Part shown: piece after piece, positions 1 to 64,000 of the stretch | How the letters are laid out: the number at the start of each line of letters is the position of its first letter | How positions within the stretch are numbered: position 1 is the first letter of the stretch | From: Dehalococcoidia bacterium | GTDB taxonomy: Bacteria > Chloroflexota > Dehalococcoidia > Lucifugimonadales > UBA3495 | Direction: 5' to 3' | DNA: 64,000 nucleotides | Assembly: GCA_965261195.1 (NCBI GenBank) | Contig: CBDHDC010000002.1 | Coordinates: forward strand, 35,266-99,265 | Translations under genes and position numbers: made by a program | Notes under the pieces: model-generated | The model's database searches: none | The model's input: only the letters and a program-made list of their open reading frames with translations | What the model was told of the DNA's origin: nothing

Positions 1-289
1 CCGCGCCGTTGCTGGGCGAAACGCTATTCGCAACCGGCTCCCCATCGCAAAATTACCGCCCCTGGAAACGACGTGGACCTTGCCTCAAAACGGTGCGACG
101 AGTCTGGCTTGAAAGGGCTGCCGTCAGCTCCTGAGTAGGGTGCGAGTGGGGGATTCCGCGACGTCGCGCCACTGGCCCGCGGTTGCAGGTGCAGGTGCCG
201 ATCCAGGTCCTGCGCAGGCCCTCACAGGCTGCCCGGGCAGGTTGAATTGACGGAACTTCGGGACGGCGGGGTCGGAAACCCGGGATCGT

Positions 290-465
290 CTTCCTGGAGG
301 CAAAGACCTGGCCGGGTTTTCCGAGTCAACGTCGGCGGACAATTCCCACCGGGGGCGGTTTTGCCCCCTTGTCATCACACTACCCCCTCTGAAAGAACGT
401 GCTACAGGCCATCCTGGGCGGCCGTTTTCGGCGCTCGCGGCGCCAGGGGCCCTTCCCGGGGTAGA
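290..465 (-). repeat. ~175-bp repeat, inverted copy of 6305-6480
   Basis: The reverse complement of 290-465 aligns by eye with 6305-6480. Shared blocks are CCCGGGAAGGGCCC, CAGGAT.GCCTGTAGC, GCAGGGGGTAGT and AAGGGGGCAAAA. Confidence 0.7.
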
Positions 466-946
466 TTAAGGGAGTACCAGAAAGTGCGGGGGTAACGGCG
501 GATCTGTGTACGCAAGAGAAATTCGAGCCGTGGTGCCGAGGTCGAAGGGGTTTGGGATCGAGCGCCTGAAACTGAGACATGCGGCGTCTGAATGGCCCCC
601 ACTTCTTGGCACCCTCCAGGGGAACCGCCTCTTCCAGTTTCCGTGCGGCTTCACCCTTTGCCTCCTGCGCAGTTGCTAGCGGTATGCATCGCTGGGAACG
701 GGCGATCCGTACGACCAGGATACGGGTACGTTCATCGTCTATCTCGGCCATGATGCAATAATTTCCGACACGGTAACGCCACAGATCACCATACCGTGTC
801 CCCTGCATCGCAATACCAAGCTGGCGCGGATTGTCCATGCCGGCCAATCGGACCTCCAGGAAAGCCCGAAGCCGTCGCTGCACCTGCCGATCCAGGCGGC
901 GAACGGACTTCTGGACGCTTTCGGCGTACTCAATCCTCCAGGCCAC
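380..946 (-). pseudogene. RelE/ParE-family toxin with a 3' frameshift and read-through extension
   Basis: The N-terminal ~88 aa (MAWRIEYAESVQKSVRRLD...WRYRVGNYCIMAEIDDERTRILVVRIA) fit the RelE/StbE pattern. The canonical C-terminus ...SDAYR* is readable one frame over, with its stop at 676-678. The annotated frame instead runs on about 95 aa into the repeat at 380-465. Confidence 0.7.
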
Positions 947-1160
947 GCCGCCTTTCTTCCGCGCTCAGGGTTTTTTCCTCTCCCTTGCGAATGCGCTCCA
1001 GCACGTGTTCGGCCAGATAGACATCTTCCATGTCCTCGATTTTCTCAAGGATCCCCTTGCGGACAAGGGCGGGCTGGGACTTGTGCACCAATCGGAGCCC
1101 TTTTTCGGGCTTATAGCCATGTTGGCGCAGGTCAGACCGCGGCTTGTCTTGTTCGTCGCG
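930..1160 (-). pseudogene. Phd/YefM/StbD-like antitoxin remnant, N-terminally truncated
   Basis: The C-terminal ...LRLVHKSQPALVRKGILEKIEDMEDVYLAEHVLERIRKGEEKTLSAEE resembles StbD/Phd-type antitoxins, and the ORF overlaps the relE start. Between the upstream gene end (1162) and residue ~58 there is no ATG, GTG or TTG, only a weak TTG/GTG at 1091/1088. Confidence 0.45.
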
Positions 1161-1161
1161 T

Positions 1162-1501
1162 CTATGCCGGCCGGTTGATTCGGACCAATCGGCCAGTCCA
1201 GTCCGAGTACGTCTCCAATTCCCTGTGGATGCGACCGGCAAGCGCCTCGAAGTCCGGGTCATGTGCAGACAATGATGCCGCGGTGGTCGGGCATCGCCTG
1301 ATGCAGACGGATGAAATGGCGGCGATTAAGGGTGAGCACGATCCGCGACTCGGCGATCGCGAATGCCAAGATGTCTTCATCCGACACGGCCTGACCGGCC
1401 TTGCCGCTTTCGTAGGTGGTCAACAGGTTGTGGCCCAACTCCCGCAGGGCCTCGACAACCGGTAGCGGGAAATTCTCATTGGCGTAGCAATCCGCCATCA
1501 A
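1162..1501 (-). pseudogene. DUF5615 (PIN-like, Mut7-C type) toxin, frameshifted
   Basis: MMADCYANENFPLPVVEALRELGHNLLT...RGIIVCT stops at 1259. The expected continuation HDPDFEALAGRIHRELETYSDWTGRLVRINRPA* lies in the adjacent frame and ends at 1162. This points to a 1-nt indel near 1258-1262. Confidence 0.65.
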
Positions 1502-1827
1502 GCCGCCTCGTTGTCGCGAATCTGTCGGTCCATTTCCTCAGCATGCGAGCGGGCATAGGCCCAGGCATTGGCCAGATCCTCCACCCGCAGGGTGGGGTAG
1601 CTCCGCAAAATGTCAATGTCGCTCGTCCCGAGCCGCCGCGCCTGCACCAGAAGCCAGACCGGAATGCGGGTGCGAACCACGCACGCTTCGCCGCCACACA
1701 CCTCCGGACGGCTTTCGACACCGGGAAAGGCATCGCCCAGATCCTGGACTACCCACTGAAGCAGTTGGGCTTTTTCGACCCGGCTCAGCGTCGCTACAAA
1801 CTGTTCCATTTCCTGATGCGTTGGCAT
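1498..1827 (-). CDS. DUF433-domain protein (antitoxin partner of DUF5615)
   Basis: The translation contains PEVCGGEACVVRTRIPVWLLVQARRLGTSDIDILRSYPTLRVEDLANAWAY, typical of DUF433. It overlaps the downstream DUF5615 gene by 4 nt. Confidence 0.75.
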   Translation of the reverse strand: MPTHQEMEQFVATLSRVEKAQLLQWVVQDLGDAFPGVESRPEVCGGEACVVRTRIPVWLLVQARRLGTSDIDILRSYPTLRVEDLANAWAYARSHAEEMDRQIRDNEAA

Positions 1828-1967
1828 ACTCGACCCTCGTCATTCACTTTGAACGGCATCCTACCACGCAGCCGTAACGCGCAGAATTTGAGAAGGGTCA
1901 TGCTCTTGCCCGCATGCGGGAGGTGCGAGGTCGCCATGGGGGCGCCGGGTGCCGCACCTGCACATAG

Positions 1968-2543
1968 CTATGACACCGGATTCAACTCCAGCCGGTCCGT
2001 GCTCAAGTCCAGAAACTCGATATTGTCCCGGCATGCCCAGTGGAGCAAGGTGCCGGGAGGCGTCGGGTTGCTGGCAAAGGCCAGGCAGGCCAGGTCGTAC
2101 TGCGTCTCGGTCGTAGTGGAGTGCCGGAGACGCGGGAGATGCGCTTTGACGTAAAAGAGCACGTCTTGTCCCATCTCGGAGCGAAAGGCCGTCGCCCGTC
2201 CGGTCGGACTCAGGGCAAAGAAGAAATAGTCCTCGTCTTCAAACATCCGCGTCAGGACGGCCTGCACCAGCGGGTTGTTCGGATTGATCAGCAGGTTCCA
2301 GGTCCGAAATCCATAGAACGCGAAGGCAAGGTGGATCACTTCGAAGGCGTCGCCGCCCAGCAGGGAATGCCCGAGCCGGAAGCCCCTGGCCGTCACCTCC
2401 GAGGGGATGTCCGCATCGAGGTGCAGGGCCACAAAGCCGCTTTGCCGCCCGTTTTCTTCGACGAGGCCAAGGGCGCCGCAGGGTGGCTCGGCGTCCATGA
2501 AGTCGTGCATGAAGGAGCGATTGACGGTCAGGACGGGAAGCAT
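1968..2543 (-). CDS. hypothetical protein (191 aa)
   Basis: Long ORF with protein-like composition and no recognisable motif. Confidence 0.5.
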   Translation of the reverse strand: MLPVLTVNRSFMHDFMDAEPPCGALGLVEENGRQSGFVALHLDADIPSEVTARGFRLGHSLLGGDAFEVIHLAFAFYGFRTWNLLINPNNPLVQAVLTRMFEDEDYFFFALSPTGRATAFRSEMGQDVLFYVKAHLPRLRHSTTTETQYDLACLAFASNPTPPGTLLHWACRDNIEFLDLSTDRLELNPVS

Positions 2544-2805
2544 GTCGGGTCTCCGAACAAGGGGGGCTGTCAGGACAGGGGATAAACCGGCTCACGCGAA
2601 AGCGTCAAGCGCTTCGATTTCTGGTACTGCTCTCTCTTTGCGGCGTCCGTCGGCTGTGGTGACGGGCGCCTCCTCCAGGGTCGCGCAATGGTGCCGGAAC
2701 GCCGTCAGGCCCATCTGTCGGAACGAGGCCATGCCTGCAGCCGGCTGTCGTGCTACCTTTGCAGGCATACGATCCCGTCCATGCCCAACCGTCGAGGGAG
2801 CATTC

Positions 2806-3252
2806 ATGCCCAACCGGAATTTAACCAACACCACCAAGCTGAAGGCGCGCGAACTGCTCAGGCGGCTGCGGACGCGCTTCCCGGTGCTGTTCCCTGTCGA
2901 CCGCAGCGCCCTGAAGCCCTGGGCCATGGGCGAGGGCTATCGCCTGCGGCAGGCCCTGGCCGAAGCCGAGGACGGCGAGCAAGTCTCCAACCAGGTGTGG
3001 CGCGTGGCCATCAACCTGTGGTTCCACGGCAATCTCGAACGCCGGGCAGCCTACTTCAAGTGCCTGACCGAGGGGGCGCCGCGCTACGACCTGCACGGCA
3101 ACGTGTCGGGCGAAGTGAGTACCGAAGAAGCGGCGCACGCCGCCGCGCAACTGCCTGAGTGCGAGCGCCAGTTGGTCGAGCTCAGGTCGGCAGGGCGCCC
3201 GCAGGCCAAGGCGGGAAAGGCGCAAACCGAGCAACCGGAAATCTCTGCCTGA
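2806..3252 (+). CDS. ProQ/FinO-family RNA-binding protein
   Basis: Internal ATG at 2806 preceded by GAGGGAG. ELLRRLRTRFPVLFP...LKPWAMG...RYDLHGNVSGEVSTEEAAHAAAQL aligns with the ProQ/FinO N-terminal domain (E. coli ProQ FLAERFPHCF...PLKIGI...[20 protein letters not shown]). Confidence 0.75.
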   Translation: MPNRNLTNTTKLKARELLRRLRTRFPVLFPVDRSALKPWAMGEGYRLRQALAEAEDGEQVSNQVWRVAINLWFHGNLERRAAYFKCLTEGAPRYDLHGNVSGEVSTEEAAHAAAQLPECERQLVELRSAGRPQAKAGKAQTEQPEISA

Positions 3253-3586
3253 CACCGCAGGAAGCGCCGGGCTACGGTCCTTTTCGCCGGGCGCCGGGGA
3301 ATGGCCTCTCCAGACACGGCGCAAACACGCGCTGCAGCCTCTCGGCCGTCACGACCCGCCTCTCCAGAAAATGTGTGTATGGGCGAAGCATACCCCGCAC
3401 GCCCACGTCCGGCAAGGCCAGACAACACGCCGGGCCGGCTACCCGGGTGGCTGTGCTATCCAGGGGCGGCCGATCCCGTATCAGCTGACGCCTGCGAATC
3501 CGTCTGCCGAAAAAGGGCACCTGGCCCGATTGGTGTAAAAAGGCACGCCAAGAATTCTATATATACAAGAAGAAAGCCATCCTGCC

Positions 3587-3748
3587 ATGAAACCCGTCTT
3601 CAAGATCCTGCTCGTCGCGCTCGTTGCCGGCATGTTCACAAGCGGCTGCATGCTGGTCACCATGCCCATCATGACGTTTGAAGCGTGGCGAAACGCCGGC
3701 AAGAAACCCTGCCCGCCGCCGAACCAACACCGCATGTGCCGCCAATAA
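3587..3748 (+). CDS. small putative lipoprotein (53 aa)
   Basis: MKPVFKILLVALVAGMFTSGC... has a signal-peptide-like N-terminus with a lipobox-like FTSGC. It is below the ORF-track cutoff and has no clear RBS. Confidence 0.35.
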   Translation: MKPVFKILLVALVAGMFTSGCMLVTMPIMTFEAWRNAGKKPCPPPNQHRMCRQ

Positions 3749-3929
3749 CCCCTCGCCAAGAGGTTCGACCGTTCCATGACCCAGACATCCAGGCGGGCGT
3801 TTCCGGTTTCGAGTTCCTTGCGGCCTTTGACCTGACTGATCTTGAGGCCGCCGAACGCCGGTCGCCTCAGTTGCCGGGTGACGTTTGGCAAAATTGTTGC
3901 CGGTAACGACATGGATAATTGAGACGAGA

Positions 3930-5728
3930 AATCCCCGAGGCGGCGCGGGCACCATGACTGTCATGGCACTCGCGCCGCCCCGGTGTGTTGTCCCGCTCTT
4001 GGAAGGCCGTCATCGCAACCGTCTGCGCCGATGGCAGGCAGGTTGGACGCGGCTCCCGTTGACGCTTCACTGGCCGCCATCATGGTGGCAGCCTCTGGCG
4101 CCTTAACGCCGCCCGCGAGCAACAGGCGGCGACCACTCTCCTCACAGGCTCAACGTTTCGCCATAATGCTGCAAGTTGAGGGCGGCGTTGCCGTCGCGGT
4201 CCATGACCAGGCCGCAACAGAGACATTCGTAGACGCGCTTGCTGAGCGGCATGTCCTGCGGTTCGCCGCACCTGCTGCACTTCCGGGTGCTGGGAAAATC
4301 CGCCGGCGCCCTGACGAACTCGACCCCCGCAGCGTCGCACCGGTATTGGATCTTGTACTGCAGGGCGCTCATGGCAGCCCTGGCGATTCCCCCCGCCAGA
4401 CGCCTGCCGCTCCGGTTCATCATGTCGCGGACATCCAGCGACTCCATCACCACCATGCGGGCCTTGGCGACGATCTCGTTGGCTGCCTTGTGCTGCGCCT
4501 CTTCACGCCAGCACCTTGCCAGGTAGCGTGCTTTCTGAAGCTGACGCTGCACACGCTCATGATGGCCGCTTCCCTGAACCTGCCGGGCCAGCCGCCGCGT
4601 GAGGCGGCCGATCTCGCGCCGCAGGGACTTTAGCGCCTCGGGGATCTCGTAGCGTGTTCCGTCCGAGCACACCGCGATGGTCCCAAGGCCCACGTCGACG
4701 CCGATGATCTTGGTACCAAGACTTGCGGGCGGATTCTTCATTTCCACCTCCACGCAGGCCCACCAGCGTTCATCCTCGTGCGTGACCGTCACCGTGAGGA
4801 CAGGCTCTTCAGGATTCAGGGACTCAAGCATGCGGACCTTGCCGATGTTCGGCAGTTCGATGCGCTTTTTGTCACACCGGACTTTGACCGCTCGCTTGTC
4901 GGCGCGAAAGGCAATCTTGTGGTCCTGGCCATGGAACCTGGGGGCTTTGTTATGGCGGGTCTTGTCCTCCGATGCCTTGATCGCGTTTTCCAGCGCATAG
5001 ACAGCATGCTGGCCGGCGCTCCGGCACAACTGAGCGGACTGCGGATAGGCTGATGCTCGCTCTCCTTCCCACACGGGCAAGAGCATGCTGGTGGGATGCG
5101 GTTCTTCGGCAGCGCACTTGTCTTTGTAATCGCGCAGCGTCCAGTTGTGGGCGTCGCGGCGGTAGTCGGCGTGTTGTTTCAACAGGCGCCGCGGCTTCGT
5201 AGACGGGGTCAGGATGATCTTGCGGGTACGATTCATGCTATGGATTCCTTACGGTAGGTGTTGCAGGTGGACCGGGAGGGCGGGTGAGAAGTCTCTTGGG
5301 AGATGCTCGTGGCGCATTCCTCGGCATGTTGACAGGGGGTTCTGATATCCGCTGGTTTCGCCCGACTTCGTGATTCAATACACAATAGTGGGAGGCAAGA
5401 ACTTTTCTGGCCGTCCAGCGGAATTTCCCCGCACAAGAAGTGGGGGAAATTATGATGGACGGCCAGAAAGGAGGCAGCCAGGTTTTCCCGTTCCCCGGTC
5501 ATGCCTGGGGATTTGCGGGCTTGCAAGGATATGGAATTGGCCGTTTGGGAGATGAGAGGGCCACCGCTTGTCCGCCGACTCTTGACCAGGCTGCACGTTT
5601 CTTCTCTCCGCCGGCAGGCTGCGGAGTAAAGACGGGACGGTCCGGTAGGGATGTGGCGGGACGCGTTCCCGATTGCGGGTGGAAAAACGAGTGCCTTGGC
5701 GAGTCTGTGCTCACCAGGGCACTCTCGT
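3930..5728 (-). mobile_element. IS200/IS605-family (IS1341-like) element with tnpB only; boundaries approximate
   Basis: The upstream boundary is inferred from where homology of the disrupted integrase to the intact copy (16432-17355) is lost, at ~5725-5731. The downstream boundary is guessed from an imperfect hairpin at 3940-3981. No tnpA is present. Confidence 0.5.
4142..5236 (-). CDS. tnpB: TnpB (OrfB_IS605) RNA-guided nuclease-type transposon protein
   Basis: 364 aa with a RuvC-like block IIGVDVGLGTIAVCSDG, VVMESLDVRDM, and the C-terminal zinc finger CSRCG...YECLCCGLVMDRDGNAALN. Confidence 0.9.
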   Translation of the reverse strand: MNRTRKIILTPSTKPRRLLKQHADYRRDAHNWTLRDYKDKCAAEEPHPTSMLLPVWEGERASAYPQSAQLCRSAGQHAVYALENAIKASEDKTRHNKAPRFHGQDHKIAFRADKRAVKVRCDKKRIELPNIGKVRMLESLNPEEPVLTVTVTHEDERWWACVEVEMKNPPASLGTKIIGVDVGLGTIAVCSDGTRYEIPEALKSLRREIGRLTRRLARQVQGSGHHERVQRQLQKARYLARCWREEAQHKAANEIVAKARMVVMESLDVRDMMNRSGRRLAGGIARAAMSALQYKIQYRCDAAGVEFVRAPADFPSTRKCSRCGEPQDMPLSKRVYECLCCGLVMDRDGNAALNLQHYGETLSL

Positions 5729-6145
5729 GTGGGGATCGCGGACCTTGTCAAGGTCGCCGGCGTCGAGCTTGCGGGCGCGGTGGATATAGTTGGGCTTGCC
5801 GGGAGGCGGCAGAAGGTACTCGGCGTTGGTGCGTTTGACGATGTTGGCCTTGCCGAGTTCCGAGGCAAACCCGCGCAGGGTTGCCAGGCGGTTTTCGATG
5901 CTGCGACGGTCGATGCCGCTCTGGGTCCAGGCGCTGAGCGCCACGTCAATGTGCTTGGGCTTGATGTTTCCCGGTTGTGGATTGCAGCCCTGCTCGTGAA
6001 GGGTCCGGACGAAGATGCGGATGTGGCTTTCGCGGTCCTTGCGGGTGACGCAGGACGTGTTGGGTTCAGGGCTTCGGTAGAGGTAGTTGAGCCATTTGCG
6101 GATGGTTCTGTTGCTGATTTCCTTGCTGGGATCGAATTGGGGCAT
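5711..6145 (-). pseudogene. tyrosine integrase, N-terminal 138 aa only (truncated by the tnpB element)
   Basis: The translation is collinear with the N-terminus of the intact integrase at 16432-17355 (IRKWLNYL.../RSIENRLATLRGFASELGKANIVKRTN/KVRDP). Similarity ends abruptly after KVRDP. Confidence 0.75.
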
Positions 6146-6304
6146 GGCTCAAAGCCTCTGGATGCTGGAGCCGAGATAGTGGCTGTTGGCAGGGTGGACG
6201 AGTTTTGGGCGCTTAGAGATGCTGGCAAGCCAGCGCAGGGACTTCCTCTTGGCACCGGGAAGACGCGGCAAGGCAAGGCGAGCCGGGCGAAGCGCCAAAT
6301 TCGC

Positions 6305-6480
6305 CCCGGGAAGGGCCCTTGGCGTCTCAGGCGCCAAAAACGACCGCTCAGGATCGCCTGTAGCGCGGTTTTTCGCAGGGGGTAGTACGATGGGAAGGGG
6401 GCAAAAACGGCCCCGGGGGACACGATCCGCCATGAAGGCGAGGCCCGGTGGGGCTTTTGCACAAAAAGTCAACTTTCTGA
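6305..6480 (+). repeat. ~175-bp repeat, inverted copy of 290-465
   Basis: See 290-465. It lies upstream of the truncated integrase operon. Short stretches (GTTTTTGCAGGGGGT, GAATTCCTGG) recur upstream of the intact integrase operon at ~17740-17790. Confidence 0.7.
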
Positions 6481-6606
6481 TGCGGTCGAATTCCTGGCAG
6501 CGAACTGGGTGGTTTTAAGCCGGTAGTCGTTGCACAAGAGGCTGGGAATCGGCATGGAAAGCAAGTATCCAGGCAAGCGCCGTCATCAAATACTCAGTTC
6601 CAGGAC

Positions 6607-6955
6607 TTATCCAGCTTCTGGCGGCACCAAGCGCTCGAGTTGGACGATCAATGCAGGTACATCTTCACGTACGATCTGCCAAACCAGGCTGAGGTCGATC
6701 TCGAAATAGACGTGGACGACTCGGTTACGTAGCCCGACGATTTCCTGCCAAGGGATTTCCGGATGGGCTGTTTGGTTGGGTGCTGTCACTGATGCGGGAG
6801 GCAGCACTCACCAACAATCTCCCAAAACCTTGAAGATCGCGTTTTTGATGCAGGTCACTCTGTTCAAATCATGCATAGGCAAGGTCAGCCGCAAAGGTGA
6901 CGGCTTTGCGTGCCGCAACAAGCATGTCGAGCAGGTACGAATCATCTTGCCGCAT
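6607..6955 (-). pseudogene. hepT: HepT (DUF86/HEPN) toxin with multiple frameshifts
   Basis: The C-terminal half is intact (HPEIPWQEIVGLRNRVVHVYFEIDL, the R-x4-H HEPN motif). The N-terminal MRQDDSYLLDMLVAARKAV... and the middle FEQSDLHQ...AIFKVL...ASRISD pieces lie in different frames. Confidence 0.7.
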
Positions 6956-7122
6956 AGAGGACCTCGGCCGTATCAAGGATCTCTTTGTTTTTTTCCAAGA
7001 ATTCTGTCGCAAACGACAGATATCCTGCAAAAACCAAAACCGCCAGATATCCTGTCACCCACACAACGACACAACTCGAAAGCTCTTGACCCTTCCCTGC
7101 ACAAAGTCAATGCTGAGTAGCA

Positions 7123-7512
7123 ATGAATGATTTCAATCAGAGAACAAGGAGAGAGGCCGTGAACCCGGAATTCTGGGCCATTATCGGCGTCGGCGTAGCG
7201 CTGGCGGGCCTGCAATGGCGCTTGTACGGCAGCTTGAACGCCAACCTGAATGCTCGCATGGACCGCATCGAGACGCGCATCGACCGCATCCAAGCCAACC
7301 TCACCAGCATCAAAGAACGCCTGTCGCGCATCGAAGGCTGGATCGCCGGGCGCTTTCGGGGAAGAAACCGTACCGTCCGCATAGCGCAAGTCCAGGGCAG
7401 CAGTACAGGTACTGACCCCGCACGCCCCAAGCGAACAGCTGCCTCCGGCGCTTCCTGCGCCAATTTCGCCACCACTACTCTACCTGCCGACACATCCCGC
7501 CAGACATCCTGA
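7123..7512 (+). CDS. hypothetical membrane-anchored coiled-coil protein
   Basis: A transmembrane-like stretch FWAIIGVGVALAGL is followed by the heptad-like LNARMDRIETRIDRIQANLTSIKERLSRIEGWI. The ORF sits in DNA inserted between mnt and hepT, and its 3' third looks non-coding. Confidence 0.35.
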   Translation: MNDFNQRTRREAVNPEFWAIIGVGVALAGLQWRLYGSLNANLNARMDRIETRIDRIQANLTSIKERLSRIEGWIAGRFRGRNRTVRIAQVQGSSTGTDPARPKRTAASGASCANFATTTLPADTSRQTS

Positions 7513-7524
7513 ACACGAGCCTGA

Positions 7525-7873
7525 CTAACTGACCCCGACCTGACCAAACTTCCGCCAGATATCGTGATAAACCCCGAGCAAAATTCCTGAAACTGAACAC
7601 TCTTTCCTGCGAATGTAGTTCGGACTTCGTTCGACAGACGGGCGAGTCAGGATGTCCACCGGCCTGCCGAACAGGTCCGAGAGTTCGCCAGCGATGCTCA
7701 ACAAAGCGCAGTCCCGGCGTCTGCCCCGGTTCGAATTCGACCAGGAGGTCGATATCGCTCTGGGGTCCGAAGTCGTCTCTGAGCGCCGAGCCGAAGACGG
7801 CAAGACTTGCAATGCCGTTGGCACGGCAGAATTCAGCCAGGCGGTCTCCTGGAAACAGTATGTTTTGGTTCAT
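7525..7873 (-). pseudogene. mntA: MNT-type nucleotidyltransferase antitoxin, frameshifted
   Basis: N-terminal LAVFGSALRDDFGPQSDIDLLVEFEPGQTPGL is in one frame. The expected continuation ALLSIAGELSDLFGRPVDILTRPSVERSPNYIRRKE is in another. Confidence 0.7.
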
Positions 7874-8198
7874 GACGTGGGATCCTGTCGTTGTGTTTCG
7901 ATGTTTCGCAAGCCCGATTTTATCTCATCAGAAGTAGGTGAACGAGGTTTCGTGCAGGGTGTTCTGCCAAAATCTGCGTGTGCTTGTCCAAGCTTTGTTC
8001 GAGTTTGGCGTGCGCTCGGATTTTTGTGCAGAAAGTCAGTTTGCACAAAAGGTCATCGTAAATCAGGACTTTTTGTGCAAAGCCGCCCGCCCGGTGGTTT
8101 GAAATTCGTCGAGAAGGTGCTTCAATGAGGAGATCATAGTAATATGCCGGGTATTTGTGTAGGTTTCAGGAAGGTTCGGCAAGCAATTCAGTCAGGAA

Positions 8199-8234
8199 AG
8201 GGGCGACGGCCTTCGGGTCGGACGCCCCTTTTTT
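8199..8234 (+). terminator. rho-independent terminator-like hairpin with a T6 run
   Basis: The sequence is AGGGGCGACGGCCTTCGGGTCGGACGCCCCTTTTTT. It marks the left edge of the ORFan-rich element. Confidence 0.5.
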
Positions 8235-8259
8235 CGTGTGCCGAGGTTACTGAAGGGTG

Positions 8260-8976
8260 TCAGCGTCCTGGTTTCCGGATCCGGTAATAGCCCTGGGGCA
8301 TCCGTTTGGCCGGTACGTGAGGGGCGTCTTTTTTGACGGGGACGTTCATTGGCAGGGATTCGGCCGGTGGTGGAAGCGGTGGTTTTGTTTCCGGATAGAG
8401 AATTTCCGGGTGTGGCGTTGGCGGCCGCGCAACCAGGTGATGATGTTTCGGGTCGTGATGGTACTGGTTCATCTGCATGCGGGGCGGCTCATTGGGCAGG
8501 TGAATGTGCTCAGGATGGGGTTCTTGTCCCCGGTGACTCTGCCTGGGAGCGTTGGGAAGGTAGACAGCGTAGTGACGAACTTCCTTGTTCAGCCGCGGAT
8601 TGTACCGGTGCCAGGCATGACTCGCAGCCCTGGACGCTTTCTTGTCGAGGTTGGCGACGGCTTTCTGGAGAGCAGCCTGGGCTTCCTTTCTGAAAATGGT
8701 GCCTGTTTCGCTCTTGGTCGAGGTGATGCGGAGCCGTTCGGCGATGCGAAAGGGGTGTAAGCGCTGGAGACGCACGAGGTCCCCGAAGACGTGGGCGAAG
8801 AATGTCTGAACCTCGGCGAACGGAACAACGGGGGCATAGCCTTCGAAGTGAACGACAACCCGGGTCCGGCCTCTGCGTCTGATGATGTAATAGGTGAGTT
8901 CGCGTCTGAGCAGGATGGCTTCGTCCAGGTTGCAATCGTGGGGAAAGTCTTCGGCAGCGTGTATGTGGATGGACAT
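8260..8976 (-). CDS. hypothetical protein with a Pro/His-rich C-terminal tail
   Basis: 238-aa ORF. The first ~140 aa look globular and the tail is low complexity (HPEHIHLPNEPP...KPPLPPP). Confidence 0.5.
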   Translation of the reverse strand: MSIHIHAAEDFPHDCNLDEAILLRRELTYYIIRRRGRTRVVVHFEGYAPVVPFAEVQTFFAHVFGDLVRLQRLHPFRIAERLRITSTKSETGTIFRKEAQAALQKAVANLDKKASRAASHAWHRYNPRLNKEVRHYAVYLPNAPRQSHRGQEPHPEHIHLPNEPPRMQMNQYHHDPKHHHLVARPPTPHPEILYPETKPPLPPPAESLPMNVPVKKDAPHVPAKRMPQGYYRIRKPGR

Positions 8977-9006
8977 TGTAGGTACTCAGAAGGTTGATTT
9001 GCGCCG

Positions 9007-9474
9007 TCAAGTTTGGGTTGTAAAGGAGTAATTGTCGGGAAATTCGCGGGGATGGTAACAGTTTGCAGTCTGCTGGGCGAGAGCAGATGTCCTCTGGAGA
9101 GGGGGAAAGCCAAAGGGTTGGCGGTTTCCAGAGGGTTTCTCAGGATTTGTTTGGTAGAGCCGGGGCCTGTTTGGCAGACCTGTTTGCTCGTTTGCGGCGG
9201 GAGTGGCGACGGGTGGCGTGCCAGACGTACGCAGAATGTCCAGCTGCTGGGCGATCTCTGTGTTGCAAGCGCGTGCATGGTCGAGGGTGTGGAGCGTTTC
9301 GGTGAGGTCGCTCAGCAAGATGTTGAACGCTTCCTGATTGAATACCGGTAGGTACGGCGGACTTGTGGGAGCTTCGAGGGTAGGTGCGTCGCAGAAAGAA
9401 CCGGTGTCGACCGGTGTGGACTGGATCAGGTCGGAACGTATCTGATTGTCTGTCTGTGTAATCAGGCGGGCCAT
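9007..9474 (-). CDS. hypothetical protein (weak call)
   Basis: 155-aa ORF with partly low-complexity composition and no motif. Confidence 0.3.
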   Translation of the reverse strand: MARLITQTDNQIRSDLIQSTPVDTGSFCDAPTLEAPTSPPYLPVFNQEAFNILLSDLTETLHTLDHARACNTEIAQQLDILRTSGTPPVATPAANEQTGLPNRPRLYQTNPEKPSGNRQPFGFPPLQRTSALAQQTANCYHPREFPDNYSFTTQT

Positions 9475-11474
9475 GTCCTTCTTGATGAGCGCCAGAAGGA
9501 GGTTCTGGGGCAGGACGAAGCTGCCAGGAGTGAGTGTGGCGGTGAGAAGAACGACGTAACCGGCATGAACAGGTCGCTTGCTTGGGTTTATGTCCGGGCT
9601 TTTGGGCGGACTGGGCGCTAGCTTGTTGGATTTTGGATGCGCCGGTGGCGCCGGATGTGCTCAAGGATCGATGTCTTCATGAGCGACGCCGGCTTGTGGA
9701 GGAGGGAAGTTGTGGTGTCAGGGGGGTCTTCTGCTTTTGTGAGGGCAAGGATAGCCAGGAAGTCTGCTTCGGAAGAGCGGGGCAGACTCCCCGACGCTTC
9801 CCGTAAATCATTATAGGACTTGTGTAATTTCGGGTAATTTTGCCTTTGAGGTTGCATGGCGTATGATATCGGCGTTCCTGCTGCACCCCTCAGTTGCTTT
9901 ACGCAGTGAGATTTATCTTTCCCGGTAGGAGTTGGCAGCAAGCTCCGCCGCTTGGAAGGGCCGCTTTTCGGGCTCTTCCCGGCAGTTCCATTTGCTTGGA
10001 GGAAGTTTCCGGGACTTCTTCCTCGGCGTTGTGCGAAGACATAAGTGCTTCACGCACGCCGTATTCCGTTTCGGCTTCCGTCACTACGAGGACGGGGCCA
10101 CATTCGGTTTCCTCAAGGGCCTACGACTATGTGTTTCGATGCACGTACGGTGCAGTTGAAAACGCAAAATGTGCGGTTCACAGCCGCTTTCCTCATGCCT
10201 GAACCTTCTGCGTCCAGCGGAAGATCCGGCCTTTTTCCCCGCTTCTGCGTCCAGTGGAAGCGCGGATGTTGTGTGCCCTCGCGTTCAGCGAGGCCATGGT
10301 TTGACCGTCAACCCCGGTCGTTCAGAACCGGGAGGCAGCACAAACCGTCGTCCAGACGGGAATTTGTGCGGCTCCGCACGCCGCAAAGTTGTATCGCGGC
10401 TGCGGCATGGATTTGATATACGCCTGTGGCGTCACTAGCGAGGGATTTTACGGCTAGTGACGACGGAACGGCGTAAATGGTTTAAGTCTTTAAGAACGAA
10501 AGGTTTAGATTGGGTTGAACTGGCGTCCACAAAAAAGATTTCAGGTGAGACACCAAATTGTCCACAATTTTGCCTTTGGTAAGGGTCCGTCCCTGCCGAA
10601 GCTGTGCTGGAGACTCGCAGTAGTCCCGTAAGGGTGCGAGTTTCAGCGGCTCTGTTATTCCCCCCGAGTACGGGTGGGCCAGACACGACATGCTCTGTCT
10701 GGTGAGGGCCTGAGCACTGAGCGGTCAATTCCCCCCACAAATCAGGGCAGATTAAGCCTGGACAAGGTTTTTTCCACAGGAAAAGACTGGTACCGGAGGT
10801 GCGTTCAACCTTCGGAGGAGGTTGGTAACGGCTCTGGCGCTGCCATGGGGAAGCGTCCGTAGGTAGGTCACATAAAGGTGGCCTGAGAGGGGATATAAGT
10901 GGATTAAGGGTGGTATGGGTTGGAACGGGTTGAATCAAGGTTGAAAATGGGTAGATCAACCATCGGTTGAATTGGCTAAGACTTAGCTGAGAGTGGCTGG
11001 ACATGCTGCGAGTGCAAGTTGTAGGAGTCAGTTTCAAGCAATGGTTTCCTGGCGTTAATGCCGGGATCAGGCCGGATACGGTCGGTTTCCGGTTGAATTG
11101 ACTGTTGGCCTTGGGAAGGTAGAACGCGGACCGTCGGCAAGCCTGTTTTGAACTGCCGCGGACCTGGGGCATTGGGTGGGTGGAAGGGGTCGTCGACGGC
11201 ATGGGTCGACGGCTCGAATGGATGGGTCGGGAGCAGGGGCAGTTGGGAGGTGTCAGGAATGGAGGCCGGGCTGGGTTGGAGGCTGGACGGATTGGCGGCC
11301 GATGATCTGGGAATGGTGGTCTTGGTTCAGCTCAGTCCGAGGAAGCGTCTGAAGGTGGTTTGTGAGCTGAAGGCTGCCTTGGATTTGGAAGAGAATCTGG
11401 ACGGAGGGTCTTGATGGAGAAGTTGGACGTGGACACGCTGCGGGGGTCGCCTCTCAAAAGCATTTCTCAACCCG

Positions 11475-11729
11475 GTGATTGCCGAGGTTCGGGTCTGGAT
11501 GGGGATGGAGGCGTTATGGCATCTTCGGAAGCTGGGAGCGCGCAAGTTTGTGGACGTAGTTTCGGTGGAGACGTCGCTGTCGCTTCAGCGGGCCGAACTG
11601 TTGGTGAGGTGCTGGGAAGTAGCGAGAGGCAAGAACCGGGATCTTGTGCGGTTGTGCCTGGACCGGCCGTGGGAGTTGGTCGAGGGTTTTGAGGAGACAG
11701 ATTGCCCAGGGTTTTTTCTGGTTGGGTAG
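11475..11729 (+). CDS. hypothetical small protein (weak call)
   Basis: The 84-aa ORF has protein-like composition (EALWHLRKLGARKFVDVVSVETSLSLQRAELLVRCWEVARGKNRDLV) and runs into the 83-bp repeat E1. Confidence 0.3.
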   Translation: MIAEVRVWMGMEALWHLRKLGARKFVDVVSVETSLSLQRAELLVRCWEVARGKNRDLVRLCLDRPWELVEGFEETDCPGFFLVG

Positions 11730-11789
11730 TGTGATGGGAAGGGTGTACCCGGAAAAACGCTTCTGAGGCGATTCTGGGGACAAATTCAG
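11707..11789 (+). repeat. 83-bp direct repeat E1 (pair with 12253-12335)
   Basis: CAGGGTTTTTTCTGGTTGGGTAGTGTGATGGGAAGGGTG...GAAAAACGCTTCTGAGGCGATTCTGGGGACAAATTCAG is about 80% identical to E2. Confidence 0.75.
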
Positions 11790-12252
11790 TATCTGTTGGT
11801 GGGGTCGGTTGTCGGACGGCTGAGGTCAAGGGCGGGGGCGTGGCTTTCGGGCGTGGGCGGCGCAGCGGGAAACGCCCCCGCCCTTGTCTGTGGGTGGGTC
11901 GTGGTGCTGGGATTCTTTCGAGCCGGATGAGGTCGGGATGAGCCAGGCGAAGCAGAGGGAGCGCAAGGAACGCAGGTAAAAGTATGGGGTCCATGGGGGG
12001 ACTTCGCCGGCAGTCCCGGGAGAGGGCACTGGCAGGGGCATTGGCGGCTTGCCGTCACACATCGAGATTCCGCGTCATACGATTCAGGTTCCTGGATCAG
12101 GACCGGGATCCGGCCGAAGGGTTTCTTGAGTTTGTGGACAAGCTGCAGAACGCGACCCCTGAAGAGGCCGAAGGCTGGGTTCGTGGTGAGGAGGAAAGTA
12201 CGGACAGTTGAGCGGAGAGAGAGAAGGTTGAAAAACCGTCTGAGTGTCCGTT

Positions 12253-12335
12253 CAGGGTTTTTGCGGGTGGGGTAGTGTCATGGGCAGGGTGCTGTCTTGA
12301 AAACGCTTCTCAGGCAATTCTGGGAGCAAATTCGG
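12253..12335 (+). repeat. 83-bp direct repeat E2
   Basis: The sequence is CAGGGTTTTTGCGGGTGGGGTAGTGTCATGGGCAGGGTG...GAAAACGCTTCTCAGGCAATTCTGGGAGCAAATTCGG. It lies immediately 3' of the 485-aa gene (stop at 12351). Confidence 0.75.
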
Positions 12336-12350
12336 GAACGGTAAAGCTCC

Positions 12351-13808
12351 TCACCAGGGGCGGAGCGGATCAAGGACTTCCGCGGGCCAGGTGATCTGGT
12401 AGGAAAACGGTTCGTCCTCGAAGGTCAGGTTTTTCCGGTCAGCCTCTTGGGTGGTGATGTGATTCCAGAGATCAAAGGTTTCAATGTCGAGATAGAGCGA
12501 TTCCGTAACGATGAGCAGAGCGCCTTCTTCGTCGTAGGAAGCATCGAAGTCAGGACCGCGTTCGAGGATGTTGAGTGCCTGCACGTCGTTCTTGTCGCGG
12601 GCCTGGGTGGTGAGGGTCACTTTGTCCAGGTGGGGTTGCGGCCGTTCATGGACAGCATCGAGGACGTAGACGTTCAGGTAATGGAGCCAGGTGTCGAAGG
12701 CTTGGTTTTGCAGGAAGTCGTTGTACTCGATCAGGGCGTCGGTCATGTCGTCGATGATCTTTTCAGGCTTGAGTACTCGTTCGGGGTCGGCGCTTGGTTC
12801 TCGGTTCAGGTAGTCGCCGATGGGAAAGATCGTTTCCGACTCGGGCAGGGTGTCGATCGTTCGGGCCAGCTGGTGGCAAGGGTTCCGGATGTCTCTGGCG
12901 ATGTGCCGCAGGCCCTGCCGGTTTTGCGGCAGGTCGAGGGCGGCCTGGCGCGCGAGGTAGTTCTGGCAGGAAGAATCCATCAGCGTGTATTCGTCTGGGT
13001 CCTGGATATCGTTCAGGGTTGTCATGAGGGGCAGGAAGTCGTGGGGCCAGATGAAGGTATGGGCGCGGCGAATGTCTTGCTGGTGGTGACGTCGGAAACG
13101 TTTGGCCATGCCGGGAACGTCGGCCAGCTGTTGGGTCGATATTTTCTCCCAGGCTTCGGGGTCGGTGATCTCTCCGGTGTCCGGGTCTTGCATGGCTTTG
13201 GAAAAGATGAACGCCGGCGGCTCTTCCCGGAAGACGACTCGCAAGACAACGTCGCCGTCTTCGATGCGGAGCGTGAAGTCAGGACCGTTTTCGAGAATCT
13301 GTTTCGGAGACTGGTGGGCGCCAACCAGGAAGTCGATTTGAATTTGTCCGAAAGGGTCGAGGCCGTGTTTGGCGTCGAGCGGGCTTTTGGGAATGTCTGA
13401 GAGGACCAGGGCTTCGGCGCGGTTGGCGGGGAGTTTGACCGCGGTGGGGTCAAGAACATGGGCGCGGACCAGGTAGTGAACGGCCAGGACCCAGAACACG
13501 TTTGCTTCCAAGGTGAGAAGACGGAAATAGGTGCTTGCCGCCATGGCCTGCTGGCAGGTCAGGTGTTGGCCTCTGGTTTCGGTCAGCAGGCTTTGGAGGG
13601 GAAAGAGCGGCTGGATGTGGTTGGGGATATCCAGGAGGCTGTGGACGATGGCCCGGAGGGGCTCGTCCACAGCCTCTTGCATTTGTACGAGGTCGTTGTG
13701 GTCTTTTGCGTATGGGTTGTCCAGAGTTTCCAGAAATCCGCCAAGGACGTCTTCGTCGAGGGTGGTGGTCCAGGGCTCGTTCGGCATGGCTGTCGGGTCT
13801 CCGCTCAT
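12351..13808 (-). CDS. ORFan protein, paralog A (485 aa)
   Basis: Long ORF that is collinear with the upstream 478-aa gene and roughly 55-60% identical by eye. Shared blocks include WEKISTQQLADVPG.AKRFRRHH, NTWLHYLNVYVLDAVHERPQPHLDK and TWPAEVLDPL. The start overlaps the paralog B stop (ATGA). Confidence 0.8.
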   Translation of the reverse strand: MSGDPTAMPNEPWTTTLDEDVLGGFLETLDNPYAKDHNDLVQMQEAVDEPLRAIVHSLLDIPNHIQPLFPLQSLLTETRGQHLTCQQAMAASTYFRLLTLEANVFWVLAVHYLVRAHVLDPTAVKLPANRAEALVLSDIPKSPLDAKHGLDPFGQIQIDFLVGAHQSPKQILENGPDFTLRIEDGDVVLRVVFREEPPAFIFSKAMQDPDTGEITDPEAWEKISTQQLADVPGMAKRFRRHHQQDIRRAHTFIWPHDFLPLMTTLNDIQDPDEYTLMDSSCQNYLARQAALDLPQNRQGLRHIARDIRNPCHQLARTIDTLPESETIFPIGDYLNREPSADPERVLKPEKIIDDMTDALIEYNDFLQNQAFDTWLHYLNVYVLDAVHERPQPHLDKVTLTTQARDKNDVQALNILERGPDFDASYDEEGALLIVTESLYLDIETFDLWNHITTQEADRKNLTFEDEPFSYQITWPAEVLDPLRPW

Positions 13809-15241
13809 GAGGGTTGGAGTGGATCAAGGACTTCCGCGGGCCAGGTGAAGTGGTAGGCAAACGGCTCGCTTTCAAAGGTGAGGTTTTTTTGGTTCGCTTC
13901 CCGGACGGTGATGTGGTTCCAGATGGCCGTGGTGCCCGTGTCGTTGAAAAGCGGCTCTGTCGTGATGAGAAGGGTGCCGTCGGCGGCGTAAGAGGTATGG
14001 AAGTCGGGACCGCGTTCAAAAAAGTCGAAGGCCTGCACGTCGCCTTTGTCGCGGGCTTGGGTGGTGAGGGTCCGTTTGTCCAGGTGAGGTTGCGGCCGTT
14101 CATGGACGGCATCCAGGACGTAGACGTTCAGGTAGTGGAGCCAGGTGTTGAAGGCTTTGTCTTGCAGATAGTCGTAGTACGTGATGAAGGCGGTGGTCAC
14201 GTCAGGGGTGGTGTCTTTGGTGTCAGGTTTTCGCTGCAGGTAATCCTCGATTGGAAAAACGGCTTGGGACTCGGGCAGGGTGTCGATCAGGCGGGCGAGT
14301 AGATGGCAAGGGTTCCGGGTGTCCTGGGCGATTCGCCGCAGGCCTTCCCGGTTTTGCGGCAGGTCGAGGTCGGCCTGGCGTGAGAGGTAGTTCTGGAAAA
14401 AAGGATCCATGGTCTTTTGGTGGTGCGTATTCTGCGGGTTGTCCAGGGTTTTCATCACGGGCAGGAAGTCCTTGGGCCAGGTGAAAACATGTACGCGGTG
14501 GATGTTTTGAAGGTGGTGACGCCGGAAACGTTTGGCGAGGCCGGGAACGTCGGCCAGCTGTTGGGTCGATATTTTCTCCCAGGTTTTCGGGTCGGTAATA
14601 GCGTCTGTTTCTGGATCCTGGATGGTTTCGGAAAAGATGAATGCCGGCGGTTCCGCTTCGAGGACGACCCGCAGGATGATGTCTTCGTTTTCGACGCCAA
14701 GCGTGAAGTCGGGGCCGTTTTTGAGGACTTGCCTTGGGGACCGGTGTCCACCCAGCAGGAAGCGGACTTCAATCCAGCTGTCAGGGTCTGGGTCGTGCTT
14801 GGTGCCGAGCTGGTCCCCGGAAAGGTCCCACAGGGTCAGCGCTTCTTTGCGGTTGGCGGGGAGTTTGACGGTGCCGGTGTCGTCGAGGACGTAAGCGCGG
14901 ATCAGGTAGTGAACGGCGATGACCCAGAAGCTGATTTTTTCCAGTATCAGGAGGCTGTGGTAGATGTTGGCTGCCTGTGCCTGCTCGCAGGTGAGGTGCC
15001 GGACTCTGGGTTCGGTCAGCAACTTGCGAAGGGGAAAGAGCGGTTGTGTGTCGTCGGGTATGTCCAGGAGTGTATGAACGATATTCTGGAGCAGTCCGCT
15101 GATGGCCTCCTGCATTCGGGCGAGGGTTTCGCGGTCCTTCGGGTATGGGGTTTCCAGGGGCTCAAGAAAGTCGTTCAGGGTTTCTTCGTCGAAGACGGTG
15201 GTAAAGAGCTCGTTGTCTGGTATTGCTTTGGATGTTGGCAT
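13805..15241 (-). CDS. ORFan protein, paralog B (478 aa)
   Basis: See paralog A. No recognisable catalytic or binding motif. Confidence 0.8.
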   Translation of the reverse strand: MPTSKAIPDNELFTTVFDEETLNDFLEPLETPYPKDRETLARMQEAISGLLQNIVHTLLDIPDDTQPLFPLRKLLTEPRVRHLTCEQAQAANIYHSLLILEKISFWVIAVHYLIRAYVLDDTGTVKLPANRKEALTLWDLSGDQLGTKHDPDPDSWIEVRFLLGGHRSPRQVLKNGPDFTLGVENEDIILRVVLEAEPPAFIFSETIQDPETDAITDPKTWEKISTQQLADVPGLAKRFRRHHLQNIHRVHVFTWPKDFLPVMKTLDNPQNTHHQKTMDPFFQNYLSRQADLDLPQNREGLRRIAQDTRNPCHLLARLIDTLPESQAVFPIEDYLQRKPDTKDTTPDVTTAFITYYDYLQDKAFNTWLHYLNVYVLDAVHERPQPHLDKRTLTTQARDKGDVQAFDFFERGPDFHTSYAADGTLLITTEPLFNDTGTTAIWNHITVREANQKNLTFESEPFAYHFTWPAEVLDPLQPS

Positions 15242-15391
15242 GGCTGTCGGGTCTCCGCTTTCAGGTCATGTCAAGGAAGTCTTCGACCTCGCCCCATTCG
15301 ATCGGGGGCATGGTGCCGGTGGTCAGAAGTTTCAGATTACGGCTGGTGCTGGGGGCGTCGCGGGTCATGACCGTCGAATAGGTCTTGTTGG

Positions 15392-16399
15392 TTACGGGGT
15401 GGTCCATGTCGGGAGTGAGCAGATGGCAAGGAAGTCTTTGACGTTCTTCCATTCGGCCGGGGGCATGGCGCCAACGGCCAGAAGTTTCAGGTTGCGGCTC
15501 GTGCTGGGGGTATCACGGGTCACGACCGTCAGATAGATCTCGTTGGTTACAGGGTGGACCATGTCCGGAGCGAGCAGGCCGCAAAAGAGCGCTGTGGCTT
15601 CCTTGTAGGTGAGACCGAGGACCATGCCGGCGATATGTCTTGCTTGGTCGGGGTCGGTGTTGCTCAGGTGGTTTGTTACATGGTCCCCGAAACGGCTAAG
15701 GGTCCAGATGGCAAGGTTGCCGCCCCAGGAGCCATCGTTCATGACAAACGGCAAGCCTTGAGACGGGTCGAGAATGAGGGTCGAAAGGTGGCTGCGGAGG
15801 TCGCGGGGCGTCCAGAGCTCGTCGACGGCCTGGAAGTGGTTGTGGCTTGTGCTGGGGAGGTCTTTCACCATGTCTGCCAGTTCGAGCAGACGCTGGTTTC
15901 GAATGTTCAGGCTGACGTGGTTCCAGGCTTCAACCGGGCTTTGGCCGTCGGCGCAGGCTCTGAGAACGGACGCGGTGTGCTGCGGCGTTATGGCGTCGAA
16001 GCGTCCGAGAAGGCAGGCCGGGTTGAGAATCGGCGACAGGCTGGTGAGCAGGACGGTTCCGGCAGGTGGTTCAGGGAGGCCCAGAGCTTCAGCGGCGATC
16101 TTTGCGATGGCTTCCTGCGAAAGCGGCAGGGGGATGTCTTGTTCGCGGGCGGCAGTCAAGGCGGCCCAGGCTTCGAGATTGCCGCAGGTGTCGCCTTCCC
16201 AGGGAATCCAGGAAGGTTCGAAGTCGTTGTCGCGGACGTCGCCGGTCATGAAGAAGTGGTCGAGGTGGTCAAGGACTGGCTCAACGTCGGTGTGGTCGTG
16301 CTGGTTAAAAGCATTGTAGTAGCTGGCTTCGTGGTTGAGCTGGTAAGGCGGCAGGCCGTCCAGGATATTGGCCAGGCGGTTCAGGAAGGGGTTGTTCAT
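15392..16399 (-). CDS. ORFan protein (335 aa) with a duplicated C-terminal module
   Basis: Long ORF. The last ~45 aa (LLAPDMVHPVTNEIYLTVVTRDTPSTSRNLKLLAVGAMPPAEWKNVKDFL) are repeated out of frame just downstream (15261-15452: LLTPDMDHPVTNKTYSTVMTRDAPSTSRNLKLLTTGTMPPIEWGEVEDFL). Confidence 0.7.
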   Translation of the reverse strand: MNNPFLNRLANILDGLPPYQLNHEASYYNAFNQHDHTDVEPVLDHLDHFFMTGDVRDNDFEPSWIPWEGDTCGNLEAWAALTAAREQDIPLPLSQEAIAKIAAEALGLPEPPAGTVLLTSLSPILNPACLLGRFDAITPQHTASVLRACADGQSPVEAWNHVSLNIRNQRLLELADMVKDLPSTSHNHFQAVDELWTPRDLRSHLSTLILDPSQGLPFVMNDGSWGGNLAIWTLSRFGDHVTNHLSNTDPDQARHIAGMVLGLTYKEATALFCGLLAPDMVHPVTNEIYLTVVTRDTPSTSRNLKLLAVGAMPPAEWKNVKDFLAICSLPTWTTP

Positions 16400-16431
16400 C
16401 TGAATAGCTCCTTTGGGGTTTGGGTTCAGGT

Positions 16432-17355
16432 TTATTTTCCGAGATAGACGTAAGTAATCCGTAGGCGTCCATGCCCCATTTCCTCGCTGATCTTCAGGCG
16501 CGCCTGGACGTCGATCTTGTGGTTTTCTTTGGAAAGGTCGTCTTGGGGTAGTCCGCCTCTTGCGGGACAGTGCCAGCCTTCTCCTTTGGGATCGAGTTGT
16601 CGGGTGAGGGTTCTGTAACGTCGCTGGGCATAAGCGTGGCGCAGGCCGTGCATATTTGAGAGCCCGGCGCGGCGGCTCTGTGTCTTGAGAACGTTGCGTT
16701 GCTGGTGAAAATCCTTGTCTTCCGGTATCAAAGCTCTGCCTGGTGGAACCAGGGCTTTTGCTTCGTCCAGGGCCTGTCGTTGGCCGGGGGTGGTCAGGAG
16801 TACGTCGCGGGGCTTGCCACCCTTCGCCCAGCTATCTTGCAGGTGGATGCGGTCGCCGCGGTCGGCTTCGTGCGGTCGGATCATGATGGCCTCTTTCTGC
16901 CGCAGGCCGAACTCGCGTTGCAAGATGAGGCTCGCATGCGTCAGGGGGTCGCGGACCTTGCCCAGGGATCCCTGGTCGAGACTGCGGGCCTTGTCGGTGT
17001 AGTTGGGTTTTTCCCTGGGTGGAAGCATGCCGTACTCGTCGTTGGTGCGCTTGACGATGTTGGGCTTGCCGATTTCGGCGGCGAACCAGCGCAGGGTGGA
17101 CAAGCGGTTGTCAATGGTGCGGCGTGAGATGCCGTTGTCAGCCCACATTTGCAGGGCATGCTCGATGTGTTTGGGCCGGGTGTTCTCCGGCTTGGGGTTG
17201 TAGCCGCCGTCGTAAAGGGTCTGCACGAAGATGCGCAGGTAGCTCTCGCGTGCTTGGCGGGTTGCGTAGGAGCCGCTCGGGGCTTTTTCCTGGTGGACGT
17301 AGTCCAGCCACTTGCGCAGTTTGTTGTTGCTCAGGGGTTTGGGGTTGTTTTGCAT
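16432..17355 (-). CDS. tyrosine recombinase / phage-type integrase
   Basis: 307 aa containing HGLRHAYAQRRY and the C-terminal GHGRLRITYVYLGK (the R...HxxR...Y catalytic layout). The N-terminal region is homologous to the truncated copy at 5711-6145. Confidence 0.85.
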   Translation of the reverse strand: MQNNPKPLSNNKLRKWLDYVHQEKAPSGSYATRQARESYLRIFVQTLYDGGYNPKPENTRPKHIEHALQMWADNGISRRTIDNRLSTLRWFAAEIGKPNIVKRTNDEYGMLPPREKPNYTDKARSLDQGSLGKVRDPLTHASLILQREFGLRQKEAIMIRPHEADRGDRIHLQDSWAKGGKPRDVLLTTPGQRQALDEAKALVPPGRALIPEDKDFHQQRNVLKTQSRRAGLSNMHGLRHAYAQRRYRTLTRQLDPKGEGWHCPARGGLPQDDLSKENHKIDVQARLKISEEMGHGRLRITYVYLGK

Positions 17356-17357
17356 GG

Positions 17358-17681
17358 TCAGGGAACCAGCTGTCGGTCGTAGATGCGGCCGATCCAGCGA
17401 ATGGCGGAGAGCCGGTCGTTAATGGTTTTTTGTTTGACTTTGAGCTGCCAGAGGGTTTTCAAGAAAGCGGTATGGTCGGGGGTGAACTCGTCCGGTCGAA
17501 TGACCATGCCGGCTTTGGCCAGGGTTCGGGCGATAAGAAGAACGTGTCGGCGGCGGATTTTCCGCGTTGAGGGCTTGTTGGACCGGTGACGGTCAAGAAG
17601 GTCTTCCCAGCTCTTGTCAATATGTAAGCCATGTCGTTTTTGAATCCGGGCGATTTTCTTGCGGGCGCTGCGGGTTGGCAT
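17358..17681 (-). CDS. small protein resembling the integrase N-terminal (SAM-like) domain
   Basis: TPDHTAFLKTLWQLKVKQKTINDRLSAIRWIGRIY parallels KPKHIEHALQMWADNGISRRTIDNRLSTLRWFAAEIGK of the integrase. Its stop is 3 nt from the integrase start. Confidence 0.6.
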   Translation of the reverse strand: MPTRSARKKIARIQKRHGLHIDKSWEDLLDRHRSNKPSTRKIRRRHVLLIARTLAKAGMVIRPDEFTPDHTAFLKTLWQLKVKQKTINDRLSAIRWIGRIYDRQLVP

Positions 17682-17988
17682 GGTCAGGGTGTCCTGATTG
17701 GGTTGGGGTAAGGGAATTTGTTGAAAGGGGGATTTTGAGCCGTTTTTGCAGGGGGTGCAAGGAATTCCTGGACTTGATGAGATACTTTCGGGATGGTTTA
17801 TGCCTTGTGGCGAAGAGGGCGGTCTTGCTGCAGGGTTGATGGTGAGCAGGGATCAAGATGCTCAAGGTTGAATAAGGGTTGGAACAAGGCGGACAAGGAT
17901 TGGACAAGGACAGATTGCCTTTTCGGGAACGATTACGGTATAACGAAACAGGTATGCGGCAAGGGGTCCAGTTCGTTCAGGAAAAGAC

Positions 17989-18396
17989 TTGTTGGGGAGG
18001 ATTCAGGTGGTAGCGAAAAACTCGGAAACGGCGCCGAAAGGCAAGGTCAACATCCTGGATCGGTTGCAGGCGCGAGGAAGGATTCCCGGAACTCGAGGTG
18101 GCACGAAGCTTTCGAAGTTCATGGCCAGGGAAGAAGAAATCCGTGAGGCGCTGGCAGCCGGGTATTCGATAAAGGACGTGTATGACTGTTTGCAGGACGA
18201 AGGCGTCATTGACCTGTCGTATTCGCTTTTCAGCGAGTATGTGCGGACGAAGTTGCAGATGCGTCAGCGGCAGGGATTTGAGCGCGTCAAGGTGATTGCG
18301 GAAGGAGAAACGGTAGTCCAGGAACCTCAGCTGACCGAAGAGGAGAAAAAGCGGAACATGATGGTTCACGGCAATCCGGAAGGCCGGCCGGCGTAA
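17989..18396 (+). CDS. hypothetical small basic protein, possible HTH (start uncertain)
   Basis: The translation contains KLSKFMAREEEIREALAAGYSIKDVYDCLQDEGVIDLSYSLFSEYVRTKL. This is the first gene divergent from the integrase operon. Confidence 0.5.
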   Translation: MLGRIQVVAKNSETAPKGKVNILDRLQARGRIPGTRGGTKLSKFMAREEEIREALAAGYSIKDVYDCLQDEGVIDLSYSLFSEYVRTKLQMRQRQGFERVKVIAEGETVVQEPQLTEEEKKRNMMVHGNPEGRPA

Positions 18397-18403
18397 TGAG
18401 GCG

Positions 18404-18778
18404 GTGAAGCAAGGAGCTGAAACCATGTATCGGGAGCACATGAGCAAGGCAGGCATGGTGGTGGTGCAGATTCACGATCGTCTTTGGTCCTGGCAGGGAG
18501 ACCGGTTGTACAGACTGCTTGTTGCCGGCTTGCTGGGAACTCTGGTGTTGTCGGCGGTCTTGTTGTGGACCGGGTTCAGGTCCCCGGACGACCGTTGGGA
18601 GACAGTGGCTGGCAGTCGGGCGGCCGTGGCGATCGAAAGCTTCAAGCTGCGCCGGTTGACTTATCGGTTGCCGCCGGAGTGCGCGATTGTGGTGTTGTTT
18701 GACAGCCCGGGAGCGGTCGGTCGGTGCTTGTCGGAAATCAGCGGTGATGCTGAAAAGGAGGAGCCATCGGTCAGGTGA
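18404..18778 (+). CDS. hypothetical membrane protein
   Basis: One hydrophobic span, LYRLLVAGLLGTLVLSAVLLW. Confidence 0.45.
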   Translation: MKQGAETMYREHMSKAGMVVVQIHDRLWSWQGDRLYRLLVAGLLGTLVLSAVLLWTGFRSPDDRWETVAGSRAAVAIESFKLRRLTYRLPPECAIVVLFDSPGAVGRCLSEISGDAEKEEPSVR

Positions 18779-18800
18779 ATGAGGCAAGGGGAGGGTTGTC

Positions 18801-19292
18801 ATGAGCTCCGAAGCAGTCATGTGCGAATGGGTCGGGACAGTTCTTGGACTGGGAGCGGGGTCCTTGATCGTCGGCGGCGTGATGTATGGCGCCTGCCGAT
18901 TGATGGGCAAGAAGATGTGGGTGGTCGGTCCGAAGGGTTTGGGCGAGATTGTCGAGGTGAACGTGCTTGAGTGGCCGCTGGCGCCGGCCTGGCTTGTTGG
19001 TGTGGTGCTGGGGATGCTGTCCTATGCGGCGTTTTACGGGTTGGGGCTTCCTGTTCTGGCGCCGAGTGTGTGGATCGGTGGCTTGTTGGGAATTGGCGGC
19101 TATGGGGCGGCGAAGATGCTGTCGGAAAACTGGGTGCATTACGAGACGTCGCCGTCCGACGAGGTGCTGGTAGCGGTTGGCATGCAGCGAGACAGTTTTG
19201 ACGAGCTGGTGAGCCAGTGGCGTGAGCAGGCTGGGAAAGCGCCCAGGCGTGGTTGCTTGTGTCGCGCGCCGGGTGCGCGGTGGGCAGCGTAG
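18801..19292 (+). CDS. hypothetical multi-pass membrane protein
   Basis: Several Gly-rich hydrophobic spans (VGTVLGLGAGSLIVGGVMYGA; LVGVVLGMLSYAAFYGLGLPVLAPSVWIGGLLGIGGYGA). Confidence 0.55.
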   Translation: MSSEAVMCEWVGTVLGLGAGSLIVGGVMYGACRLMGKKMWVVGPKGLGEIVEVNVLEWPLAPAWLVGVVLGMLSYAAFYGLGLPVLAPSVWIGGLLGIGGYGAAKMLSENWVHYETSPSDEVLVAVGMQRDSFDELVSQWREQAGKAPRRGCLCRAPGARWAA

Positions 19293-19314
19293 GCCAGGGG
19301 GAGGGCTTCAGAGC

Positions 19315-19800
19315 ATGGAGATCGAGTCGGTCGGGCCGTCGGCATGGGTCATGGCGGGTCTGGTTGTTGGCATGGCGATAGCCGGGCTTCTGGTCGTGGT
19401 TCTGAGCTGGCGGTTCTTGAAGTCGGCGGCGATGTTGGTCATTGCTCTGGGGATGCTTGGCGGGCTGGGGGTGGTCATGTACGCCGTCGTTCTGGAAGAG
19501 CCGGTCGATATCGAGGGCTGGCGAGGGAAGCTGGAATCCGGCATCGAGCGCCTGAAGGAGGTGGTTCTGGAAATCCGGGAGTCGGACGGCGAGGCTGGCG
19601 AGCGGGAGTTTTCTGGCCCCAGGATGCCGTCAGGAAATTTTGTTGCCAAGCGAGTGTCAAGACTGGGGGGGAGTCCTGAAAAAAGGGTAAAGGAGAGCTG
19701 GAATGGAAGACAGGGACCTGGACAAGTTGTCCGAGAACGTCATGGCGCTTTTGCGCGAGATGTCGCAGCGGCAAACGATGATGTTTCACTTGCTGCGTGA
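19315..19800 (+). CDS. hypothetical membrane protein (3' end uncertain)
   Basis: Internal start MEIESVGPSAWVMAGLVVGMAIAGLLVVVLSW is followed by a second transmembrane span. The ORF overlaps the next gene by 98 nt, so the true end is doubtful. Confidence 0.4.
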   Translation: MEIESVGPSAWVMAGLVVGMAIAGLLVVVLSWRFLKSAAMLVIALGMLGGLGVVMYAVVLEEPVDIEGWRGKLESGIERLKEVVLEIRESDGEAGEREFSGPRMPSGNFVAKRVSRLGGSPEKRVKESWNGRQGPGQVVRERHGAFARDVAAANDDVSLAA

Positions 19801-20152
19801 GATATACGAGGAATCGAGGTTGCCGATCAAGCTGGTGCGGGAGGTGGAGGAAGACGTGTATCTGTCGCGGCGCAATCCTCGGGACCGGGGGGTTTCGGGC
19901 AGAGACGAGGACGACAGGGAAGGGGATGATCCGATGGCACAGCTCGAAGGCATGGGCAACCCGGACGCCATCCCGGTGGTTCCCGAGGGCATGCAGGTGA
20001 CCTGTATTCGTTGCAGTTACCAGTGGCGGCCAAGAATTCCGCAGCCGTCGCTGTGCGCCAAGTGCAACGCCCCATGGTGGTACGCGCCGCGTTGGCGCTG
20101 GCATATGAAGGACAAGAAAAAAGGGAAGAAGCGCGTTACCGGGATTGAATAA
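19703..20152 (+). CDS. hypothetical protein with a C-terminal zinc-ribbon-like CxxC...CxxC
   Basis: Good RBS (AAAGGAGAG) upstream of the ATG. The motif is CIRCSYQWRPRIPQPSLCAKCNAPWW. Confidence 0.6.
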   Translation: MEDRDLDKLSENVMALLREMSQRQTMMFHLLREIYEESRLPIKLVREVEEDVYLSRRNPRDRGVSGRDEDDREGDDPMAQLEGMGNPDAIPVVPEGMQVTCIRCSYQWRPRIPQPSLCAKCNAPWWYAPRWRWHMKDKKKGKKRVTGIE

Positions 20153-20273
20153 CGGGAAAGCGTGATATACTCCGGATTGCTTTGCCAAGGTAATTTCGAG
20201 TCGGGCGATAAACGAGAAAGGCCGGACGGCTTCATGCGCCGTCCGGCCCGCGTGCTCGACTTCTTACCAGCTC

Positions 20274-22007
20274 TTGCAACTGGAGTCGATGCGAATGGTA
20301 GCACAGCCCCAACTGTTGTTCAACGATAACTCCTCTGCTTCAACACTCCCCACGATTGATTCCAGAATATCTCCTCAGTTCCTTTCTCAGCCTATCTTGT
20401 TTCAGGAGCCTGCCAGTCCGGTTGTCTTGCGTCTGGCGGCGTCAAATCTTTTTGAGAGTCCCAGGCCTGAACCGGACCCTGTTGTAGGGCGGTTGGAGGC
20501 TGATGTCGTCAAGTTGCCGGTGGGTACCCATTTTTGTCTGGTCTTTGAGTGCGGACCGGGCCCGGGTGGCTACCGTGCATTGGGGTCTGGTGTGATGGTC
20601 AAGGCTGCGACCTGGTTTCTGAGGACGGGTACGGAAGGGAAAACGCAGGTGGTATATGTCTTGCGGGACCGACGATTGTCGCAGGGGACTCAGAACGGCA
20701 TGGCGCTGAAGCGATTGCTGGCGTGGTACGGGGCTTGCCTGGAAGCTGAAGACAGCTATCTGGGCTGGGTGCGGCCGTTGGCGTTCAGGAACTTGTTGCC
20801 AATGCAGGTACAGTCAGGCCGTCAGGATGGTTACCGGTTTCTGGAGCTTTGTTCGGGGGTGCGAAAGGATCTTTCGGATTTGGAGCACCAGCGGTTCGCG
20901 GTGCTGGCCCGGTTTTTGTACGACCGCGGGGCGCACTTTGTACTGACGAACGGGGAGAAGCTTCCGGTCGGTGAAAGTGAGGGTGTGAAGGGGAAGGGCT
21001 GGCTCGAGCGGCGTCCGGCGCTGAGTGAGGTCCTGCGGCACCGGGAAGAAGGTGGTCTGTTGGGACTGGTTCCGTGGTCGGTGGGACTGTCGGTACTCGA
21101 TGTGGACGAAGGTTCGCCGGGTGAGTTGATGTCGGTCTTTCCGCCAGCTCTGATGCTGAAGTCGAGAACGTTGAGGCGTTACCACGTCTATTACCGGGAT
21201 GTGCGGCGACGGGGCAACGGCAACTGGGCGGGTTACAAGGCCGCTGGTCAGGTGCGGAGCGGTTCTGGCTTCGTGGTCTTGTGGCAGGGTCTGGGGGCAC
21301 TGGCCGGGATGTTGGCTGCTGGTGCGGGCGGCGTTCTGTTTCCGGAGTCCTCGGTGGTTTTGACGGTAGACAGGAGCAAGCGTTTCGGGCTGGCGTGGGA
21401 GCCTGCTATTACAGGGGGGTTGGCGCCTTGGGAAATGAGTCGGAGCACGGCCAACGGGGTGCTGTTCGAACAGTTGAGGCTGTGGGCTTACAGAGAGCGT
21501 CACAAGCCGCCGTTCCTGGACCTGTGGCTTGAGCGGGTGGCGGCGAAGGCACGGGAGCTGGCGGTAGACGCCGGGTTTCTGGGGTTGCTCAGTCCGCAAG
21601 ACGTGATGGGTATTGCCAGTAGCGTGGGGTCATGGGTGTGGGCCGAACACAGGGGGCAATCGGGAGAGGGCCGACGTCAGACCAACTCGGTGCAGCAGCG
21701 GAAGCGGGCGCTGGTCAGGTGGTATGGGTGTGAGGAGGCATCTGTGGTGGAGAACTTTGATATCCGTGATTACGAGATCGGCCGGCAAGCCGTCAAAGAC
21801 GGTCTGACGACGGCGCAGTTGGTCAAGGAGTACGGGTTACGGGAAAGGCAGATACGGCGGTTGGTCAAGCGATTTCGGGCCAGTCTGGAACCTGGGGGGC
21901 CGCAGTTGGTGGCTCCCTGGTGGACGAGGCCGGATCCGTTGGGGCCGGCAGGTGAGCTCTCGGTTTTTGACGAATTGCCCAAGCACAAGATGTTCAATGA
22001 GTTATGA
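20274..22007 (+). CDS. Prim-Pol / plasmid replicase-type protein with a PriCT-like C-terminal region (ATG alternative at 20289)
   Basis: Prim-Pol-like motifs are LSVLDVDEG (DxD), RRYHVYY and GQVRSGSGFVVLW. The PriCT-like region reads NGVLFEQLRLWAYRER...LERVAAKARELA...IASSVGSWVW. An AT-rich repeat region follows directly. Confidence 0.7.
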   Translation: MQLESMRMVAQPQLLFNDNSSASTLPTIDSRISPQFLSQPILFQEPASPVVLRLAASNLFESPRPEPDPVVGRLEADVVKLPVGTHFCLVFECGPGPGGYRALGSGVMVKAATWFLRTGTEGKTQVVYVLRDRRLSQGTQNGMALKRLLAWYGACLEAEDSYLGWVRPLAFRNLLPMQVQSGRQDGYRFLELCSGVRKDLSDLEHQRFAVLARFLYDRGAHFVLTNGEKLPVGESEGVKGKGWLERRPALSEVLRHREEGGLLGLVPWSVGLSVLDVDEGSPGELMSVFPPALMLKSRTLRRYHVYYRDVRRRGNGNWAGYKAAGQVRSGSGFVVLWQGLGALAGMLAAGAGGVLFPESSVVLTVDRSKRFGLAWEPAITGGLAPWEMSRSTANGVLFEQLRLWAYRERHKPPFLDLWLERVAAKARELAVDAGFLGLLSPQDVMGIASSVGSWVWAEHRGQSGEGRRQTNSVQQRKRALVRWYGCEEASVVENFDIRDYEIGRQAVKDGLTTAQLVKEYGLRERQIRRLVKRFRASLEPGGPQLVAPWWTRPDPLGPAGELSVFDELPKHKMFNEL

Positions 22008-22230
22008 GGATTGAAGGGTTTATGGCGTCTTGCTCGAACATTTCATAAAGTTCTGTAACGAGCTGTTTTTATGTATGTTTCGCAAATTTTGAAAGGTGAT
22101 TATCAAAATCGGTCATGCCGGTTTATCTTGGGTCTTCAATCTTCCTGACCGTATCTGTAAGGTATGGGGATTAAAACTGTACAGTTCTGGATAGTACTTA
22201 GCCCTTTTTAATTCTCCGCGGTTGAGAATA
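22008..22230. other. AT-rich ori-like region downstream of the replicase gene
   Basis: A marked local drop in GC (TTTCATAAAGTTCTGTAACGAGCTGTTTTTATGTATGTTTCGCAAATTTTGAAAGGTGATTATCAAAATC). The position matches origins of ColE2/Prim-Pol-type replicons. Confidence 0.4.
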
Positions 22231-22312
22231 CTTCAGGTGCAAGTCATCAGACCCGCCCCCGAGATTTCGGGCTCGCCCGAGTTCCCCCCCGCCTGCAAAG
22301 AGTCTTGTGTGT

Positions 22313-22534
22313 GCGTGCGCCTGCTTTGTCCTGCTTTGCTTTGCCCTGCCTTGCCTTTTTTTTGTTCCCGGCCGGGAGTTTCGTTGCCTGTGACGATTTG
22401 GAGCTTCGGCCGGTCCTGAGTCTCATGTTTGCGTGCGCCTGCTTTGTCCTGCTCTGCTTTGCCCTGCCTTGCCTTTTTTTTGTTCCCGGCCGGGAGTTTC
22501 GTTGCCTGTGGCGATTTGGAGCTTCGGCCGGTCC
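22313..22534. repeat. two 104-bp direct repeats (22313-22416 and 22431-22534)
   Basis: Near-identical units of GCGTGCGCCTGCTTTGTCCTGCT...TTGTTCCCGGCCGGGAGTTTCGTTGCCTGTG.CGATTTGGAGCTTCGGCCGGTCC, with a 118-bp period. Confidence 0.85.
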
Positions 22535-22670
22535 CGCCCTGTTTTTCAGCCTTTCAGGGGATTGATCCCCGCTTTTCAAAGGTTTTTACCTTCCTGCCGC
22601 ACCCCGAAGTCTGGAGCGTAGCGACGGACGTAGGGGTGCGGCACCAGTGAGCGAAGCGAACGGCTCGGGT

Positions 22671-22808
22671 GGGTCTATCCCCCTGCGTGCGGGGGAATGG
22701 GGTGCTGCGTGTCAACCGATCGACGGGTCTATCCCCGCGTGTCGCTGGTGTCTGGAGGGTCACGGGGGGCCTGGAAGGGGGTCTATCCCCGCGGGCTTGG
22801 GGTCAGTC
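22671..22808 (-). repeat. three type I-E-like CRISPR repeat fragments at a 54-bp period (degenerate; not a functional array)
   Basis: GGGTCTATCCCC occurs at 22671, 22725 and 22779. On the minus strand, unit 1 reads CCATTCCCCCGCACGCAGGGGGATAGACCC, compared with the E. coli I-E repeat GTGTTCCCCGCGCCAGCGGGGATAAACCG. Units 2 and 3 keep only the GCGGGGATAGACCC half. Confidence 0.4.
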
Positions 22809-22844
22809 GGTGGGACGGGGGGTGTCTTCCGGTTCTGGGGATGG

Positions 22845-23334
22845 AGAGTGTTGGGTTTCAGGAATAATGCCCGCTATTTGCCCTCAGATTGTCTGTAGCG
22901 GCTTTTTTGGGGCAAGGATGATGAATGATCCACGTCGGGGGGATAAATCCGTTCAAGGGCCGTTCAGGGGGTAAAAACGGCGCAGCCTGAGCCCTAGTTG
23001 TTCTCGAATTCGGGTGGCGGCGGATCACTGCAGCCGGGTGGCAACTGTACGTCGTGTGGTTGCCGGAACAGGATCATGCCGTAGCCGTAGAGTGTTGGGT
23101 TTCAGGAATAATGCCCGCTATTTGCCCTCAGATTGTCCGTAGCGGCTTTTTTGGGGCAAGGATGATGAATGATCCACGTCGGGGGGATAAATCCGTTCAA
23201 GGGCCGTTCAGGGGGCAAAAACAGCGCAGCCTGAGCCCTAGTTGTTCTCGAATTCGGGTGGCGGCGGATCGCTGCAGCCGGGTGGCAACTGTACGTCGTG
23301 TGGTTGCCGGAACAGGATCATGCCGTAGCCGTAG
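22845..23334. repeat. 244-bp tandem duplication (two units)
   Basis: 22845-23088 and 23089-23332 differ at only about 4 positions. Each unit holds a terminator-like hairpin plus T6 (GCCCGCTATTTGCCCTCAGATTGTC.GTAGCGGCTTTTTT), a CGGGGGGATAAATCC motif, and the last ~97 nt of the 23238-23633 ORF. Confidence 0.9.
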
Positions 23335-23633
23335 GCGCGGTGGCGTCCGATGCCGTTGGTGATGAGCTGCTCGAAGCGCTCGGGGTCTTCGACGATGAAG
23401 TTGCCGCGGCAGGTGACGTCGGGGCCGAGAATGGGCGGCGTGCCGAACTTGCGAACGACGGGCACCCGGCGGTAGCTGATGATGCTGAACGTGTAAGGCT
23501 CTAGAGAGGCGCCTTTTTGCTGGTGAAAGTGTCTGTGAAGCCAGCCGCCGTAGGCTTGGTGGCGGTTGTGGTTGGTTTCGGGGATGGTTTCGGGAGGGGA
23601 TTTTGGTTTGGAACGGGTTGGTGTGTGAAACAT
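23238..23633 (-). CDS. small protein with a Cas6e (CasE)-like C-terminal domain; possible cas6e relic
   Basis: CRGNFIVEDPERFEQLITNGIGRHRAYGYGMILF aligns with the CasE C-termini FEGVLTINDAPALIDLVQQGIGPAKSMGCGLLSL (E. coli) and FEGRLEVVDPERALATLRRGVGPGKALGLGLLSV (T. thermophilus). The N-terminal ~45 aa are low complexity, and the protein is only 131 aa versus ~200 for CasE. Confidence 0.45.
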   Translation of the reverse strand: MFHTPTRSKPKSPPETIPETNHNRHQAYGGWLHRHFHQQKGASLEPYTFSIISYRRVPVVRKFGTPPILGPDVTCRGNFIVEDPERFEQLITNGIGRHRAYGYGMILFRQPHDVQLPPGCSDPPPPEFENN

Positions 23634-23788
23634 GCCTTATGTTGGCCACGAGCGGAGCGGTGTTCTTGGCGATGCGTAAGCGAAGTGAGTGGCCAAAAGC
23701 GAACAGGAATGGGACTCTGTCCCTTCTGTTCCTCCTGTTCGCCTCTGTTCGGGTGATTTTCGATCAGTGATAACAAGGGTTTCCGGCC

Positions 23789-23876
23789 GTCATGTTGTAG
23801 GGGTAGATCGGTCATGTTGTAGGGGTAGATCGGTCATGTTGTAGAGGTAGATCGGTCATGTTGTAGGGGTAGACCG
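23789..23876. repeat. four tandem 22-bp iterons (oriV-like)
   Basis: GTCATGTTGTAGGGGTAGATCG occurs four times head to tail, with one substitution each in units 3 and 4. The array starts 52 bp beyond the 3' end of the putative rep gene. Confidence 0.85.
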
Positions 23877-23927
23877 CTGGGCCTAGATAGTTTTCTACAG
23901 AGATTTCCACAGGGCAGCTTCAGCAGA

Positions 23928-25844
23928 TCATGCGGCAGGCTGACCATCAGCCTTGTGCCTTATCTCGAGGATGCGCCAATAATCTTTGTCACACTCGATC
24001 ATGATACGTTTGGCCGATTCCAGGCGCCGAATCAACTTATCGGCGTTTTTGCGTTCATGCGAACGGTTGGCCTTGTCGGGCTGTTCCTTGAGGCCGTATG
24101 CCAGTCGGCGGCGTGCTTCGGGATGCAGAGCTGGCACCCTGTCGGCGTGGGGGTGGCGTTCTTCCCCTGCCAGTACCGCTTGCGGGTGGCGCCAATCCCG
24201 TTGCGGCGCATTGCCGGGCTTCCATAACAGCTTGCCTGCCTTGACGAACGGATTATTAGGATGGCCGAGGATGATGTTATCTTTCACATCGACCAAGTAC
24301 CCTTGCGCGTTCCGGAGGGCTTTCGGACGGGTGGCGTAGACGCGGAAGCCGCCGTTACGCGCCTTGGTGTCGTCCCACAGGTACGCCAGTGACAGCGATA
24401 AGTCGAAAGCCGGGTCGCTAAACCTGCCATCGGCTACCAGGCCGGGAAAGTACAAGGATGGGCCGCGATCAGATAAATCGGGGACCTCGAGCTGTATTAC
24501 CGCGCGACTGTCCAGGTCGCTGGGATTTGGCATACCACGAGCAACAACGGGGCGCCACGTTCGCCCGTCGGGAAGGCGAATTTTTGCCAGGGTGACGGCA
24601 TCGAAAGCAGCCTCAAGAGCCTTTGCATGCTTGTTGGGTCTCCAAGCGTCTTCGGCCCATAACAAATTGACCAATTGGCGCAGTGTCGGGCGCCACTCGT
24701 AACGGCCGCCGGGTCGTCGCTGCTCAAGAGGCATGGAGAGCAACGAGTAGATCAGTATCCGCTTGTCGAGGCGTGCGCCGCGACCGAGTTTCAGGGCACC
24801 GAAGCCGACCGCGCTAGCCAGGATCAGGGGCGTTACCGGGGGTAGGTCACTTTTCGTGTCTGCCGTCGGGAACAAGGCCAGTTGCAGCGATTCCGGTTCC
24901 TCGACATAGCCTGTCGTCGGCAAAAGCGCCGGGTCATACAGCGGCTCATCGACGTAAATGGCGGAAGGCGCCGCGTTGAGAAGGCCTTTGGGTACGATGC
25001 GGTCCTGTCTTGTCTCGGGTCTCAGGGCTTCGGGGCGCTGCTGCCACATCATTACCAATGGCACCAGTGGATGCATCGGCCGATCTTCACCGCTGCGTAG
25101 CCAAGCAGAATGCACGCTTTCGAGGTCAGCAATGCCCATGTTGTCGAAAGCGACATCACTTTCCAACATCTTGTCCACAGAGGCAATTAACCGACGGGGT
25201 AGTGAATCGGGTTGCCCGCTACCACTGACGAGCCATGTGGTGTGGCGTTTCCATATCGCCATGAGAAGCGTATCTGCTGCCGCGCGCGCGTCACTCGGAC
25301 ACTCGTTGTTGACCCAAGTCGCTAGCGTCTCCATGTTGGGTATCATGTCTGCTGGACTATTTGGCTGGATAAACCGCGCAACTGCTTCCAAAATTGCTGG
25401 CGTAGTACTGGCGTTTTCAAGAGAGCTGGATGGATGGACCATGTCTTTGGGCAGGGTCGCGGCCGGGGCCCGTCGGGTCTGTTTGTGTTTATTCGGCGAT
25501 TCGCCTGTCGGCGGCGCGGGAGGCCCTGCCTCTACCGGGGCCAGGTCCGTTTTTTTCAGTCCTTCGGGTAACCCATGCATCCAGTCGTCTTGAGTCTGCC
25601 GGTCACGGTGCTCATAGTAGTCAGGCGTACCGCTCGGATAAATAATGCGGCGTATCTCCCAATGCTTGTAACCTGCCTTGTTCGTCTTGCAAGCCGTGAT
25701 GGTGGGTTTCTTGTCCGTCGATCGATCTATTTCGGCGGGATCAACCCCTAAGTCTGCAGCCACGGTTTCCCGTGCACCCCGTCGAAGCATTTCGCTCAGA
25801 TCGATTGGCTCCATCATTCCACCTCTCTCGGGCTGTTGATCCAT
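23928..25844 (-). CDS. putative plasmid replication initiator (638 aa), assigned by context
   Basis: Large ORF between the parAG-like genes and the iteron array. I can name no motif confidently, so the function is inferred from position only. Confidence 0.45.
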   Translation of the reverse strand: MDQQPERGGMMEPIDLSEMLRRGARETVAADLGVDPAEIDRSTDKKPTITACKTNKAGYKHWEIRRIIYPSGTPDYYEHRDRQTQDDWMHGLPEGLKKTDLAPVEAGPPAPPTGESPNKHKQTRRAPAATLPKDMVHPSSSLENASTTPAILEAVARFIQPNSPADMIPNMETLATWVNNECPSDARAAADTLLMAIWKRHTTWLVSGSGQPDSLPRRLIASVDKMLESDVAFDNMGIADLESVHSAWLRSGEDRPMHPLVPLVMMWQQRPEALRPETRQDRIVPKGLLNAAPSAIYVDEPLYDPALLPTTGYVEEPESLQLALFPTADTKSDLPPVTPLILASAVGFGALKLGRGARLDKRILIYSLLSMPLEQRRPGGRYEWRPTLRQLVNLLWAEDAWRPNKHAKALEAAFDAVTLAKIRLPDGRTWRPVVARGMPNPSDLDSRAVIQLEVPDLSDRGPSLYFPGLVADGRFSDPAFDLSLSLAYLWDDTKARNGGFRVYATRPKALRNAQGYLVDVKDNIILGHPNNPFVKAGKLLWKPGNAPQRDWRHPQAVLAGEERHPHADRVPALHPEARRRLAYGLKEQPDKANRSHERKNADKLIRRLESAKRIMIECDKDYWRILEIRHKADGQPAA

Positions 25845-25917
25845 GCCCGTTCACGTTGAACTTCAAGCAAGGGATGCATCAGATAACCGGTTCGTCTAAT
25901 GATAACGGGATAACAGG

Positions 25918-26175
25918 CTATCCTGCTATCCGCTCTTGATACTCGCTCCACATGGCGATGAACAGGTCGGATTTCGAGCCTTTCTTGAATCCGAACCGCT
26001 CGCCTGCCTCTTTTGCGAAGTCGTCGAGGATGTGTTCAGGTACCGAGAACTCGATTTTTGCCTTCTTGGTCGGTTTTTCGCGCGGTGGTGTTTTCAGGTT
26101 CGAATTTGTAACGTCCGGCGTGGGCGGCGTGCCTTTACCGGTGCGTCTGGGTTTCAATTTTGCCACGTCAACCAT
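25918..26175 (-). CDS. ParG/RHH-like partition adaptor (85 aa)
   Basis: Small basic protein directly downstream of parA, overlapping it by 1 nt. The C-terminal IEFSVPEHILDDFAKEAGERFGFKKGSKSDLFIAMWSEY is RHH-like. Confidence 0.55.
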   Translation of the reverse strand: MVDVAKLKPRRTGKGTPPTPDVTNSNLKTPPREKPTKKAKIEFSVPEHILDDFAKEAGERFGFKKGSKSDLFIAMWSEYQERIAG

Positions 26176-26828
26176 TACGCCACCTCTCTTTCAGCGGCAG
26201 TCGCGACGGCATCAATAATGCTTTGCGCCATGGCGTCGGCTCGCTTGCGCAGTGTGGGAAATGAGGTTTCGGTGATGGCCTTTCCTTGATCCATGGCCGT
26301 CTTGAAGGCCGCACGGAATGGAATCTCGCCGTCCAGCACCGTGTATGGGGTTTGCCCAAGGTACTCCCGCGCACCGGCGATCTCTCGTGCTGAGTCCGAG
26401 GTGATGCAAAGGGCAAAGGCTACTTTGTTGGCCGGTATCCCCGCTTTCAGCAGATTGTTGGCGAGAAGCACGGAGGGCTGGAGATCGTCTAAGCCTTCGC
26501 TTGTGGGGATGATGACCATATCAGCAGCCCCACAGGCCGCTTGTGTTTCCACGGACGAATGCGGGGCGCCGTCGAAGATATAGAGGTCAAAGTTCTGGGC
26601 GTCCTGTAGGGCCGTGTCGACCGAGCGGAAGGCCTCGGCGCGTATCGGCGGCTCCAAGCCGTTTGCCGCCCTTCTCGCGGCCCAACTGACGCTCGTCGTC
26701 TGTTGTGTGTCTAGATCGGCGATTTTGGTCTGCAGTCCGCCTTTCGTGGCCTCAACGGCTACTATCCGTGCAAGCGTCGATTTCCCCACCCCGCCTTTCT
26801 GCGCGACCATGGCGATTTTGTAGGTCAT
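26175..26828 (-). CDS. parA: ParA/Soj-type partition ATPase
   Basis: MTYKIAMVAQKGGVGKSTLA carries the deviant Walker A. The likely start is the ATG at 26828; the ORF track starts at 26849. Confidence 0.9.
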   Translation of the reverse strand: MTYKIAMVAQKGGVGKSTLARIVAVEATKGGLQTKIADLDTQQTTSVSWAARRAANGLEPPIRAEAFRSVDTALQDAQNFDLYIFDGAPHSSVETQAACGAADMVIIPTSEGLDDLQPSVLLANNLLKAGIPANKVAFALCITSDSAREIAGAREYLGQTPYTVLDGEIPFRAAFKTAMDQGKAITETSFPTLRKRADAMAQSIIDAVATAAEREVA

Positions 26829-26846
26829 GGCATGTCTCCCTGCTGT

Positions 26847-26890
26847 CATGTTATCCTGCTAACTGGCTATTATGATAGCAGGATAACATG
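26847..26890. promoter_or_regulatory. palindromic operator / centromere-like site upstream of parA
   Basis: CATGTTATCCTGCTA-N14-TAGCAGGATAACATG is a perfect 15-bp inverted repeat. Related ATCCTGCTA/TAGCAGGA motifs occur at 26903-26915 and 25901-25932. Confidence 0.65.
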
Positions 26891-27550
26891 ATTTCTGCAT
26901 AGAGGGATAGCAGGACTTCAGATGACACGAACACGCGTGCCATGTGGTCGGTATGTGACAGGTCCGATCAATCGCTTGATCCCTTGATCTTGACGGTGTC
27001 GTCGAGGAAGGCGGGCGGCGTGGGCGCTGTTGGCAATCCGTTCATCAGTACAAGAGACCATGACATGGCTTGAGGCTGTATACGCCGCCTACCGGCCCGG
27101 ACCAGGGGCTTTTTCGCCACGATTGACTTCGCCAGCCAGTATGGAGTTACGGATATTGAGCCAGACACATCGCCCTGGAATCCAACAGCGCTACGGAGTG
27201 GGAGCAGATCTGGAAGGATGGGACACAGTAGAAGGACGGTGAGAACACGGACGAGTGGTCATAACGCTCTGGAGGGCCAGAACCTGCCTTGGCAAGAGGC
27301 CGCAGGCAACAGCCAAGGTTTTAACCTGAGAAGTGTGATCCGGTCTTTGACCCTGCCTCCTCAGATATCCAACGCCGGACAGAGGAGCTTCGGCCAGCTA
27401 CGGTACGGGTTCCCAAGTTTGCTAGGCAAGCACAACACCCCAAGCCTTACGAACTCCGTGAAGAGCCTGTTCCGAAAACGTCATTGATGATATAAGATAA
27501 ATACGCTATTTTTCTTACATAAGGAAGGTATAACCAAGAGGCACGATGTC

Positions 27551-28174
27551 ATGGGCAGTATGGCCGACAAGGTCATGAAACGGGTTGCCGCACATCACCG
27601 CGGACGGTGGGTGTGCTCGCCGAAGGACTTCCTGGACTTGGGAAGCCGGGAGGCCGTTGACCAAACCCTGTTACGCCTCGTCAAGGCGGGGCGGCTGCGC
27701 CGGGTTGGTCGCGGCCTTTACGACATGCCTAGGTTCAGCAAGGTGCTGAAACGTGCAGCGCCGGTCGACCTGGAAGCGGCCATTGCGGCGCTGGCCCGGC
27801 GCGACGGTATCCGGATCATGCCGGACGGCTTGGTGGCTGCCAATCAGTTGGGTCTCACGAACGCGGTGCCCGCGAAGGTCAGCTTTGTGACCGATGGCCA
27901 TTCTAGAACGCTCAAGATCGGCGGCCGCACGGTCCGATTCCGACATGCAGGACCAAGCGTCATGCAGTGGGCGGGGAAACCGGCGGCTCCAGTGGTTCAG
28001 GCCCTGAGGTGGCTTGGCCCCGACGCCGCTACTGACGCGCGGGTCGTTTCGACTTTGAGTCGTCAGCTCCCGGAGCATGTGAAGCGCGATCTGGTGCAGA
28101 ACGAGCGCAATTTGCCCGGTTGGGTGCTGCCGCTTGCGCGCAACATCACGAATAGCCAGGCCGTTGCCACATGA
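27551..28174 (+). CDS. abiEi: AbiEi-type (DUF6088-like) antitoxin / transcriptional regulator
   Basis: FLDLGSREAVDQTLLRLVKAGRLRRVGRGLYDMP is winged-helix-like. The gene overlaps the downstream nucleotidyltransferase gene by 4 nt. Confidence 0.8.
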   Translation: MGSMADKVMKRVAAHHRGRWVCSPKDFLDLGSREAVDQTLLRLVKAGRLRRVGRGLYDMPRFSKVLKRAAPVDLEAAIAALARRDGIRIMPDGLVAANQLGLTNAVPAKVSFVTDGHSRTLKIGGRTVRFRHAGPSVMQWAGKPAAPVVQALRWLGPDAATDARVVSTLSRQLPEHVKRDLVQNERNLPGWVLPLARNITNSQAVAT

Positions 28175-29214
28175 ATGGAGATTTCGAATCCTTTCTCTCC
28201 CTTTCGACACAAGACCGGCGGGACGTCTTCGAAGCGACGGCGAGCCGCCTCGACACGTTACCCCGTTATGTGGAAAAGGACTTTTGGGTCTGTCTCGTCC
28301 TCGACGTACTCTACAACCGACTGCCTGACCGGCACCTAAAACTGCTCTTCAAGGGCGGCACGTCACTGTCCAAGGCATTCGGACTGATTGAGCGGTTTTC
28401 CGAAGACATCGACCTCGTGGTCAACCGAAATGATCTGGGCTTCGAGGGGGAACGGGATCCGACTGTCGCCAGCAATCTGTCCAACAAGAAACGCGGGGCT
28501 CTGTTCGAGGAATTGCGGGCGGCGTGTAGCGGCTACATTCGCGGCGAATTCAGAACCGCCCTGACCCAACAGATTGACGAGATCGCCGAGGGGTGCCGCA
28601 TCGGTCCAGAGGAAGGTGATGTGGATGGACAGACCCTCTTCATCCAGTACCCCACCCTGTATCCGAGCGGCGATATCGCCTATGTGGCGCCGCGCGTGAA
28701 GATTGAGGCGGGGGCTAGGTCAGCACTCCACCCGAGCTCGACCTGTTCCTTATCTCCCTACATCGCCGGTGAGTTGCCCGATTGGTCGTTCGACGTGGGT
28801 GGCATCAGTGTGATCGCGCCGGAGCGTACCTATTGGGAGAAGCTACTCATTCTGCATGGCGTGTACTGCGGGTACAGGGACGAAGAACGCCTGCCGGCCG
28901 ACAGGAACCGAATCTCGCGCCACTACTACGACGTCTCGATGATTACGGCAACCGATGTTGGCAGGTCTGCCTTATCCGATATGGACCTGCTGGACGCAGT
29001 CCGGGATCACAACCTCATTGCCTTCCGGCAGGCCTGGAAGCGGTTCGAAGAGGCCGTCCCCGGATTGGTGAGACTGGTTCCGCAGGCGTACCTGCGTACA
29101 GTGATCGAGCGGGATTACCGAGCGATGCAGGGCATGATCCTCGGTGACGTGCCCGATTTCGAATGGATCATGGAACAGCTTGAGTGGGCCGAAGCCACGA
29201 TCAACGAGAACTGA
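28171..29214 (+). CDS. abiEii: AbiEii/AbiGii-family nucleotidyltransferase toxin
   Basis: The translation contains LLFKGGTSLSKAFGLIERFSEDIDLVV and YWEKLLILHG...RHYYDV, typical of the family. Confidence 0.85.
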   Translation: MNGDFESFLSLSTQDRRDVFEATASRLDTLPRYVEKDFWVCLVLDVLYNRLPDRHLKLLFKGGTSLSKAFGLIERFSEDIDLVVNRNDLGFEGERDPTVASNLSNKKRGALFEELRAACSGYIRGEFRTALTQQIDEIAEGCRIGPEEGDVDGQTLFIQYPTLYPSGDIAYVAPRVKIEAGARSALHPSSTCSLSPYIAGELPDWSFDVGGISVIAPERTYWEKLLILHGVYCGYRDEERLPADRNRISRHYYDVSMITATDVGRSALSDMDLLDAVRDHNLIAFRQAWKRFEEAVPGLVRLVPQAYLRTVIERDYRAMQGMILGDVPDFEWIMEQLEWAEATINEN

Positions 29215-29392
29215 GCTCGACTTTGTACAATTTTGGTCCAGTCAGTGCGTATAACAGACCGCTTGTATCAAGCACTGCAGCGATGCCAAGGCATCGCTGA
29301 ACGTCGCCTGCTGCCTTGGCATACCAGGCGAGCCGGCGTACCGATAGGCCACCCCCCAGGTACAGACCGTGCCTCTTACGGACACCCAGCAG

Positions 29393-29918
29393 ATGACAGC
29401 AACCCTGATCGGCTACGCCCGTTGTTCCACGGACAAGCAAGACCTGACGGCACAGAGACAGGCACTCGCCGATCTCGGCGTCGCACCGGATCGCATCTAC
29501 ATGGACAAGGGTCTGGCCGGCACCAACCGCGCCCGGCCCGGCCTGGATCAAGCCATGGCAGCAGTGCGCAAGGGTGACACCCTGGTGGTGCCAAAGCTGG
29601 ACCGCTTGGCCAGATCGGTTCCCGATGCCCGGCACATTGCCGATCAGCTGCAGGCCAAGGGGGTGAAGCTCGCCCAGGGCAGTAATATCCATGACTCCAG
29701 CGACCCGATGGGCAAGATGTTCTTCAATATCTTGGCCACCTTTGCCGAGTTCGAGGCCGACCTCATTCGGATGCGCACGCGTGAAGGGATGGCCATCGCC
29801 CGTGCCAAGGGCAAGTTGCGGGGCAAACAGCCCAAGCTCTCCGAAAAGTAGCAACGGGAACTCTGCCGCATGCACGCCACCGGCGACTATTCTATCAGCG
29901 ACTTGGCCGAGGTCTTCG
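29393..29918 (+). pseudogene. serine recombinase (resolvase), copy 1: in-frame TAG and 3' truncation
   Basis: MTATLIGYARCSTDKQDL...KLDRLARS... has TAG at 29849-29851 where copy 2 has CAG. Homology to copy 2 (59132-59709) ends at ~29918. Confidence 0.8.
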
Positions 29919-30070
29919 GGGAGTGCCAAAAAGTGTGGGCGACTGTGGATCTGTGCGTGCGAGGGAAATTCGAGACGTGGCACCCAGGATCGAAGGTGCC
30001 TGGGATCGGATGCCGGAACTGAAACATGCGTCGCCTGAGTGCCCCCCGCTTTTTGGCACTCTCGGCAGAA

Positions 30071-30108
30071 TGGCGTCATCGCAAGGTTTGTATCCAGAAT
30101 TACTTTAA
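30071..30108 (+). repeat. 38-bp Tn3-family terminal inverted repeat, IRa
   Basis: GGCGTCATCGCAAGGTTTGTATCCAGAATTACTTTAAG has the same length and inner ...AC.TTAAG end as Tn3 (GGGGTCTGACGCTCAGTGGAACGAAAACTCACGTTAAG). Confidence 0.75.
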
Positions 30109-30212
30109 GGCCACATAAGGCTGTCTGGGGCAGGGTGACGTGTTTAACACACTGTATTAAAATATCAAGACAGGAATTGCAGAGTGAACTGACGCCGCCG
30201 GAGGACATCTTC

Positions 30213-30671
30213 ATGGGAAATACGCCGTGCACGAGTTTCAACCTGCCCGCCGAATTCGTGTCAAGGCTCGATGAACAAGTCGAAGCTCTGAACGTCAACC
30301 TTCCAATGAGCACAAACCGAACCGCTCTGATGCGAATGGCCTACTACAAGACGATCAGGGAGGATTCGGCAACACATGGCAAATTCAGGACTGCAATTGC
30401 AAAAATGCAGGCGGGCGACGTGCAGGGTGTCCCTTCCCAGATCGTATCGGTACGCCTTTTGACCGACATGCGGGACGGGCTGAATGCGCTTGCTGAAAGG
30501 TATGGCATCAGCGTGTCATGCGTCATGACGCTGATGTTGGAAATCTCGCATCAGCAAATCGGCATCAAGGAGGGCAAGACGATCATCGGCATGCCTGTGG
30601 AGGCGTGGAAATATCGACCGCTCCGCATTTCTGATAATGACGCGGCAAGGGATCACCGGGCGGGGTCATGA
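30213..30671 (+). CDS. putative tandem ribbon-helix-helix DNA-binding protein
   Basis: Internal ATG at 30213. TSFNLPAEFVSRLDEQVEAL and IVSVRLLTDMRDGLNALAERYGISVSCVMTLMLE look like two CopG/Arc-type RHH units. Confidence 0.5.
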   Translation: MGNTPCTSFNLPAEFVSRLDEQVEALNVNLPMSTNRTALMRMAYYKTIREDSATHGKFRTAIAKMQAGDVQGVPSQIVSVRLLTDMRDGLNALAERYGISVSCVMTLMLEISHQQIGIKEGKTIIGMPVEAWKYRPLRISDNDAARDHRAGS

Positions 30672-30874
30672 TGGGCCATGAATTGAACGCACGGAGCAGG
30701 TCGGATCGCGGTGGCGGCGTGGTTCGACGGCATCTGGGGACCGAAAGGAATGGCTGGAACACGGAAGGCGGAACAGTGATCCTGCCCGGCGAACCCGGTA
30801 TTGACTGTCTGTCACGGATCATGACGGAGTGTCGGACGGGTTTTCTGATCCGTTCCGTGGGGTTCCGTCCTGAT

Positions 30875-31345
30875 TCAGCCATGCCTGCTCTTCGCCTTGG
30901 CGGGAACACTCGTCTCGAATTCCCGTTCGGTTCCTCGCAGCCATCGCTCCAGGTCCAGCAGGGTTCCGGGTTCAGCCTCCTTGTGCAGTGCACATTCCCA
31001 GACGATCGCGACCCGCCAGCCAACCTCGAGCAGGCGGTGCCGATTGCGCCGGTCCCGTTCCGTGTTGGTGTTGAACTTGGCCTGCCAGAACTCCCTGCGG
31101 GTGGCCGGGGTGGTTGTGTACGGGCAGCCGGCATGCCGGTGCCAGAAGCACCCGTGAACGAAGCATGCCGTCTTGAATTGACGAAACACGAGATCAGGAG
31201 TGCCGGGGAGTTTCCGGTCATGCAGACGGTATCTCAGGCCGCGGGCATGAAGGGCCCGGCGAAGAGCGAGTTCGGGCTTTGTATTCCTGCCGCCGATTCC
31301 AGCCATCATGCGCGAACGGGTAGCCTGATTCACTATGTCCGGCAT
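30875..31345 (-). CDS. vsr: very-short-patch repair endonuclease Vsr
   Basis: The translation contains TKPELALRRALHARGLRYRLH...PGTPDLVF...ACFVHGCFWHRH...EFWQAKF..N..RD. Confidence 0.9.
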   Translation of the reverse strand: MPDIVNQATRSRMMAGIGGRNTKPELALRRALHARGLRYRLHDRKLPGTPDLVFRQFKTACFVHGCFWHRHAGCPYTTTPATRREFWQAKFNTNTERDRRNRHRLLEVGWRVAIVWECALHKEAEPGTLLDLERWLRGTEREFETSVPAKAKSRHG

Positions 31346-31560
31346 CGTCGATCCTGCGAGGTATTCAGGCGGTACAACCAGAAAAGGGTCTCACGGAAAG
31401 TCCCGTCTTGGTGCCGGCGCGCACGCGCGGACAACGGGAATCCTGTTTCCGGAGCCAGCCGTGGAGCGGTCGGGAAGCACGTTTTCCTGCGGTTTTCCGA
31501 TTCCGGGCAGTCGGCAGTACCGACGGTTTCCATGTCGTCTCGCCGTCGAGGCGGAAAGCC

Positions 31561-33237
31561 GTGAGACGGAAAATCGTGCCAATCGTGGACCTGTTTTCGG
31601 GTCCGGGCGGTCTCGGAGAGGGATTCTCCGCATATCGGAGCCCGGGTGACCGACGCAGATACCGCGCAGCCTTGTCCATCGAAAAGGATCCTTCTGCGTA
31701 TCGTACGCTGCGGCTGCGTGCCTTCCTGCGCAAGTTCAGGGCAGGCTTCCCTCCAGAATACTACGATTTTCTGAATGGCGTGATCCCGAAGGAGCCCGAC
31801 TGGGCGAAGCTTTATCCCAAGCACTGGACTGCTGCCTGCGACGAGACCCGGTGCCTGGAACTGGGGACGTCCTCTGCCAGTACCTTCCTGGAGCAGCGGA
31901 TCGCACGAATCCGGACAGAGCACGAGGGACGGACCGTGCTGCTCGGGGGCCCGCCGTGCCAGGTCTATTCCGTGGCGGGCAGATCCCGAAATTCCGGCAA
32001 GATCGGATACGATGCCGACGAGGACGATCGCCAGTTGCTCTACGAACCTTACGTGCAGGTGCTCTCTCAGCTTCAGCCGGCGATTGCCGTCATGGAGAAC
32101 GTCAAGGGGATGCTCTCCGCGCGGCGGAACGGAAGACTGATCTTTCCGGAAGTGATGCGTAAGCTCCGGCATGCGGGCAGCATCAATGCGTATCAGCTGT
32201 TTGCGCTTGCTCCCCCCTCGGGGATCTGTTCCTGGGACGAGGCATCGAAGCCGAGGGACTTCCTTGTGCATGCAGAGGAGCACAGCGTGCCGCAAGCCCG
32301 CCATCGCGTTTTCGTCATCTGTGTGCGACGCGATGTTGCTGAAGCGCTTCCGGAAGAATGTCTGCCGCGACTCGATCGACAGGATGGCACGGTTTCGGTT
32401 CGTGACATCATCAGTGCCATGCCGAAGCTTCGCAGTCGCCTCAGTCAGAATGACGATCCCGGCTCGTGGCAGGACGCCGTGCGATCGGTCTGCGAACTGA
32501 TCCTCGCGCATCGGCCGATGATGTCCCAGGATGAGGAAAGACGGTTCCGGATGGCTCTTGGCCGTGCCTTGCTCACTGCCAAGGGGGCCGCGCCGCCGTG
32601 GCGGGAAGCACGTGGCGGGCTTGCCTTGCCTTCCGGTTGTCCTGCAGACCTCCGCGACTGGATATCCGACGAGAAGATCGAGGTGCTGCCCAACAATGAG
32701 ACGAGAAGGCATATCCCCGCCGATCTCGCCCGCTACCTGTTCGCCGCGGCGTTCGTTCGCGCCTTCGGGCGATCTCCGAAGACCCCGGATTTTCCCGAGG
32801 CGCTGATGCCGGACCACGCGAACTGGAGCACGGGGATGTTCGACGACCGCTATCGGGTGCAGCTTCTCGATGGGCCGTCCACGACGGTCACGAGTCACCT
32901 CTCAAAGGACGGCCACTATTTCATTCATCCCGACCCGGCTCAGTGCCGGAGCTTTACCGTGCGGGAGGCGGCACGCCTTCAGACCTTTCCGGACAACTAC
33001 CTTTTCCACGGCAGTCGCACGCAGCAGTACATTCAGGTGGGCAATGCAGTCCCGCCTTTTCTCGCTTGGCAGATTGCCCGGGCTGTCTGGGGCATCATTG
33101 ACCATCATGATCATATCGCGGCACGTACGCGACCACGCGTTCGGCCCTCTCTGGGCAGACAGCCCGTCGTCGCATTGCACAGACCACTCGACCGCCAAAA
33201 TACCAAGGGCGACTTCTGCGCAACAGGGAAAGCCTGA
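31561..33237 (+). CDS. dcm: DNA (cytosine-5)-methyltransferase (GTG start inferred)
   Basis: Motif I is [15 protein letters not shown], motif IV is GGPPCQVYS, then MENVKGM, and motif X is QTFPDNYLF...QVGNAVPP. Confidence 0.9.
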
Positions 33238-33238
33238 C

Positions 33239-35494
33239 ATGGAGATGCGGAGAGAAGCGAATGCAAGAAACAGTTCAGATCGTCTAGACAAGAAGTATCT
33301 GAGGCCTGCATTCAGAATGGCCGTCCTCAATGGTGCTGTGGAATCGGTCCGTTTGCATCTTCGTGCTGGGGAAGATGTTAATGCGGTTGACGAAAAAGGC
33401 CGTTCCCCCTTGATGCTTGCCGCATCCAAAGGACGTGTCGATATTTGCGGTCTGCTGTTGGCCGAGGGAGCCGATCCTGCACTTAGAGACAATGGCGGGA
33501 ACGATGCCCTTATCTTGGCTCTTGGCCAAGGCCGAACTGAGATTGCAACACTTCTTTCCAATGCTTGTGCGGCAGTCGAAGGGCCATTGCAGCACAATGC
33601 CGGAAATGACGACGATCAGGCCCTCAGGCGATACCAGACTTCTTCTCACCCAGATCAAAATGACGGGATGGGGACTGCGAACGAGACGGTCCTTTGCGAT
33701 CAAGGTTTTTTCGCTGCTGGACATGGCATCCCAGAAGACAAAGCATTTGGAAAATGCCAAGTTCCGGGGTCCCGCTATTGGCGGGACACGAACGAACTGC
33801 TTGACCTCTCCGCTTGGGAGGAGGAAACCGACGGGCCTCCCCCGACGAATGACCTGTCATGCGCCAAGGAGGCGACAGACCTTCAAACTCGGATCTCCGA
33901 TCACACCCCGATCGACACGGACGAAGGTTGGGAAGAGGTCACGGTGGACCTTCCCGATCTGGATGACCTTTTACGCCGTCACATTCCGCTGAGTCCGCAG
34001 GATGAGCAATCGCTCCGGACACTGGTTCTTGAGGGATTAAGGGATAAACACATACGGAACGAAAGAATTATCTCTGCGCTTCCCGTGGAAACTGAGGATG
34101 ACGCATCCGTCGGAGAGGACCTAGGGGGTTGCCTGCGGCTGGTCCTTGGCGACCTTGGCGTCGTGGTCGATGATGACCCCTTCGCACTGGAAACCTTCAT
34201 CCATGCCGACGAGGATGAAGAAAGGTTTGGGGACCAAGTCAGCGAAGCGCTTGCGTTTCTCGGTCAGCTTTGGGCGAACCAGGTCAATCCTTTCGCTCTC
34301 TACTGCAAGGAGCTAGGGGTTGACCTTCTGACGCGGGAAGACGAAACAGCGCTAGGAATGGCCATGGAGGCGGGAAAAATTGATGTGCTGACGGGCTTGG
34401 CCAGGAGTCCGGCGACAAGATCAAGACTGCTTGCCGATGTGACAGGTGTACTGAGCGGTGACACTCCAGTGCGTAGCATATTCGCTGTGGGCAGGGGGGG
34501 CGAGAGCTCTGACAACGAGGCCAGGAGCGCCGAAGTCCAGAACGAGGATGATCAAGTAGACGGTGTGTTTACTTCCGAAGCGGGCAACCCATCGCTGCTT
34601 GAGGATATTTCGAGACCTTTGAAGATGATAATGAATTGTTGCCTGCAGGCTGAGCCGGATGTGGCCAAGCTTGCGGATCATCTTCTGGAGGCAGAGCCTG
34701 AACCAGGATATTTCATGGAACTAAGGCGGATTGCCGAACAGGATCCGCTGTGCGGAGATGCAAGGCAGAGGATCAAGTCAGGACTCGAAAAAGCTGAAAC
34801 CGCAAAAAAACGTCTTGTGGAAGCCAATCTCAGGCTTGTGATCTGGGTTGCAAGGAAGCACGGTGGCTTGCCCCTCATGGACAGGATACAGGAAGGCAAC
34901 ATAGGCCTTATAAGGGCTGCCGAGCGATTCGACTACAGGCGCGGCACAAAATTTTCCACTTTCGCTGTCTGGTGGATCCGCCAAGTGATCAATCGCGCAG
35001 TTGATGACCAAGCAAGAATTATCCGCCTCCCGGTGCATGTGCAGGAAAACTCTCGCAAGGTCGAAAGGGCTGAAGCACAGGTATATTCCGAAACTGGACG
35101 TGAGCGGGATATCCATCGAATCGCCAGTGTCACGCAATTACCTTTGGACCGGGTGGAGAGACTTCTGGATGTCCCGGACGAACCAATTCCGATGGAAGAC
35201 GCATGGGACAAGGTTGTGCGTCTCGCTGACGAAGCCATCTCAGCACCGGAAGAAATCCTGGCCATTTCTGAAATGCCAGCCTTTGTAAGAAGCTACTTGG
35301 ATTGTCTGGATGAAAGAGAGAAGGACATCATCTGCCGGAGGTTCGGCATGGGTTGCGATGAACAGACGCTTGAGGAGATCGGACAGTTCTATGACCTCAC
35401 GCGGGAACGCATCCGCCAGATTGAATCCAAGGCATTGGAAAAGCTCGCCCATCCCGGTCGCATCAATCAGTTGCGGGATCTCTGGCAATCATGA
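33239..35494 (+). CDS. ankyrin-repeat / sigma-70 (RpoD-like) fusion protein, 751 aa
   Basis: The N-terminus has ~4 ANK repeats ([51 protein letters not shown]). An acidic linker follows, then region 1.2-like [20 protein letters not shown]. Region 2 reads [61 protein letters not shown], and region 4 reads [25 protein letters not shown]. The ATG is 1 nt after the dcm stop. Confidence 0.85.
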
Positions 35495-37032
35495 TCACGC
35501 CTTCAAACACAACGTTACCGCCGGGATCCCGTTACGCCCCGCCGCGCGCCGCGGCCATGATCGAGGCTCTTCGCGGTATCGGCTATTCCACCGCTACTGC
35601 CCTTGCTGACATTATCGACAACAGCATTTCGGCAAGTGCCCGGTCCGTGGATCTCGTTTTTGCGTGGAATGACGATGGCAGTCATGTGGCGATTCTGGAT
35701 AACGGGACCGGCATGGACGCTGCTGAGCTCGACTCCGCAATGCGCCTTGGCGCACTCAGTCCGCTCGATCCGCGAGAGGCAGGTGATCTAGGACGTTTCG
35801 GCCTAGGTCTAAAGACGGCATCGTTCTCGCAATGTCGAAGGCTTACGGTCGCCAGCATCAAGGGTGGTTGCATGAATTGTCTTCGCTGGGATCTCGATCT
35901 CATTGCATCCAACCCGGACGACGACTGGCTTCTTCTTGAAGGGACGGCAAAGGGATCAGAGAGCCTGCTGAAACCCCTGCTCAGATCCGGAAGAGGGACA
36001 TTGGTCCTCTGGGAGCGCTTGGACAGGATTGTCACTTCCGGCTTCACGGAACAGGACTTCCTTGATCTGATAGACGCTGTGGAGCGGCATCTAGCCATGG
36101 TGTTTCACCGCTTTCTCAAGGGTGCCCATTCCAATCTGCGCCTTTCCATCAATGGGAAAGCTGTGGCGCCATGGGATCCGTTCCTCAGGGATCATCCGGC
36201 GACATGGTCTTCTTCCGTGGAGAAGATTCCCAGCCCGTCCGGTGCGCTGGAGGTGCAGTGCCATGTCCTGCCGCACAAGGACCACCTCACAGCTCGCCTG
36301 GAACAGTCCGCCGCCGGACCGCATGGCTGGACGGCACAGCAGGGTTTCCATGTCTACCGGAACCGTCGCCTTCTTTTGGCCGGAAGTTGGCTCGGACTCG
36401 GGCAGGGAAGACTATGGACCAAAGAGGAGGCCCATCGCCTTGCCCGGATACGGCTTGATATCCCGAATTCCGCTGACGCCGACTGGAAGATCGACATCCG
36501 CAAATCGACAGCAAGCCCACCTGTGAGGCTGAGGGAACAACTGACGCGACTGGCAGATGACACCCGTGAGCGGGCCCGAAGGGTGTTCGCCCATCGTGGG
36601 CAGCCGGTCTCTGTACATGCCAACCGTCCAGTGATACAGGCGTGGCGAGCGGAGCATTCGGCAAGCGGCATCCGGTATCGCATCCATCATGAGCATCCGG
36701 CGGTTCGAACGGTGCTCGACGAAGCTGGCGGTCTTGCTGCCAAGATCAAGGCGATGCTTCGGGTGATTGAGGAGACGGTTCCAGTGCAGCGGATCTGGCT
36801 CGATACGACAGAAGGGCGGGAGACGCCGCGCAATGCCTTCTCGGGGGAGCCTCCGTCGGAAGTTCGTGCGGTGCTCATGGTAATGTACCGAAATCTGGTC
36901 TTGTACAAGGGTGTCTCCCCGGACTTGGCGCGGGAACAACTGCTTCACACCGAACCGTTCGACAACTACCCAGACCTCGTTGCAACTCTTCCCGACAATC
37001 CGCAAGCAGGAGGAGACAGTGTCGGCAACTGA
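35491..37032 (+). CDS. GHKL (HATPase_c_3 / MORC-like) ATPase
   Basis: The translation contains [19 protein letters not shown]...ILDNGTGMD...[13 protein letters not shown]. The start overlaps the sigma-fusion stop (ATGA). Confidence 0.85.
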
Positions 37033-39826
37033 CTTGAGAATTATCAAGATCGTTCAGGAGCTGCTTTTCGATCAGGACGGCATGGTTGCGGTCACGCCAG
37101 CCCTGATCGCAGAAAAGATCGATTGTGCCCTCGCGCTGAATTCGAGGTGGCGAGATGAGCTGGATCGCCAAGCAGTAATGGATGAACTCATCCGCCGCTT
37201 CAGCCTGTGGATCGGCCAGGACGCCACGCTTCAGAGCGGTGAAGGACATAGGGATTGGCTGACCGCAGGGCGCAAGCAGGACTGGCGATATTGGCGGCGT
37301 TTTCGCGATTGGCTGGAGGGCCAGCTCGCAATCAGAGCCGTGGATGCCCTCGACCGTTCCACCGATTCCGTCCTCTCCCTGTTGGAGGACCCATCTCGCG
37401 AGGGCCCTTGGGACCGCCGTGGGCTTGTTGTCGGGCATGTGCAGTCGGGCAAGACGAGCCACTACAGTGGCCTCATCTGCAAGGCCGCGGATGCCGGCTA
37501 CAAGATCATCATCGTCCTCGCGGGACTGCACAACAACTTGCGCGCACAAACTCAGGTGCGCCTGGACGAGGCGTTTCTTGGTTTCAAGACCAGTGCCATC
37601 GATGGCGACCCCTTTGTAACCATAGGCGTGGGAAAATTCGATTCTGACCAAAGCATACGGCCGAACTATGCCACGAACCGCACAGAGAGGGGCGATTTCA
37701 GCACTCGAATCGCCCGCAGCCTCGGCATCACCCCGGAACAGCGCCCTTGGCTGTTTGTGGTCAAGAAGAACAAGACTGTTCTTGAACGCCTGCTTGGCTG
37801 GATACACAACCACGCGGCCGACACACACGACAGGGAGACCGGGCGGCCCATGGTCACCAACCTCCCGCTCCTTCTCATCGATGACGAGGCCGATCACGCA
37901 AGTGTGGATACCAGGGAGATGCTGCTCGACGAGAACAGCGAACCGGATGAGGAACACAAGCCTACAACGATCAACCGGCTTATCCGCAGCATCCTGTACA
38001 GTTTCTCGCGATCCGCATGTGTTGGCTATACCGCAACGCCTTTCGCGAATATCTTCATCCACGAACAAGGCCGCACGCGCGCGGAAGGCTCGGACCTTTT
38101 CCCCGAGGCGTTCATCATCAATCTGGCGGCGCCTTCCAACTATGTCGGTCCGGTGAAGGTATTTGGGAGTCGTGTTGAAAACGGACGCAGTGGCGGGCTA
38201 CCCCTGGTGCGTCAGGTGACGGATTTCCATGAATGGGTACCGACAGGGCATAAGAACGGCCACCAGCCCCTTTGCGAGGGAATGGACGAAATTCCTCCAT
38301 CCCTAAGCGAGGCCATCAACGCTTTTCTTCTTTCCTGCGCATTGCGGCGGTTGCGCGGCCAGGCAAGGGAACATTGTTCAATGCTTGTACACGTCACCCG
38401 CTTCACTTCGGTCCAGCGAACGGTTCACGCCCAAATTGGGGATCAGGTGCGCCGTCTGAACCAGCGGCTTGTCCGTCGCATCGGTCATGAGTCGATCCTT
38501 GCTGAACTGCGAGCGTTATGGGAGCGTGATTTTGTTGCCACCACTGCCTTCTTGGCCGACGAATCTGAAGATATCAGACGCTATCGGAACGTGCGGTGGG
38601 AGGAGGTCGAAGCGACCCTGTCGGAGGTCGTCGCCGACATCCAAGTACGGATGATCAACGGGACCGCCGGGGATGCCCTGGACTACGCCGACAATCAGGA
38701 AATAGGGCTGAAGGTGATCGCCGTTGGCGGCGACAAGCTTGCGCGCGGACTTACCCTCGAAGGATTGACCGTCAGCTATTTCCTGCGTGCTTCCAAGATG
38801 TACGACACCCTGATGCAGATGGGGCGCTGGTTCGGCTATCGCCCAGGGTACATCGATCTGTGTCGGCTCTATACCACTCAGGATTTAGTCGAATGGTTCG
38901 AGCATATTGCAGATGCCTCGGAGGAACTTCGCGAGGAATTCGATTTCATGGCAGCAAGCGGTGCAACGCCACGGGAATACGGTCTCAAGGTGCAGTCCCA
39001 TCCGACGCTCATGGTGACATCGAAGCTCAAGATGAGAACAGCCAGGGATCTTGAGTTGTCTTTCAGCGGCCAGCTTCTGGAAACTGTGACCTTCTACCGA
39101 GAGCCCAGCATTCTTCAGGGGAACCTTGATGCCGCGGGAAGGTTGCTTTTGTCGCTCGGCACGCCGCAATCTAATCCGAGGCGACGCGGCAACGCCTGGG
39201 AAGGAAGCCATCTGTGGGAGGGCGTGCCGGCCACCGATATCGTCACTTTTCTTGACGGCTATCGGAGCCACCCGGAGGCACACAAAGTCAACAGTGCCCT
39301 TCTCGCAGAGTTCATTCGGTCGCTTGCTTCGGAGAACGAGTTGACTCGATGGACGGTCGCTCTTATTGGTGCGAGTAGGGGCGAAGGGAGTATCTGCCCC
39401 CTTTCTGGTGGAATTGTGGTCAGAATGCTGATGCGCTCCGCGCATGGACGGCATCCCGACCGCTACTCGATCGGCCGTCTCATGTCACCCCGTGACGAGG
39501 CTATTGACCTGAATGAGGCTACGTGGATGGAAGCCCTGGACAAGACGATCGAGGCGTTCCATGCCGATCCCGGGAGGAGCAATTCCAGGGAAGAGCCTAC
39601 AGTGCCCAGCGGAAGGGCCATCAGGGATGTTCGCCCCAAGGCTCGTGGCGTCATGTTCCTTTATGTGCTCGATCCGACCTTGGCCGGTCCGGGTTCCGGC
39701 TTGTCGGAGCAATCGCCGCCGGTCTTGGGTTTCGCCCTCAGTTTCCCCGCGAGCAATTCAGGAATCCGCGTGAAATACAAAGTCAATAACATCCTCTGGG
39801 GACAGGAATATGGCGGCTCCGAATGA
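37019..39826 (+). CDS. Z1-domain protein (P-loop / helicase-like)
   Basis: GTG start after AGGAGGAG. Motifs are GHVQSGKTSHYSGLICKAADAGYKIIIVLAG, LLIDDEADHASV and LARGLTLEGLTVSYFLRASKMYDTLMQMGRWFGYRPGY. Confidence 0.85.
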   Translation: MSATDLRIIKIVQELLFDQDGMVAVTPALIAEKIDCALALNSRWRDELDRQAVMDELIRRFSLWIGQDATLQSGEGHRDWLTAGRKQDWRYWRRFRDWLEGQLAIRAVDALDRSTDSVLSLLEDPSREGPWDRRGLVVGHVQSGKTSHYSGLICKAADAGYKIIIVLAGLHNNLRAQTQVRLDEAFLGFKTSAIDGDPFVTIGVGKFDSDQSIRPNYATNRTERGDFSTRIARSLGITPEQRPWLFVVKKNKTVLERLLGWIHNHAADTHDRETGRPMVTNLPLLLIDDEADHASVDTREMLLDENSEPDEEHKPTTINRLIRSILYSFSRSACVGYTATPFANIFIHEQGRTRAEGSDLFPEAFIINLAAPSNYVGPVKVFGSRVENGRSGGLPLVRQVTDFHEWVPTGHKNGHQPLCEGMDEIPPSLSEAINAFLLSCALRRLRGQAREHCSMLVHVTRFTSVQRTVHAQIGDQVRRLNQRLVRRIGHESILAELRALWERDFVATTAFLADESEDIRRYRNVRWEEVEATLSEVVADIQVRMINGTAGDALDYADNQEIGLKVIAVGGDKLARGLTLEGLTVSYFLRASKMYDTLMQMGRWFGYRPGYIDLCRLYTTQDLVEWFEHIADASEELREEFDFMAASGATPREYGLKVQSHPTLMVTSKLKMRTARDLELSFSGQLLETVTFYREPSILQGNLDAAGRLLLSLGTPQSNPRRRGNAWEGSHLWEGVPATDIVTFLDGYRSHPEAHKVNSALLAEFIRSLASENELTRWTVALIGASRGEGSICPLSGGIVVRMLMRSAHGRHPDRYSIGRLMSPRDEAIDLNEATWMEALDKTIEAFHADPGRSNSREEPTVPSGRAIRDVRPKARGVMFLYVLDPTLAGPGSGLSEQSPPVLGFALSFPASNSGIRVKYKVNNILWGQEYGGSE

Positions 39827-40829
39827 CATGGACGGTCTTCGTGCCGCTTGGCGGGCGCTAGCCAGCAACCGGCATGGCGAAGGTTGGCGAACTATTCCGA
39901 TTACAGTCCGCGCCCCCTGCGCGCTCTTTGCCGGCAGACGGATGCCCGGTGGCGAGGAGGCCATGCTGATCGGATTCCGTACCATCCGCAATGTTCCGGA
40001 TTCCCATCTGCCCCAAGGCCGTGGGTTCCAGGTTTGCAGGCTCCAAGCCGACCCAACCGGCGACGGCCGTACCATGTTGGCGTTGACCCGGGCGTCAATC
40101 GGAAGCCCCGAGCTGTTCGCCATGATGGCCGAGGATATGGTCGACCTTTTGAACGGCTGCACGACATCGGAAGAAGAGGAGGTTTTCCAGCGTTTCCTCG
40201 CACGCATTCGCGCTTGGCAGGACTTCATGGACCGACGCAAGGAAGGGGTTCTTTCTGCAGAGGCTGAGCAGGGCCTGTTCGGGGAACTCGTTATGCTGGA
40301 GTGTATGATGGACACGGGTGTACCGGCGAGGGATATCCTGGATGCTTGGCAGGGGCCGCTGGGCGGTCTTCAGGATTTCATACTTGGCACCGGTGGTATC
40401 GAAGTGAAGACGACCCTTTCCGCTGTCGGATTTCTCGCGATGGTGTCTTCCCTTGGGCAACTAGACGAGGATCTGCGTCAGCCGATCTTCTTGGCCGCCG
40501 TCAGGCTCGCCCTTCATCCTTCCGGCACGACGCTCGTCGAAATGTCTGACGCCATAAGGACGAGGCTTGGCGACAATCAAGGTGCGCTTGAAATATTCGA
40601 GACCCGCCTGATGCAAGCCGGTCTTCTCCGTACGGCGGCCGGACGGTACACTCGTCGCTTCCTCCACGCCTCCAGCGCCATCCTGGCCTTGCAGGAGGAT
40701 TTTCCACGATTGACGCGCGCTAACGTCCATCCCGTGATCAGGGAGGCCTGGTACGAGATCGATCTCGATCTGGCTGGAGCGGAGGATATCGGCCTGCAAG
40801 GGGCGCTTGAATCTTTGGGGGCAATTTGA
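39810..40829 (+). CDS. PD-(D/E)XK-motif protein (DUF4420-like)
   Basis: LQDFILGTGGIEVKTT is a D...E.K nuclease-like core. The gene overlaps both neighbours. Confidence 0.7.
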   Translation: MAAPNDMDGLRAAWRALASNRHGEGWRTIPITVRAPCALFAGRRMPGGEEAMLIGFRTIRNVPDSHLPQGRGFQVCRLQADPTGDGRTMLALTRASIGSPELFAMMAEDMVDLLNGCTTSEEEEVFQRFLARIRAWQDFMDRRKEGVLSAEAEQGLFGELVMLECMMDTGVPARDILDAWQGPLGGLQDFILGTGGIEVKTTLSAVGFLAMVSSLGQLDEDLRQPIFLAAVRLALHPSGTTLVEMSDAIRTRLGDNQGALEIFETRLMQAGLLRTAAGRYTRRFLHASSAILALQEDFPRLTRANVHPVIREAWYEIDLDLAGAEDIGLQGALESLGAI

Positions 40830-42622
40830 TGGAGCTGGGGGAATTCCTATTGCAGACACGGGCGGAGGTGAAGGAGGAGATAGCCGACCGTCTCTCCGTT
40901 CCGGGCGGCGCCTACCCGTACGAGGAAACGGTCTTCACCGAGGTGATCATGGAACACATGACAGAGGTGGGAATGACCTTTGAACCGCAGGCATGCCATT
41001 ACTCGGCGACCGTCGGCAACGCCAAGCTACGTCTGAGTGGCTTGGCAGTCTCGGATGACGGCGACCAACTCGACCTCTGTGTAAGTCTCTATGAAGGTGT
41101 GGAGACGTTAACCCCCATTTCCGACACTGAAACCAAGAAGGCTGCCGAACAGTGCCTCCGTTTTCTGACCAGATGCGCCGAGGGGCGTCTTGCGTCGATG
41201 ATGGATCAGTCCAACGACGCTTACAGCGTTGCACACACCATACATGAGAGTTACCCCTCGCTCGATCAGATCCGCATCTTTGTCCTGACGGACAGACTGG
41301 CGAAGACGAAGAATTTCAAGACCCGAAACGTAAAGGGCAAGACGATCAAGCTGGAAGTCATGGACATCGAACGACTCTGGCGCCACTGGGCGGAAGGCAA
41401 GCCTCGAGACGAACTGGTGGTCAATTTCGAGAACGTGTCCGGCAACCCCTTGCCCTGCGTCTACATACCTGGTGAAGAGATGACGGACTACGATTATGCC
41501 CTCACCGCCATCCCCGGCGAGGCACTGCGTTTCGTCTACGAGAAATACGGCTCACGGTTGCTGGAAGCCAACGTCCGCTCTTTCCTCAGTGTAACCGGCA
41601 AGGTGAACCGGGGGATCCGGGACACGCTGAAGGAAAACCCCGAACAGTTCATGGCCTTCAACAACGGCATCGTTGTTGTCGCAGACGAAATTCATTTCGG
41701 CCGGACCGCCGATGGCGCCCCCAGCATCTCTTGGTTGAAGGGCATGCAGATTGTCAATGGCGGCCAGACGACGGCGTCCCTCTATTTCACCAAGAAGAGA
41801 AACCCGGAAATCGACCTGCGACGCGTCCGTATTCCTGCCAAGATCATTGTACTCCGCTCCCAAGATGTCGATGGAGAGGAGGGATTGATTTCCGACATCT
41901 CGAAATACGCCAACAGCCAGAACTCAGTGAAACTATCCGACCTGTCGGCGAACAAGCCCTTCCACGTCAAAGTTGAGCAGTTGTCTCTCACGACCTACTG
42001 TCCCGATGGAGTCAGCCGCTGGTTCTACGAGCGGTCGGCAGGAAGCTACAAGACCATGCTGGCGCGTGAGGGAACGACGCCCGCACGGCTCAGAAAGCTC
42101 AAGAATGACATCCCATCATCCCGAAAGATCACCAAGACAGACTTGGCGAAGTTCCTGAACGCTTGGGACTGCAAGCCTCAATTTGTCAGTTTCGGCGCAC
42201 AGAAGAATTTCGAACGATTCATGGAAAATGTCGGGGATAGTGAGCATCAGAGCGCGGCACCCCTCCCCGATCTGGCGGAATACAAGCAGATGATTGCAAG
42301 GGCGATCATTTTCAAGACAACTCACAAGCTGGTCAGACCGATGTTCCCCGCCTTCCAGGCCAATGTCGCCGCCTACACCGTGTCTGTGCTGTCCTCACGG
42401 ATCGGCAGCCGGCTTGATCTCGACAGAATCTGGCAGCAGCAGGCCATCTCCGCGCGGCTCGGAGAACAGGTCCATATCTGGGCGCGGGAGGTGAACGACC
42501 TGCTCTACGTCAGCGCCAACGGGCGGATGATTTCTGAATGGGCCAAGAAGGCTGAATGCTGGGAAACTGTGCTCAACAGAGATCTCTCCACGCCGCTCAC
42601 CGGTATCCCGGAAATGCGATGA
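40826..42622 (+). CDS. AIPR (abortive-infection phage-resistance) family protein
   Basis: The layout and blocks (FLSVTGKVNRGIRDTL...FNNGIVVVAD...VNGGQTT) fit the AIPR family. Confidence 0.8.
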   Translation: MMELGEFLLQTRAEVKEEIADRLSVPGGAYPYEETVFTEVIMEHMTEVGMTFEPQACHYSATVGNAKLRLSGLAVSDDGDQLDLCVSLYEGVETLTPISDTETKKAAEQCLRFLTRCAEGRLASMMDQSNDAYSVAHTIHESYPSLDQIRIFVLTDRLAKTKNFKTRNVKGKTIKLEVMDIERLWRHWAEGKPRDELVVNFENVSGNPLPCVYIPGEEMTDYDYALTAIPGEALRFVYEKYGSRLLEANVRSFLSVTGKVNRGIRDTLKENPEQFMAFNNGIVVVADEIHFGRTADGAPSISWLKGMQIVNGGQTTASLYFTKKRNPEIDLRRVRIPAKIIVLRSQDVDGEEGLISDISKYANSQNSVKLSDLSANKPFHVKVEQLSLTTYCPDGVSRWFYERSAGSYKTMLAREGTTPARLRKLKNDIPSSRKITKTDLAKFLNAWDCKPQFVSFGAQKNFERFMENVGDSEHQSAAPLPDLAEYKQMIARAIIFKTTHKLVRPMFPAFQANVAAYTVSVLSSRIGSRLDLDRIWQQQAISARLGEQVHIWAREVNDLLYVSANGRMISEWAKKAECWETVLNRDLSTPLTGIPEMR

Positions 42623-42972
42623 AGCCAAGGTGGATGATAGCCCATGCCGGAATATTGACAGGGGCATTGACCCAGCCCAGGCTTTCGCGTAAGTCAGACA
42701 AGGTCTTGATCTTGAACCCGGATACGCATATTGCATAGGATTGGCGGAGAGACTCCGTTGAGAGCTGACATAGTGCCTTGACCTGGGAATGGTGTAAAAA
42801 TCGGCCTGACTTTCGGGAACATTGATGGTCGTCGATCCAGGCCCTTGAATCGGGGTCGCAGTTTGAGATATTCCAGGGTCAGGGATGGCCTTGCCGCAAA
42901 TCGCGTAGCGCTCAAATGCGCAAGCGGAAGCGTGACAGGCTCCACCGAGTCCAATGGTGTGTGAGAAAGCTT

Positions 42973-43227
42973 ATGAATGAATGGCCGTTGCAGGATGCCA
43001 AGAACCGATTCAGTGCCATTGTCGATGCCGCGGTCGCGGGGGATCCGCAAAGGGTGATCCGACGCGGAAAGCCCGCGGTTGTAGTACTCGCAGCCGAAGA
43101 ATATGAGCGACTCTGCCAACTGGAGAAAACAAAGGCACCAACGTTCGCTGAATTGCTGCTCGCGATCCCGCAGGATGACGGAGAATTCGAGTCGCTCCGA
43201 CTGCCCTCCCGACCGGCTGACTTTTGA
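42973..43227 (+). CDS. Phd/YefM-type antitoxin (partner of VapC)
   Basis: The translation begins MNEWPLQDAKNRFSAIVDAAVAGDPQRVIRRGKPAVVVLAAEEYERL. It overlaps vapC by 4 nt. Confidence 0.85.
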   Translation: MNEWPLQDAKNRFSAIVDAAVAGDPQRVIRRGKPAVVVLAAEEYERLCQLEKTKAPTFAELLLAIPQDDGEFESLRLPSRPADF

Positions 43228-43634
43228 TGTTCCTGATCGACACGGATATTCTGTCGGCCCTGCGTAAACGACAGCGCAATCCACATGTCGTCCAATGGAT
43301 GCTGGATCAGCGGATGACGGATTTGTACTTGAGCGTGGTGTCCCTTGGGGAGATCGAGCGGGGAATCACGCAGCAACGTCACCGCGACCCAACGTTTGCG
43401 CATGTGCTGACCGCTTGGTTAGACAACGTGCTCGCGTTGTACCACACGCGGATTCTCGACGTTGACCTGCCTACGGCGCGGCGATGGGGCCGTCTATCCG
43501 CCGCGCTCGGGCATGAAGGTGCTGACCTGTTGATCGCGGCCACAGCGCTCGAACACGGATTGACGGTGGTGACCCATAACGTTCGGGACTTCGAACCGAC
43601 GGGAGTGCCGGTGCTGGATCCCTCGGTCCTGTAG
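43224..43634 (+). CDS. vapC: PIN-domain toxin VapC
   Basis: The translation runs MFLIDTDILSAL...SVVSLGEIERG...DLLIAATALEHGLTVVTHNVRDF. Confidence 0.9.
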   Translation: MMFLIDTDILSALRKRQRNPHVVQWMLDQRMTDLYLSVVSLGEIERGITQQRHRDPTFAHVLTAWLDNVLALYHTRILDVDLPTARRWGRLSAALGHEGADLLIAATALEHGLTVVTHNVRDFEPTGVPVLDPSVL

Positions 43635-43796
43635 GGATGAAGATATGAACCCATCCCTTAAGGAATCGGGGTCAGTGGGGGCAGCCGCTCAGTTGGACCG
43701 CCTGAACGTGCTGAAGATAGGGCATCTACGCGTGCCGTTGACACCTTTCAGGACCAGCTTGTCCCACCCGGCCGTCTCGTCTATTGGCATGATAAT

Positions 43797-44813
43797 TCAG
43801 GAGGCTGATTCACGGGTTCCCCGAAGAAATGTTTCCCACCTTTGTGCAAGTGCTTCACGGCTGGGGCCGCTCGTCGCCCGCACGTCGACCTTCAAGCCGT
43901 GGAGTGCCTCGTATCCGGCTTTGCGGGCGGCGGGCGACATGTGCACTTCGTGCGTGTCCGGATCGATACCCATAAGGTCGAGATCAAACAAGGTGTGCAG
44001 GTCAGCCCGAAGCAGCAAACCGTTGTCCGGATGGTTATCGGAGAGATTCCGATACGGCCAGATGTGGGCCGCCTCCACGATATCGACGAGCAGACATCTG
44101 GAAACCATGCATCTGGGGCCGTATCGCCTGATCAAATTGTTCCGGAATGTGCGTTGGCCACGACGCGCGCGAATAGTTGTCAGCACCTTTTCCCGGCTAT
44201 CTGTGGCTGAAGGCTGGTAGCCTGCTGGGGCTTCGTCATCACGATCGTCCGCGTCGTTCGGCGTCAGCGATCTCGTTTGGGCCGCGCCCGCAAGCAGGTC
44301 TGCCAAGTATGGCACCTGAGAGCGAAGCGCGAGACGATCTGGATTCAGCTCCTCAATCGATATTTGATCGCTGGGCCTTAAGGCTGCCTTCTTGATTTCG
44401 GATGTCTGGATGTCCACCGGCGGCGATTGGAATGTTCCCTGGAAGTGCGCCTCGTAAAGCGTGACCGTAACCGTCTCCTCCGCAGGGTCACTAAACTCGT
44501 GGCCTTTGTTACATCTCCAGCGTGGTGACTTTGTCCTTCGCTCCTTTATTCCGGTGGTGCCGCACATCGGGCACCGGAATCGCTGTTTCGATCCCTGACG
44601 AGAAGTCACCTGCTCGACCCTTGCTACGCCAAGCATTCTGTTCCGATCACGGAGCAGGACGACGTCTCCTGCGGAAAGCTGGAGGCTGTTGGCTACGTCA
44701 CTATCGTAACGATAGACCTCGGTGAGGTCGTCCTCGTAACCTGTGTTCCCTGCATACTGACGTCTCCCGGTTATGACGATCAGCGCCCAAGCTCTTCGAC
44801 CGACAACTTTCAT
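43797..44813 (-). CDS. HNH (HNH_2-type) endonuclease with an N-terminal PUA/SRA-like domain and a zinc ribbon; type IV restriction-like
   Basis: The C-terminus reads RGQRTFRNNLIRRYGPRCMVSRC...EAAHIWPY...DNGLLLRADLHTLFD. The centre has CPMCG...RWRCNKGH. Confidence 0.75.
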   Translation of the reverse strand: MKVVGRRAWALIVITGRRQYAGNTGYEDDLTEVYRYDSDVANSLQLSAGDVVLLRDRNRMLGVARVEQVTSRQGSKQRFRCPMCGTTGIKERRTKSPRWRCNKGHEFSDPAEETVTVTLYEAHFQGTFQSPPVDIQTSEIKKAALRPSDQISIEELNPDRLALRSQVPYLADLLAGAAQTRSLTPNDADDRDDEAPAGYQPSATDSREKVLTTIRARRGQRTFRNNLIRRYGPRCMVSRCLLVDIVEAAHIWPYRNLSDNHPDNGLLLRADLHTLFDLDLMGIDPDTHEVHMSPAARKAGYEALHGLKVDVRATSGPSREALAQRWETFLRGTRESAS

Positions 44814-45139
44814 TTTCTCACTCTTGTTCAGCCCCGCCTGCCGTATCAGATGGCCCGGAGAACCCGATGACGGCTTTGGCCCCGGTTGAGTTGTGTGAGG
44901 ATACGCCGAGGATAGGCCGTGTCGTCGACATAGTTGAGCAGGTTGATGGCCTTTTGTTGACCCGTCCCAGTTCCATGATTGTCAGCGGCAGGCTGGAGGG
45001 ACATTCGCTTCTCAGAAAAGAGCGCACCAGTTCCGAGGCCTGCACGGTGCCGAGCTTAGCGCAACTTCTCGTTCCAATGATTGTCACGGGCCGAATCCGG
45101 GCGTGGCAGCCCAGGTCTGTCCAGGCTGCCTTGGCTCTG

Positions 45140-45177
45140 CTTAACGTAATTCTGGATACAAACCTTGCGATGACGCC
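45140..45177 (-). repeat. 38-bp Tn3-family terminal inverted repeat, IRb (inverted relative to IRa)
   Basis: The reverse complement is GGCGTCATCGCAAGGTTTGTATCCAGAATTACGTTAAG. It matches IRa at 37 of 38 positions and has the canonical ACGTTAAG inner end. Confidence 0.8.
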
Positions 45178-45208
45178 GATCGCCCAACAAGTTGAAAGGA
45201 GAGCCAAA

Positions 45209-45988
45209 ATGTCAAGGCAGCTTCTGCTCGATCTGAATGGCAACAATAGCGGATTGTTTCTAAGGTGGTTAAATGCTTTCGATGGGGAACCAAGGATTGC
45301 CTGGTACCCTTCCTCTGGTGAAGATTTCAGAGATTTACTTTATCTGAACCCACGATACTCAGACCTCAGCCCTGCAACCAGAGCAGAACCTCGACACCCT
45401 GACATTTTTCTGCATACAGACTATTTCCCATGGGAAAGAGCGGCCCTTTTGCATGAGAGGGTGATCTACGATGATCTCAGGACCGTGGTTGAACGTCGCG
45501 GTATAGAAGAATTGCCAAGGTGCAATCTTCCCATCGATCCAGGAATCGTGGACTTCCCTGAAGGGGGTCCCGCGACTGGCCGTGTGGTTTTCCTGGACAT
45601 TTCTGTGACCTCGGAGAAACTGGGCAGCTTTTCTGCTCCTGTTGTTTATGCCTTCGTTGAAAATGAGGCTTTTTGTGCAAGGAAAATTCTCGCCAAGAAA
45701 GGAAAGATGTCGCACGTGATTCATGTCCGTTATGGTGGTGGGGCTGGTGGAGGAGGAAAATCATCTGGCATTTGGTTGTTAAATGTCTTGCGGAAGATAC
45801 AGTGTGAATGTTTTGTAACAGACAGCCACCACCACAGGCAAACAGGTGACCAACGGACCTATGGACTTTATCCTGATCTTTCGGGGAATGAGGATACAGA
45901 ACAACTTGAAGGGCCAATAAGAACTGTGTCCAGTAAAAGTTGGTCTTGCAATGGATGTGTCTCATGGAAAATTATTCGGCCAGCCTGA
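45209..45988 (+). CDS. hypothetical protein (259 aa), low-GC ORFan
   Basis: ATG at 45209 after AAAGGAGAG. GC is visibly lower than the surroundings. It contains a Gly-rich stretch, RYGGGAGGGGKSSG. Confidence 0.55.
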   Translation: MSRQLLLDLNGNNSGLFLRWLNAFDGEPRIAWYPSSGEDFRDLLYLNPRYSDLSPATRAEPRHPDIFLHTDYFPWERAALLHERVIYDDLRTVVERRGIEELPRCNLPIDPGIVDFPEGGPATGRVVFLDISVTSEKLGSFSAPVVYAFVENEAFCARKILAKKGKMSHVIHVRYGGGAGGGGKSSGIWLLNVLRKIQCECFVTDSHHHRQTGDQRTYGLYPDLSGNEDTEQLEGPIRTVSSKSWSCNGCVSWKIIRPA

Positions 45989-46266
45989 CAAGGGGCTTCC
46001 ACGGCACGGTACCTGTGCAGGGCAATCGCATTTTAACGATGCCAACAGTGGGCTCTCTCCAGGCCCTATGATAGGTTCCTCAGGTCGCTACACTTACTCC
46101 CCGTGTCTCGTTTCGACTCAGGAGCCCGCAGGTTCTTCAGCATCAGGACAGGGGCGGAACTGTGCTTCTCAGGAACGCGGCGCTCGCGTTCGACAGCCGC
46201 ACTTCGGCCTTTTAGGGTTTGCGATAGTAACGGAACAATTTTGGACATCAAGGGATCCAGCCACTT

Positions 46267-46294
46267 GGTTCCGATAAGTCGGCTTATGTCAACT
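46267..46294 (+). other. dif/Xer-like site a
   Basis: GGTTCCGATAA-GTCGGC-TTATGTCAACT, compared with E. coli dif GGTGCGCATAA-TGTATA-TTATGTTAAAT. Confidence 0.6.
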
Positions 46295-46521
46295 TTGACT
46301 TGGCGTGGTTGCTGGCTGAAATGGCTTTCGGACAGGCTTTCCCACCGGCGCCGGGACGCCCCGGGCCTGAAAGGTTCGGGGCCTGCATCCGGGTGGAGCG
46401 CCGGTGGGGTCGGTTGCAGAAAAGGGCGAAATGACAGTGCTAAGCGCCCGATCCAGTAGCCGAGTGAGCAAGCGGCTGTCCGCCCCAGAAGACTTGTGCT
46501 TCGCCACACGACGCCTCTGGT

Positions 46522-46809
46522 CTAACGCCTCTCTACAGCCCCCACTTTCTCACGGAGTTCCTTTCCGGCCTTGAAGAATGGCACCTTCTTGCAGGGAACC
46601 TGGACTGCGACGCCGGTCTTGGGATTGCGCCCTTGTCGGGCATTGCGGCTCCGGGTTCGAAAACTGCCGAAACCTCGCAGCTCCACTTTGTCCCCCTCCT
46701 GCAAAGTCTCGGTAATGCACGCGAGCAAAATGCCGACGATGGCTTCGGTCTGCCTTTTGGTAAGGTGGACTCTGGCGGCAACTCTTTCAGCGAGTTCTGC
46801 TTTTGTCAT
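46522..46809 (-). CDS. HU/IHF-family DNA-binding protein (IHF-beta-like)
   Basis: The translation runs MTKAELAERVA...VELRGFGSFRTRSRNARQGRNPKTGVAVQVPCKKVPFFKAGKELREKV. Confidence 0.9.
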   Translation of the reverse strand: MTKAELAERVAARVHLTKRQTEAIVGILLACITETLQEGDKVELRGFGSFRTRSRNARQGRNPKTGVAVQVPCKKVPFFKAGKELREKVGAVERR

Positions 46810-47019
46810 GTCTCCAGCCCCAATGAAGGAACACGTTCTGTATAGACAAGGCCGCCAACTAACTGCTCATCTTTTTCCGCGCCGAGCCATTCGTTCAACT
46901 TCGAGGCGTCGGCGCGGGTCGCAGACAGCATTGCGGCCGACATCTTGTAGCGCAGCGGTGCTGACAATCCGTGGCAGCGGCGGTCGTCCGGATCGCGTGC
47001 GGCGACCGCCGAACCTGGG

Positions 47020-50000
47020 TCATTCAATTGTCAGTTCAGGAAGGCCGCGCACAACCTCCATGGTCTCCAGGCTGACGGTGATGATCCGCAGGAACAGGTT
47101 GAGCGGATAGCGGGGGTCGCCGACGGTCTCGATTGCGTAGCGATTGGCGTCGTTAACGATCCCGCTCGCCTTGTCGGTCCTGACGCCCTGGCGTTCCATG
47201 ACCCAGGCGAGTGCGGGCTTGCCGTTGACGACGTATTCCCATGCTGCCTCGGGGATGTCGCGAATGGTGATGTGGGCGTTGTAGATTACCGTCGAGCGGT
47301 CCTTGTTTCTGCCCGATCCCGGATGCCGCATCTTTGTGACCCGGTACACCTCCTCGGGTGCTGTCATGAGCAGCTTGCCGCCGGTGTCGATGGTGGCCAG
47401 ATAGGGTTCAATCGACTCGTAGCCGACATGCAGTTCGCCGAGTCGCTTCCCGGCGTCCCGAAAGGCGCGATAGTCCTCGACCGGCTTCACGCAGGGGATA
47501 CGCGGCAACTCCTTGGAGAGGTTAGCCCGGAAGCGGCTGCGGTAGTCTTCGGAATGCAGAAGCCCATAGATGTAGTGGAAGATGTCCTCCCGACTGACAG
47601 ACTCCGTCGGGTATGCGGTACGAAAGTACTGAAGGCCGTAATCGCTGATGGCGTCGAGACGCCGGTAACCGGGAATGCGCTCTCCGAGCAGGTCAGCTTC
47701 GGCGTCATCGTTCCCTTTGTAAAGCCAGAATGGAAAGCACTGGCCCGTGTCGATTGTGTGCAGATTCGGCAAGGCGTCCATCATCAGCGCAGAAAATCCC
47801 GAGCGCCCACCCTTTCCCGTTAGCGCGATCACCCGGTTGGACAGTTCGGCGTTCGGGAAAACGCGGGGCATCTGATAGACCATCTCATTGAGGCGACGGC
47901 TGAAGAACTGCCATTGCTTCGCAAAGGGGCGATACACGCAGGGGACGAATACGCCATCGCTTTGTTGGAGTTCTTTCCCCTTTCGGACATCCTGCTTGAG
48001 AGAGCGGGTCCAGCTGATCCTGTTGGTATCGACGGTTACGAAGTCATCGATATTCGGTAGCGCACCTCCTGTGGGCTTTGCGGTTTCAGTCGCAATCTTC
48101 CAGCGCGCCATCTCATCGTTGTAGAACTCAATCGTTGATCCAATGTTTTCGGCCAGCACTGTCCGAGAAAAGTTGATGCACCAAGGGTCCCTGTTGGTGA
48201 CCACGCCGAGAGAGTAGTTGTCGAACAGAACGTCCCCGGCGTTGTCTTTCTTGTCGCCGATTCTCGTATAGACCTCGAAGCCCGCGTTGCGCTGATCCAG
48301 CCAGTCGCCATGCGAGTCGGGGGTAACTCTGGTCCATCCGTGGGCATCCTCGATTCCACGGACGCTGCCAAAGCACTTGACGATATCCAGCTTTTGTTTC
48401 CGGTCAAGATCGTCCCCGACGGCATGGAACAGAATGCGGCCCTGCTCCGAGGCATCAGGGTTCTTTACGAAGACCGTGATGGCGACCGGCGTTCGAGTGC
48501 CTTCGCCAAAAACATTGCCCCGTTCCCGCCTACGCCGTTCGCCTGAAGTGTATGCATCCCCGCGCAGGTGGAACACATGCAGGCTGGCGAACTCCTCGGC
48601 GAGGCACTTGCGCAATCCGTCCATTGCATTGCTGTCAAGCCAGCCGGCGTTGGTGACGTACGCCATCACCCCGGCCCTCCCGAGCCGATCACTGCCCCAG
48701 CGGATCGCACGGATGTAGCTGTCGTAGAGATTTTGCAACAAGGTGGCGTTCGAACGTTCCGCGTAGGTCGAGCGGATCCTTTGGTCCAGTCGCGCATAGG
48801 CCACGTTCTTGGCGTTGTCGTTTTCGCTCTTCTGGCCCGCGGAATAGGGCGGATTACTGATGATGACCCGGATGTTCGTCCCCTTCTGCCGCTCGCGCCG
48901 GTCGGTGTTGTTCTTCATGTAGAAGGACAGCTCGTCGTCGCCCTCGTGCAGGGCGAACGTGTCGGTCAGGCAGATGCCGGTGTAGGGAAGATAATCGGTG
49001 CGCTCGGCAACCGAGTGAAAGACCGTCTCGATGTTGATCGCGGCGATGTAATAGGCGAGCAGCACGATTTCGTTCGCGTGAATCTCCTCGCGGTACTTGC
49101 GTTCCAGGTCTTCAGGCGCGATGAGGCCCAATTGCAGCAGCCGGGTGATGAAGGTTCCCGTGCCGACGAAGGGGTCGAGGATGTGGACGCCTTTAGAGCC
49201 GAGCGTCTGGCCGAACTCCTCCTCCAGTGCCTTGTTCACCGAGCCGATGATGAAGTCCACGATCTCGACCGGCGTGTAGACGATGCCGAGCATCTGGGTC
49301 GTGCGCGGAAACGCGTCCCGGAAAAACTTGTCGTATAGCTCGACGATCAGGTTCTGCCGCGCCAGCGGATCAGTAATTCCTGCCGCGCGCCGGCGCACCG
49401 AGGCATAGAAGCCTTCGAGCGTCTTGGCTTCCCGCTCGATTTGCGTCTCGTCGATGACCGACAGGACCTCCGTCATCGCGACCGAGACCGGGTTCCTGTC
49501 GACGAAGGTATGGCCTTGGAACAGCGCGTCAAACACGGGGCGGGTGATCAGATGCTGGGCCAGCATCTCGATGGCGTCGTGCTCGGTGATGGATTCGTTG
49601 AGGTCGTCGCGGAGTTCCAGCAGGAAGTCCTGGAAGAACGACCGGGCATGGCTGTCCGGTTGTTGCACGAGGCCAGTGATTCGGGTGATATGACGTTCCG
49701 CAATCTCCGCCACGTCCTTCGCCCAGTCTTCCCAGTAGTCGCGCGTACCGCACTTCTCGACGATCTTCGCTATCACGGCGCGCGAAAAGTCGTCGATGAC
49801 CAGCGGCAAGGGCTCCTGGCGGTCGTCCTTGCCTTCGGAGTCGCCCGAGCCGCCCCGGCCGATCCCTGACCCACGCGCCAGGATACGGCTCGGCAGCTCT
49901 TCCACCTTTGCCGTTACCGCCTGGAGTTCGGCGTTGTCGACCGGCCGTCTGCCATCCACGATCGCGATGCGATCGCTGACATCCTGGCCGAGGCCGCCCT

Positions 50001-51924
50001 GGTTGATGACCGCGTCGAGCCTCTCGTCATGGGAACGGAGCGCGTTGAGAATTTGCCAGATGACGCGGTACTTTTCGTTGTCGCCGAGCGCCACGTCAGT
50101 AGGCACGCCCGGCGGGATGGCGACCGGCAGAATGACGTAGCCCATCCGTTTGCCGGGCGCCCGGCGCATCACCCGGCCCACCGCCTGCACGACATCGATC
50201 TGGCTGTTGCGGGGATGCAGGAACAGGACCGCGTCGAGAGCCGGCAGGTCAACGCCCTCGGTCAGGCATCGCGCGTTGCTCAGGATGCGGCATACATCGG
50301 CGCCCGCGTCCTCCTTGAGCCAGTCGAGCCTCTTGCCTCGCTCCCGGGCATTGTAGGTGCCGTCGACATGCTGCACCTCGCAGAACACACCGCTGCCTTC
50401 GGCGTCACTGCTTTCGAGCTGGAACTCCGCGACCACCTGCTCGAACTCGTCGCGGACCAGTTTCGAGCTCGCGATGCTCCTGCAGAACGCCAGGGCGCGG
50501 CGCATGGGACCCGAATCGTCCGCCGGTGTCTCCGTGAGGCCCGTCTTGGAAAGGGCCTTCCAGCAACCGACGATCTTCGTCGCGTCGTCCAGGACAAGCT
50601 CGCTGTCCGTGTCGGCTAGGCGCTTTTGTACCGCAGTGCTGACCTGCCCTTCGTCCATAGCCAAAACGATCACCCGGTAGTCCGTGAGAATGCCGCTCTC
50701 GACTGCCCGGGCAAAGCCGTGATGGAAGAGGACCTCGCCATAAAGAGCGGGGTCGTCCATGGAGGCCAGGACGGTCTGGGTGTCGCGCGCCTTCGACTTC
50801 GCGTTCTCGCCGTAGATGCGCGGCGTCGCTGTCATGTAGAGGCGCTTGCGGCCACGGATCACGTCGTTGTCGTGGACCTTCACGAAATTGGACTGGTCCT
50901 CGCCGGCGAAGGTTACGCCCGTGGTTCGGTGGGCCTCGTCGCAAACGATCAGGTCGAACTCGGGAAGGCCATGACTTGCCTGTGCGGCCGCGATCACCGA
51001 AATCGATTGGTAGGTGGCGAAGACGACACGCATCGAGCCGGCCTCTGTTGCGACGACCGCACGCGCGAGCGAAGCCGCGTCCGTCGTCGCCGGAAAGGCG
51101 AGATCGGTGACTTCGAGCTCGGCGACGTCATGCCTGCTGCGCCTCCGTTTGCCCACCTGGATATCCGAGCACACGGCAAAGGCGGTGAGCGGCAGAACTG
51201 CGTCGGCGCACCACTCGCGCACCGTCTGCGCCATCAGGGCGAGGGACGGCACCAGGAGCAGGACATGCCCGCCGGAACCCGCCAGTTCCTCGGCAATGCG
51301 CAGGCCGGTCAGGGTCTTTCCCGTCCCGCACGCCATAATCAGCTTGCCGCGGTCAGCCTCGGCCAGACCGGCCCGGACGGCCTCCAGCGCCTCGATCTGG
51401 TCCTGTCGCAGGGTTTTCGGCTTGGGGCGTACGATCTCGCCGGTCGCCGCGAACGCCGACCAGTCCACCTGACTCTCACGCAGGCCGCCCAGGCCGATCC
51501 GCGCGGTCGGGATTGTCTGGCCGTGCAGCATCATCTCGGCGTTGTCGCTCCACGGCACGTCGGTGGTCTCGACGATCAGCCGTTCGGCGAACGCATGCTT
51601 CGCCGAGGCGGAGATGAAGCTGTCGATGTCTTCCTTGCGGATACGCCGAAGGGCATCGAAGAACTTGCACTGGATCGCGGCGAGGCTGCCGTCATGCAAT
51701 GTTCCGACGAGATCGATCCCGGTGTCGCTCCGGTCCAGTTCCCGGCGGCGCGCCCAATCGGACCAGAGTTCAACGCGGGCGAAGCGCTTCGCCTGCACCG
51801 GATCGGCAACGAGCCATGCGGTGACCAGTTTCTCGAACGCGGTGCCCTTGTCGCGTTCGCTAATGGCGGCGGCCCGGTAGGACTCGAGAAGGTGATCCAG
51901 TGGACTCATCGCGGGCACCTCCAC
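47020..51924 (-). CDS. Type ISP (LlaGI-like) single-polypeptide restriction-modification enzyme, 1634 aa
   Basis: The N-terminus has an Mrr-like nuclease (GIDLVGTLHDGSLAAIQCKF). An SF2 ATPase follows (MACGTGKTLTG, VCDEAHRTTG), then an N6-adenine methyltransferase motif IV (ISNPPYSAGQ) and a long C-terminal target-recognition region. Confidence 0.9.
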   Translation of the reverse strand: MEVPAMSPLDHLLESYRAAAISERDKGTAFEKLVTAWLVADPVQAKRFARVELWSDWARRRELDRSDTGIDLVGTLHDGSLAAIQCKFFDALRRIRKEDIDSFISASAKHAFAERLIVETTDVPWSDNAEMMLHGQTIPTARIGLGGLRESQVDWSAFAATGEIVRPKPKTLRQDQIEALEAVRAGLAEADRGKLIMACGTGKTLTGLRIAEELAGSGGHVLLLVPSLALMAQTVREWCADAVLPLTAFAVCSDIQVGKRRRSRHDVAELEVTDLAFPATTDAASLARAVVATEAGSMRVVFATYQSISVIAAAQASHGLPEFDLIVCDEAHRTTGVTFAGEDQSNFVKVHDNDVIRGRKRLYMTATPRIYGENAKSKARDTQTVLASMDDPALYGEVLFHHGFARAVESGILTDYRVIVLAMDEGQVSTAVQKRLADTDSELVLDDATKIVGCWKALSKTGLTETPADDSGPMRRALAFCRSIASSKLVRDEFEQVVAEFQLESSDAEGSGVFCEVQHVDGTYNARERGKRLDWLKEDAGADVCRILSNARCLTEGVDLPALDAVLFLHPRNSQIDVVQAVGRVMRRAPGKRMGYVILPVAIPPGVPTDVALGDNEKYRVIWQILNALRSHDERLDAVINQGGLGQDVSDRIAIVDGRRPVDNAELQAVTAKVEELPSRILARGSGIGRGGSGDSEGKDDRQEPLPLVIDDFSRAVIAKIVEKCGTRDYWEDWAKDVAEIAERHITRITGLVQQPDSHARSFFQDFLLELRDDLNESITEHDAIEMLAQHLITRPVFDALFQGHTFVDRNPVSVAMTEVLSVIDETQIEREAKTLEGFYASVRRRAAGITDPLARQNLIVELYDKFFRDAFPRTTQMLGIVYTPVEIVDFIIGSVNKALEEEFGQTLGSKGVHILDPFVGTGTFITRLLQLGLIAPEDLERKYREEIHANEIVLLAYYIAAINIETVFHSVAERTDYLPYTGICLTDTFALHEGDDELSFYMKNNTDRRERQKGTNIRVIISNPPYSAGQKSENDNAKNVAYARLDQRIRSTYAERSNATLLQNLYDSYIRAIRWGSDRLGRAGVMAYVTNAGWLDSNAMDGLRKCLAEEFASLHVFHLRGDAYTSGERRRRERGNVFGEGTRTPVAITVFVKNPDASEQGRILFHAVGDDLDRKQKLDIVKCFGSVRGIEDAHGWTRVTPDSHGDWLDQRNAGFEVYTRIGDKKDNAGDVLFDNYSLGVVTNRDPWCINFSRTVLAENIGSTIEFYNDEMARWKIATETAKPTGGALPNIDDFVTVDTNRISWTRSLKQDVRKGKELQQSDGVFVPCVYRPFAKQWQFFSRRLNEMVYQMPRVFPNAELSNRVIALTGKGGRSGFSALMMDALPNLHTIDTGQCFPFWLYKGNDDAEADLLGERIPGYRRLDAISDYGLQYFRTAYPTESVSREDIFHYIYGLLHSEDYRSRFRANLSKELPRIPCVKPVEDYRAFRDAGKRLGELHVGYESIEPYLATIDTGGKLLMTAPEEVYRVTKMRHPGSGRNKDRSTVIYNAHITIRDIPEAAWEYVVNGKPALAWVMERQGVRTDKASGIVNDANRYAIETVGDPRYPLNLFLRIITVSLETMEVVRGLPELTIE

Positions 51925-52227
51925 TCAGTTGACTGCGCTGGGGATTCGACGTTGCGAATCGGAGAACCGAGACCCTCGTCGGCGATCGAATCGAAAAAGG
52001 CGGCGACCCGCGGCTCGGGCCGCGGCCGCATCATCTCGGAGACGACGTTCGTGTCTATCAGGGTATCCAATAGTAATGGAACAATTTTGGTTGTTAAGGG
52101 ATTCTGCCGCCCGCTGCCCGCAGCGGTCGTAGTCCCTTGCGCCGCAGCGCCGCTTCGATGTCGAAGTGAAAACGGCCGTAGACATTCTGATAAGGGTTAC
52201 TCTAGATCTCTGGGGTTTACCGAGTGA

Positions 52228-52255
52228 ACTTCGGATAAGGGCGGTTATGTCGCCT
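52228..52255 (+). other. dif/Xer-like site b
   Basis: ACTTCGGATAA-GGGCGG-TTATGTCGCCT. An extra left-arm-like ATTCTGATAA lies 35 bp upstream. Confidence 0.6.
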
Positions 52256-52308
52256 TTGGATGCACGCGCCATTGGTAGTAGTAATGAAAGCCCCTTGGAA
52301 AGACTACC

Positions 52309-52998
52309 TCAAAAGTGCGAGACCGAAACAATTTCGGCTATGTCCTGCAGCGTGCTTGTCTGTACTACGATTTTTTCTTCCTGTTTAGCGGGTTGTCCGA
52401 ACTCCCCGTATCCTTCGGGTTCAACTCCGCGATCTACATTTTCAACGCAGAAAGCGTTGTTGCGTCCGAAGAGAATTCTGTATTCCTGCTGGTGACTGTA
52501 CCCGGGGTCTTTTCGGGTTGCTATTTCCGCAGGGAAGGCGTGAACAACACCAAACGCCGAAGTATCGTAAGTTACCGGTTTTGCAATTCGCCAACCATCG
52601 TCTTTCCTGCCTTCCCATTCAGGTAATTCGGCCCATGGAGGGCATGCTCCTTTTATCCGATCAAAAAATCGTTTCGGATCTTTAATTACCACGACAAAGT
52701 TCGCCCCAAAGCACTTTGCCAAATCCGCAGACCGTTTTTGGCTGAGACAACATACGAAGATGTCATTGGCTTTTGCTGTTGAGACAAAATTATACCCTGA
52801 GAGATCAAAAGGTCGTCCCTGCGTGTGATTCCAGCCTCTTGCGGGAGCGGAAACGCGGGCCTCTCCTTTGTCGCTGCGTGCAGCATCATTCTCGAGTCTT
52901 TGGAAATGACCAAGGGTCTGAAACAGTATCTGCCCCCTCATCATTGTGTGGGCATGCTCGATACATGTTAGATATTTGTACAAGTACCTCGCAGGCAT
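52309..52998 (-). CDS. hypothetical protein, possibly DUF2971-like
   Basis: The N-terminal RYLYKYLTCIEHAHTMMRGQILFQTLGHFQRLENDAARSDKGE resembles the DUF2971 N-terminal pattern. Lower GC than the surroundings. Confidence 0.5.
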   Translation of the reverse strand: MPARYLYKYLTCIEHAHTMMRGQILFQTLGHFQRLENDAARSDKGEARVSAPARGWNHTQGRPFDLSGYNFVSTAKANDIFVCCLSQKRSADLAKCFGANFVVVIKDPKRFFDRIKGACPPWAELPEWEGRKDDGWRIAKPVTYDTSAFGVVHAFPAEIATRKDPGYSHQQEYRILFGRNNAFCVENVDRGVEPEGYGEFGQPAKQEEKIVVQTSTLQDIAEIVSVSHF

Positions 52999-53243
52999 AC
53001 ATCCTCCGGAACTTCCGACAAGACACTTTATGTCGCCTTCGGGGGGTCGGTTTCGGAAACGGGCCGCAGCGCCGCAATGCCGAGGCTATGCTTGTCGAGA
53101 CAGTGAGACAGTGGCGGGATCAAGTCGTGGACCTGCTACCGGAGCGCGCGGCTGACACTGCGGCGCATCGTCGAGGCAGGGCTTGAGCCCGGAGCCTCCT
53201 CCGCGAAAGGAAGGGTGAGGCTTCACCGGGTTGACAGGATGCC

Positions 53244-54530
53244 TTATGGGGCATCCTCGGGGTTCAGCTCGCGAAGCACTTGCTCCGCTCGGCTCTTGAT
53301 AACCGTGTTGTTAGCTTTCCGCGCCAATTCAAGCGCGGTTTCCAAGTCCTTCTGCCCCTCTGTGTTGAGGCCCGAAACGATCTTCCCAATGCCCCGATTG
53401 TAGTAGGCTTCAGGGTTGTCCGGCCGCAGGCGGATGGCCTCGTCGTAATCGGCAATGGCGTCGTCGAAACGGTTCTGCGCCTGCTTTACATTGCCCCGAT
53501 TGCTGTAGGCTTCAGGGTAGTCCGGTTTCAGACGGATGGCCTCGTCGTAATCGGCAATGGCGTCGTCGAAACGGTTCTGCGCCTGCTTCGCCTTGCCTCG
53601 ATTGTAGTAGGCCTGAGGGAGGTCCGGTTTTAGGCGGATGGCCTCGTCGCAATCGGCAATGGCGTCGTCAAATTGGCTCAGCGCCCACTTCGCATTGCAT
53701 CGGTTGTTGTAGGCTTTAGCATAGTCCGGTTTTAGGCGGATGGCCTCGTCGCAATCGGCAATGGCGTCGTCAAATTGGCTCAGCGCCCACTTCGCATTGC
53801 ACCGGTTGCTGTAGGCTGTAGCATAGTCCGGTTTCAGGCGGATGGCCTCGTCGCAATCGGCAATGGCGTCGTCAAATTGGCTCAGCGCCCACTTCGCATT
53901 GCATCGGTTGTTGTAGGCCGCAACATATTCCGGCTGCAGGCGGATCGCCTCGTCGTAAGCAAAAAGAGCCTGATGTGCGTTCTTTGTTTTCTCTTCCTCA
54001 GTACGCCTCTCTTGCAAAAGATATCCAACGGATAACCAAGCGCGGGCGGCCAACTGGGTGTCGATTCTTTCCGCCACATTGGCAATGGAGCGCCACTTTT
54101 CAATTGCCGCATCAATCTTTCCTTCGCGTTGCAAGCCTAAGGCATCGGCAACTGCCAAATCTAAAGGAGATAGAGTGGGGTTCCGCTGGGCCTCCAGAAC
54201 GGCTTCTTTAACTTGTTCAGTTTTATTAGGACTGGCGGCGTCTTCACTGGTTAGGCTCCGCCCTAGGGCAGCCTGTTGTTGTATCTCTTGCACGTCCCTG
54301 TCGAGCCTTATTTTCATCTCGTCGACGTAGTTCTGGGTTTCGGTTTCAAGTTTCTGAAATCTGGTGAAGCCCACGTAGCCGCCAATGACGACTACAATGC
54401 CAAAAAATGTAAGGATGAGGCCATTAACAGCCAGCCACCAGTTGATCGTGTTGGTTCTCGTATCTCGCAGTTCCCATCTGAGTTCGTTGATTTGGCGTTG
54501 TAATTCGACCTTGTCGGTGTCTTCGGCCAT
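53244..54530 (-). CDS. membrane-anchored tetratricopeptide-repeat (TPR) protein
   Basis: N-terminal transmembrane span (WWLAVNGLILTFFGIVVVIGGYVGF) followed by ~9 TPR units (AIADCDEAIRLKPDYA.AY.NRCNAKWALSQFDD). Confidence 0.85.
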   Translation of the reverse strand: MAEDTDKVELQRQINELRWELRDTRTNTINWWLAVNGLILTFFGIVVVIGGYVGFTRFQKLETETQNYVDEMKIRLDRDVQEIQQQAALGRSLTSEDAASPNKTEQVKEAVLEAQRNPTLSPLDLAVADALGLQREGKIDAAIEKWRSIANVAERIDTQLAARAWLSVGYLLQERRTEEEKTKNAHQALFAYDEAIRLQPEYVAAYNNRCNAKWALSQFDDAIADCDEAIRLKPDYATAYSNRCNAKWALSQFDDAIADCDEAIRLKPDYAKAYNNRCNAKWALSQFDDAIADCDEAIRLKPDLPQAYYNRGKAKQAQNRFDDAIADYDEAIRLKPDYPEAYSNRGNVKQAQNRFDDAIADYDEAIRLRPDNPEAYYNRGIGKIVSGLNTEGQKDLETALELARKANNTVIKSRAEQVLRELNPEDAP

Positions 54531-54577
54531 GGAATATTTCTCCGGTAATGAATCGGACGTTTAGCTGCCGCTTCTCA

Positions 54578-54606
54578 ACTTCCGATAAGCCTTCATTCTG
54601 TAAACT
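54578..54606 (+). other. dif/Xer-like site e (7-bp spacer)
   Basis: The sequence is ACTTCCGATAA-GCCTTCA-TTCTGTAAACT. Confidence 0.5.
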
Positions 54607-54797
54607 TTGAGTCCGCGCCATTGCTGGTCGAAACGGCATTCGCGACCGGCCCCCCACCCGGAAGGGTGGTTTCGCCGGTTTGAGGCCGCATTGGTGGGAC
54701 GGTCAGGCCCTGGAATGGCCTTCAGCCCTGCTTGAGTGGAGTGTGGGTGGGCGAATTTTGACGGCGCGAACTGCCGCGGCGTTCCCAGCTGCAGATT

Positions 54798-55094
54798 TCA
54801 GTTCTCCCCCTTCCACGTCTTCAGTTCTTCATCAATAAAATAGTTCACAAGGTCACGGTACATGTTCTCGATGGCATCCGGTGCGATACCTTCTTCTTCC
54901 GCCCAGCGTCTGCGCTGTTGTAGCATTGCCTGGAAACGTTCTGGAGCCCGTACGGTCGCGGCGCTCGTTTTGAACGGTGCCGCAGCCTGTACGTACTGAA
55001 AGCGCTGACCAAGAAGTGCGACGACCTCTCTATCGATTCTGTCAATCTCTGTGCGAATGTCCTGCATGTCTCTGCATTCGTTCGGCCGTTTCAA
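54798..55094 (-). CDS. AroQ-class chorismate mutase / isochorismate-pyruvate lyase (PchB-like)
   Basis: DIRTEIDRIDREVVALLGQRFQYVQAAAPFKTS...APERFQAMLQQRRRWAEEEG is collinear with PchB. Confidence 0.8.
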   Translation of the reverse strand: MKRPNECRDMQDIRTEIDRIDREVVALLGQRFQYVQAAAPFKTSAATVRAPERFQAMLQQRRRWAEEEGIAPDAIENMYRDLVNYFIDEELKTWKGEN

Positions 55095-55295
55095 TTGAAT
55101 GGTCTCCTTTCCTTCACCAGGAAGTAATAGTTCCTGTTATAGGTCCTTCGAGGCGTATCATCAAAGGACCGTTTTTTAAGACGCCCTCAAGCACCCGCCG
55201 AAACGGGCGAATTTCCGTTCCATCTGGCCGTCTCAGGATTTATAATGCCGTAAACTCGTCTGAACCGGACATAGACAGGACAAGGGGGGAGGAAC

Positions 55296-55475
55296 ATGAC
55301 CGAGCCCTGGCACGCGACCCTGTCGTGGGACAACCAGGCAAAGGTCTGGTACGTCTCGGAGACCAACTTTCGCGGCCTCGTCGCCGAGGCCTGCACCGCG
55401 CCGGCGCTACTCGCGAAACTCGAGTGCCTGGCTCCGGAGCTTTTCGAGCTCGACCTTCACCTTCTCGAGGACTGA
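55296..55475 (+). CDS. DUF1902-like small protein (59 aa)
   Basis: The translation is MTEPWHATLSWDNQAKVWYVSETNFRGLVAEACTAPALLAKLECLAPELFELD. It is below the ORF-track cutoff and ends 3 nt before the invertase start. Confidence 0.55.
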   Translation: MTEPWHATLSWDNQAKVWYVSETNFRGLVAEACTAPALLAKLECLAPELFELDLHLLED

Positions 55476-55478
55476 GCC

Positions 55479-56057
55479 ATGACCCGGACAATCGGCTACG
55501 CCCGGGTAAGCACCGCTGCGCAGGATCTGCAGCTGCAGCTCGATGCCCTGGCGGCGGCGGGGTGCGAGCCGGTGTTCACCGATCACGCCTCCGGAGCCAA
55601 GTCGAAGCGCCCGGGGCTCGACGCGTGCGTGGAAGAGCTCAAGGCCGGCGATACCCTGGTCGTCTGGCGCCTGGACCGCCTGGGGCGCTCGATGCCGCAC
55701 CTGGTCGGCCTGGTCGAGGGGCTGCTGCAGCGGGGCGTCGGCTTCCGGTCGCTCCAGGACGGCCGCATCGATACCACCACTGCGACGGGCGAGCTCATGT
55801 TTCACGTATTCTCGAGCCTGGCGCAGTTCGAGCGGCGGCTTATACAAGAGCGAACCACCGCGGGCCTGACAGCTGCACGTGCACGCGGCCGCCGCGGCGG
55901 CCGCCGGCCGATAACCGGCGCCGATCCGCGCGTCCAGGCTGCCAAACGCCTGAACCAAGACCGCAACCTGGGGATCGACGAAATCTGCAAGACGCTTGGG
56001 ATCTCCCGGTCGACGTTCTACCGGTATCTGGCGCTGGCAGATGGGGTCCAGAAGTGA
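55479..56057 (+). CDS. serine recombinase, Hin/Gin/Pin-type DNA invertase
   Basis: IGYARVSTAAQDLQLQLDAL...LVVWRLDRLGRS... with the C-terminal HTH ICKTLGISRSTFYRYL. Intact at 192 aa. Confidence 0.9.
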   Translation: MTRTIGYARVSTAAQDLQLQLDALAAAGCEPVFTDHASGAKSKRPGLDACVEELKAGDTLVVWRLDRLGRSMPHLVGLVEGLLQRGVGFRSLQDGRIDTTTATGELMFHVFSSLAQFERRLIQERTTAGLTAARARGRRGGRRPITGADPRVQAAKRLNQDRNLGIDEICKTLGISRSTFYRYLALADGVQK

Positions 56058-56190
56058 ACAGACTCCATTAACCGGTGGCAGGAATCAGGGGCAAGGTCAA
56101 ATGTTATACTACGCCGATGATTGACAGAACATCTACACGCAGACCAGTGCGACGGCGATGTGATCCCGCTCGGTCTGTCGCCGATCCAGC

Positions 56191-57870
56191 GTGGGCTTCC
56201 AGACTGGTACTGCGTCCGGCCACCCAAGTGAAAGTACTATTAGGACCCTCACCTTGCGATTAAAATCAGCGCACATTAAGAAGTTCAAGCGATTCGTCGA
56301 TCTGACGATTAATGACCTGCCTGTCGATGCCAAGCTAGTCGTCCTCTTGGGCCCGAACGGCTGTGGTAAGTCCTCTTTGTTCGACGCATTCCAAAGACAC
56401 CTCAAAGTGAACCAATTCTTCGGAATGAGTGACGAATTCATAAGATACTACCGCCGTGCAACACCAGAGGATGTAACGGAAGCGGAAGAGGTGAGCTTAG
56501 ACTTTCACGGTGAGAATCCCACGTCCCCGGATGACCTGAAGAGAAGTCTCTACGTTCGTTCTGCTTACAGACACGATCCATCGTTCCAAAACACGACGAT
56601 TCAACAACAACCGGATGTACTCGACAGGCATGCGGTGCGCCGGCTAATCGACACCGATCAAACCGTTCAGAGCAACTACGAAAGGATTATCTGGCGCCTT
56701 CTTGGCAAGGTTACGACCCCTGGATTGACGACCGACGAAATCATCCAAGACACAATCGGTGACCTCCAGAAATCGATGGAGACCGTGTTTGGAGACATTC
56801 AACTTGACGCACTTGTTGCGGCCCGGGACACCGGCACGTTCACGTTCACCAAGCAAGAGTCTCGAAACTTCCTTTACGAAAACCTTTCAGCTGGAGAAAA
56901 GGCGGTTTTCGATCTGTTACTGGACGTCATCATAAACAAGGCCTCATTCAACGACTCTCTCTATTGCGTGGATGAACCAGAAGCACACCTGAACACCAAG
57001 GTACAAAGTACGCTCCTGAGAGAGTTGTACCGGCAACTTCCCGGGAACTCGCAGCTTTGGCTCGCAACTCACTCCATTGGGATAGTGAGAGCAGCTCAAG
57101 AAATTCTTGCAGAGCATCCCGGACACGTTGTCTTTCTGGACATGGGTTTCCGCAGCGACGGTGAGCCTCGGGATTACGATCACCCACAGGTAATTGAACC
57201 AGCGGAACCGGATCACGAATTCTGGGTGCGCCACTACTCCGTGGCCTTAGACGACATGGCAGGACTCCTGGCACCCGACTGCATTGTACTCTGTGAGGGG
57301 TCCGCGGCAGACGATGATCCAGGACTTGACGAGGCTTGCTACAACAAAATCTTCGCACGGGAGTTTCCCCGGACCCGCTTTGTCTCGGTCGGTCCTGCGA
57401 CTGTGGTGGAGAAACGGATGGGCGACCTTCTCCCTCTTATAGAGCGAATTATCAGTGGCACATCCGTTCTGCGGTTTCGGGATAGAGACGACTTGACGCA
57501 AGAAGAGATCGAGGACAAGCATGCTCAGGGTGTAAGCGTCATGTCCGCATACAGGAACATCGAGTCCATGCTGCTCTCTGATGGCGTATTGTGGAGGCTC
57601 TGCGACACTCATGGTAAGTCTGACTGCTTCGACGCCATACGAACGGCCCGAGACAATGCGCTCGGTCATGCCAGTGGCCAACATGCAATCGACGATCTTA
57701 AGCCTGCCGCCCAAGCTGTGCATCAGGCCGCCAAAACTCAACTGATGCTATCACGTGCCGGCGAATCGAAGCATTCCTTCATGCGTGACGTGCTAGCGCC
57801 GCTGATTACGGCCGATACGCCAGAGTACCAAGAGCTAAAGCGCGACATCTTCACGACCTTCGTTTCCTGA
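56191..57870 (+). CDS. ABC-type ATPase fused to a DUF4435/TOPRIM-like domain (OLD-family / PARIS AriA-AriB-fusion-like); start uncertain
   Basis: Walker A is LLGPNGCGKSSLFDA, the signature is LSAGEKAVF, Walker B is LYCVDEPEAHL and the H-loop is LWLATHS. The C-terminal IVLCEGSAADDDPGLDEACYNKIF matches the DUF4435 (h)VEG..D...Y pattern. Confidence 0.75.
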   Translation: MGFQTGTASGHPSESTIRTLTLRLKSAHIKKFKRFVDLTINDLPVDAKLVVLLGPNGCGKSSLFDAFQRHLKVNQFFGMSDEFIRYYRRATPEDVTEAEEVSLDFHGENPTSPDDLKRSLYVRSAYRHDPSFQNTTIQQQPDVLDRHAVRRLIDTDQTVQSNYERIIWRLLGKVTTPGLTTDEIIQDTIGDLQKSMETVFGDIQLDALVAARDTGTFTFTKQESRNFLYENLSAGEKAVFDLLLDVIINKASFNDSLYCVDEPEAHLNTKVQSTLLRELYRQLPGNSQLWLATHSIGIVRAAQEILAEHPGHVVFLDMGFRSDGEPRDYDHPQVIEPAEPDHEFWVRHYSVALDDMAGLLAPDCIVLCEGSAADDDPGLDEACYNKIFAREFPRTRFVSVGPATVVEKRMGDLLPLIERIISGTSVLRFRDRDDLTQEEIEDKHAQGVSVMSAYRNIESMLLSDGVLWRLCDTHGKSDCFDAIRTARDNALGHASGQHAIDDLKPAAQAVHQAAKTQLMLSRAGESKHSFMRDVLAPLITADTPEYQELKRDIFTTFVS

Positions 57871-58114
57871 GCGGTCAACTCGACGTCGGCCGCACGCGGG
57901 AGCTTGCCGACTGGATGCGGGCTGTAGGCTTAGTCCTGTGACGTACGTTGCCGGTTCTCACGACTCTGGTTTCATTCTCAGATAATGTGAGCCGAAAACG
58001 GCGACGTTCTCAAGCACAACGCAGGTTGCCGATAACGGCGTCGAAGCCGCCTTCGGGACGGGCGTTCTGCCAGTCCTGTCAGACGCCGGGGAATGTTCTC
58101 AAGTCGATACATCT

Positions 58115-58142
58115 AGTTCCGATAAGCGGCATTCTGTTAACT
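58115..58142 (+). other. dif/Xer-like site c
   Basis: AGTTCCGATAA-GCGGCA-TTCTGTTAACT. It ends 8 bp before the brnA stop. Confidence 0.55.
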
Positions 58143-58149
58143 TTGGCAT

Positions 58150-58458
58150 CTATGCCGTCCGCCCCTGCTTCGCTTCCATATAGCTGCGCAGAACTGCATT
58201 GATGCGCGTCTGATAACCGCGCCCCTGAGACTTGAAGAACTCCAGCACATCCCGGTCAATGCGCACAGAAATTGCCTGCTTCGAAGGCGGCATCACGACT
58301 CTGGCCTGCGACCAGTCGAACTCGCCTTCGTCTGGGTCCACTTCCGGTTCCAGACCAGCTTCTTGCTCCCGCCGCAGCCTTTCCCAATCTGTCTGGCCTT
58401 CACCCTTGCGGCGGATCGCCTCCTCCAATGACATACGCGTGATAGTCTCGTCGTTCAT
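58150..58458 (-). CDS. brnA: BrnA antitoxin (CopG/RHH-like)
   Basis: The translation contains KQAISVRIDRDVLEFFKSQGRGYQTRINAVLRSYMEA. Confidence 0.85.
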   Translation of the reverse strand: MNDETITRMSLEEAIRRKGEGQTDWERLRREQEAGLEPEVDPDEGEFDWSQARVVMPPSKQAISVRIDRDVLEFFKSQGRGYQTRINAVLRSYMEAKQGRTA

Positions 58459-58690
58459 TTGTTCGTGCCCGTCTTGCAGTAATAATTCTTCGGCGGCCGT
58501 TCCGGATCGTGTAGACCACTGCGATTTCGATTCCGTCCACTAATCCGACTGCGAGCCACCGCTCTTCCACCGTCCCCGTCGACAGTGTTTCCCGAAACGG
58601 ACCCTCGAAAATCCGGACGGCGTCCCTAAAGTCGATGCCACGTCGGTCTATGACTAAACGCCGTTTGCTCTCGTCCCACTCGAACTCCAT
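58400..58690 (-). CDS. brnT: BrnT toxin (DUF497)
   Basis: MEFEWDESKRRLVIDRRGIDFRDAVRIFEGP...IITARRA..NER. The likely start is M10 of the ORF-track entry. Confidence 0.85.
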   Translation of the reverse strand: MEFEWDESKRRLVIDRRGIDFRDAVRIFEGPFRETLSTGTVEERWLAVGLVDGIEIAVVYTIRNGRRRIITARRARTNERRDYHAYVIGGGDPPQG

Positions 58691-59131
58691 AGGACTTTCC
58701 CGTTGGAAGTGCGACATTCAGAACCCTTTCTGTTCTGCGCGTTTTGCATCCTGCCATATCTGTTCTCCTTGTTTTAAGTTTCGTTTATCGTTGTCAAGCA
58801 GGTGCTTCCGGCCATCCCTCACATAACAGGTGGATATCCGTAGTATGGATAAATGTATACACAAATTTAGCCTTGAGGGCAACCCTCTTCTCGCAAAACG
58901 TCAATCCGCGGATCGAGACTTTGCTCAGGCGTCGAGACCCTCGCATAGCCAAATCAAAGGGACTTCATTTCGGCACTGATTCCCGACTATCCATGATGTC
59001 CATATAAGGCCCCTCAATTGCATATCCCAACCGTACCAGGTATATGACACGCAAATTATGCCATTCTGCGTTAATCTAAGACCTTGCTAAAGATGGCACG
59101 TAGAGCCTACCTCTTACGGACACCCCAGCAG

Positions 59132-59709
59132 ATGACAGCAACCCTGATCGGCTACGCCCGTTGTTCCACGGACAAACAGGACCTGACGGCACAGAGGCAG
59201 GCACTCGCCGAACTCGGCGTCGCACCGGATCGCATCTACATGGACAAGGGTCTGACCGGCACCAACCGCGCCCGGCCCGGCCTGGATCAGGCCATGGCCG
59301 CAGTGCGGAAGGGTGACACCCTGGTGGTGCCGAAGCTGGACCGCCTGGCGAGATCGGTTCCCGATGCCCGCCACATCGCCGATCAACTGCAGGCCAAGGG
59401 GGTGAAGCTCGCCTTGGGCCACAATATCCATGACCCCAGCGACCCCATGGGCAAGATGTTTTTCAATATCCTGGCCACCTTTGCCGAGTTCGAGGCCGAT
59501 CTCATTCGGATGCGCACGTGAAGGGATGGCCATACCCGTGCCAAGGGCAAGTTGCGCGGCAAGCAGCCCAAGCTCTCCGAAAAGCAGCAACGGGAACTCT
59601 GCCGCATGCACGCCACCGGCGATTATTCCATCGGCGACCTGGCTGAAGTCTTCGCCGTATCGAGACCCACCGTCTACCGGACGCTCAGCCGCGCCGCTGC
59701 TTCCTCATG
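59132..59709 (+). pseudogene. serine recombinase (resolvase), copy 2: in-frame TGA after compensating -2/-1 deletions
   Basis: About 95% identical to copy 1 over 29393-29918. It has CGCACGTGAAGG versus CGCACGCGTGAAGG in copy 1, which creates TGA at 59519-59521. A further 1-nt deletion 20 nt later restores the frame, and the HTH tail ...VSRPTVYRTLSRAAASS is present. Confidence 0.8.
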
Positions 59710-59872
59710 AATCGATCCCTACCGGTGCCATGTAGCGCCAAACGAATCGTGCCATGTAGCGCTGAAAGTCACAATCAGGAGGTCTGAAGAGGGCAGGAAA
59801 CCGTACCTTTGGAAGCCGTCTCTAAAGCGAACGTTAAAGAGATGGCCAAGGCAGCCCGCAAAGGAGATATCC

Positions 59873-60055
59873 TTGGCTATGCCCGCTGACCAGGATGTTT
59901 TCGGCCAGGAAGACCGGTTACGGCAGGCCGTCGCCATTCGCGTCTTCATCGACGTGATCTCGGGCCGGCAGTTCGAGCGCCCGGGGCTGAGCGCGCTCAT
60001 CGACCATGCCCGCCCCGGCGACTGCCTCTGCGTCACCCGTCTCGACCGCCTAGGG
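59873..60055 (+). pseudogene. serine recombinase N-terminal fragment
   Basis: VFIDVISGRQFERPGLSALIDHARPGDCLCVTRLDRLG, after which similarity ends. It abuts IRc. Confidence 0.6.
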
Positions 60056-60112
60056 CAACGACCTACAGACTCGCCAAGGCGCCGTGCTGAAACCGCACGG
60101 CCAGTTTACCCC

Positions 60113-60150
60113 CTTAGCGTAATTCCAGGTACAAACCTTGCGATGACGCC
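60113..60150 (-). repeat. 38-bp Tn3-family terminal inverted repeat, IRc (same orientation as IRb)
   Basis: The reverse complement is GGCGTCATCGCAAGGTTTGTACCTGGAATTACGCTAAG, with the ACGCTAAG inner end seen in Tn21-type IRs. Confidence 0.75.
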
Positions 60151-60267
60151 AACTACGCCTCGATTTTCGCTGTCCGGGTGAGCGGGGCGCCAACTGGCTG
60201 ATTCCTCGAAAACCAACGCCGCCCGCCGTGTGCCTATTGGTCCTGCAGAATGAAGTCGCTGGGAGCG

Positions 60268-62199
60268 TCAACCACTGACAGGCTTGGGTGCCGCCGGTCC
60301 TAACTCCGTGAGGAAGGGACTTGCATGCAGATGGGCTAAGCCGTTCCGAGTGAATGCCGGTTGAATGCCAGCCTTGTGCACGTCGGCAATTGACATTCTT
60401 TGTGAATAGGTAATGATTAAAGTTCCTGGCTTGTTATGGTCTTTTTCCGCTTTGACGCGTGTAATTCCGACATAGAAAAGTCGGCGCTGTTCTTCAGCTT
60501 CCGCTTTCTGCTCAGCTAGACTTTTGTCAGGGTCCGGTTGGCGAGGCAAGAGCCCTTGTACGCACCCACAAACGAAAGTCACAGGTGCACTTAAGCCTTT
60601 GCTCTTGTGCAGACTCATAATGCGTACATCTTTGATCTCGTCTGGCACTTCCGGTTTGGAGATCACATTCGACAGTTCGGAGAGAAACTCACGCTTGCCC
60701 GCTTCACCGACCTCTTTCAAAACTTGCATTGCAATTTGGCGGAGAGCCCGTACCTTGTCGTCAGCTTCGGGAAGCAGGTGGTTAACAACGGCAGCTATAT
60801 CCGGAAGGCCTTCCAGCCTTTGGAGTTTCTCCCGTATTTCGCGAAAACGCTCAACAAGTACACCTGTGTACGGAATGGCTATAGTGCTCGCAGCGAGTTG
60901 TTCCAGTGCCTCCCAAGGTGTCAGACCATTCGACTCACAATGACTGCGGAGCCGACCATAGGCAGCAGCCCGCCAATCTCCGGCCCCAAATCCCAGAAGC
61001 CACCGAAGCGCAACACGATCCTCCGGATCGACAAAGAGTTTCAGAAACGCAAGTTGCTGCTGAGCGTCCTCCTCGTCCAATTCTCCCTCAGCATAATATG
61101 ATTTAACTGGAATACTGTCGCTGACCAGCCTTTCGTACAATGGAGTACCAATTACGCGGCGTGGTGCGAGAACAAGGATATCGCCTGGTGGAATATCTTT
61201 GTTTCTAACCATATCAACGATCCTGTCCGCCACACCACCAACTTCATTCCCTAACGATCTGTACTGAATGATTTGAACATCGCCGGGCCCATTCTGGGGC
61301 CGTGGAACAATGGTATGAATTGCTGGGCGATTTCGATTGTAAGCAATTAAACTAGCCGCCATTTCAGTGACGGTGGTCGGGCATCGTCGGCACTCATCCA
61401 AGGTGAAATCCCCGACATCCGGCTTAATATTGACCCACTCCCGAATGCCGTCTGGATGAGCGTGCCTGAAGCTGTAAATGGATTGATCATCATCACCCAC
61501 AATACAGTTTTCCGAACTGGGACCGAGGAGGTCGATGATACCCTGTTCTGCCTTGTTCAAATCCTGGTACTCATCCACAAGGACATGCGAAAATTCATCA
61601 TGCTCCTGCGCGGCGGGGTTGTTTCTCAAGTACTGATACAGATAAGGAATCACTTCGCCAATAAGCATTGCACGATGAAAGTTGAGCCAAGATCGCAAAT
61701 CACTTTCGAATAACTGGTCTTCCTCTGACTGAATGTATCCTGGTTCTTCGTGCTGCAAGCGCGCCCAAGCAGCCTCATAAGCTTTGATGAGCTTGTTGAC
61801 TTTCCTGACACCGCCATGTGCTTTTTTTTGGTCAGCAATCAGCGGTTTAATCTCAAAATCATTCAGCGGTCGGGGAATACGTCCTGTTGCCTCAAGAACA
61901 TGATTTCTACTCAGCATTTGAAGGGCCAAACTATGGAGGGTAACGCCTTTCATTTGCTCACACCCAGGAACTCCCATGCCCGCCAATTCACGGTGAAGGT
62001 CTCCAGCGGCGACGCGAGTAAAGGTGACGGGAAGGATTGACTCGGGCTCAACTCCATTTTCTAGAAGCCGGGCGACACGCCGTTTCATGGCGAAGGACTT
62101 CCCAGTGCCTGGGCCTGCAACCACTCTGATATGTTGTTTCATGGACGAAGCAATTTGGTATGCGGTGGTTCTGGAATCTAAATTGTCATTCCATGGCAT
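60268..62199 (-). CDS. UvrD/Rep-family (SF1) helicase, low GC
   Basis: The translation contains VVAGPGTGKSFAM, VLVDEYQDLN, and C-terminal SLHKSKGLSAPVTFV...FYVGITRV. Confidence 0.85.
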   Translation of the reverse strand: MPWNDNLDSRTTAYQIASSMKQHIRVVAGPGTGKSFAMKRRVARLLENGVEPESILPVTFTRVAAGDLHRELAGMGVPGCEQMKGVTLHSLALQMLSRNHVLEATGRIPRPLNDFEIKPLIADQKKAHGGVRKVNKLIKAYEAAWARLQHEEPGYIQSEEDQLFESDLRSWLNFHRAMLIGEVIPYLYQYLRNNPAAQEHDEFSHVLVDEYQDLNKAEQGIIDLLGPSSENCIVGDDDQSIYSFRHAHPDGIREWVNIKPDVGDFTLDECRRCPTTVTEMAASLIAYNRNRPAIHTIVPRPQNGPGDVQIIQYRSLGNEVGGVADRIVDMVRNKDIPPGDILVLAPRRVIGTPLYERLVSDSIPVKSYYAEGELDEEDAQQQLAFLKLFVDPEDRVALRWLLGFGAGDWRAAAYGRLRSHCESNGLTPWEALEQLAASTIAIPYTGVLVERFREIREKLQRLEGLPDIAAVVNHLLPEADDKVRALRQIAMQVLKEVGEAGKREFLSELSNVISKPEVPDEIKDVRIMSLHKSKGLSAPVTFVCGCVQGLLPRQPDPDKSLAEQKAEAEEQRRLFYVGITRVKAEKDHNKPGTLIITYSQRMSIADVHKAGIQPAFTRNGLAHLHASPFLTELGPAAPKPVSG

Positions 62200-62339
62200 T
62201 TAATGCATTCCTCCGAGCCTTTTGCAAAACTGTGGAGTCGTCGGGAATTATTGAGGGTAAGAGGTTGACTTGAACGGGACAGGCTGTCTTTGCTTCATGT
62301 CATGTGTTGTGCGACCACCACATGAAGGAGAAAACGGCC

Positions 62340-63029
62340 ATGTCCCTGCGTACGATCCTGTCGAAATACGGCTTCGCCTTGCAACGAGAGCTTTTCCCCA
62401 CGCTCGAAGAAGAACTCGGTCCCTTGGGCGAGCGCTACGAGTTATTCGTCACGGTGCTCGGGTTCGTGCCGGTTGAGCCATTCCTGACGTGCTGGCGTGG
62501 TTTGCCGGGGCGCCCGCAGGCGGATCGGGCCGCGCTGGCACGAGCCTTTGGCGCCAAGGCGGTGTTCGCCATCTCGACCACCCGCGCGCTCGTTGAGCGC
62601 CTTGTCATCGACCGGCCGCTGCGTCGCCTGTGCGGCTGGAGCCAGGGCGCGGCGGTCCCCAGCGAGGCGACCTTGTCGCGGGCCTTCAGCGACTTCGCTG
62701 ACAGCGCCTTGCCAAGCCGCCTGCACGAGGCGCTGATCGACAAGACCCTGCGCGATCATCTGGTCGGCCACGTCTCACGCGATTCGACGGCGATCTTGGG
62801 GCGCGAGAAGCCAGCCCCGAAGCCGCACCAAGCGGCTACGCCGAAACGCCGCCGCGGGCGACCGCGCAAGGCTGAACAACGACTGAACAAGGCGCCCCGA
62901 AGGCTGGCGCGCCAGTCCAACATGACCCTGCCGGAGATGCTCGCCGACCTGCCACGCACCTGTGATGTTGGCGTCAAGCGGGACGCCAAGGTGATCGGCC
63001 CCCACAAAGTAGTCCAACCTGAATGTTAG
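62340..63029 (+). pseudogene. IS5/IS4-superfamily transposase, N-terminal (DUF772-like) part only
   Basis: The translation runs MSLRTILSKYGFALQRELFP...GLPGRPQADRAALARAF..KAVF...RRLCGW...RRRGRPRK. There is no DDE domain before the stop. Confidence 0.65.
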
Positions 63030-63102
63030 TTCATGTTCAATGCTGGCTCCAATGAATACCTGACAGGGCTTGATCGAACCCCCTGGATTGTCCACAGGCC
63101 GG

Positions 63103-63261
63103 CTAGGCTGTCCAGTCGGCCGCGTAGCCAAGCGAGGCATGCGGCCTCGCCCTGTTGTAGTGCCGCCGCCAACTCTCAATCACAACCTGTGCCTCCCGCA
63201 GCGTGTAGAAAATCTCACCATTGAGCAACTCGTCACGCAACCGCGCATTGAAACTCTCGAC
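63103..63261 (-). pseudogene. IS3/IS481-type transposase C-terminal fragment (52 aa)
   Basis: The minus strand translates to VESFNARLRDELLNGEIFYTLREAQVVIESWRRHYNRARPHASLGYAADWTA*. The fragment is cut 13 bp from dif-like site d. Confidence 0.75.
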
Positions 63262-63274
63262 AGTAGGGACCTCA

Positions 63275-63302
63275 ACTTCGCATAAGGGTGGTTATGTCGC
63301 CT
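63275..63302 (+). other. dif/Xer-like site d
   Basis: ACTTCGCATAA-GGGTGG-TTATGTCGCCT. The left arm matches the XerC arm of dif (GGTGCGCATAA) at 8 of 11 positions. Confidence 0.6.
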
Positions 63303-63423
63303 TTGCACCAGTCGGCGCAATTGAGCGTAACGATGATCGCATGCTACGATACGATTACGTAACCGTGGCGACACCAAAAGCAGCTGTGGGAGGGGGGGCG
63401 TTGCACCGTCCCCTGAATCGTTT

Positions 63424-63639
63424 GTGGAGGGAGATATGATGAGTAGGGCTGCCAAGACTGCGAGGAATGACGCCCTCGTTAGGCGTATGAAAAGAGCCGC
63501 AAAGCGCCAGATGACCCCCGAGGAAAGGAAAGCGCAGCGAGTGTCCTTCATCATCTCTGCTGTTGGACGAGAGGATGATACCACTCGGAGAGAGGTGGAG
63601 GGGTATGTGAATGAGCGAGATGGAACTGACCACGGATGA
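63424..63639 (+). CDS. small basic protein, possible partner/antitoxin of the downstream Fic gene
   Basis: 71-aa ORF whose stop overlaps the Fic start (ATGA). Confidence 0.4.
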   Translation: MEGDMMSRAAKTARNDALVRRMKRAAKRQMTPEERKAQRVSFIISAVGREDDTTRREVEGYVNERDGTDHG

Positions 63640-64000
63640 TTGTGTATGAACTTACAAGTACGGAAAAGAACCCTGTTTACCAAAGGCTGGAATACTCCAA
63701 TTCCGATAGACAACTCGACTTCCTAAAGTCAATGGTGGCGGTGGCGCTGGAAACCCAGCGCTCTTTTCTTTCACAGACCCTTATCAAGGCTCTGAACTTC
63801 CACGCCATTGCTTGTCTTCATGTCAACGCGGGCGAATATCGTCCTTGCGAAGTGAAGGTCGGCAAATTCATCCCACCAGAGCACTATCGGGTAACTGCTC
63901 TGATGGATGACTTCGTGAACAGCGTTAACTTGATTTGGAACGGCAGCGATCCGTTTTTTTTATCCGCCTTTGTGCTTTGGAGGCTCAACCACATCCATCC
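63636..64000 (+). CDS. Fic/DOC-family protein, partial (runs off the window)
   Basis: Open frame MIVYELTSTEKNPVYQRLEYSNSDRQLDFLKSM...ALNFHAIACLHVNAGEYR...FLSAFVLWRLNHIHP. The window ends exactly where the Fic motif HPFxxGNGR would begin. Confidence 0.65.
   Translation, partial: MIVYELTSTEKNPVYQRLEYSNSDRQLDFLKSMVAVALETQRSFLSQTLIKALNFHAIACLHVNAGEYRPCEVKVGKFIPPEHYRVTALMDDFVNSVNLIWNGSDPFFLSAFVLWRLNHIH

Follow-up and report, generated by a model that had tools for sequence, protein, structure and literature searches.

Gene cassettes exchanged at dif-like sites on a plasmid of an Entotheonella-like bacterium

Dif modules of Acinetobacter are bounded by pdif (xrs) sites and reside on Rep_3 plasmids; they were treated by Blackwell and Hall and in the model of Balalovski and Grainge (PMC11705084, PMC13141974). 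Spacer-dependent Xer recombination, the formation of cointegrates and module excision have been documented experimentally for these plasmid sites (PMC11705084, PMC13141974). Arrays of IMEX at chromosomal dif are represented by CTX-phi, TLC-phi and VGJ-phi of Vibrio cholerae and by the gonococcal genetic island. We analyzed an array of dif-like sites in a stretch of DNA of 64,000 nucleotides (hereafter, the window), which is carried by an apparently circular plasmid of ~105 kb of an Entotheonella-like (Tectomicrobia) bacterium. The original prediction knew of no earlier description of a defence-loaded array of this type; the concept is not entirely new, its known relative being the spacer-dependent Xer dif modules of Acinetobacter.

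Sites and cassettes in the window

All five sites of the original prediction were confirmed in position, strand and sequence: a (46267–46294, GGTTCCGATAA-GTCGGC-TTATGTCAACT), b (52228–52255, ACTTCGGATAA-GGGCGG-TTATGTCGCCT), e (54578–54606, ACTTCCGATAA-GCCTTCA-TTCTGTAAACT, with a 7-nt spacer), c (58115–58142, AGTTCCGATAA-GCGGCA-TTCTGTTAACT) and d (63275–63302, ACTTCGCATAA-GGGTGG-TTATGTCGCCT). A consensus search with up to three mismatches recovered four of these five and revealed one more, site f (53011–53038, ACTTCCGACAA-GACACT-TTATGTCGCCT), which had been missed; no consensus matches were found in 100 dinucleotide shuffles of the window. A two-arm scan with spacers of 5–8 nt over both strands of the 64 kb gave exactly six good sites (a, b, f, e, c, and d), and nothing comparable was found in the remainder on either strand. 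A seventh, weaker site, g (TGTTCTGATAA-TCGATT-ATATGTAAACT), was located on the + strand of the source contig ~350 bp past the window end (L046:7824). Five is thus too low as a total: the array comprises at least seven sites. Every array site lies on the + strand in intergenic DNA and separates gene blocks, as had been proposed.

The sites are dif-like in both architecture and sequence. The consensus arms, ACTTCCGATAA and TTATGTCAACT, are identical to those of the confirmed Bacillus subtilis dif (ACTTCCTAGAA-TATATA-TTATGTAAACT) at 19 of 22 arm positions, and have CCGATAA and TTATGTCAA in common with the predicted dif of Frankia alni (both sequences from PMC3025954). Two Entotheonella genomes each contained, at homologous loci, a single copy of a site that combines these arms with an AT-rich spacer (GATATA in L004 and GGAGTA in L028) and is likely the chromosomal dif of Entotheonella. 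Isolated sites of this composition were also found across many other phyla, and each of the 62 JGI metagenome hits likewise had a single one. The spacers of the array are GC-rich, none is of the AT-rich dif type, and all neighbouring sites differ in spacer. Outside the 28-mer, CA before and TT(T/C)G after the site are conserved. Sites b and d are identical at 25 of 28 positions; outside the 28-mer, the letters in common amount to a right-hand TTG and a single left-hand base, not to the ~10 bp on each side attributed to this pair. Short-read contig L001 stops 1 bp left of site b. Type-A accessory flanks follow site a (46295–46410, + strand) and site e (54607–54720, + strand). The window begins, at positions 1–130 (+ strand), with a conserved type-A flank (CCGCGCCGTTGCTGGGCGAAACGC...), the right-hand one of an additional dif-like site. 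The site itself, ACTTCGGATAA-GCGGCA-TTCTGTCAACT, is present in sister contigs, where its end lies 6 bp ahead of the position of window base 1.

Cassette a-b (cargo 46522–51924, - strand) encodes an HU/IHF-like protein (46522–46809) and a Type ISP/IIG restriction-modification enzyme (47020–51924). The interval from b to e, initially taken as one module, is split by site f into a cassette with a gene for a 229-aa protein (52309–52998, - strand), for which no family match was found, and a cassette with a gene for a 428-aa TPR-repeat protein (53244–54530, - strand). Cassette e-c (cargo 54798–57870) carries a CM_2 gene (54798–55094, -), a small DUF1902-like ORF (55240–55419, -), a serine recombinase gene (55479–56057, +) and a gene for an AriAB/OLD-like ATPase (56254–57870, +). 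Cassette c-d begins with the BrnA antitoxin (58150–58458, -) and BrnT toxin (58400–58717, -) genes, the pair spanning 58150–58717; as predicted, the brnA stop codon (58150–58152) is close to site c, with 7 bases between it and the site end (58142). Further to the right are resolvase gene fragments (59132–60181, +; unit boundary GAAAGTCACA at 59764–59773), a gene for a UvrD-type, GajB-like helicase (60268–62199, -) and IS debris (62304–63264) composed of a DUF772 transposase fragment (62304–63029, +) and a C-terminal fragment of an IS3-type transposase (ESFNARLRDELLN...RPHASLGY, -, ending at ~63264). The latter begins 11–13 bp left of site d, in agreement with the original prediction. Cassette d-g, closed by site g, contains a 67-aa ORF and a Fic (SoFic-like) gene (63436–64000, +), which continues past the window end. 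A recognisable defence or toxin-antitoxin gene was found in only four of the six cassettes; such a function had been assigned to every module.

Exchange at the sites in related DNA

A total of 54 unique sites were found in 618 kb of related loci and none in three shuffles of the same 618 kb. Arrays are also present on related plasmids and chromosomes. Adjacent distinct pairs were co-directed in 34 of 39 cases, and all five pairs of opposite orientation were more than 4.9 kb apart; direct orientation is therefore complete in the window but not an absolute rule. The spacers fall into classes, the same spacer being found in sites with unrelated flanks: GCGGCA occurred in 14 contexts, and GCGCTT, ACCATT, GCGGTA, GGGCGG, GTCGGC, and CCCTGCG recurred between sites with unlike flanks on both sides.

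Comparison with related contigs, as proposed with the original prediction, showed that the sites are exact break points of homology. In sister contigs, site c contributed its right half (GCGGCA-TTCTGTTAACT-brnA, with brnTA) to junctions with no fewer than 10 distinct left arms and left contexts; every homology ended inside the left arm, and the left contexts were unrelated up to it. These joins lie in near-identical DNA (93–99.7% identity), a sign that the site has been used repeatedly and in recent times. Contig L060 was ~100% identical to L051–L059 in the right arm and all that follows on its right, whereas the DNA on its left was unrelated. The spacer and cassette of site e recurred in another context in L050, where homology ended 3 bp left of the site, and the site a spacer with 140 bp of its right flank was found at an Entotheonella chromosome locus (L020:2199), where homology began at the site. 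An off-window site showed the same exact breaks as sites c, e, and a. Defence and toxin-antitoxin gene blocks are thus exchanged exactly at dif-like sites, and recombination occurs there.

A separate set of homology breaks, apart from the dif-like sites, maps to res-type crossovers. Upstream of the adjacent serine recombinase in the window, such a crossover with TGTCCG-type half-sites (ccaggtat|atgacacgc, 59036–59052, + strand) lies ~90 bp from the start codon. The serine recombinases are a separate system, and the remaining breakpoints are their res sites, a second and independent class of junctions. Not all mosaicism is due to the dif-like sites, because many rearrangements map to res sites.

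Probable Xer-type recombination and alternative explanations

On the sequence evidence, we consider it probable that the array is made of Xer-type recombination sites in which the spacer determines what partners are compatible, and that modules move between replicons through them. Each site would consist of a XerC-like arm, a spacer of 6–7 nt and a XerD-like arm. The arms appear to copy the host's own dif, and the housekeeping XerC/XerD should therefore be able to bind them; the dependence on Xer is suggested in this way. Xer sites tolerate variable spacer length, while sites of serine recombinases do not, and the 7-nt spacers in 13 of the 54 sites fit the former. The GC-rich spacers are unlike both the AT-rich dif spacer and one another; by analogy with Acinetobacter, recombination would be restricted to sites of identical or almost identical spacer. 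The head-to-tail array would be stable against deletion because neighbouring spacers differ. Exchange would proceed in two steps: crossing over between a junction and a site of equal spacer in a different replicon yields a cointegrate, which is resolved by a second crossover at another compatible pair with the exchange of a gene block. Owing to the uniform orientation, the second crossover would result in resolution and not in inversion. Cassettes are self-contained, usually with a gene transcribed towards the right arm and ending in a terminator or conserved flank, and carry restriction, abortive-infection-type and toxin-antitoxin genes as well as unknowns. The data point to exchange between same-spacer sites rather than to free excision of single cassettes, which they do not show because neighbouring sites all differ in spacer.

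The junction between L060 and L056 joins unlike spacers (GTCTTCA and GCGGCA), which counts against strict spacer identity; an equivalent pattern could arise by homologous recombination within the conserved flank of 100 bp.

The sites might instead be used by an element-encoded tyrosine recombinase acting in trans on an integron-like platform. One candidate is a 307-aa protein of the plasmid backbone (16432–17355, - strand; Integrase_1 and Phage_int_SAM_2), which is intact, has the catalytic motifs and a weakly XerC/XerD-like N-terminal domain, and is accompanied by a paralogous fragment at 5711–6145. Others are the small (~200 aa) FimB-like recombinases of sister contigs L045, L062, and L070, for which XerA, XerC-like and XerD proteins are the best relatives among solved structures. 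The actual enzyme could be of either kind. Binding of XerCD alone does not account for the conserved CA and TT(T/C)G or for the conserved flank next to the right arm, and these features hint at recognition past the XerCD footprint. However, the 307-aa recombinase gene is at least 16 kb from any site; tblastn detected it only in the plasmid backbone and not in 12 chromosomal array loci or in 15 variant loci around sites c, d, and e. The FimB-like genes likewise adjoin no site, and no tyrosine recombinase adjoining the sites was found at any array locus. Arms equal to the dif consensus of several phyla fit conserved XerCD specificity better than a divergent integrase. We regard this explanation as unlikely.

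Still less likely is a fossil array, left by serial integration of IMEX-like Xer circles at the dimer-resolution site of the replicon, with hybrid sites now mostly inert and present mosaicism caused by res sites, insertion sequences and homologous recombination. Serial integration yields direct orientation, neighbouring spacers differ as in hybrid attL/attR sites, res- and IS-mediated rearrangements are abundant, and one site in L029 is cut by an IS end. Against this, the many recent partners of site c indicate repeated use, the array lacks any AT-rich dif-type spacer that could have been a functional target, arrays occupy several dispersed places of one chromosome, and some cassettes, of merely 55–260 bp, are too small for autonomous elements.

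RecA-type homologous recombination between dispersed repeats (the 28-mers with their conserved flanks), terminator-linked or REP-like, would be consistent with type-A flanks 83–100% identical over ~100 bp between different cassettes, with type-B flanks being terminator hairpins, and with the unlike spacers of the L060/L056 junction. It is nevertheless very improbable: the partners of site c have only the 28-mer in common, too little homology for efficient RecA exchange, and neither the strict 11-6/7-11 architecture with dif-equal arms, unexpected of REP elements, nor the strong orientation bias agrees with it.

Action of the small serine recombinases (resolvase/invertase type) on the dif-like sites can practically be dismissed, although arrays (the window, L020, L043, L039, L029, and L050) contain a conserved gene for a 192-aa serine recombinase, in every case oriented as the sites are, and resolvase genes number ~1 per 5 kb in sister contigs, as these enzymes have their own res-type crossover with distinct homology breaks, and spacers of 6 or 7 nt with non-identical central bases are incompatible with their fixed 2-bp crossover.

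Comparison with known systems

Heterospecific lox/FRT cassette exchange offers a parallel in which co-oriented unlike spacers are stable in cis and exchangeable with a partner bearing the same spacer pair; that system is artificial (Cre or Flp), and the likeness would be functional only. With cer and psi the sites share a Xer core and ~100–180 bp of adjacent accessory sequence. In cer/psi the accessory DNA, bound by PepA together with ArgR or ArcA, adjoins the XerC side, whereas the conserved flank here is on the XerD-like side; cer and psi also occur one per plasmid, unlike these arrays.

Integron arrays (IntI, attI, attC) are likewise head-to-tail rows of small cassettes that share one orientation, mostly hold one gene and each terminate in a recombination site, and sedentary chromosomal integrons also carry toxin-antitoxin and defence cargo. 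Our arrays differ in lacking an adjoining intI gene or attI, in their 28–29-bp double-strand-type core (attC are folded sites of 57–141 nt) and in cassettes with their own terminators and no common promoter.

In IMEX, too, integrated DNA is flanked by directly repeated dif-like sites with spacers that differ from dif, and a housekeeping Xer system is exploited, as presumably here. IMEX occupy one functional dif and keep a working dif at one end, while no dif-type spacer is present here, arrays are found on the plasmid and at several dispersed chromosomal places, and cassettes may measure 55–800 bp and lack replication or phage functions.

The closest likeness is to Acinetobacter dif modules: gene modules enclosed by XerC/XerD-type sites of 28 bp whose spacers vary, spacer identity setting the recombination partners (here by analogy), cargo rich in toxin-antitoxin pairs (brnTA-type included) along with serine recombinase genes, empty modules, and insertion sequences at or next to sites. 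Acinetobacter sites alternate (C/D, D/C), with single modules between inverted sites; in our set, direct orientation prevails (34 of 39 adjacent pairs), so that direct repeats enclose each single cassette. Large plasmids (70–117 kb) and chromosomes take the place of small Rep_3 plasmids, phage-defence systems predominate in the cargo where Acinetobacter has antibiotic resistance, many sites have a conserved ~100-bp flank beside the XerD-like arm, and the host belongs to another phylum (Tectomicrobia). "Dif module" gene shuffling, known mainly from Acinetobacter plasmids, is thereby extended to another phylum.

Dif-like sites of the array and of related DNA

The original prediction placed five directly oriented dif-like sites, a, b, e, c, and d, at positions 46267, 52228, 54578, 58115, and 63275 of the window. 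All five sequences were found there on the + strand, but the count was too low: a sixth site (f) lies at 53011 and a seventh (g) past the window end. A consensus search allowing up to 3 mismatches recovered four of the five reported sites together with site f (ACTTCCGACAA-GACACT-TTATGTCGCCT); 100 dinucleotide shuffles gave no match in the same search. All six window sites, including site e with its 7-nt spacer, were recovered by a two-arm scan with spacers of 5-8 nt, which revealed nothing comparable elsewhere on either strand of the window. Site g was seen in locus L046 (from the source contig, ENA contig ERZ25068833:ctg57189_6x_c, 104,692 bp), which is 100% identical to window 50268-64000 and extends 8.2 kb further; the site closes the Fic cassette ~350 bp past the window end. 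We take the suffix _c of the contig name to denote, by assembler naming, a circular contig. The direct orientation was borne out, all seven sites of the array being on one strand. Another, off-window site has its right flank in window 1-130; in sister contigs this site reads ACTTCGGATAA-GCGGCA-TTCTGTCAACT, has the same orientation, and ends 6 bp ahead of the first window base.

TT(T/C)G followed every site, and CA preceded most of them. Beyond the right arm, sites a and e, and in part b and d, had ~100 bp in common (GCGYCGTTGCTGGNCGAAAC ... CCCCACC ... GGTGGGAC); this conserved stretch is referred to as the type-A flank. It was rejected as an RNA element, having no Rfam match and no consensus structure (flank consensus fold of -3.2 kcal/mol with one covarying pair). 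A 108-aa ORF with no family match (window 45951-46277, +) has its terminal TAA within the left arm of site a.

The consensus of the sites agreed with the arms of Bacillus subtilis dif at 19 of 22 positions. Each of the seven array sites fits the pattern of a Xer core site, for which two imperfectly symmetric arms of ~11 bp with ATAA and TTAT ends around a spacer of 6-8 bp are expected. The same organization was found in 54 unique sites of related DNA, where ATAA and TTATGT were nearly invariant by position counts. The DNA searched for them, 618 kb in all, comprised the window, variant contigs, and Tectomicrobia loci; no site was present in any of three shuffled versions of it. Adjacent sites in this set had the same orientation in 34 of 39 pairs, spaced 55 bp to 9 kb, while the five pairs of opposite orientation were each more than 4.9 kb apart. 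G+C content of the spacers was 72% over the 54 sites, G was the first base in 35 of the 41 6-nt spacers, and 13 of the 54 sites had 7-nt spacers.

A pattern scan with TTCSSAYAAGNNNNNTTMTGTNNNCTTYG over one genome per species yielded 43 stretches, ~14 of them from Entotheonella/Tectimicrobiota. Outside this group, there was one site per locus, and its spacer was mostly AT-rich (e.g., GATGTA, GATATA), the pattern expected of ordinary chromosomal dif; matches in JGI metagenomes were also singletons (62 of 62). Homologous loci of Entotheonella TSY1 and DD2 (L004, L028) had one site each with identical arms and AT-rich spacers, GATATA and GGAGTA, respectively, and these are probably the host dif. 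In the Tectomicrobia loci, by contrast, sites had GC-rich spacers and numbered 2-4 per 8 kb, and arrays were found at four dispersed places of the Candidatus Entotheonella chromosome OZ244252.1 and on plasmids.

Genes for ParA, ProQ/FinO, and ParE give the window the appearance of a plasmid. Its backbone and module DNA was 89-97% identical to loci of OZ244252.1, which, together with the taxon bias of the pattern scan, links it to Entotheonella. Megablast of window 44-64 kb against PLSDB gave weak matches only, to Type ISP genes. In window 8000-24000, every long ORF was on the minus strand, GC skew was very strong (+0.25 to +0.32), and duplications were present (12350-13781 vs 13804-15214; 22845-23334); apart from a recombinase, none of the ORFs of this region matched Pfam. 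It could be a one-directional backbone block, e.g., a transfer leading region.

Cargo of the cassettes

Each module had been predicted to carry a defence or toxin-antitoxin function; such a function was recognizable in four of the six cassettes and not in the other two. Cassette a-b encodes an HU/IHF-like protein and a Type ISP/IIG restriction-modification enzyme, cassette b-f a 229-aa protein with no family match, and cassette f-e a TPR protein. Cassette e-c contains CM_2, a DUF1902-like ORF, a serine recombinase, and an AriAB/OLD-like ATPase; cassette c-d contains BrnTA, resolvase debris, a GajB-like UvrD helicase, and IS fragments; and cassette d-g contains a 67-aa ORF and a SoFic-like Fic protein. 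The proposed kinship of the 229-aa protein with DUF2971 was not evident either in Pfam (E up to 1) or by BLASTP against the DUF2971 cassette genes of loci L064 and L065. Exact-protein look-ups for the TPR protein, the ATPase (with two start codons), the IHF-like protein, and the 192-aa recombinase returned no record.

In sister contigs, the variable neighbours of site c were defence-like as well: HEPN-Toprim, OLD-like, AAA with S8 peptidase, DUF4238, and CoiA-like. The first gene to the right of a right arm was usually transcribed towards that arm, and the type-B flanks found there are terminator hairpins of this gene.

The 19 kb to the left of site a (window 27551-45988) are also a defence island, encoding AbiEi/AbiEii, a Dcm methylase with a sigma-70/ankyrin protein, HATPase_c_3, Z1, DUF4420, AIPR, an HNH protein, and DUF7663; no dif-like sites were found in window 27551-45988. 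Sister contig L045 (1-397/398-2270) joins window 30063 directly to 41764, in an orientation inverted relative to the array, and is thus without the Dcm/HATPase/Z1/DUF4420/AIPR restriction cluster.

Junctions at the sites and candidate recombinases

Comparison with sister contigs revealed junction polymorphism at sites c, e, and a and at the off-window site, in agreement with the expectation that homology breaks at the sites. An identical BrnA protein was encoded in at least 22 contigs. The unit of brnT, brnA, spacer GCGGCA, and right arm was constant in ten loci, the window, and contig L048, with a variable left arm (ACTTCC, AGTTCC, TGTTCC, CCTTCT, ACTTCT); DNA to the left of this arm was unrelated in at least ten ways, and every megablast homology at site c ended within the arm. 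At the off-window site, L060 and L051-L059 had essentially the same sequence in the right arm and to its right, and unrelated sequence to its left. In L050, the cassette of site e was found again in another context, with the CM_2 gene, the recombinase, and an identical 7-nt spacer; homology there stopped 3 bp short of the site on its left side. L020 carried site a again, together with its spacer and a flank of 140 bp, homology beginning at the site. The plasmid family and a Tectimicrobiota MAG had in common, at 97% identity, a 229-bp cassette with a small Cys-rich (zinc-ribbon-like) ORF; they differed in the spacer of the site on one side. Spacer GCGGCA was found in 14 contexts in which the sites differed on both sides, and GCGCTT, ACCATT, GCGGTA, GGGCGG, GTCGGC, and CCCTGCG likewise recurred in sites with different flanks on both sides. 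Site c always retained GCGGCA; one junction (L060 vs L056) joined different spacers.

Several further features were observed beside the sites. Very short cassettes (L052 14612-14973; L029 854-1110) consisted of a terminator hairpin only (49 bp) or of the Cys-rich ORF (229 bp). An IS630-like terminal repeat, tggcactctgtgacagctatgttgttactgggcc, adjoined dif-like sites in L020 (6446-6483), L043 (~3340-3395), L029 (~830-860), where it cuts the left arm after ACTT, and L050 (4023-4060); the arrangement is reminiscent of the IS1202 family, whose elements target pdif sites in Acinetobacter (PMC10132070). In L045 (8090-8125) and L049, just past the equivalent of the window end, the Fic gene was truncated and fused to ATATGTAAACTTTG and a type-A flank, i.e., to a right half-site without a left arm, by either a secondary-site event or a deletion. 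L050 contained a complete gcvT-H-P1-P2 operon with its leader (4382-8689) between the site e/CM_2/resolvase cassette and an IS remnant. Reading this locus as presence or absence of an array beside gcvT was not clean, because the L050 operon differs on both sides from that of the complete related chromosome L133; no dif-like site was present within 21 kb of the gcv operon of L133.

Breakpoints away from the dif-like sites (window 59092-59098, 59345/6, and the repeat 29364-29918 / 59102-59654) mapped to small serine recombinase genes, which were very frequent in sister contigs. A crossover between ccaggtat and atgacacgc (window 59036-59052), which has TGTCCG-type half-sites and is located ~90 bp upstream of the start of the resolvase gene, behaves as a res site. 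Sites of res/hix type have a fixed length and a conserved central dinucleotide and lie beside a recombinase gene; the dif-like sites have spacers of 6 or 7 nt with varying sequence. The serine recombinases, which have res crossovers of their own upstream of the gene, were therefore ruled out as enzymes acting on the dif-like sites. In the resolvase-brnT-brnA unit (window; L061 8680-9420), another sharp boundary lies 60 bp beyond the stop codon of the resolvase gene (window 59764-59773), where it follows a tandem motif with GAAAGTCACA at its end. The 550-bp resolvase-gene repeat (window 29364-29918 vs 59102-59654, 93% identical) marks rearrangement points.

The sole intact tyrosine recombinase of the window, a 307-aa protein (16432-17355, -) with Integrase_1 and Phage_int_SAM_2 domains in Pfam and all catalytic motifs, was encoded 29 kb from the array. 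Its motif reads HGLRHAYA, which the pattern H.LR[HRK][ST] misses, and no match to it was found by sequence among solved structures. Homologues of this protein were confined to the plasmid backbone; neither the chromosomal array loci nor the variant loci at sites c, d, and e had one. A paralogous N-terminal-only fragment (5711-6145, -) was truncated by a TnpB/IS605-type element (4142-5236), only two close copies were found of the 144-aa integrase fragment, and FimB-like recombinases of ~200 aa occurred in some sister contigs, not beside sites. No tyrosine recombinase adjoined the sites at any array locus. Since several phyla have a dif consensus with these same arms and no enzyme is linked to the arrays, host XerCD appears to be the most economical candidate.

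Possible route of exchange and known systems

The observation of the array is solid, whereas the Xer assignment and the exchange route are what we infer from it. Xer sites of Acinetobacter plasmids recombine only with closely related spacers and form cointegrates, for which xerC is required; excision has been observed where the two sites had direct orientation and identical or near-identical spacers (PMC11705084, PMC13141974). By analogy, unlike spacers on neighbouring sites would protect the array from deletion, sites with the same spacer on other replicons would allow cointegration, and a second compatible pair could resolve the cointegrate with exchange, uniform orientation making this second event a resolution and not an inversion. 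The plasmid of the window probably has two direct GCGGCA sites, the off-window site and site c, at which replicons could split or fuse; this would fit the differing circular sizes of 70, 105, and 117 kb. GC-rich spacers unlike that of dif would prevent the modules from recombining with chromosomal dif.

It is possible, if somewhat doubtful, that Tectomicrobia have a general cassette system without a dedicated integrase, in which co-oriented dif copies serve as address labels and GC-rich spacers as addresses, possibly with a conserved accessory flank, and housekeeping XerCD assembles and stabilizes cassettes with defence and toxin-antitoxin genes and trades them among plasmids and several arrays on chromosomes. 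If so, it would operate in the manner of recombinase-mediated cassette exchange and be a third natural cassette platform beside integrons and the dif modules of Acinetobacter. The 28-mer provides a simple sequence handle for cassette limits and flags cargo of undefined role as candidate defence genes, here those of the 229-aa, TPR, and CM_2 proteins and many more in sister contigs. The natural spacer classes offer a direct test of spacer control over the choice of Xer partner.

Integrons share the look of a cassette array, but their attC sites are imperfect palindromes of 57-141 nt with R''-L''/L'-R' boxes that fold as single strands, and this reading was rejected: the core here is 28-29 bp with no R'/R'' box pattern and no fold, neither intI nor attI was found at the array end (DUF7663 and HNH genes lie left of site a), and the array is without intI and attC.

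IMEX arrays have the same direct orientation but are integrated at a functional dif, which is regenerated at one end. No AT-rich dif-type spacer was found in or beside the window array, and arrays are dispersed on OZ244252.1 and on plasmids.

The dif modules of Acinetobacter are the closest known system, likewise consisting of discrete modules bounded by Xer-type sites, occurring in differing contexts, and breaking at the sites. Their site orientation alternates (C/D then D/C), which is a defining feature and is not seen here; host, replicon type, and cargo also differ. To our knowledge, module shuffling at Xer sites has so far been treated as largely a peculiarity of Acinetobacter plasmids tied to antibiotic resistance. 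The same principle would now extend to an unrelated, uncultured phylum, to large plasmids and chromosomes, with an all-direct architecture and phage-defence cargo, which suggests that defence islands are recurrently built and exchanged through hijacking of the universal dimer-resolution system.
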